From a bacterium (GTDB lineage Bacteria > Methylomirabilota > Methylomirabilia > CAVQYV01): a stretch of DNA of 19,880 nucleotides. The position numbers were made by a program, and so were the translations under genes. Numbering within the stretch: the stretch's first letter is position 1; each line of letters starts with the position of its first letter. Where the stretch lies: positions 1 through 19,880 of the forward strand of contig JAZDMQ010000001.1 in NCBI GenBank assembly GCA_043800755.1, in the 5' to 3' direction. Below, piece by piece: positions 1 to 19,880 of the stretch. The notes under the pieces were generated by a model, which worked only from the letters and a program-made list of their open reading frames with translations, had not been told where the DNA came from and did not search any database.

Positions 1-141
1 CACAAACAAGTGGGGTCAAATCTTTATTCTTGAGTCAATTTCCCTTTGATTCCCTCCATCCGCGCCGCCAGGCCTTTACCTTTTCCCAACAGGGTGTGCA
101 GCTTCTTCCGGCCGACACTCACTGAACTATAATCGATTCCC
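1..141 (+). repeat. Terminal direct repeat, copy 1 (identical to 19740-19880)
   Basis: CACAAACAAGTGGGGTCAAATC...ACTATAATCGATTCCC matches the last 141 nt of the window base for base. Confidence 0.97.
12..33. repeat. Left inverted repeat of the RAYT-like element (contains the transposase stop codon)
   Basis: 22/22 reverse complement of 1053-1074. The TAA stop (TTA at 24-26) lies inside it. Also present at 19751-19772 in the terminal repeat. Confidence 0.92.
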
Positions 142-1019
142 AGTAATTCTCCGATCTCACGCTGATTCAGCCCCCCATATCGGTAGAGAAATTCCATCAG
201 GACCGGCCGGGCGATGCCCCGATTGCCCCTTTGGAGTAGGTCTTCCCGGCTCACCTGGAATTCCATGGCCACTGCCTCCAGAATCCTCTCGGGCTCCACC
301 TCCCCTATCACTTTTCGGATCGCGGGGACCTCCCGGGACCGGGGCTGGCCAGAAAGGAATCCCTCTTTCATCCTCTCCAGGAATGCCGCGGATCCGATGA
401 TTCCATGCCCCTTCCCTCTTTCCAGAGGATTCTCCATTCCCCTTGTCAATCCCTCCTCCACAAAATCCCGATACTGCTTTCTTCCCTCGGGCGTATCGCC
501 TTCAAAGTAGGCCAGGATCTCCCGGACTTGCAGAAAGGATCTCCCGGCTCGAGGGGAGAGGTACGTGGGATAGCTGCTCCACTGATACTTCCTGAGATAC
601 TCCTTCTTTTCTGCCAAAGCCTTCCTGGCCTTGCCCTGGGAGCGAAGGGGGTTGAGGTGGACATAGCGAGAAACCTCTTGGAGATACGAATCCGCATCAA
701 TGAGGAAGGCCTTATAGCGTCCCTGATAGAGATGGCCCGTCCTTTCGTGGGCGCGATTGAAGTAAGAGGTATAAGAGATGTTGAAGTGGCGCATGAATTC
801 CTGGAGATTGGCCCGAGGGGTCTTGACCAGCAGATGAAAATGATTGGCCATCAGGACGTAGGCCAGCACCTCCACCTGGTAGACCTCGGCGGAGCGGGCC
901 AGTAGCCTCAGGAAGACCGAACGGTCCAGATCCTGGACATAGATCTCCTGACGGGCATTGCCCCGGCAGGTAACATGGTAATAGGCGTTCTCGAATTGGA
1001 TGCGGAGGGGACGGGCCAT
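24..1019 (-). CDS. REP-associated tyrosine transposase-like HUH endonuclease (Y1_Tnp) with C-terminal DnaA_C-like HTH domain
   Basis: MARPLR..YYHVTCRGN N-terminus, HUH motif YVLMANHFHLLV, GHLYQGRYKA, catalytic Tyr region SRYVHLNP, YQWSSY. The C-terminal ARPVLMEFLYRYGGLNQREIGELLGIDYSSV resembles Bac_DnaA_C. Confidence 0.92.
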   Translation of the reverse strand: MARPLRIQFENAYYHVTCRGNARQEIYVQDLDRSVFLRLLARSAEVYQVEVLAYVLMANHFHLLVKTPRANLQEFMRHFNISYTSYFNRAHERTGHLYQGRYKAFLIDADSYLQEVSRYVHLNPLRSQGKARKALAEKKEYLRKYQWSSYPTYLSPRAGRSFLQVREILAYFEGDTPEGRKQYRDFVEEGLTRGMENPLERGKGHGIIGSAAFLERMKEGFLSGQPRSREVPAIRKVIGEVEPERILEAVAMEFQVSREDLLQRGNRGIARPVLMEFLYRYGGLNQREIGELLGIDYSSVSVGRKKLHTLLGKGKGLAARMEGIKGKLTQE

Positions 1020-1026
1020 GGCGGAG

Positions 1027-1056
1027 AGGGTAGCAGAGGGAGGGAAAGAAAGTCAA
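1027..1056 (-). promoter_or_regulatory. Putative sigma70 promoter for the transposase, probably giving a leaderless mRNA
   Basis: Minus strand: TTGACT (1056-1051), 18-nt spacer ending in TGc, TACCCT (1032-1027). ATG is at 1019 with no Shine-Dalgarno. Confidence 0.5.
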
Positions 1057-1074
1057 GAATAAAGATTTGACCCC
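1053..1074. repeat. Right inverted repeat of the RAYT-like element
   Basis: TCAAGAATAAAGATTTGACCCC, exact reverse complement of 12-33. Confidence 0.92.
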
Positions 1075-1112
1075 TATCCTCCCCCTATCCTCGATGACCC
1101 CTATCCTCCCCC
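1068..1112 (+). repeat. Nested junction duplication at the right element end
   Basis: TGACCCCTATCCTCCCCC at 1068-1085 and 1095-1112. CCCCTATCCTC occurs three times (1071, 1082, 1098). Confidence 0.9.
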
Positions 1113-1164
1113 ACTCTTCCTTCCAGCCGGCCTGACCTCGGCTGCCTGATTCATGATTGGAGGC

Positions 1165-1194
1165 AGGGGCAGAAATGGCCCTGCCCCTTTTGCT
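1165..1194 (+). terminator. Probable intrinsic terminator
   Basis: 8-bp stem AGGGGCAG (1165-1172)/CTGCCCCT (1181-1188), 8-nt loop, then TTTGCTT. It lies 15 nt after a TGA at 1147-1149. Confidence 0.5.
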
Positions 1195-1360
1195 TCTCAA
1201 CGAAGCTGCAACCGCATGAAAAAATTATCGACAAGACAAACCTTGAGGAAGTAGATAGGGATTAAACGAAAAGGAGCCAATTCAACAACTTAGACTGATC
1301 TCCAATCCTCCATTTCCTCTTCTAATGTAAGGCTCGGGAGGCTCGGAGGAGTGGATGAGA

Positions 1361-1408
1361 ACAGGCGCCGGATAGATCTTTTGGCACAAGGTCACGGCGC
1401 CTTTTGTG
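1361..1408. repeat. Structured hairpin repeat, copy A
   Basis: 37/48 identical to 2151-2198. Stems AGGCGCCG/CGGCGCCT and GATCTT/AAGGTC. Confidence 0.7.
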
Positions 1409-1681
1409 CCTACGAGAAAATTGGAGGCACCTTTGCTGACCTACAGCTGACCCTTCAAAGACCAGGGAAGGGAGAAGGAGGGAGGTGCATCTCTCCTCAT
1501 CGAAATCCTTTCTGGAATCAGGGTTATAGAAAAGGCGAGGACGGACAAATCTCTCGCCTGGATCCCGACTGCAAGAGCCCTCAGGGTAGGTTTACCCCAA
1601 AGGGCTTTTTGTATGGTAAACCCGAAGGGTCTCCCATCGGGACTCTTCACCGTATAAAGGAGGTGATTAAGTATAAGAACG

Positions 1682-1888
1682 GTGGTAGTGATCTGCCAGA
1701 TACCCAATAATGTAACTGCAACAGCCTCTTCCATGACTTCCTCACCAGGGGAAGCGGTTAAAGCCGTCAAGACCACGCCGCTGATGACCGCTGAGGACGG
1801 GATGGAGGCCATGAGGAAGGGAGCACGCAGGATATTGACCACGCAGCGCGTAGAGGTCAAGGTTTGTTTCATAGCTCCCAAAGCTTAG
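1682..1888 (+). pseudogene. C-terminal fragment of a GYD-domain protein
   Basis: VVICQIPNNVTATASSMTSSPGEAVKAVKTTPLMTAEDGMEAMRK resembles the C-terminal half of GYD-family proteins. The N-terminal half is absent, and a strong AAAGGAGGTGA RBS (1656-1666) has no well-spaced ATG. Confidence 0.6.
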
Positions 1889-2150
1889 CCGTCAGATGGT
1901 GAGGCGCATTTCCTTATGGGCAACCATCAGAACCGAGGATGGAGCGCTGAACTATCCCGTTTGCATGGGTGTATCCTGCCTGGGAGAGGCAAGCTCAGGA
2001 ATGCCCCTGCCTCTTTAATGTCTATAACTTGCTGTTTGGTGAGTCCGGAAGGCGTCCCATCGAGAATTTCCGGGGCACCAGAGAGGTGATGTCCTATAAG
2101 TCCTCTTCCGCTGCAATTCTTTGGGCTTTTTCGCCGGGAGATGGGAAAGG

Positions 2151-2198
2151 AAAGACACCGGACAGATCTGCTACGACAAGATCACGGTGCCTTTTGTG
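2151..2198. repeat. Structured hairpin repeat, copy B
   Basis: Stems AAAGACACCG/CGGTGCCTTT (9/10 paired) and GATCT/AGATC, same geometry as copy A. Confidence 0.7.
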
Positions 2199-2412
2199 TT
2201 TGCTGGAGGACAGGATTGAGAGACCAAGAGATGAGAACCAATTCCTTAAAGCAAATCCTGCAGGAGTGTTTGTTGGGTCTGTTTTGCCTCAACACTTCCA
2301 CAGATACGACTTCTGCGGTCGAGGCAGAATTTACCCACTTGAGCGCTGGAGAAAGGTACCGCGAAGGGGGGACTGCTGTCCCTCATTCGTCCTGGCGTGT
2401 GTCGAAGATGGA

Positions 2413-3525
2413 TCAAGCAGGGGCCTTACCCAGCAGGTAAGGAAGGATTTCGTCGATGTTTACGTACTGCTTCACAAGATGCTGAGCTTGCTGTATCTTC
2501 TCGATTTCGTCAGGAAGCATCTTGAAGACCATGCACTGAACCCTCGCTGTGACCGGGTAAGTGTCCTCCTCTGATACCAATACGGGCAAACCAGAGCATT
2601 CGACGAGAGAAAGGATGGCTGGATGGAGGGCAAAACCGCCAGTAAGGAGGAGGGCGACAACCCCTTCCTCCCGACTACTTCGTAAAAGACCGCTATTGGC
2701 CGCCAGCAATATGTTATCGATGCGATCACCGGGGGTTATCATAAGGGAGTGCGGTCCTATCCGCGGGAGGACATTCTGTGGCTCCATTGCCGCCACCAAT
2801 ATGTTATGGACCTGCCTATCCAGGAATCGTTCACCACAAACCACCTCAGCCCCGAGCTCTCGGGCGATTTGCCCCACCTGTGGATAGGTAAGTCTCACAT
2901 CATAGGGAATAGCCCCAAGGAATCTAAGCCCCAAGTTCGCCAGGCCCTGTCTGAGCATTTCTTCAATGTGCTGGCGTTTCTCTGGCCAGACCTTGTTGGC
3001 CACCACGCCGATTACTTGCACCTTTTCGATCTGGAATAGGCCCAGGTTGAGGGCTACTTCATCGATCGTGCTGCCGACCCCACCTTCCACCACCATCAGC
3101 GCCCGTGCGCCGAGCAAGGAGGCAACTTCTGCGTTGGACAGGTCAAGGCAGGACCCCACACCCGCATGTCCTGTGCCCTCGATCACTATTACATCACACC
3201 CCTGGGCAATCTGTTGGTAAGACTCGAGGATCGCCCTCTTGAGCGGCTCAACATTCCGATTGAAAAGGTAGCCTTCGACAAATCCCTTGGGCACCGTCAC
3301 CGGACTCATCTTCGCCAGCCCGCTATCGATCGACAGCGCCGATTGAATCAGCACAGCGTCTTTATCTATCCTCACCCCCTGCTGCTCCACTGTCTGTTGT
3401 CCCACCGGTTTAAAAAAATGCACTCTGAGCCCGCGTTGCGTCAAGGCGTGCATCAGACCAAGGGAAACGGTGGTTTTACCTACGTGTTGGCCGGTGGCAA
3501 CGATGTAAAGGTTTCGCGGAGCCAT
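2413..3525 (-). CDS. BioD-like P-loop (AAA_26) + DRTGG-domain protein (phosphotransacetylase N-terminal-domain family, no catalytic PTA domain)
   Basis: LYIVATGQHVGKTT Walker A-like motif, FFKPVG, VIVIEGTGH, GVVANKV, ITPGDRID and LLLTGG DRTGG-type motifs. ATG 3525 overlaps the upstream TGA and has a GGGGAG RBS. Confidence 0.85.
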   Translation of the reverse strand: MAPRNLYIVATGQHVGKTTVSLGLMHALTQRGLRVHFFKPVGQQTVEQQGVRIDKDAVLIQSALSIDSGLAKMSPVTVPKGFVEGYLFNRNVEPLKRAILESYQQIAQGCDVIVIEGTGHAGVGSCLDLSNAEVASLLGARALMVVEGGVGSTIDEVALNLGLFQIEKVQVIGVVANKVWPEKRQHIEEMLRQGLANLGLRFLGAIPYDVRLTYPQVGQIARELGAEVVCGERFLDRQVHNILVAAMEPQNVLPRIGPHSLMITPGDRIDNILLAANSGLLRSSREEGVVALLLTGGFALHPAILSLVECSGLPVLVSEEDTYPVTARVQCMVFKMLPDEIEKIQQAQHLVKQYVNIDEILPYLLGKAPA

Positions 3526-4157
3526 CACCACTCCCCATTCTGGAGGCGACCCACCAGTCTCTCCGAAAGCACGACTATATCCTCTACTGACAAGAAAGAC
3601 ATTATATAATCGGGGTAAATGAAGGAGGCATTCGGTTTGAATTCCTCGTCTCCCGCATACCAGGCGATGGCTACCGGTATAGACGGAAAGACCTGAAACC
3701 GAAAGCCCTGGTCTCCCCCTTCGAAGTGCTGGGCACCGAGGTGAAGACTCGCCTCAACAAAGGTATCGCGATCCCGCCCGGCGGTGGCGCAGAGTCGATC
3801 CAAAACGCGCCTGCGGTGAACGCCCTCGTAGCCCCGAGCCTCCATAATGTCGCCAAAGCTTATCCAGCGAGCGAATTTTGGGTACGGTGGCCGTGCAGAA
3901 AGGTAGTGCAGGGCCAGTATTTGCCATTCCACCCGAATTCCGGCCTCCGCCTCGGCCGCATTGCCTTTGACTGAGATTTTCTCCTCTCTTAGGTTCACCA
4001 GAAACCGGCCCTCCAGCACGGGAAGCTCGTAGCATCCGCTTCCTGTCTCCACCGCACCAAGGGCGGAAAGATATTGGCTGTTCCGGGTACGCACAGCCTC
4101 AAAGGCGCGGGCGAGGGCTTCTTGGTAAGGAGATTGTCTCTCGGGCGGCTTTATCAC
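3525..4157 (-). CDS. DUF3786-domain protein
   Basis: QILALHYL..WISFGDI..G..Y..GD..F.FQVFP.IPV....YAGDEEF.PNA....D.....LSVEDI pattern. GTG start with GAGG RBS. Confidence 0.8.
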   Translation of the reverse strand: MIKPPERQSPYQEALARAFEAVRTRNSQYLSALGAVETGSGCYELPVLEGRFLVNLREEKISVKGNAAEAEAGIRVEWQILALHYLSARPPYPKFARWISFGDIMEARGYEGVHRRRVLDRLCATAGRDRDTFVEASLHLGAQHFEGGDQGFRFQVFPSIPVAIAWYAGDEEFKPNASFIYPDYIMSFLSVEDIVVLSERLVGRLQNGEW

Positions 4158-4185
4158 CCGCTATACCTCACGCTTACACGCCATG

Positions 4186-4980
4186 TCAGGCGCCGCGCAT
4201 CCGGTAAGCTTCGAGAAAGGAATCGCAGTAAATAGTCTTTTGGAGAAGTAGTTCGGTTGCAATGCCAGCGTTCATGAGTTCCGTATCGAGGGGGTCGAGG
4301 ATCACCGAGTCCATGCCCGCCGTCAGGGCCATCACAAGATAGGTGCGATTGATGAGCCGACGCTCATTGCAGCCCTGAGAGACATTGGAGAGGCCGAGTA
4401 AGAGTTGGGGCGGGGGGCTGCTGAGTAGCCTGAGTTGCTGCAGTGCATTCAGAACATTGGCGGGAGCCGCAGGCGCTGCATTCACCGGAATGATGATGGG
4501 ATCGATGAAGTAGCTATCCATCGGTAGCCCGCACTCCATTGCCTTGGTTGCTATGAGCGCTCCCAGTTCGACCCTCTTCTCGGCATCGGATGGAACCCCC
4601 TTTTCGTCGATGGTGAGGGCAATGAGAGAGGCGTTGTTCTCTATGGCCAGACCCATGTATCTCTCCAGTTCGGCCTCGTCTGCCTTACAAGAATTGATGA
4701 TGGCGCGGCCAGGGACATTGGGCACAACTTCCTTCTGCACTTCCCATTTGGGGCTGTCAATGGAGAGAGGCACATCCGTGACTTCGCGCACCGTATTCAC
4801 CAGCCACATCATCGCCTCAATGGGTTTATCGCTGGCGGGCCCCACGTTGAGGTCAAGGGCCTGGGCATTTGCCTTCACTTGAGCGAGCGCGACATTTTGA
4901 ATAGCCTGTTTGTCTTTCTCCACTATCGCCCTGCGCACATCTTTGAACATGCCGTTTATTCGTTCACCGATGATATACAT
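4186..4980 (-). CDS. acsE: Methyl-THF:corrinoid iron-sulfur protein methyltransferase
   Basis: MYIIGERINGMF, LDLNVG, LSIDS, IINS, FIDP, GLSNVS pterin-binding barrel motifs. AAAGGAGA RBS; acs operon context. Confidence 0.95.
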   Translation of the reverse strand: MYIIGERINGMFKDVRRAIVEKDKQAIQNVALAQVKANAQALDLNVGPASDKPIEAMMWLVNTVREVTDVPLSIDSPKWEVQKEVVPNVPGRAIINSCKADEAELERYMGLAIENNASLIALTIDEKGVPSDAEKRVELGALIATKAMECGLPMDSYFIDPIIIPVNAAPAAPANVLNALQQLRLLSSPPPQLLLGLSNVSQGCNERRLINRTYLVMALTAGMDSVILDPLDTELMNAGIATELLLQKTIYCDSFLEAYRMRGA

Positions 4981-5001
4981 CTGCGCTTCTCCTTTCCGCT
5001 C

Positions 5002-5979
5002 CTATGTGGCCATTGAAGCAGCTTCGGCGACCAACCTGTCGATAGCCTTACGCACCAAGGCTATCGCCTTGGGATGCCTAAGTACGAGAAGATCCGCACC
5101 CGCCTGCAGGTAGTTGGTGGCGGTAAGCCCTTCCCAAAGGAAGCCACGCTCCTCGGCGGGGCCAAAACCGGGTAGTGCATCTTCAGAGGCCTGAGCCTCC
5201 TTGGCGCTCCAGGCCTCCCTCCCTACATCGCAAAGCACCGGCTGCTGCAGCAGGGGGTCTCCTCCGAGACCAGCGATTCTGGCCCGCTCCATGATGCTAT
5301 AGACATATTCGAAGCCATAGCCCATGGCAGCGGAGGTGGGATACATAACGATGTTTTCGGGCGGATAGCCTGCATCGTGTGCGAGTATGTTGACCTGCTT
5401 GGCGATATTGATATCGAGGGGAGATTCGGCGATAAGTTTGTGGCCGTCGGCGAGGCAAGCGGCGACCAGGGTACGGTAATTCTTTTCTGTGATGGTGCCG
5501 AACAGACAGTTCTTGCCTTTTGCCACTTCGCTGCATTTAGGAAGGACAGTATTATCCTTTTCCTCCAAACCGCAGCCCCACACGATGAGCGGCAAGTCGA
5601 TTGCAGAGAGCACCCCTTCGAGCACCTTGGCGGCTTCATCGGCCCCTCGATCACCCCTGTCAGGGTGGGTTCCTATAAGCCGGAGACATATCAGGTCAGG
5701 ACCCAGTTCTGCGGCCCGTTTTGCCCACTCCATCGGGTTGTCGATGACGTCGCCATACTGTTTCCTGAGCTCCTCGGGCCACGATCCGGCACCTGAGTCC
5801 CAGATTTCGACCGCAATGGCAGGTCGATTCCCTGCCTCACCTTCATAGGCCATCCAGGGGATGCACTTCGCCCCTCCAATGGTGACCGACTTTCCATGGC
5901 CGCCGTTGCCGGAAGCAGCTCCGATGGTTACCCGGTTGATGGCCGCAGACCAGCGCTGTGCAGTCTCTTTCGCCTTCAT
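5002..5979 (-). CDS. acsD: Corrinoid iron-sulfur protein small subunit (CdhD/delta)
   Basis: PAIAVEIWD, ESPLDINIAKQVN, MGYGFEYVYSIMERARIAGLGGD, AWSAKEA, AGADLLVLRHP. Confidence 0.95.
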   Translation of the reverse strand: MKAKETAQRWSAAINRVTIGAASGNGGHGKSVTIGGAKCIPWMAYEGEAGNRPAIAVEIWDSGAGSWPEELRKQYGDVIDNPMEWAKRAAELGPDLICLRLIGTHPDRGDRGADEAAKVLEGVLSAIDLPLIVWGCGLEEKDNTVLPKCSEVAKGKNCLFGTITEKNYRTLVAACLADGHKLIAESPLDINIAKQVNILAHDAGYPPENIVMYPTSAAMGYGFEYVYSIMERARIAGLGGDPLLQQPVLCDVGREAWSAKEAQASEDALPGFGPAEERGFLWEGLTATNYLQAGADLLVLRHPKAIALVRKAIDRLVAEAASMAT

Positions 5980-5989
5980 AGTACTCCTC

Positions 5990-6757
5990 TCATTTTGACA
6001 AAATCACTTGTCCATTGGCGATACAGGCCTCAAAAAGCCTTGCAAACCCTGGCGGCAGTTTCGCCGACAGCACGCTTTTTTCCTCTATCGCCAGTTGTGC
6101 CACGCCCTCGTCAAAAAGCAGCGTTACAGTCGAATCGAACCCTTCCATTGGCAACGCCCCATACACTTCCTCGGAAATCCCGGTAGGGGGGACTTTATTC
6201 CATACCAGCACGCGCCGCCCTATCCTCACGGGAAGACTTCTCGCAAGTTCCACAATTCTGGCAGCCGTGCGAGCACTTACCAAGGTCGGTTCGCTGAGCA
6301 CTACCAGGCAGTCGATATCGTCCGTATTCATGCGCGAGAGATGCTCCATGCCCGCCTCATTGTCTACCACCGTCACCTTGTAGCCTCCCCTTAGAGTGGC
6401 GAGGGCGGCCCGCAGCAGGGTGTTCACGTAACAGTAACAAACCTGGCCCTCGGGTCGACCCATTATAAGAAGATCGAACCCGGCAGACTCAATGATGCAT
6501 TCTTCGAGTTTGAACTTTAACATCCTCTCTTTGGGCACACCGGTGACTGAAGCCTTCGCCCGCATGATCTCCTCGCGTACATCGCTTATGGTCCGTCCTG
6601 GGGTCAATCCAAGGAGAGGTGCCAGAGTGCTGTTGGGATCAGCATCCACTGCCAAAACCGGGCGGATTCCCTCGTACAGTAATAGCCTTACGAGAGAGGC
6701 CGTCACCGTAGTCTTGCCAGTACCTCCTTTGCCAGTAACCGCTATGAGGTAACCCAT
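5990..6757 (-). CDS. acsF: CooC/AcsF-type nickel-insertion ATPase (likely ACS A-cluster maturase)
   Basis: IAVTGKGGTGKTT deviant Walker A, VDADPN, CYC metal motif, DNEAGMEHLSR. Start taken at MGYLIA (6757). The AcsF assignment rests on position inside the acs operon. Confidence 0.85.
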   Translation of the reverse strand: MGYLIAVTGKGGTGKTTVTASLVRLLLYEGIRPVLAVDADPNSTLAPLLGLTPGRTISDVREEIMRAKASVTGVPKERMLKFKLEECIIESAGFDLLIMGRPEGQVCYCYVNTLLRAALATLRGGYKVTVVDNEAGMEHLSRMNTDDIDCLVVLSEPTLVSARTAARIVELARSLPVRIGRRVLVWNKVPPTGISEEVYGALPMEGFDSTVTLLFDEGVAQLAIEEKSVLSAKLPPGFARLFEACIANGQVILSK

Positions 6758-6764
6758 GAAAACC

Positions 6765-8702
6765 CTACCTATTGGATATCCTGGCCTGCAGGGATGGAAA
6801 CTCCTCGATATGAGTATGTGGCAGGAAGCAAGCGGAGGTGAACTCCTCCATGAAGGTTGGATCCGTGCTGAGTTCAAAGTACGTCATGGAGCCAGCCAGC
6901 CGCTTCGCCTCTGCAAAGCGCTCACGATTCAGCAACGCCATCTTGGCGCCCGCTGCCGAAGTGTTGCCCGCAAACCGAAGTTTGTGGGGATCCACATCCG
7001 GAAGGAGACCGATGAAGACCGCGTTCTCCATATCGAGGTAGTGGCCGAATGCGCCGGCAATCATTACTTCCTCGAGATCAGAGGCTTTAAGCCCGAGGGA
7101 CTTCAACAGGACTTTGGTTGCAGCATAGATGGCACCTTTAGCCCGCAGGAGATTCTCTATGTCGGCCTGCGTTATGACCAGGTCGCGGCTGGCACCCCTT
7201 TCGCCCGCCCCCACGATAACGAATTCCCTTTGGCCATCGGTGCCCTCCCGCAGGTTCTCGAGACCACATTGGGGATTGAATCTTCCCGACTTGTCAATAA
7301 CGCCCATAAGCAGCAATTCCGCCAGAAGGTCCACATATGCAGTACCGCAGAGGCCTGCCGGTGGCTCGTCTCCGATCGTAGAGTAGCTGAAACGGCTGTA
7401 CCCACTCCAGCCGCGAATGTGATCGATGGCACCGCGCATGGCCCACATACCGTGTCGGGTGGTGGCGCCTTCGAAGGCAGGACCAGCCGAGGCACTCGCA
7501 CAAACCATCCAGTCTTTGTTGCCGATGGCCACCTCGCCATTGGTGCCGACGTCGATGAGCATCCTGGGCCTCTCCGCCTCTGCCATGCCGATTGCCATAA
7601 CACCAGCAGTGATATCCGCGCCCACAAACGCGCTTACGCAGGGGAGGGAATAAAGGAGGCCCCGCGAATTAATAGTGAGGCCAACCTCCGCAGCGCGGAA
7701 CGGCGGCGGCTGGTATGTCGCGCCGACATACGGCTCCGGCCGGATCCATGTAGGATTGATGCCCAGCAAAAGATGCATCATGGTAGTGTTTCCGGCGGCA
7801 GCAATCACGCTGATGTCGGAGACGCTGATGCGGAGCTGGTTTTGAAGTTCTCTGATGAGAAGGTTGATGTCTTCGATGATGCGGTCGTGGAGCTGCTGAA
7901 GGCCGTCTGGCTGTTCGGAGCACCAGAGGATGCGGTGAATGACATCAGCGCCGTAGATGGCCTGCGAATTGTACTTGGCGGCAGTACCCAATGTCTTGCC
8001 AGTCTGCAGGTCAACGAGATAGGTGACAATGGTCGTGGTCCCCACGTCCACGGCGACTGCAAGATTCCGCTTGCAGGTGTCTCCCGGGGCCACTTCCGTG
8101 ATCTCGGTCAATGCCCCTCGGTAGGCCGTGGTAGCAGTAACTCGGTGTCCCGCCTGCCGGAGCACATCGGGCAGCGTGCGGATGACCTTGAGGCCCATCT
8201 GGAACTCGCCGCCCCCGACGGCGTGGCGCAGTGCGTGCTCCAGGCGATCGAGGTCTGCACGGTTATAACTTAGGCTCGGCGCTGGTACTTCCAGGTAGTA
8301 TTTCTTGACCAATGGATCGAGGATCGTGGGGCGGCGTTCGAGGACGGCAATTTCGCTCAGGCGCTTTTCGCCCGCATCCACTTCGATGATTCGCGCTCGG
8401 ATCCGCGACTCCGGTGGGACTTCTACCACCAGGTCGCCCGCAATCCGGGCCTCACAGGCCAGAATATACCCCTCTCTGATCTCGTGGCGGGTAAAAAAAT
8501 CCGTGGTTCCGCCCACAACCTCGCCCTCGCGCACAATGACGCGGCATTTTCCACATACCCCTTCGCCCCCGCACAGGCTGTCTATGAATACACCCGCTTT
8601 TCTCGCCGCATCCAAAATGGTCGTTCCGAGCGGAACCTCGACCTTCAACTCGTCCGGCTGAAATTCCAGGGTGCACGTCTTGTTTCCCTTTTCCGCACTC
8701 AT
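6765..8702 (-). CDS. acsV: Reductive activator of CoFeSP (RACo): [2Fe-2S] + ASKHA ATPase
   Basis: CGGEGVCGKC...LAC ferredoxin domain; DVGTTT, YGADVI.RI, DVGTNGE, SAGPAFEG, GLCGT, AGAFG. ATG 8702 overlaps the acsC stop (ATGA). Confidence 0.92.
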   Translation of the reverse strand: MSAEKGNKTCTLEFQPDELKVEVPLGTTILDAARKAGVFIDSLCGGEGVCGKCRVIVREGEVVGGTTDFFTRHEIREGYILACEARIAGDLVVEVPPESRIRARIIEVDAGEKRLSEIAVLERRPTILDPLVKKYYLEVPAPSLSYNRADLDRLEHALRHAVGGGEFQMGLKVIRTLPDVLRQAGHRVTATTAYRGALTEITEVAPGDTCKRNLAVAVDVGTTTIVTYLVDLQTGKTLGTAAKYNSQAIYGADVIHRILWCSEQPDGLQQLHDRIIEDINLLIRELQNQLRISVSDISVIAAAGNTTMMHLLLGINPTWIRPEPYVGATYQPPPFRAAEVGLTINSRGLLYSLPCVSAFVGADITAGVMAIGMAEAERPRMLIDVGTNGEVAIGNKDWMVCASASAGPAFEGATTRHGMWAMRGAIDHIRGWSGYSRFSYSTIGDEPPAGLCGTAYVDLLAELLLMGVIDKSGRFNPQCGLENLREGTDGQREFVIVGAGERGASRDLVITQADIENLLRAKGAIYAATKVLLKSLGLKASDLEEVMIAGAFGHYLDMENAVFIGLLPDVDPHKLRFAGNTSAAGAKMALLNRERFAEAKRLAGSMTYFELSTDPTFMEEFTSACFLPHTHIEEFPSLQARISNR

Positions 8703-10036
8703 GGTTTCCACTGATTCTTGAGGAACGAAACCAGCCCTGAGGCCTCTTTGGGCCCAACTATCGCCTCCCATCCAGATTCGTCTTCAACGCCGGCTTTCAG
8801 GACCGCCACCAGTCCGGGCAGAACGAGTTTCCTGTGTTTCACCTTGGCCTCGATACCACTTTCCTTCAGGGCCTTGGTAATGGTCTTGGCGTTGAACTTA
8901 TCAGCCGCCCAGGCAGTAAGTACGCTTGTCCCCTCGGTATCCACCGAAAGGATATTCGCTGGCACCCTTGACGCCTCAACCTCCGGCTCAACCGAGAAAT
9001 AAGAGAGGGCAAAATTGGTGGTGACGAGAACCGGCGCCTGGGGGCCTGGCTCACCCACCCCGTACAGGCCGGGCTCCACCTTGACCGGGACCGTGGGATC
9101 GGTGTAGATATCTTGCCGCGTGGTGAGGATGCTGAGCAGGTAATGGGGCTGGATGAGATCTACCACGATCACCCCGGCGTACTTGAGCACATACCAGCAA
9201 GCGTCAACGAGAGCCTCGGCTGGATCCTCTGAAAAGGAGACCATCGCTACCGGGTAACCAAGCGGGCGGAACTTCTTTTGAATCGCCGCACGTCGAGTTT
9301 GGGTAAGGAACTGCAGACCCTCGCCGGCACGAACTGGCCCGGGGGAAAGGACCAGTTGTTTGAGTCCTTCCGCCCTCGCCTTTTCTGACAGCCTTACCAC
9401 GTCATCGAAACCCGACCCTTCGAGGACCAGTGGCAGGGAGAGTTCCTTGGCGACCGGGATAGCCTCTTCGCTGCTTCCGCCAAACGCCCACAAGAGTGGC
9501 CGTTCCGCCTTAAGCGCCTCCGCTGCGGCGCGGAGGGAGGCGATGTTTTCCCCCATGAGGATGAGCGCCTTGCCTGAGGCAGCACTGGCGACCTTCGCTG
9601 CCTCAATGAAACGGGTGGGATCACCGGAGACGTTGTGCACCGCCACGAGGTTCGCTGCCAGGGTATTCCCCATGCGTTCGAATCTCGTATTCGCGACCCG
9701 CTCAGAGCGTTCCCGGATGGCGGCATCGTCAAGGTCGTCTTTCATGCGCACTGCGACCGCAACGGGACGATGGAAGCGATCCTCGTGTCGGAACAGTGCG
9801 GTTTCCTGCCCGATCTCGATGGCTTTCCCCCCTTCGCCTATCTTTATCAGCTGCTGCGGCGGTGCGCTCGCCTCGCTAAGCGCGGCTTTTGCTTCGGGAG
9901 TGACATGGGGACACTGGTCCAATCCTGCCTGACCCGCCGCGACCTTCATGGCGAACGCCAAGCAGGTCGGCACCCCACAATCCTTGCAGTTCGTCTTAGG
10001 AAGATGCTTGTAAATCTCAAGGCCCGATAACGGCAT
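8699..10036 (-). CDS. acsC: Corrinoid iron-sulfur protein large subunit (CdhE/gamma)
   Basis: LPKTNCKDCGVPTCLAFA..CP [4Fe-4S] motif, FRHE, IYTDP, TTNFALSYF, SVLTAWAA, GPKEAS. Confidence 0.97.
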   Translation of the reverse strand: MPLSGLEIYKHLPKTNCKDCGVPTCLAFAMKVAAGQAGLDQCPHVTPEAKAALSEASAPPQQLIKIGEGGKAIEIGQETALFRHEDRFHRPVAVAVRMKDDLDDAAIRERSERVANTRFERMGNTLAANLVAVHNVSGDPTRFIEAAKVASAASGKALILMGENIASLRAAAEALKAERPLLWAFGGSSEEAIPVAKELSLPLVLEGSGFDDVVRLSEKARAEGLKQLVLSPGPVRAGEGLQFLTQTRRAAIQKKFRPLGYPVAMVSFSEDPAEALVDACWYVLKYAGVIVVDLIQPHYLLSILTTRQDIYTDPTVPVKVEPGLYGVGEPGPQAPVLVTTNFALSYFSVEPEVEASRVPANILSVDTEGTSVLTAWAADKFNAKTITKALKESGIEAKVKHRKLVLPGLVAVLKAGVEDESGWEAIVGPKEASGLVSFLKNQWKP

Positions 10037-10099
10037 GTCCCGTTTCTCCTTTTTGACTGGTCGGCTTCGCCTTCGACTATGTTTTCTGCAGAGTGCTCA

Positions 10100-12277
10100 C
10101 TACATGAGTGGTTCCATCTCCAATGCTGGATGGCTTACCTGCTGCAAATGCGCCAGCAATGTGGCAGTGTCCGTGGCCACCGTCTCATCCGCGATCTTGT
10201 CCACGAGGTCCGGCAGACCCAATTCCTTGGCCCGTTCTTCCAGCCGGGGGCGGATCGCGTTCTTGAGTTCCTGGGGCATCCAAACGAGCCGCCGAAGGCC
10301 GCCCTCAGCGGAAATGAATTTGCGGGAAGTAAGGTAAAGTCTACCTACACCGACAAAGCCAGGTGTCTGCGCACCGCCACCGACTGAGCCTGCCAGCGTA
10401 CTGAACGCCATGCCAATAGGCGTGTCGCCGAGGTATTCGCGATTGACAGCAATGACACCGTTTGCTTCCGGGATGACGGCGACGATGACCTCGAAGCAGC
10501 CGCAAGAAGTCATGGTGTTCTGCATGATGGAGTACGCTGAGAAGTGCTCCACCGTGCGGTTTGATTTGGCGTGTACAAACTCATTCACATCCTGCCATTC
10601 GCCAACTCGCTGATCGATAGTGCGACCCTTCTTTACCGGCTGGTTGGGTCCCGTGGGCTTGATCTCGTAAGCGGCTTGACCGTCGAGCCAGTTGTAAGCA
10701 CCGCAGAGGCCAAGCCGTTCCGGCGTGATTATGCACACATGGTTGGGCGCATAGGACTGGCAGATGGTGCAGGAGTAGAAGGTATCGACCGATTCGTCGG
10801 TCATGCCCGCCACCCTCGCATCGCGGGCGTCAAATACCGGCGAAGCTTCGGCCATTATTCTCTCCACCTCTTTGGAATCAGTGTAGATTTTCACCTGAAC
10901 CTTATCCACGATGCCTCCGTATTCCTCGTGGAGTTTGGCGTGCAAAATGGTGCCGAAGTGCTTGAGCCGGAATCCAGCCTTGTGTGTATCTTTGTGCATG
11001 CGTATCCACACTTGGTCCCGCTGTGCCATGTGACTGATGCCCATGGCCTGGTTCAGGTACCGATGTATCTGGCGCTCCAAAATGCCTTCGAAGTCTGGCT
11101 TCATTTTGCGGCCTGCGACCTCGACGACAAGGGCCAGGTCCATGGCACCACCTTCCTGGGCTGCGTCGAGGTCGGAGCCGAAGAGTTCGACTTTTCCGTC
11201 CTCCACCTTATCCGCGTCCAGCGTCTTCAGGAACTCTACACCCTCGGAGTATTTTCCGCCGAATTGGATATACAGGTCTTCCTTGCGGACCCTTTCACCT
11301 TCGAATGCCGCCGCAAAGGCAACCGGGATATCTATCTCCTCGACCTTCACTTTAACCCCGCGTACCTCTATGGCCTTAGGCACGAGTTTCCTTGCATCCA
11401 GTTCGCGCACCACATGTTCGTAGGTGCAGATGCCGGTGGGCAGAATCTCTGGTACGTCGGTGTCAGCGATAACCGGGAAACCCATGTTGATGGCGCCAGC
11501 CCCGGTGGCATACTTGAGATCGTCCACCTCACCGAGCACAAGGCCAAAGGCGAAGACCCGTTCTTTGCAGTAAAGCAAGCATTCCCTCCCCTGACCGGGC
11601 TTGAGCCCACCGAAGGTGAGGGCAGAACGAATGGCCCAGTGGAGCGGATAGATCGCACTGATGGTATCGCGGCCGTAAGGGACGATGTAGGTATCCCAGC
11701 CCATCTCCACATTCGCCTCCTTGAGCTGATCCACGATGCTGGTCCCGTTGGATCTGGAGCCAGCAAAGATGAGTATGCTCCGCCTCTGCAGTTCGCGTAC
11801 GATCGCGACCGCGGTTTCGGTATCCTGCGCCGCGCCGAGTATGGCAGCGAATCCGGGCATGCGGCCGTCTACCAACTGTATGCCCAACTGGCGCATTTGA
11901 GTATCGGTGAAAAAACCCTCGCAGTCGGGCTGCGGCTCCTCACCAAATAGGTAACGCACCGCTACCACGATCTCCTCCGCGAGAAGCGTCGCGATGCCGG
12001 CATCGAGGGTGTGACCCAGATAGGGGAGCCACAATCGATCTGAAGGCACCTCGTGAAGCTGGGCTTTGGCCTCTTCCAGAACCGGGGCCATTCCGCCGAC
12101 GGTCTTTACCTCAGCCCCTAAGAGCGCGTTGGCCATAGGCAGGTAAAAGGCCGTTCCCGGGAATTCGACTTTAGCATCCTCTCCCTTCTCGATACGGGCG
12201 CGCTCCAGTTGCGCCTCGGCCTCTTTGACGACCTGGTGAGCCCCTCTTATAGCCGCGCTCGCTATGATCCTTGACAT
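10100..12277 (-). CDS. acsB: Acetyl-CoA synthase, bacterial type with N-terminal CODH-binding domain
   Basis: A-cluster ligands FYSCTICQSYAPNHVC, RLGLCGA, MTSCGCFE; FEGERVRK; GGGAQTPGF. Confidence 0.97.
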   Translation of the reverse strand: MSRIIASAAIRGAHQVVKEAEAQLERARIEKGEDAKVEFPGTAFYLPMANALLGAEVKTVGGMAPVLEEAKAQLHEVPSDRLWLPYLGHTLDAGIATLLAEEIVVAVRYLFGEEPQPDCEGFFTDTQMRQLGIQLVDGRMPGFAAILGAAQDTETAVAIVRELQRRSILIFAGSRSNGTSIVDQLKEANVEMGWDTYIVPYGRDTISAIYPLHWAIRSALTFGGLKPGQGRECLLYCKERVFAFGLVLGEVDDLKYATGAGAINMGFPVIADTDVPEILPTGICTYEHVVRELDARKLVPKAIEVRGVKVKVEEIDIPVAFAAAFEGERVRKEDLYIQFGGKYSEGVEFLKTLDADKVEDGKVELFGSDLDAAQEGGAMDLALVVEVAGRKMKPDFEGILERQIHRYLNQAMGISHMAQRDQVWIRMHKDTHKAGFRLKHFGTILHAKLHEEYGGIVDKVQVKIYTDSKEVERIMAEASPVFDARDARVAGMTDESVDTFYSCTICQSYAPNHVCIITPERLGLCGAYNWLDGQAAYEIKPTGPNQPVKKGRTIDQRVGEWQDVNEFVHAKSNRTVEHFSAYSIMQNTMTSCGCFEVIVAVIPEANGVIAVNREYLGDTPIGMAFSTLAGSVGGGAQTPGFVGVGRLYLTSRKFISAEGGLRRLVWMPQELKNAIRPRLEERAKELGLPDLVDKIADETVATDTATLLAHLQQVSHPALEMEPLM

Positions 12278-12358
12278 AATCCTTTTCCTCCGTGCACTTG
12301 TATTTCGTTGTTACCCCGGCCTGCTGCGAAACTGCCGCCCTCACAGCCAGGGCCTCCC

Positions 12359-12447
12359 GGAATGATCGCAGGGGTCACGATTGAATGGTGCCTCGGGCCC
12401 CTTTACAAGCACATCTTGCAGTACATTAGCTAACCCCGCATCATTCC
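12359..12447 (-). other. Predicted multi-branch RNA structure in the intergenic region upstream of acsB
   Basis: 12433-12447 pairs with 12359-12375 (15 bp, two single-nt bulges) and encloses hairpins at 12404-12420 and 12387-12401. Confidence 0.4.
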
Positions 12448-12448
12448 T

Positions 12449-13264
12449 CTATCGCTTCCCGATTCCCCGATTCAAATCATGCCCGTTCAGCACCTTCTTG
12501 AGAGTTTCGCCAAACGTCGCACCACGACATGCATAGCACGTTCTGGCTAACTCCTCTGGTAAGCTGACTCTATGGCGTGCCTCTTCGATCTGTTTTGCGG
12601 TCTCGAAAAACTTCCCGCATACGCTGCACTTCACCATCTCCAGACGAATGTTCAGGCCCCTCAGGACTCGTTCGCCATCGATATCCTCATAGCGGATGGC
12701 CCCGGTGGGACAGACGAAGACGCAGGCGCCGCAGCCAATGCATTCCCTTCCCTGGTCGCCATAGGGAGTAGTGATGAACCTCTCCATCCCGCGGTTCGCA
12801 TAACCAATCGCGTGCTGGCCGACCACATCGTCACAGACGCGAACACAGAGTCCACAGAGTATGCAGTCCTCCGGGCCGGGCGGATGTCCCACCGGAAATC
12901 TGGCCGCTTCGATGCCATATTCACTGGCCAATCCCCGAATAGGCTTCGCCCCGGGACAGCGTGCCAGCAGAAGCTCGATTACCATGCGCCGGGCGCGCCG
13001 AACGCGCTGGTTATTCGTTTCTATCCTCTCGTTTTCCCAAGGCTCGTAAACGCAGGAGGTGACGACCTTTGAGCGTTTTCCCCAGAAGGCCTCCACCAGG
13101 CAGAGTCGACAGGAGGCATAAGGGGAGAGCGACTCGTGGTGGCAGAGAGTGGGGATTTGAATGTCGTGCCGCCTTGCCACATGCAATACCGTCTCTCCGG
13201 GGGCGGCCTCTACGCTCTGTCCGTCCAGGATGAATTGCACACCTTTTTTTTCTTGTTTTTCCAT
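12449..13264 (-). CDS. HydA/NuoG/HoxU N-terminal-like Fe-S subunit with no catalytic domain
   Basis: IPTLCHH..SCRLCLVE..TSC [2Fe-2S]; CILCGLCVRVC and CIGCGACVFVCP 2x[4Fe-4S]; C-terminal CSVC...CYAC; 271 aa. Confidence 0.88.
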   Translation of the reverse strand: MEKQEKKGVQFILDGQSVEAAPGETVLHVARRHDIQIPTLCHHESLSPYASCRLCLVEAFWGKRSKVVTSCVYEPWENERIETNNQRVRRARRMVIELLLARCPGAKPIRGLASEYGIEAARFPVGHPPGPEDCILCGLCVRVCDDVVGQHAIGYANRGMERFITTPYGDQGRECIGCGACVFVCPTGAIRYEDIDGERVLRGLNIRLEMVKCSVCGKFFETAKQIEEARHRVSLPEELARTCYACRGATFGETLKKVLNGHDLNRGIGKR

Positions 13265-13278
13265 GAGTTGCCGCTTCC

Positions 13279-15189
13279 TTATGTCACATCAATTGCCTGG
13301 TGCCGGCAGGTGTCGGCACAGATTCCGCATTTCGTGCACTGGGAAGGATCAATGGCATGAGGCTCCTTCCTCTCCCCGGCAATGGCGTTGGCCGGGCATG
13401 CCTTGGCGCACAGTGTGCAACCCGTGCAATTTTCGGGCAGAATCCGGTAGGTGATGAGGGCCCGACAGACCTTAGCGGGACATCTCCCTTCCTCGATGTG
13501 GATCCGATATTCCTCGGCGAAGTATTTCAGGGTCGTCAACACCGGGTTGGGGGCAGATGTCCCCAACGCGCAGAGGGAGGCCTCGGCGATCCCAGTGGCC
13601 AATTCCTCCAGCAACTCGATATCGCCTGGGCGACCTCGTCCTCCACAGATGTCTTCCAGGATTTCGAGCATCCGCGCCGTCCCCTCGCGGCACGGTATGC
13701 ACTTGCCGCACGACTCCTCCTTGAGAAACGCCAGGAAGTACCGGGCCACGTCCACCATACAGGTGCGGTCGTCCATGACAATCATCCCGCCGGAACCCAT
13801 CATCGAGCCCAACTCGGTGAGACGGTCGAAATCGACAGGCGAATCCAGATACTCTGCTGGTATGCACCCTCCGGAGGGCCCCCCGGTCTGAACGGCCTTA
13901 AATTGCCCGCCCTCAGGAATACCGCCGCCAATATCCTCAATCACTTGCCTCAGTGACATCCCCATTGGCACTTCCACCAGCCCGACTCGATTCACCTTGC
14001 CCACCAGCGAGAAGACTTTTGTGCCCTTGCTGCCCTCTGTTCCGATATCCGAATACCACTTCGAACCTCGGGCGATGATCACCGGGACGTTATTCCAGGT
14101 CTCCACATTGTTGAGGCAGCTCGGCTTACCCCAGAGTCCGCTTTCCACCGTATGAATGTATTTGGCGCGTGGTTCTCCAACACGTCCTTCCAGCGAAGCC
14201 ATAAGCGCAGTGGATTCACCACAAACGAACGCACCAGCGCCCCTGTTGATCCGAATGCGGAAATCATGGCCAGAACCAAGGATTTTTTCACCCAAGAGGC
14301 CGTATTGCTCAGCCTGCTTCACTGCAACTCGCAGGCGATTGACCGCCAGGGGATATTCTTCTCGCACATAGATGTAGCCTGTATGGGCTCCTATAGCATA
14401 CGATCCGATTATCATCCCTTCGATGACACTGTGCGGATCGCCCTCAACGATGGCACGATCCATGTAAGCGCCTGGATCACCCTCATCGGCATTACAAATC
14501 ACATATTTGGGATCGCCGTGAGCCCGACGACAAGATTCCCATTTACGCCCCGTGTGAAAACCACCGCCCCCGCGCCCCCTCAGCCCGGATGCCTTTATCT
14601 CCTCGATGATTTGCTCTGGTTTCATCTCCAAGAGGGCCTTTGCAGCGGCGGCATACCCTCCCATGGCGATATACTGGTCGATCGACGAGGGATCTATGGA
14701 ACCACAATTGCGCATGGCAATATACATCTGATGGCGGAAGAAGGGTATTTTCGAGTAAGGAGGAACCTTCTGTATCTGGACAGACAATTTGCCGCGCCGG
14801 TATCTCTTGTTTGTCCCTTCGATCAAGAAAGGCTCCACATCGATTCGCCCTACTACCCGTTCCTCATACACTTCACCCTCGGCCATAGCCCGCAAGAGCT
14901 TCGGGATATCCTCTGAGGTAACCCGACCATAGGTGATCCGGGCCTGGCCGGGTAGGATCACATCCACGAGAGGCTCGAGGAAGCATGCACCTTTACAACC
15001 TGTCTCAATGACCCGAAGATCCAGTTCCTGCCTCTTCATCTCATCCTGCAAAGCGTCAAATACTTTCCGGGAACCAGCGGCAAGCCCACAGGTCGCCATG
15101 CCGACAAGCACCCTCACCTTGCCGTCAAAAAGGGCTTTACAGGAGGAAGCCCGCGTCTCATGTAATTGCTGTGGCGTCCCGATTTTCAC
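13279..15189 (-). CDS. HydB/NuoF-like FMN/NAD(P)H-binding diaphorase subunit
   Basis: SGLRGRGGGGF, CNADEGDPGAYMDR, GAGAFVCGE, NNVET, GGPSGG, ESCGKCIPCREG..SLC, HIEEGRCPAKVC, C-terminal 2x[4Fe-4S]. N-terminal thioredoxin-like GMATCG..GCKGAC domain. Confidence 0.93.
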   Translation of the reverse strand: MKIGTPQQLHETRASSCKALFDGKVRVLVGMATCGLAAGSRKVFDALQDEMKRQELDLRVIETGCKGACFLEPLVDVILPGQARITYGRVTSEDIPKLLRAMAEGEVYEERVVGRIDVEPFLIEGTNKRYRRGKLSVQIQKVPPYSKIPFFRHQMYIAMRNCGSIDPSSIDQYIAMGGYAAAAKALLEMKPEQIIEEIKASGLRGRGGGGFHTGRKWESCRRAHGDPKYVICNADEGDPGAYMDRAIVEGDPHSVIEGMIIGSYAIGAHTGYIYVREEYPLAVNRLRVAVKQAEQYGLLGEKILGSGHDFRIRINRGAGAFVCGESTALMASLEGRVGEPRAKYIHTVESGLWGKPSCLNNVETWNNVPVIIARGSKWYSDIGTEGSKGTKVFSLVGKVNRVGLVEVPMGMSLRQVIEDIGGGIPEGGQFKAVQTGGPSGGCIPAEYLDSPVDFDRLTELGSMMGSGGMIVMDDRTCMVDVARYFLAFLKEESCGKCIPCREGTARMLEILEDICGGRGRPGDIELLEELATGIAEASLCALGTSAPNPVLTTLKYFAEEYRIHIEEGRCPAKVCRALITYRILPENCTGCTLCAKACPANAIAGERKEPHAIDPSQCTKCGICADTCRHQAIDVT

Positions 15190-15203
15190 AATTTCCCACT
15201 TCG

Positions 15204-15677
15204 CTATCTATAGAGTTTGAGGATCTTAGTGATATTGTTCGGCCGAAGGTCGCCGTAAACCTCTTGGTCAATCATGAGGACCGGTGCCAATGAGCAGCAC
15301 CCGAGGCACCGGACGCTCTGGACAGTGAACACTCCATCCTTCGTGGTTTGGCCATCATCGACTCCCAGCTCCGCTCGGAGGATGTTATCGATCTTCTCTG
15401 CGCCCTTGACATGGCAAGCTGTGCCCCGACATATGCTGATGATATGCTTGCCCCGAGGGACCAGGCTGAAGGCCTTAAAGAAGGTGGCGACATGATATAC
15501 CCGGGCCCGAGAAGTACCGAGAGCCTCGCCGGCGCGATCCAATATCTCGCGCGGCAAGTAGTGGCACTCCTCCTGGAAATCTTGTAGCACGGAGATGAGG
15601 GAGGACGGCTCTTTTGGATACCTCTCCAGGATCTTGCTGATCACCCGATCGGTGTCAATGTGGGCCAATTCGCTCAC
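15204..15677 (-). CDS. HydC/NuoE-like [2Fe-2S] subunit
   Basis: VATFFKAF, ICRGTACHVKG, VRCLGCCSLAP. GTG overlaps the cooF stop; GGAGG RBS. Confidence 0.93.
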   Translation of the reverse strand: MSELAHIDTDRVISKILERYPKEPSSLISVLQDFQEECHYLPREILDRAGEALGTSRARVYHVATFFKAFSLVPRGKHIISICRGTACHVKGAEKIDNILRAELGVDDGQTTKDGVFTVQSVRCLGCCSLAPVLMIDQEVYGDLRPNNITKILKLYR

Positions 15678-16204
15678 TTCTTGCCTCCATCAAGCGACCG
15701 CTCGATCTGCACCAGGAAGGCCTCCCGCTTGGCCTCCAGTATCTCGTCCAGGGGCTTGTATTGCAGCGCCTTCGTCGGGCACGCCGAGACGCAGGCAGGT
15801 ATTCCGCCCAAGGCGACCCGTTCAGAGCACTCATCGCACTTGATAATGGTCTGACCCTCGCTGTCCATCCTGATCACGCCAAAGGGGCACGCCAAGATGC
15901 ACCATTTGCATCCGATGCACAGTTCATGCTTGATGTACACCGGGCTCTCTTCACTTGCCCTTTGGATCGCCTTGGTGGGGCAAATCTCCACGCAGGGTGC
16001 ATTCACACATTGACGGCACTGAAGAGGCACCGCCCCATTTCCAGCCGCCACCACCCACACCCGAGGCAGCTGGCGCGGCGTCTCCCAAACGGCCCCCACG
16101 AGTTCCTTGGCGCGCGAATGCTCCACAACACAGGCCAGTTCGCAACTGCGACATGCCAAGCATCGCGAAATATTAATGTACAGGATACTACGTTTGCCTT
16201 TCAT
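15674..16204 (-). CDS. cooF: CooF-like 4x[4Fe-4S] electron-transfer protein
   Basis: CLACRSCELAC, QCRQCVNAPCVEICP, CIGCKWCILACPFG, KCDEC..PACVSACP. ATG 16204 with GAGGAG RBS, directly after cooS. Confidence 0.88.
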   Translation of the reverse strand: MKGKRSILYINISRCLACRSCELACVVEHSRAKELVGAVWETPRQLPRVWVVAAGNGAVPLQCRQCVNAPCVEICPTKAIQRASEESPVYIKHELCIGCKWCILACPFGVIRMDSEGQTIIKCDECSERVALGGIPACVSACPTKALQYKPLDEILEAKREAFLVQIERSLDGGKK

Positions 16205-16267
16205 CAGTTGACTCCTCGCTGCCCTGAAGCCCATTTGCAGCACGGCTACCTGGAAGAGGAAGAATTC

Positions 16268-18208
16268 TCAGCCCACAAGCACGGGCTCGGACACCTCATC
16301 CAGTTTACGCGGCGCGTACATGATGGGCCGCAGATTGAGTTCTATCCTTTTCTTATCGATGTGGGCAATCATGAGTTGCGCTCCCTTCACCGGATCCGGC
16401 TCGAACTCGAAGCGGCCGCCGAAGATATTCTCGATATCGCCGCAGATGAAGTCCATGACTTCCTTGCTGCCCAGCACCGGCAGGTTGGTGCCGAGCACGG
16501 TGTAGACACCCGAGGCGATGACATAGAAGCCGATGGCTACCGCCTTCTCGCTCATCCATTCGGGAGCGGCGCCGGCCACCGGAAGGTCGGCAATGCTCGT
16601 TCCAAGCCCGCCCTCTTTCACCACATTGCAGCAAACGGTGAGGATGCGGCTGATGTCGACGCAGGAGCCGAGGTGGAGGATGGGAGGAATTCCGACAGCA
16701 CGGCAGATTTCCCGAAGGCCTTCACCAGCCCACTCCTCTGCTGCCTCGGGTCTCAGGAGACCGGCCTTGGCATTGGCGATGGCGGAGCAGCCCGTAGTCA
16801 GAATGATCACATCGTGGCGCAGGAGCTCCTTGGCCATTTCGACATGGCCATAGTCATGGCAATGCTTGGGGTTATTGCAGCCGACGATTGCCGCTGCCCC
16901 GCGGAGCCGACCGCTCATCACGGCGTCATTGAGTGGACGGTAGGTGGCGCGGAATTTGCCGCCGAGAAAATCGTAGATGCTCTCGGCGGTGAATCCGGCG
17001 ACGAGGTCACTCCGGATGTCGGGAATCGTCGCTTTCCCCTTGCGGTTGGGGAAGTTCTCGATGCCGGCCCGCACGATCTCCTTGGCAACCGCCATAGCGC
17101 GGTCTTCGCGGAACTCGATATGTTGGGCGTAGGGAAACTTCGCCTTGGGCGAGGTGGAGATGAAACGGGTATGGAAGCAGGAGCTGAGTTCACCGAGGGC
17201 AGGGAATACACACTGCACATCGACGACCATCGCGTCCACCGCACCGGTGGCAATGGCCAGTTCCTGCTGCAGGAAGTTGCCGGCGACGGGGATGCCATGG
17301 CGCATGAGGATCTCATTCGAGGTGCAGCAGATACCGGCGAGGGAGATGCCTTTGGCGCCCTTTTGCTTGGCGAGTTCGATGAGTTCTGGGTCCTGTGTGG
17401 CAACAACGATCATGTCCGAAAGCGTCGGTTCATGCCCATGGACAATAATATTCACCTTTTCCTCTTCCAGCACGCCGAGATTGACCTGGGACCGCAGGGG
17501 ATGTGGCAAACCAAAGAGGACATCAGAGAGCTCCGTGGCAATCATGGATCCGCCCCAGCCATCCGCGAGGGCCGCCCGAACTCCTTGCAGGATGATGTTC
17601 CGGGGGTCGTTGTCCACCCCCATGGTGGTCCGATGCATGATCTCGACAATTTCTCGATCGATTCCCCGCGGCATGACGCCGTTTTCGCGCCAGCGTCGCT
17701 GTTGATCTTGGGGGGCTCTTTTCGCGAACTGGAGCTCTCCATGTTGCTGCCCGAACTGGGAGAAGGCTCGTTCGGCCACATCACGGGCTACTTCCTCTTT
17801 GCTTCTCCCTTTCTCCGGGATGCCAAACTCACGGGCCAGAGCCCGCACTTTGCTCTCCCCCTTCACCTTGTAATCGCCCTTGCCTTCGGCGGCCATGAGG
17901 AGCGTGTGGGCAACGTCCCGCCCGTGGTCGGAGTGTGCGGCGGCACCGGCCGCAATCATCCGAGCGAGGTTTCTGGCGGCAATGATATCGGCGGTAGCGC
18001 CGCAGATGCCGCGTTTAGGACCTTCGCCAAACGGATCGATGCGGCACGGCCCCATGGTGCAAATGCGACAGCAAATTCCCAACTCCCCGAAACCGCATTG
18101 GGGCTGCATAGCATCGTAGCGATCGAAGGCCAATTCGATGCTCATACCCGAAGAAATATCGATCATGTGACAAGATGCTGCATCTATGCTGCGCTGCTTG
18201 TTGTCCAT
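16268..18208 (-). CDS. cooS: Anaerobic Ni,Fe carbon monoxide dehydrogenase catalytic subunit (CooS/AcsA)
   Basis: CGFGELGICCRICTMGPC..ICG (D/B clusters), HSDH, HGHEP, GICCT, DVQC, GCNN, TGC, GSCVD, MSEKA. Start is ATG 18208 (AAGGAG upstream); 18235 or 18277 are possible. Confidence 0.97.
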   Translation of the reverse strand: MDNKQRSIDAASCHMIDISSGMSIELAFDRYDAMQPQCGFGELGICCRICTMGPCRIDPFGEGPKRGICGATADIIAARNLARMIAAGAAAHSDHGRDVAHTLLMAAEGKGDYKVKGESKVRALAREFGIPEKGRSKEEVARDVAERAFSQFGQQHGELQFAKRAPQDQQRRWRENGVMPRGIDREIVEIMHRTTMGVDNDPRNIILQGVRAALADGWGGSMIATELSDVLFGLPHPLRSQVNLGVLEEEKVNIIVHGHEPTLSDMIVVATQDPELIELAKQKGAKGISLAGICCTSNEILMRHGIPVAGNFLQQELAIATGAVDAMVVDVQCVFPALGELSSCFHTRFISTSPKAKFPYAQHIEFREDRAMAVAKEIVRAGIENFPNRKGKATIPDIRSDLVAGFTAESIYDFLGGKFRATYRPLNDAVMSGRLRGAAAIVGCNNPKHCHDYGHVEMAKELLRHDVIILTTGCSAIANAKAGLLRPEAAEEWAGEGLREICRAVGIPPILHLGSCVDISRILTVCCNVVKEGGLGTSIADLPVAGAAPEWMSEKAVAIGFYVIASGVYTVLGTNLPVLGSKEVMDFICGDIENIFGGRFEFEPDPVKGAQLMIAHIDKKRIELNLRPIMYAPRKLDEVSEPVLVG

Positions 18209-18309
18209 TATTTCGGCATCTCCTTCCTCTGACATGTCCTTACTGTTTTTGGCCCCGGACTCCTTCGCGTCCACCACGTCTATTTATTGTTGCCTTTACA
18301 CCGCCTTCT

Positions 18310-18336
18310 ATTATATCCTTCTGTCATATTAGTCAA
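18310..18336 (-). promoter_or_regulatory. Candidate sigma70 promoter of the cooS-acs operon
   Basis: TTGACT (18336-18331) and perfect TATAAT (18315-18310), but only a 15-nt spacer. Confidence 0.4.
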
Positions 18337-18508
18337 GTTTTTTTCCCCAGTCCCGGGGAAGAATAGGACAGATTTTGGCTTTGGTGCGGGAAACGGGAGA
18401 ATTCATCCACATCCTTCTTTTTGGTGCAGCTAATAGGAATGGAGATTCACCATTTGCCTGGATACAGGATACAGATCACACAATCTTTCCCGTAAGGAGG
18501 CGACCTAA

Positions 18509-19288
18509 TTGAAGCTTGCTATTTCAGGAAAAGGTGGGACCGGTAAGACGACTTTGGCTGCGCTACTGGCCCGGACTCTTACTGAGGAGGGCCGGCCCGT
18601 CATCGCCATTGATGCAGACCCCGACGCGAATCTCGCTTCCGCTTTGGGGCTACCCCCTAAGGACTGGCCAGAGCCTATCAGCGGAATGAAGGAGCTCATC
18701 TACGAACGAACCGGCGCAAAGGGTGGTTATGGGTCATTCTTCAGAATGAATCCGGATGTACATGACCTGCCGGAGAAGTTTAGCCGAGTGGTGCACGGCG
18801 TGCGGCTGCTCGCCTTGGGGGAAGTGCCTCTGGGCGGAGGCGGCTGCATATGCCCGGAAAGCGCCCTCTTGAAAGCGCTGATCACGCACCTGCTCCTGAG
18901 ACCGGAAGAGGTGGTCATCCTGGATATGGAGGCCGGCATCGAACATCTGGGGCGCGCGACCGCCGAGGCAGTGACCATGATGATCATCGTGATCGAGCCA
19001 GGGCTGAGGAGCGTCCAAACCGCACAGACCATAAGCCGGTTAGCCAAGGATATCCGGATCGCAAAGCTCGGCGTGGTCATAAACAAAGTCGCCCCGGGAA
19101 TGGACCTGCGCCCTTTGACAAGCCATCTAATAGACCTGCCTCTCCTTGGCACTTTGTCCCTCGACCCTGCAGTAGCCCTGGCCGACTTTGAAGGTCGCTC
19201 TCCTTTCACCGGAAAGGATCCACAGAAGAAGGAAGTGCGGGCTATTCTGGAGGCAATTCTCTCCCAGGGTGGCGAAAAGGGGAGGTAA
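18509..19288 (+). CDS. cooC: CooC nickel-insertion ATPase (CODH maturase)
   Basis: MKLAISGKGGTGKTT, IDADPDANL, GGGGCICPE, DMEAGIEHLGR. TTG start with AAGGAGG RBS; divergent from cooS. Confidence 0.93.
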   Translation: MKLAISGKGGTGKTTLAALLARTLTEEGRPVIAIDADPDANLASALGLPPKDWPEPISGMKELIYERTGAKGGYGSFFRMNPDVHDLPEKFSRVVHGVRLLALGEVPLGGGGCICPESALLKALITHLLLRPEEVVILDMEAGIEHLGRATAEAVTMMIIVIEPGLRSVQTAQTISRLAKDIRIAKLGVVINKVAPGMDLRPLTSHLIDLPLLGTLSLDPAVALADFEGRSPFTGKDPQKKEVRAILEAILSQGGEKGR

Positions 19289-19595
19289 TTAGCAATTTCC
19301 CGAGCGGAGTCGGCTGCCATGCAACCACGAAATGGTCACGTAATTGCAACCTGATGCCCATCCATGATTTCTCTCATTTCCTGGGACCTTTGGGTTATGG
19401 GCCAACCGTTAAGAATAGAACAGTCTGGAGCACGCTGGAAAAACCCTTCGAATTTTAACCTAACTTCCGCGGCGACCAGGTCGTTTTGGGCTTTTTCTGC
19501 CCTGGTCACGTGTGTAAGTCCTTGTTTTCTCGAGTGCGGGCCTCCGAAAATTGCCATAATAGTGACGAAGTGATCTAAAATATTACTTGGCATAA

Positions 19596-19731
19596 ACGGA
19601 TCATCTGCTCGTTGGGGGAGTCTGGCCCCCGGAGCACTGGCGCCAGCTCGCCCACAAGCTGGACGCGGCCCTCGCGGGGCAGTTGTCGCTGGCCGGGACG
19701 GAGGCCCCGCTGGACCCCGGCAAACACAAGT
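19596..19731 (+). pseudogene. Orphan GC-rich coding-like fragment running into the element's left end
   Basis: Open frame TDHLLVGGVWPPEHWRQLAHKLDAALAGQLSLAGTEAPLDPGKHK with strongly GC3-biased codons, preceded by an in-frame TAA (19593-19595) and no clear start. Confidence 0.35.
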
Positions 19732-19758
19732 GGGGTCAACACAAACAAGTGGGGTCAA
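19723..19758 (+). repeat. Nested junction duplication at the left element end
   Basis: ACAAGTGGGGTCAA at 19726-19739 and 19745-19758. AACACAA at 19723 and 19738. Confidence 0.88.
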
Positions 19759-19880
19759 ATCTTTATTCTTGAGTCAATTTCCCTTTGATTCCCTCCATCC
19801 GCGCCGCCAGGCCTTTACCTTTTCCCAACAGGGTGTGCAGCTTCTTCCGGCCGACACTCACTGAACTATAATCGATTCCC
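19740..19880 (+). repeat. Terminal direct repeat, copy 2 (left IR and 3' end of the transposase gene)
   Basis: Identical to 1-141. Confidence 0.97.

Follow-up and report, generated by a model that had tools for sequence, protein, structure and literature searches.

The 19,880-nt contig analyzed here over its entire length (hereinafter, the window) closes upon itself, raising the question of whether its CODH/ACS genes are carried by a circular or amplifiable mobile unit or represent a chromosomal locus looped by the assembler. Positions 1–141 are identical to positions 19740–19880, which is the sole terminal overlap of the contig; the window contains no N, and the unit without the overlap is 19,739 bp, in agreement with the initial annotation. 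This annotation had also rightly interpreted the overlap as a loop in the assembly graph and not as the length of a biological repeat, 141 nt being what we take to be the largest default k-mer of MEGAHIT. According to the CheckV legend, terminal repeats are often as long as assembler k-mers, and circular templates are opened by assemblers at random places. The start of the contig (position 1 = 19740) is exactly the first base of the second unit in a tandem of two 19-nt copies (19721–19739 and 19740–19758) and sits 11 nt outside an inverted repeat; a start no more than 1 nt away from one of four such boundaries has a chance of approximately 6 × 10−4. Such a non-random break at the edge of an element fits a graph branch at this point, i.e., the presence of the element in other contexts in the sample, and favors collapsed copies over a clean circle.

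The bacterial CODH/ACS cluster of the carbonyl branch is complete and intact, with the corrinoid activator and CooC maturases. The operon is located on the minus strand, and its last gene (2413–3531) encodes a DRTGG/AAA_26 protein corresponding to the N-terminal half of the phosphotransacetylase family (Pfam AAA_26, E-value = 1.1 × 10−35; DRTGG, E-value = 3.9 × 10−25; NCBIfam PRK05632, positions 3–368 of 708). It is adjoined by genes encoding a DUF3786 protein (3525–4157; Pfam, E-value = 2.6 × 10−29), the methyltetrahydrofolate:corrinoid/iron-sulfur protein methyltransferase AcsE (4186–4980; PRK07535, 273.6 bits, cut-off 259), the small (delta) corrinoid Fe-S protein subunit AcsD (5002–5979; NF003376, 380.1 bits, cut-off 280), and a CooC/AcsF-type nickel-insertion ATPase (5990–6877; Pfam CbiA, E-value = 3.2 × 10−11), whose match begins at residue 45 and whose true start probably lies downstream of 6877. 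The reductive activator of the corrinoid protein, RACo/AcsV (6765–8771), scored 603.6 bits, under the NCBIfam cut-off of 800; its identity is supported by four Pfam RACo domains (RACo_C_ter, E-value = 2 × 10−92, Raco_middle, RACo_linker, and Fer2). These are followed by the large (gamma) corrinoid Fe-S protein subunit AcsC (8699–10036; PRK04165, 509.4 bits, cut-off 306), the acetyl-CoA synthase AcsB (10100–12277; CODH_ACS_al_bet, 990.4 bits, cut-off 800), an electron-transfer trio recognized by Pfam and NCBIfam (12449–15677), namely, HoxU/NuoG-N-like (12449–13264), NuoF-like (13279–15189), and NuoE-like (15204–15677) proteins, a CooF-like 4Fe-4S ferredoxin (15674–16243; Pfam Fer4_11, E-value = 5.3 × 10−20), and the catalytic Ni-CODH subunit CooS/AcsA (16268–18277; TIGR01702, 660.8 bits, cut-off 478). 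Thus, CooS, AcsB, AcsC, AcsD, and AcsE all exceeded the NCBIfam cut-offs, and the AcsB matches of relatives spanned all 725 residues. A second CooC-type maturation ATPase, CooC2, is divergent from the operon (18509–19288, plus strand; Pfam CbiA, E-value = 1.6 × 10−19) and is 75% identical to the product of a gene of like position and orientation in a related locus (L001).

The unit also contains one element of roughly 1.09 kb (1–1085, minus strand), consisting of a transposase gene, both terminal inverted repeats, and approximately 11 nt beyond each of them. We infer its outer limits from the start of the contig, where the second tandem 19-mer begins, and from the end of the exactly duplicated 18-mer at 1068–1085. 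The left inverted repeat (12–45) begins with GGGGTCAA, overlaps the transposase stop codon, and pairs with the right one (1041–1074) at 30 of 34 nt (88%); among 60 dinucleotide shuffles, the maximum was 25 of 34. The presence of one element bounded by inverted repeats next to a complete operon with its maturases, as described in the initial annotation, was borne out. The repeat start fits seven of the eight positions of GGGGWSAS, the published TIRYT repeat motif, which occurs in most but not all cases in the relevant part of PMC3733652. Copies of the element ends are present in both flanks. The last 18 nt of the element are repeated exactly at 1095–1112, beginning with TGACCCC; this 18-mer has two exact matches in the window, whereas two or more matches were obtained in 0 of 200 shuffles. 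The first 19 nt have a degenerate copy (17/19) at 19721–19739, and the period-19 match spans exactly these bases. GGGGTCA in the left flank copy (19731–19737) is the reverse complement of TGACCCC in the right one (1095–1101), and the two copies together represent halves of one palindrome. Within the window, the end motifs of the element were found solely at its edges.

The protein encoded between the inverted repeats (24–1019, minus strand; 331 aa; Pfam Y1_Tnp, E-value = 2.6 × 10−15) combines an HUH-Y1 domain (H60-F61-H62; Y102) with a C-terminal HTH resembling DnaA domain IV (approximately residues 240–328). H60 and H62 were invariant in all 18 aligned sequences, and Y102, presumably the catalytic tyrosine by its alignment to RAYT motifs, was present in 17 of them. 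The C-terminal match to Bac_DnaA_C (22.9 bits) was under the Pfam cut-off of 31.5; the profile of the protein matched DnaA in the PDB (8btg_A, E-value = 9.7 × 10−4), and its homologues carry PF08299, PF13518, or PF13384. In Foldseek searches, the structure model (mean pLDDT 62.9) matched the TnpA proteins of ISDra2 and IS608 with E-values of approximately 2 × 10−5 (range for IS608, ISDra2, and RAYT, approximately 2 × 10−5 to 8 × 10−5) and RAYT 4er8_A with an rmsd of 2.8 Å over 126 columns, while the C-terminal domain matched the DNA-binding domain of DnaA (3pvp_B; target-normalized TM-score, TMt, 0.86; rmsd 1.4 Å). A strict REPtron/RAYT was rejected on the basis of REP_Tyr_transpos (NCBIfam, 64.9 bits, under the cut-off of 80) and the restriction of the end motifs to the element edges in the window, and an IS200/IS605 element on the basis of transpos_IS200 (NCBIfam, 20.5 bits, under the cut-off of 55) and the presence of terminal inverted repeats. 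The transposase is the TIRYT of a TIRtron, i.e., it belongs to a described class, TnpA_REP subclass 2.1. The element had been aptly recognized as an HUH transposase gene bounded by inverted repeats; the designation "RAYT-like" is replaced here by TIRYT/TIRtron.

The homologue search for the transposase returned 2,774 sequences. Among the 119 listed homologues (its own protein excluded), 42 had a longest recorded contig of less than 1,500 nt, the shortest being 1,061–1,104 nt, whereas for the DRTGG protein used as a control this was the case for 12 of 120, or 17 of 120 with the threshold scaled to gene length (Fisher's test, p = 2.5 × 10−6 and p = 1.6 × 10−4, respectively; contig sizes are per database cluster and possibly incomplete). 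Some of the listed homologues were located on large genome contigs of up to 290 kb. The transposase family thus acts as a repeat in assemblies, and the frequency of element-length contigs among close relatives (58–90% identity) suggests active multiplication. It should be noted that clustering at 90% identity gave a transposase cluster of 23 members, no larger than that of DRTGG (22), so there is no sign of many copies in this particular lineage. The codon usage of the transposase gene was similar to that of the cargo (LLR 0.235 versus a cargo mean of 0.221, sd 0.065), the G+C content was equal, and identities to the sister lineage were in step (AcsB 93%, DRTGG 83–86%, transposase 89–90%), which indicates a long-term resident element and not a recent vector.

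Both margins of the unit look non-coding at the sequence level. The margin at 1113–2412, which gave no family, RNA, or homologue matches, contains two diverged direct copies of a module (1130–1420 and 1955–2210; 74% column identity in pairwise alignment), each with terminator-like hairpins, including a terminator-like site at 1165–1188; the hairpin at 1155–1200 had z = −2.58, and the other three were weaker (z = −1.36 to −1.59). The margin between CooC2 and the element (19289–19720) likewise had no matches, and the ORF at 19336–19758 (minus strand) had a GC3 of 0.46 and an LLR of −0.149. The gene debris reported at both margins was not found: among 32 stop-to-stop frames of at least 40 aa (1020–2450, 18278–18520, and 19280–19760), Pfam gave nothing better than an E-value of 0.01 and no family cut-off was reached, tblastn of 70 frames of at least 20 aa against 80 related loci gave zero matches, and the codon usage of the margin ORFs was non-coding (LLR −0.31 to +0.06 per codon versus a cargo mean of 0.22). 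Scanning of 21 ORFs with Pfam and NCBIfam revealed no Rep, integrase, phage, or housekeeping families, as the initial annotation had claimed, and no replication initiator, partition, or transfer genes; the ParA-like matches were both CooC proteins. No tRNA was found in the window, and its single Rfam match (E-value = 0.89) is meaningless.

Ten other full-length AcsB sequences differ from that of the window at 1–7 of 725 residues, and one of them (1 of 725) is recorded on a contig of 23,336 nt, known only from its record, which is longer than 19,739 + 141 nt. The run CooS-CooF-NuoE-NuoF-HoxU-AcsB-AcsC-RACo-CooC-AcsD was found on larger genome contigs in 12 of the 80 related loci, in all 12 with the NuoE/NuoF/HoxU trio between CooF and AcsB. 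Contigs in this set reach 224 kb; it also includes chromosomes of 1.4–1.6 Mb, which carry a shorter cluster without the trio. Scanning of the flanks of eight loci showed recognized genes of an ordinary chromosomal kind (e.g., ribosomal protein L25 and PRPP synthetase in locus L005). The 14-gene cluster was observed with the same order in bins of Armatimonadota, Latescibacterota, Planctomycetota, Lentisphaerota, Omnitrophota, and Syntrophobacterales. In PLSDB, AcsB matched one of 72,556 plasmid records, that record being 2.63 Mb; CODH/ACS is absent from true plasmids. No plasmid in PLSDB carried a close relative of the transposase (best, 33% identity).

The explanation toward which we lean is that an uncultured bacterium's chromosomal CODH/ACS operon bracketed by TIRtron copies, in one genome or across strains, was collapsed by the assembler into a loop. 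The element in the sample adjoins the operon on both sides, with its left end at CooC2 and its right end at DRTGG, so that identical copies would bracket the operon in a single genome or in different strains; a de Bruijn assembler would be unable to separate these copies, the outer flanks would be lost or pruned, and a cycle with an overlap of k-mer length (141 nt) would be emitted. The cycle would begin at the outer edge of the element because this edge was a branch point, presumably in line with the way in which we assume that MEGAHIT builds and merges unitigs. The second copy of the element, the pruned branches, and the former branch point are all three what we infer. Consistent with the chromosomal reading are the non-random break, the repeat behavior of the family, the 23,336-nt contig, the synteny of relatives, the scarcity of plasmid matches, the lack of replication genes, and the residence of the element. 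Several observations argue against it. With even depth, an X-R-cargo-R-Y arrangement would be expected to interrupt the contig at each element edge and not to give a clean cycle, so a collapse requires that the outer flanks were lost because of low coverage, the removal of tips, or a locally low depth. Moreover, the cargo amounts to precisely one functional module and includes no unrelated gene, the palindrome-half flank copies are the expected outcome of one insertion into a unit that was already closed or in tandem, and the transposase cluster does not exceed that of DRTGG. If two direct copies bracket the operon, homologous recombination between them, and not the transposase, could excise or amplify it; in the window, no element ends bound the cargo in the right orientation, so any mobility would proceed via recombination between element copies. 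The initial annotation had proposed the right set of structures (an excised circle, a tandem amplification, or a collapsed composite transposon); their weights are changed here, and an inter-strain chimera is added.

It is possible, if rather unlikely, that the cycle is real, in which case the operon and one element would form a 19.7-kb circle or a multi-copy tandem array, produced by recombination between two direct element copies and outnumbering any chromosomal flanks in the sample. The contig runs unbroken through both element–cargo junctions, the cargo corresponds exactly to the operon, and the two flank copies complement each other as the halves of one palindrome, whereas the break point at the element edge, the near-identical AcsB on the 23,336-nt contig, the lack of a replication function in the window, and the chromosomal location in relatives speak against it. 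The persistence of a circle or tandem might be aided by an HUH protein whose DNA-binding domain is of the DnaA type. A precedent is TnCO-1, for which the consulted part of PMC12056078 describes Wood–Ljungdahl genes on a circular extrachromosomal element at approximately 2.2-fold coverage.

An inter-strain chimera seems quite improbable: the element would lie on the DRTGG side in one strain and on the CooC2 side in another, at similar palindromic targets, and the junctions would have been stitched together. At least 11 AcsB variants a few residues apart in public data point to a heterogeneous population, and both flank copies resemble the ends of the element itself, as expected if such sites are preferred; however, two insertions would have to fall exactly at both ends of the same 18.6-kb segment, the element would have to be identical over windows of at least 141 nt, and the window bears no trace of two strains. 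That the unit is an autonomous small replicon, with the HUH protein acting as a rolling-circle initiator and not as a transposase, is very improbable, since, even though HUH nucleases include plasmid Rep proteins and the C-terminal domain matches DnaA domain IV, the gene, like those of other TIRYTs, is bounded by terminal inverted repeats, its listed homologues are often on element-sized contigs and also on genome contigs of up to 290 kb, no close relative occurs in PLSDB, and CODH/ACS is absent from true plasmids. A link between the DnaA-type C-terminal domain and replication, which would favor such a replicon, is raised in a section of Quentin et al. (PMC6006769).

Among known systems, the IS200/IS605 elements IS608 and ISDra2 share the catalytic fold and motifs, with single-strand chemistry presumed, but their hairpins are subterminal and terminal inverted repeats are lacking. 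REPtrons with RAYTs (Nunvar 2010; Ton-Hoang 2012; 4ER8) have the HUH-Y1 fold and a gene that a short repeat flanks in inverted orientation, whereas the flanks in the window are not REP hairpins, and the protein has approximately double the length and carries an HTH domain in addition. As in composite transposons and IS-bracketed translocatable units, cargo between direct element copies could be excised or amplified by recombination, although the second copy is presumed in our case. The closest class is that of TIRtron/TIRYT (Di Nocera et al. 2013, PMC3733652), which is TnpA_REP subclass 2.1 of Quentin et al. 2018 (PMC6006769). In the parts of these sources considered here, it has a Y1 HUH tyrosine transposase of approximately 330 aa with a C-terminal Bac_DnaA_C, HTH_23, or HTH_28 domain, and long terminal inverted repeats instead of REP hairpins, with a GGGGWSAS-type start and one repeat overlapping the 3′ end of the gene. 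The element in the window differs from these published descriptions in the last motif position (A and not S) and in the tandem copy of the terminal 18–19 nt in each flank; published TIRYTs are described there as poor repeat producers, whereas the close relatives of this one are often on element-length contigs. The same parts of the two papers do not mention the carriage or movement of cargo by this class. The idea of Wood–Ljungdahl genes as mobile or amplifiable cargo, which the initial annotation did not know to be described, has a precedent in TnCO-1 of Thermoanaerobacter kivui, a circular, amplifiable transposon demonstrated experimentally (Hocq et al. 2025, PMC12056078, as far as the part used here goes). 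According to this part, TnCO-1, which measures 85.8 kb and has a transposase of the IS1182 type, emerged under CO in the laboratory, and the proof came from long reads, PCR across the junction, and a coverage of 2.2-fold, whereas the window comprises 19.7 kb with a transposase of a different family, and its closure is known from the k-mer overlap of a metagenome contig alone. Both combine Wood–Ljungdahl genes with a single transposase gene on a self-closing sequence, and a 19.7-kb circle or tandem array in nature, if true, would be the wild equivalent of TnCO-1, which evolved in the laboratory, and a candidate means of spreading the 14-gene CODH/ACS cluster.

Scanning of the 21 main ORFs of the window with Pfam and NCBIfam revealed a single long operon on the minus strand, extending from the DRTGG/AAA_26 gene (2413–3531) to CooS (16268–18277), with DUF3786, AcsE, AcsD, CooC, RACo/AcsV, AcsC, AcsB (10100–12277), HoxU-like, NuoF-like, NuoE-like and CooF genes between them in this map order. 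A second CooC gene, CooC2 (18509–19288, +), was divergent, and a Y1/HUH transposase of 331 aa was encoded at 24–1019 (−). No family was assigned to six of the ORFs, which overlapped other genes or fell in the margins, and none of the 21 matched a family of Rep, integrase, phage or housekeeping proteins, in agreement with the initial annotation. No tRNA was found in the window, and the sole Rfam match, at 19 bits (threshold 37) and E = 0.89, was not meaningful. It should be noted that the product of 2413–3531 (−) corresponded only to the N-terminal AAA_26 and DRTGG half of the phosphotransacetylase family (PRK05632, positions 3–368 of 708), the catalytic PTA domain being absent, and that, by the tblastn table, at least 15 of 80 related AcsB-bearing loci had a DRTGG gene close to the end of the operon.

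The HUH motif of the transposase (H60-F61-H62) was intact, its histidines being invariant in all 18 aligned family members and the conserved tyrosine, Y102, being present in 17 of them. The nearest NCBIfam family was that of REP-associated tyrosine transposases, reached below its cut-off (64.9 against 80), and the IS200 score was far below cut-off (20.5 against 55). A phmmer search of PDB with the transposase gave no match, and the family profile reached only DnaA domain IV there (8btg_A, residues 240–328, E = 9.7 × 10−4). The AlphaFold model (mean pLDDT 62.9, with two domains at about 70–90) matched the TnpA proteins of ISDra2 and IS608 (E ~2 × 10−5), the RAYT structure 4er8_A (rmsd 2.8 Å) and the DnaA DNA-binding domain 3pvp_B (TMt 0.86); the predicted HUH fold was confirmed by this model of moderate quality. 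In the accessible text of Quentin et al. (2018, PMC6006769), TnpA_REP subclass 2.1 has C-termini of the Bac_DnaA_C, HTH_23 or HTH_28 type and lacks nearby REP sequences. Such genes were named TIRYTs and their units TIRtrons by Di Nocera et al. (2013, PMC3733652), in the accessible text of which TIRtrons are flanked by terminal inverted repeats, often with GGGGWSAS, the repeat sometimes overlapping the 3′ end of the gene. The inverted repeat noticed earlier around the window transposase was recovered here, with arms at 12–45 and 1041–1074 (34 nt, 30 of 34 complementary); 60 dinucleotide shuffles of this stretch gave 25 of 34 at most. It begins GGGGTCAA, matching seven of the eight GGGGWSAS positions, and overlaps the transposase stop codon, as the TIRtron repeat may. 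The proposed RAYT-like element was accordingly retained as a Y1 unit bounded by inverted repeats, its class being the already described TIRYT/TIRtron rather than a new one.

On the left of the element, 19721–19739 was a 17/19 copy of 19740–19758 (identical to 1–19), the period-19 match spanning exactly these bases; on the right, the 18-mer 1068–1085 was repeated exactly at 1095–1112 (two matches in none of 200 shuffles). Since each end copy consisted of the tip of the inverted repeat and 11 nt outside it, the ends of the element were placed at about 1 and about 1085. The two flank copies point towards each other, GGGGTCA at 19731–19737 being the reverse complement of TGACCCC at 1095–1101. Together they are halves of a palindrome, and the element thus lies within a palindromic, REP-like site similar to its own termini, which suggests that the TIRtron was inserted into a REP-like site derived from those termini.

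The window (G+C 56.8%, no N) had one terminal overlap, the previously reported exact identity of 1–141 and 19740–19880, which gives a unit of 19,739 bp. Both the cargo-to-element and the element-to-cargo junctions must exist in the reads; thus, the operon is flanked by the element on both sides, in the population at least. Position 1 of the contig coincided with the first base of the second 19-mer copy, and the computed chance of a random break within 1 nt of any of four such boundaries was ~6 × 10−4. A MEGAHIT unitig that leaves and re-enters a node with two incoming paths has a k-length overlap starting from the first shared base, and MEGAHIT loops closed after the pruning of tips or thin branches also begin at former branch points. 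The break position, read with this behavior of the assembler, suggests that the left end of the element had another context in the sample. According to the legend of Extended Data Fig. 3 of CheckV, a circular template is broken by assemblers at random, and a repeat of k-mer length remains. As the evidence stands, circularity is poorly supported by a terminal overlap of k-mer length that begins at the border of a repeat element.

The transposase search returned 2,774 homologues at E ≤ 0.001 among 6,029 candidates. Among the matches listed (the window's own excluded), the longest recorded contig was under 1,500 nt for 42 of 119 homologues, the shortest contigs, of 1,061–1,104 nt, being about the size of the element. 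For the matches listed for the DRTGG protein, taken as a control, the corresponding values were 12 of 120 and, scaled to gene length, 17 of 120 (Fisher p = 2.5 × 10−6 and 1.6 × 10−4, respectively). The TIRYT family appears to multiply like an insertion sequence in uncultured anaerobes; the similar sizes of the 90% clusters of the transposase and of DRTGG (23 and 22 members, respectively) count against a high copy number in the lineage of the window. The TIRYT relatives P0009–P0120 of the protein search (58–78% identity) very often stood alone on contigs of 1.06–1.5 kb, and some of their clusters had up to 84 member sequences, the named members coming from Desulfobacterales and Thermodesulfobacteriota bins. 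In a sister lineage, identities were 93% for AcsB, 83–86% for DRTGG and 89–90% for the transposase, the 90% transposase relative (P0002) being on a contig of 12,645 nt. The transposase gene of the window had the same codon usage (LLR 0.235) and G+C content as the cargo. The element appears to have been resident in this type of genome for a long time.

We lean slightly towards the reading that direct copies of the element in a chromosome would have been collapsed by assembly, with the outer flanks lost; the main objection is that an even-depth arrangement X-R-cargo-R-Y should leave a broken contig, not a closed one. A real circle or a tandem array is regarded as rather unlikely. Ten other full-length AcsB sequences differed from that of the window at 1–7 of 725 residues, their longest contigs measuring 2,613 to 23,336 nt. 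The 23,336-nt contig, which carried the variant with one difference (P0243), speaks against a real circle, since short-read assembly of a closed 19.7-kb circle could not yield a contig exceeding one unit plus k. With such close variants on record, a chimera between strains was also weighed and is considered improbable. An autonomous replicon is very improbable: AcsB was matched in 1 of 72,556 plasmid records, one of 2.63 Mb, and the closest plasmid-borne relative of the transposase had 33% identity. There is no sign of the cargo being moved by the TIRYT itself; such movement would come from recombination between copies of the element.

The gene debris claimed for the margins (1113–2412 and 19289–19720) was not found by Pfam, tblastn, atlas look-ups or codon usage. 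Among 32 frames of at least 40 aa, Pfam (E up to 1) gave no match better than E = 0.01 and none near a cut-off; 70 frames of at least 20 aa had no tblastn match in the 80 related loci, and nothing was returned by two atlas look-ups. The margin ORFs had a non-coding-like codon usage, with LLR values per codon from −0.31 to +0.06, against a mean of 0.221 (sd 0.065) for cargo genes and of −0.265 for 70 off-frame controls. The left margin contained a non-coding module in two diverged direct copies, 1130–1420 and 1955–2210, with terminator-like hairpins. In each copy, downstream of the operon, a T run accompanied a G+C hairpin, and both copies shared a second conserved box, of 51 nt, ending in TTTTGTG; one stem pair was changed from G-C to A-T between them, judged by eye. 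These modules may be terminators or small RNAs.

Of the 97 stretches confirmed in the AcsB scan, with one genome per species, 80 were retained, on contigs of up to 224 kb and on chromosomes of 1.4–1.6 Mb, the cluster on the latter being shorter and lacking the NuoE/NuoF/HoxU trio. The best AcsB relative (73% identity) came from an Armatimonadota bin. The full run CooS-CooF-NuoE-NuoF-HoxU-AcsB-AcsC-RACo-CooC-AcsD was found in 12 of the 80 loci, and locus L004 had 14 of 14 genes in the order of the window. At eight loci with scanned flanks, the recognized genes were ordinary and differed between lineages, for example, ribosomal protein L25, PRPP synthetase and GHMP kinase at L005, hydrogenase, MTHFR and panB/panE at L010, and a sigma-54 two-component pair at L001. 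The repeat motif of the element was absent from all 80 loci. Y1 transposase homologues were located near AcsB at two loci (L009 and L039), too few to claim an association. At L009, of a Verrucomicrobiota bin, a 35% homologue (73–1023, −) lay 4 kb from the CODH/ACS cluster; it is probably inactive, since phenylalanine replaces the conserved tyrosine (RFRA vs. RYKA), and no inverted repeat was found in the available sequence, the contig stopping 72 nt past the gene. A 65% transposase homologue, P0014, lay on a 31,895-nt contig, equal in length to that of the Omnitrophota AcsB locus L047 (part 10125–31895 covered); if the two contigs are identical, another TIRYT lies within ~16 kb of a CODH/ACS cluster.

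The AcsB tree (FastTree) combined the window with 65 of the 80 loci; the other 15, among them loci apparently carrying inteins, had no single full-length match and were excluded. The window was sister to L001, L003, L013 and L057 (SH-like support 100), and its opposite-strand CooC2 was shared by three of these four loci (L001, L013 and L057), an orientation that marks a sub-type of the cluster across bins labelled Nitrospirota and Planctomycetota. The mixture of phyla is not proof of transfer, since the labels are the submitters' names. In Omnitrophota loci L011, L014, L019, L020, L022, L032 and L034, the AcsB match stopped at residue 506 or ~600, and in several of the early-stopping loci AcsC began ~2 kb further on. 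The protein-search matches included AcsB forms of 1172–1252 aa (P0337 and P0357) in which the intein/LAGLIDADG domains PF14528 and PF14890 were present; this looks like an intein within acetyl-CoA synthase.

If the loop were a real molecule, it would show how the Wood–Ljungdahl carbonyl branch can be amplified or transferred whole in the environment, with a bearing on the patchy, cross-phylum distribution of the cluster. The initial annotation knew of no description of this branch as mobile or amplifiable cargo of a RAYT-type element; the general phenomenon has, however, been published. In the accessible text of PMC12056078, the T. kivui element TnCO-1 is a circle of 85.8 kb with much of the Wood–Ljungdahl locus and an IS1182-type transposase gene, proved by long reads, PCR and 2.2-fold coverage. 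A cargo-carrying TIRYT is not mentioned in the accessible parts of PMC6006769 and PMC3733652. A by-product of the analysis is a well-defined TIRtron of a family apparently multiplying in uncultured anaerobes; whereas the picture of TIRYTs in the accessible parts of these two papers is mostly one of single copies, the family of the window element looks more active.

Follow-up and report, generated by a model that had tools for sequence, protein, structure and literature searches.

A candidate electron-bifurcating Bfu module probably wired to the CODH of a complete acetyl-CoA synthase gene cluster

The locus raises the question of why a trio of NuoE/F/G-like genes lies between the gene for a Ni-CODH and the gene for acetyl-CoA synthase. 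Judged by potentials, free CO oxidation needs no bifurcation, and by the textbook view, as given in the available part of a review, only reduced ferredoxin drives CO2 to CO (-520 mV); both points speak against a bifurcating CODH. The window, by which is meant the whole stretch of 19,880 nt that was analysed, is read here as encoding a CODH/ACS in which a dedicated electron-bifurcating Bfu module is wired to the CODH (CooS-CooF-BfuABC), with a probability of roughly 0.55. Its open reading frames include the order cooS-cooF-bfuC-bfuB-bfuA-acsB, intact and wholly on the minus strand, within a complete acs cluster, as follows.

18509..19288, plus strand: divergent cooC-like Ni-insertion ATPase (domain search)
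16268..18277, minus strand: cooS (acsA), Ni-CODH catalytic subunit, 669 aa (TIGR01702 above cut-off)
15674..16243, minus strand: cooF, ferredoxin-like wire with 4x[4Fe-4S], WorS/HycB homologue
15204..15677, minus strand: bfuC (NuoE/HydC-like), with the [2Fe-2S] cluster C1 (Pfam/NCBIfam)
13279..15189, minus strand: bfuB (NuoF/HydB-like) (Pfam/NCBIfam, motifs, alignment)
12449..13264, minus strand: bfuA (short NuoG/HydA-like), type 2, WorA-like, 271 aa (domains, fold match)
10100..12277, minus strand: acsB, bacterial-type acetyl-CoA synthase that carries an N-terminal CODH-binding domain (Pfam/NCBIfam)
8699..10036, minus strand: acsC, corrinoid Fe-S protein large subunit (Pfam/NCBIfam)
6765..8771, minus strand: acsV/RACo, reductive activator of corrinoid protein (Pfam/NCBIfam)
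5990..6877, minus strand: cooC/acsF-like ATPase, likely start near 6757 (profile match)
5002..5979, minus strand: acsD, corrinoid Fe-S protein small subunit (Pfam/NCBIfam)
4186..4980, minus strand: acsE, methyl-THF:corrinoid methyltransferase (Pfam/NCBIfam)
3525..4157, minus strand: DUF3786 protein (Pfam)
2413..3531, minus strand: AAA_26 + DRTGG protein resembling the N-terminal half of Pta (Pfam/NCBIfam)

The gene identities are upheld by Pfam and NCBIfam. cooF and bfuC overlap by 4 bp (GTGA), 14 nt separate bfuC from bfuB and bfuB from bfuA, and 171 nt separate bfuA from acsB. The gap between cooS and cooF is 24 nt, or 63 nt if cooF begins at the ATG at 16204, its likely start according to the CooF alignment. 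The initial annotation had described cooS, cooF and the trio as contiguous, with the trio between cooS and acsB, and its coordinates, overlap and gaps agree with these. Contigs from public runs span the acsB/bfuA junction (X1, 11616-12554; X18, 12178-12541) and the bfuA/bfuB junction (X1, 12750-14451), so both are independent of this assembly alone. The synteny search that had been proposed, carried out on the 80 closest BfuA loci, recovered the identical gene order in 8, indicating that the arrangement is not due to chance. Parts of the stretch are present in 4 RNA runs, three of which were aligned to it, but X1 coverage is flat over all 30 bins, including the transposase end, so the library may contain DNA and transcription is unproven by these runs. 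A promoter and terminator scan of 10000-18600 gave counts at chance level (3 vs 4.0 and 7 vs 6.9). GC content is 53-61% in the window and 58% in the genome, with no sign of recent transfer.

CooS contains the type II D-cluster motif (C61-x7-C69-C70) together with B-cluster, C-cluster and His/Lys catalyst motifs, and its best PDB matches are 6t7j and 6ytt, the latter from C. autoethanogenum. cooS, acsB and acsC are each present in one copy in the genome. The ATPase at 5990..6877 is presumably a CooC, given its CbiA/ParA fold and gene position, and the domain search reported no Pta catalytic domain in the AAA_26 + DRTGG protein. A homologue of the ATPase at 18509..19288 adjoins cooS in several related loci.

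The predicted proteins support assigning the trio to the Bfu family (HydABC type), with bifurcation-associated residues. BfuC (PF01257) and BfuB (PF01512, PF10531, PF10589, Fer4) carry the Pfam equivalents of the domains by which Schut 2022 defines the BfuABC family, a thioredoxin-like [2Fe-2S] domain in BfuC and FMN (IPR011538), SLBB, NADH_4Fe-4S and 4Fe-4S ferredoxin domains in BfuB; the C1 ligands of BfuC are C83, C88, C124 and C128, and BfuB carries an FMN/NAD(P) site and the B1 cluster. All but one of the HydB-like features listed in the initial annotation were located as described, namely PGAYMDR at 239, TCMV at 476, DICGG at 513, HIEEGRCPAKVC at 564 and a C-terminal 2x[4Fe-4S] domain (B3/B4; CxxCxxCxxxC motifs C588-C598 and C618-C628). 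The exception is the Phe before GGPSGG (436), which exists as F430 but is not the diagnostic residue; that is F321 in GAGAFVCGE, equivalent to F281 of T. sibiricus NfnB. The A-x-M and GGPSG motifs of the marker set of Losey 2020 and Xiao 2025 are present as A241-Y-M243 and 436-440. The B2 site is complete (C477, C515, H564, C570, C575) and aligns with C438/C476/H525/C531/C536 of A. mobile 7T2R_B; the B2 His is absent from non-bifurcating homologues according to the available part of Schut 2022 (PMC9304861). Motif-extracted sequences of complex-I-like homologues from relatives in the class have Tyr at the FMN site in 7/9 and PGTFKDR, PGIFKDR or PGTIKDR in 9/9. These bifurcation markers derive from hydrogenases and are correlative.

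The N-terminal B5 site of BfuB has only three Cys (34, 65, 69), in the pattern of 9BOV and 8OH5, and may therefore hold Zn instead of [2Fe-2S]; T. sibiricus NfnB has Zn in this site and still bifurcates. Ser326 occupies the position of the Glu that marks NAD-selective B subunits (E286 of T. sibiricus NfnB, which contacts the adenosine ribose). NADP specificity was considered on this basis and rejected, as NAD-binding WorB has the same Ser, and a literature search on NuoF E183 and NADPH found nothing. The FMN-site segment, including CGES, is closest to WorB, while BfuB at full length scores higher against the B subunits of Nfn/Stn and NiFe-Hyd than against WorB.

BfuA matched only Fer2/Fer4 domains in Pfam, as expected from the earlier statement that the HydA-like subunit has no H-cluster, NiFe or molybdopterin domain. 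It has sites for one [2Fe-2S] and two [4Fe-4S] clusters (A1, A2, A4), no A3 cluster and no catalytic domain, followed by a Zn finger (C213, C216, C243, C246) and a C-terminal helix (244-266). Together with a WorS-like subunit encoded alongside, these are the features of a type 2, WorA-like Bfu, and the best fold match is 9MQX_A (TM 0.81/0.88, rmsd 2.0 A). CooF has 16 Cys and a C-terminal helix of 22 residues, and its best PDB sequence match is 9mqx_E (WorS; E 2e-26). In WorABCSL, WorS is recruited by the Zn finger and helix of WorA, with a distance of 10.7 A between the clusters (PMC12318220, available part).

The interface between CooF and the HydA-like subunit, on which the initial annotation had made its proposal depend, was obtained in an ESMFold2 model of BfuA with CooF that scored 0.80, against 0.00 for the best of 3 controls. 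The mark applied to such models was reached by 116/157 solved pairs and 2/215 mismatched pairs. Contacts agree to at least 84% between runs and partner pLDDT is at least 83; the closest modelled contacts join BfuA 178-184 to CooF 96-99 (numbered from the ATG at 16204), both cluster motifs, and the interface takes in the Zn finger and helix (BfuA 221-260). The score may be partly expected from the likeness to 9MQX. The test can also be passed by proteins closely related to a true partner.

WorABCSL of Acetomicrobium mobile (9MQX), for which bifurcation to NAD and ferredoxin has been demonstrated (Feng et al. 2025, PMC12318220, available part), shares with the module here a type 2 BfuA that lacks A3 and has the Zn finger and adaptor helix, as well as a WorS-like 4x[4Fe-4S] subunit with a C-terminal helix. 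The catalytic partners differ, a Ni-CODH dimer joined to ACS here and a tungsten aldehyde oxidoreductase (AOR) in WorABCSL, and the window contains no AOR gene, hence no tungstopterin WorL. The module would resemble WorABCSL in its working without being a member. FdhFeFe-Bfu (HytA-E/FdhA of Clostridium autoethanogenum) is reportedly NADP-specific, by the title of the original paper. In the available parts of PMC9304861 and PMC12318220 it bifurcates and has a comparable type 2 BfuA (A1, A2, A4, Zn finger and helix), its third substrates being H2 and formate, where that of the module here would be CO.

The closest counterpart is Codh-Bfu, or CodhABCSF, known as a prediction with a possible CooF nanowire (Schut 2022, PMC9304861; Feng 2025, PMC12318220; available parts), in agreement with the initial remark that CODH-linked Bfu modules had only been predicted. 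The module here likewise combines a type 2 BfuABC, with Zn finger and helix, with clustered cooS and cooF and, on the present reading, CO as third substrate. The published set, in the same parts of these papers, comprises 4 sequences from Firmicutes only (BfuB clade 49), interpreted as serving CO oxidation or detoxification, whereas the present module is inside a complete acs cluster, with relatives under 12 phylum labels; in the available text of Schut 2022 there are 0 occurrences of the phrase 'acetyl-CoA synthase'. As to the clade, the FMN-site segment is nearest to WorB, and Wor is placed in clade 45; the BfuB tree contained no clade 49 references. The ACS-embedded form is a variant of Codh-Bfu; predictions of the stand-alone form date from 2022 and 2025, and it has never been purified.

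The cluster is otherwise like those of acetogens and acetate oxidisers as far as their available descriptions go, with acsA/B/C/D/E, CooC maturases and intact CODH and ACS ligands. In the available parts of the reports on T. phaeum and S. schinkii (PMC6895022, PMC5113046), acsA adjoins acsB, and Hdr-like genes and MetF are listed as redox neighbours, joined in T. phaeum by MvhD and MetV; unlike the operon here, neither list includes a Bfu module. CooS-CooF-FNOR clusters are already known. The proposal is not as new as the initial annotation implied: CodhABCSF with a CooF nanowire has been hypothesised in print, and NuoE/F/G-like COGs were noted in 2019 in a Wood-Ljungdahl context group of Ni-CODHs. 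No description of an ACS-embedded module or of the BfuB-CdhB fusion described below was found in the literature searched, or in passages of PMC13056359, PMC7886697, PMC10689502, PMC5113046, PMC6895022 and bioRxiv 10.64898/2026.07.10.736077.

Among the 80 closest BfuA loci, 50 encode the Zn finger; the neighbours are acs genes in 18 of these, cooS alone in 15, cooF alone in 4 and hdr in 1, and the remaining 12 are of other kinds. The 18 acs-adjacent loci carry the 12 phylum labels. BfuA without the Zn finger is hdr-linked in 21/30 loci, and no Zn-finger BfuA lies beside an AOR in the 80. A tail of at least 10 residues is found in all 37 Zn-finger BfuA with a cooS, cooF or acs neighbour, and a shorter tail in 7 of the other 13; the short-tail copies tested (4/4) sit behind pyruvate oxidoreductase genes, as described in the available part of Feng 2025 (PMC12318220). 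In five loci (L038, L048, L052, L079, L082) cooF stays beside bfuC where cooS switches sides.

In a quick tree, ACS-linked BfuB are scattered and monophyly was not seen, so the module appears mobile and other uses are possible, while 10 ACS-linked CooS form one clade (99). CooS and BfuB distances over 19 loci correlate (Spearman 0.46, permutation p 0.001), with kin that are not independent. acsB was not found in 30/30 relatives from the class, including the only genome of the same family; in that genome the closest BfuB adjoins a GltD-like gene and FeFe-hydrogenase-like genes, and the 20 kb examined there contain no cooS match. The class also has genomes with a pmoA/amoA-family gene, which makes it unlikely that the host belongs to the Firmicutes.

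A further link between Bfu and CODH, new here, is found in 19 proteins, 2 of them under the name Bathyarchaeota, in which BfuB is fused to the epsilon subunit of archaeal CODH, CdhB; in 4/4 loci examined the fusion is located between cdhA and cdhC. In this variant CdhB comes directly after the B3/B4 ferredoxin domain, and the third-substrate site is an FrhB (F420) domain carried by BfuA. As the architecture differs, and the A-x-M motif is lost or its region absent in 11/20 fusion-type sequences, the fusion supports attachment of Bfu to CODH and not the exact CooF wiring of the bacterial operon. The initial proposal that CODH is the catalytic partner via CooF is backed by synteny, the structural precedent of WorA/WorS, the complex model and this archaeal fusion, and CODH is the best-supported partner.

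The complex would be built like WorABCSL, with CooS replacing the tungsten enzyme WorL. We infer that CooF also contacts CooS and that the module bifurcates. Electrons would pass from the C-cluster through the B and D clusters of CooS to the four [4Fe-4S] of CooF, then to the distal [4Fe-4S], which the adaptor of BfuA (Zn finger and helix) holds, and by A2 and A1 to B1-FMN-C1 in BfuBC, where pairs would be split between NAD(P)+ and ferredoxin. In the reverse direction of flux, electrons of NAD(P)H and reduced ferredoxin would be merged for CO2 reduction. With ACS using or supplying the CO, the carbonyl branch would no longer operate at the -520 mV of free CO2/CO but effectively in the mid range, where Bfu is useful, halving the need for reduced ferredoxin in CO2 fixation and lowering the barrier to acetyl-CoA oxidation. 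The ACS step is -38 kJ/mol. From this value and the redox potentials, the energy change of the carbonyl branch works out at about -34 kJ/mol if ferredoxin is the only donor, -13 if NADH and ferredoxin both donate and +8 if NADH acts alone.

It is rather unlikely that CODH is the partner via CooF but the module is a plain or loosely coupled NAD(P)(H) diaphorase, reducing NAD(P)+ and ferredoxin independently in the oxidation of CO or acetyl-CoA to NAD(P)H. The CooS-CooF-FNOR clusters would be its precedent, CO oxidation to NAD+ is strongly exergonic with no need of bifurcation, and the markers are correlative, with a B5 site that may hold Zn. However, a plain diaphorase would need neither the B2 site nor the B3/B4 ferredoxin arm, which are absent from non-bifurcating homologues; the related WorABCSL requires both acceptors though each reaction alone is exergonic; and NADH alone leaves CO2 fixation uphill even with the ACS step. 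More doubtful is that BfuABC is a shared hub, co-regulated with acs and docking any WorS/HycB-type protein, with CODH/ACS using free ferredoxin or CooF alone. The genome has 9 AOR matches, 5 with WorS-like neighbours that could compete for BfuA, and for the one on a short contig (C15) there is a long tail at the C terminus, with no NAD module visible there; BfuA is also closest to WorA, and near cousins can pass the complex test. Against such a hub, an AOR match occurs in 1/80 loci (L097), where BfuA lacks the Zn finger, cooF overlaps bfuC, and cooF keeps its place beside bfuC in the five loci where cooS moves across the module.

Other partners in the genome were considered. There are two further Bfu sets, one partnered by an Hdr/Flx-like cluster and the other by a formate dehydrogenase. 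A catalytic FeFe-hydrogenase was rejected, the sole match being a sensory histidine-kinase fusion, as were the NiFe hydrogenases: the C135 enzyme comes with an NAD(P)-binding subunit of its own, and C142, a contig of 3.4 kb, encodes a large/small pair with no linkage to the window. The least probable reading places CODH at the low-potential (ferredoxin) port of BfuB and not at the third-substrate port, with bifurcation driving CO2 reduction and perhaps also feeding AcsV. The archaeal fusion, with CdhB right after B3/B4 and an F420-type BfuA, has the geometry that would put CODH at this port, but BfuA here has no catalytic domain, the window encodes no other third-substrate subunit, the model puts CooF on BfuA, and WorS binds WorA in 9MQX.

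If the CODH/ACS here is bifurcating through CooF and BfuABC, the saving for Rnf would be about 20 kJ/mol per turnover, given the difference between -34 and -13 kJ/mol. Rnf is encoded in the genome; no host ferredoxin was identified by the ORF scan, which had a floor of 60 aa. CO2/CO is the most ferredoxin-hungry step in acetogenesis and the hardest in acetate oxidation. Coupling to ACS would also answer the puzzle in the available part of Schut 2022 (PMC9304861), why a substrate at -520 mV needs bifurcation, as CO2/CO then behaves as a mid-potential reaction. It is possible, at somewhat less than even odds, that many uncultured anaerobes run the carbonyl branch on a CODH/ACS-Bfu supercomplex merging NAD(P)H and ferredoxin electrons, perhaps along a CooF nanowire with several CODH dimers. 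At least two architectures would then be in use: bacteria would couple through CooF and a BfuA with the Zn finger, and Bathyarchaeia through the fusion of BfuB and CdhB together with a BfuA of the F420 type, an arrangement in which CODH may replace ferredoxin. If this is true, the rule that CO2 to CO is driven by reduced ferredoxin alone would be overturned. The operon is a compact, testable target, and its design is relevant to gas-fermentation engineering.

The window is the entire contig C53 of genome G000 (GCA_043800755.1; 2.43 Mb in 166 contigs, stated completeness 100%, contamination 0.06%), and its features are as follows.

Operon, - strand, in order: cooS, cooF, bfuC (NuoE-like), bfuB (NuoF-like), bfuA (short NuoG-like), acsB, acsC, acsV, a cooC-like gene, acsD, acsE, a DUF3786 gene and a DRTGG protein gene
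Divergent from the operon: a second cooC-like gene
2413-4157, - strand: the DUF3786 gene and the Pta-like AAA_26/DRTGG gene, downstream of acsE
18336-18310, - strand: ahead of cooS, TTGACT and TATAAT separated by 15 nt
24-1019, - strand: transposase of the Y1/IS200-like kind whose C-terminus carries a DnaA-like helix-turn-helix

The intergenic spacings reported for the cooS-acsB stretch in the initial annotation were correct on re-measurement. BLASTP over the genome ORFs found one copy each of cooS, acsB, acsC and acsE, and no cluster motif of CODH or ACS is disrupted. Also encoded in the genome are RnfC, Fhs and a methylene-THF reductase of the MetF type, and dsrA had no match; the cluster is therefore the sole Wood-Ljungdahl CODH/ACS of the organism. 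Since acsB was found in 0 of 30 class relatives, G000 seems atypical of its class as an anaerobe using the Wood-Ljungdahl pathway; it also has Rnf and nine matches to aldehyde oxidoreductases. Of five class relatives tested, 2 carry a pmoA/amoA-family gene, from which the class is probably Methylomirabilia (NC10). The TTGACT/TATAAT pair is close to the sigma-70 consensus and falls outside the 16-18 nt spacing allowed in the promoter scan. The DUF3786 and Pta-like genes also come after acsE in the related locus L032, and a Pta-like gene is also found downstream of acsE in L042 and near acsE on the opposite strand in L093. A transposase with a similar N-terminus is present on contig C128.

Judged by its sequence, the trio between cooF and acsB is a Bfu module. 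The BfuABC family is defined by the domain set of BfuB (Schut 2022, PMC9304861), and the window BfuB contains the full set, all three markers of bifurcating B subunits (A241-x-M243, F321 and GGPSG), 5/5 B2-site ligands at a constant offset of 39 from A. mobile HydB, and a C-terminal ferredoxin arm. The A-x-M and GGPSG motifs, extra Cys/His site and C-terminal arm previously noted in this HydB-like subunit were thus all confirmed. At the position of A-x-M, complex-I-like homologues from class relatives (n=9) have T/I-F-K or T-I-K. Bifurcation by the window module is predicted from the protein sequences. The N-terminal B5 site includes three Cys, which is the pattern of Nfn/Stn B subunits. At position 326 a Ser stands in place of the Glu to which T. 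sibiricus NfnB is said to owe its selection of NADH rather than NADPH, but Ser326 is not diagnostic for NAD or NADP because the NAD-binding WorB also carries Ser at the matching position. A quick BfuB tree (78 rows, matches of at least 380 aligned residues; LG+G4, SH-aLRT support only) grouped the window protein at 100 with those of L031, L032 and L033, which all share its gene order. Taken together, ACS-linked BfuB were scattered over this tree.

Two further Bfu sets are present in the genome. In the second (C27:20572-29552), NuoE and the short NuoG each carry fused parts of HdrA; mvhD, flx-like genes and hdrB are also present, and its BfuB is the closest paralogue of the window BfuB (57%). 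In the third (C67:11683-18029), nuoE is accompanied by genes for a fusion of BfuB with GltD (~1040 aa) and for the alpha subunit of a formate dehydrogenase; this set may supply the methyl branch with an enzyme of the Fdh/Nfn type.

The mode of partner docking can be read from the A subunit. Among PDB sequences, BfuA is closest to WorA from WorABCSL, the bifurcating tungsten aldehyde oxidoreductase of Acetomicrobium mobile (E 6e-46; runner-up 7e-31), and the AlphaFold2 model of BfuA (pLDDT 88) superimposes on 9MQX_A with TM 0.81 and rmsd 2.0 Å (next TM 0.62). In 9MQX, a Zn finger and C-terminal helix of WorA recruit WorS, placing clusters S4 and A4 at 10.7 Å, and the C-terminal helix of WorS is the element that polymerises it (PMC12318220). 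The window BfuA has the C-terminal helix and the four Zn-finger Cys, invariant across 47 aligned homologues, and CooF, with WorS as its best PDB match (E 2e-26), retains a C-terminal helix of 22 residues. The BfuA-CooF pair scored 0.80 in ESMFold2 (best control 0.00), with at least 84% contact agreement between runs and a pLDDT of 83 or more for the partner; 116/157 solved pairs and 2/215 mismatched pairs reached the mark during calibration. The modelled interface brings together one cluster motif from each protein, the Zn finger and the helix. As a similar complex has already been solved, this result shows likeness, not binding.

GTDB contigs were searched with an alignment of 47 close BfuA proteins, and the following counts refer to near relatives only, the best 80 of at least 585 confirmed stretches, many of them incomplete. 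The synteny search proposed in the initial annotation recovered the order cooS-cooF-bfuC-bfuB-bfuA-acsB in 8 loci (L031-L034, L039, L042, L044 and L045). In six more, bfuA immediately precedes acsB with the upstream part missing, and four have cooS behind the module with acs genes alongside; these 18 ACS-associated loci carry 12 phylum labels in their record titles. Another 15 have cooS with no acs genes in view, Methanoregula and Methanofollis records included. Zn-finger BfuA neighbour cooS, cooF or acs in 37/50 cases, and all 37 of these copies carry 10 or more tail residues after the finger; 21/30 finger-less BfuA are hdr-linked. Among the other Zn-finger BfuA, 7/13 lack such a tail, and 4/4 tested follow pyruvate oxidoreductase genes, the Por-Bfu pattern of Feng 2025 (PMC12318220).

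Several individual arrangements were also seen. In L037, L046, L056 and L063, bfuCBA immediately follows the genes for the alpha and beta subunits of pyruvate oxidoreductase, and BfuA has the Zn finger and no adaptor helix; these are Por-Bfu candidates in records without a Chloroflexota label, and the gene sizes in L057 match. Among Methanomicrobia records, L096 and L106 have cooF-cooS-bfuCBA-cooC, and the sequence of L074 ends upstream of bfuB; these three (Methanoregula, Methanofollis) are bacterial-type stand-alone Codh-Bfu in archaea. L061:2032-3141, between a sigma-54 activator and bfuCBA, encodes a CooF-like protein whose N-terminus is a response-regulator receiver domain. In L043:4550-7626, cooS is flanked by two cooF genes followed by bfuCBA, an arrangement reminiscent of filament-forming enzymes with their two HycB subunits.

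A Bathyarchaeota record (L109:7606-18438) has the order cdhA, bfuA::frhB, bfuC, bfuB::cdhB, cdhC, cdhD, cdhE, in which CdhB (PF02552) corresponds to the epsilon subunit of the archaeal CODH. With the fused end as query, 19 fusion proteins were recovered among 1091 candidates (identity 52-89%; P0121-P0140), of which 18 are 812-825 aa with a NuoF FMN domain and a CdhB domain and one is a partial copy. In 3/3 further loci (L119, L120, L121) the fusion lies between cdhA and cdhC with the reading frame open. Because CdhB is a constant component of archaeal CODH, the Bfu core is covalently attached to CODH/ACS in this lineage. No description of the fusion was found in the literature searched.

In the favoured reading, to which we assign a probability of about 0.55, CooF would connect the D-cluster of CooS to BfuA, a role stated for CooF-like proteins in Inoue 2019, BfuBC would split or merge electrons between NAD(P) and ferredoxin, and, with ACS attached, CO would be consumed or supplied in place. 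Schut 2022 (PMC9304861) saw no clear reason for a substrate at -520 mV to require bifurcation. A plain or loosely coupled diaphorase is an unlikely description of the module. A hub shared with the aldehyde oxidoreductases of the genome (nine matches) is less likely still: an aldehyde oxidoreductase occurs in only one of the best 80 loci, and the BfuA there is finger-less. CODH may sit at the ferredoxin port in the archaeal cluster with the F420-type Bfu insert, where the wiring differs from that of the window in that CdhB lies behind the ferredoxin arm of BfuB and A-x-M is kept in only 9/20 fusion sequences; the same placement in the window is quite improbable.

That the trio is a real, conserved CODH-linked type 2 Bfu module is well supported. 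Codh-Bfu was predicted from 4 Firmicutes sequences (Schut 2022, PMC9304861), and in 2025 CodhABCSF, with a nanowire made of CooF, was put forward as a hypothesis for an enzyme yet to be purified (Feng 2025, PMC12318220), in agreement with the earlier view that such modules were predicted only. Inoue 2019 lists COG1034, COG1894 and COG1905 for the Ni-CODHs with a Wood-Ljungdahl gene context and gives no interpretation of them in the passage concerned, and nuoEF is near a CODH/ACS cluster in NPL-UPA2 (Suzuki 2018). No account of an ACS-embedded module was found in the mainly open-access literature searched, and the supplements of Schut 2022 and Feng 2025 may list such loci. The window module differs from the predicted, never-purified Codh-Bfu in its embedding in CODH/ACS, its occurrence far beyond Firmicutes and its backing from an archaeal gene fusion.

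The ACS step contributes -38 kJ/mol. With this value and potentials of -520, -500 and -280 mV, the computed branch energy is -34 kJ/mol if ferredoxin is the donor, -13 for NADH and ferredoxin together and +8 for NADH. With the mixed donor, fixation would stay downhill while ferredoxin is spared, and the barrier to acetyl-CoA oxidation would fall from +34 to +13 kJ/mol.
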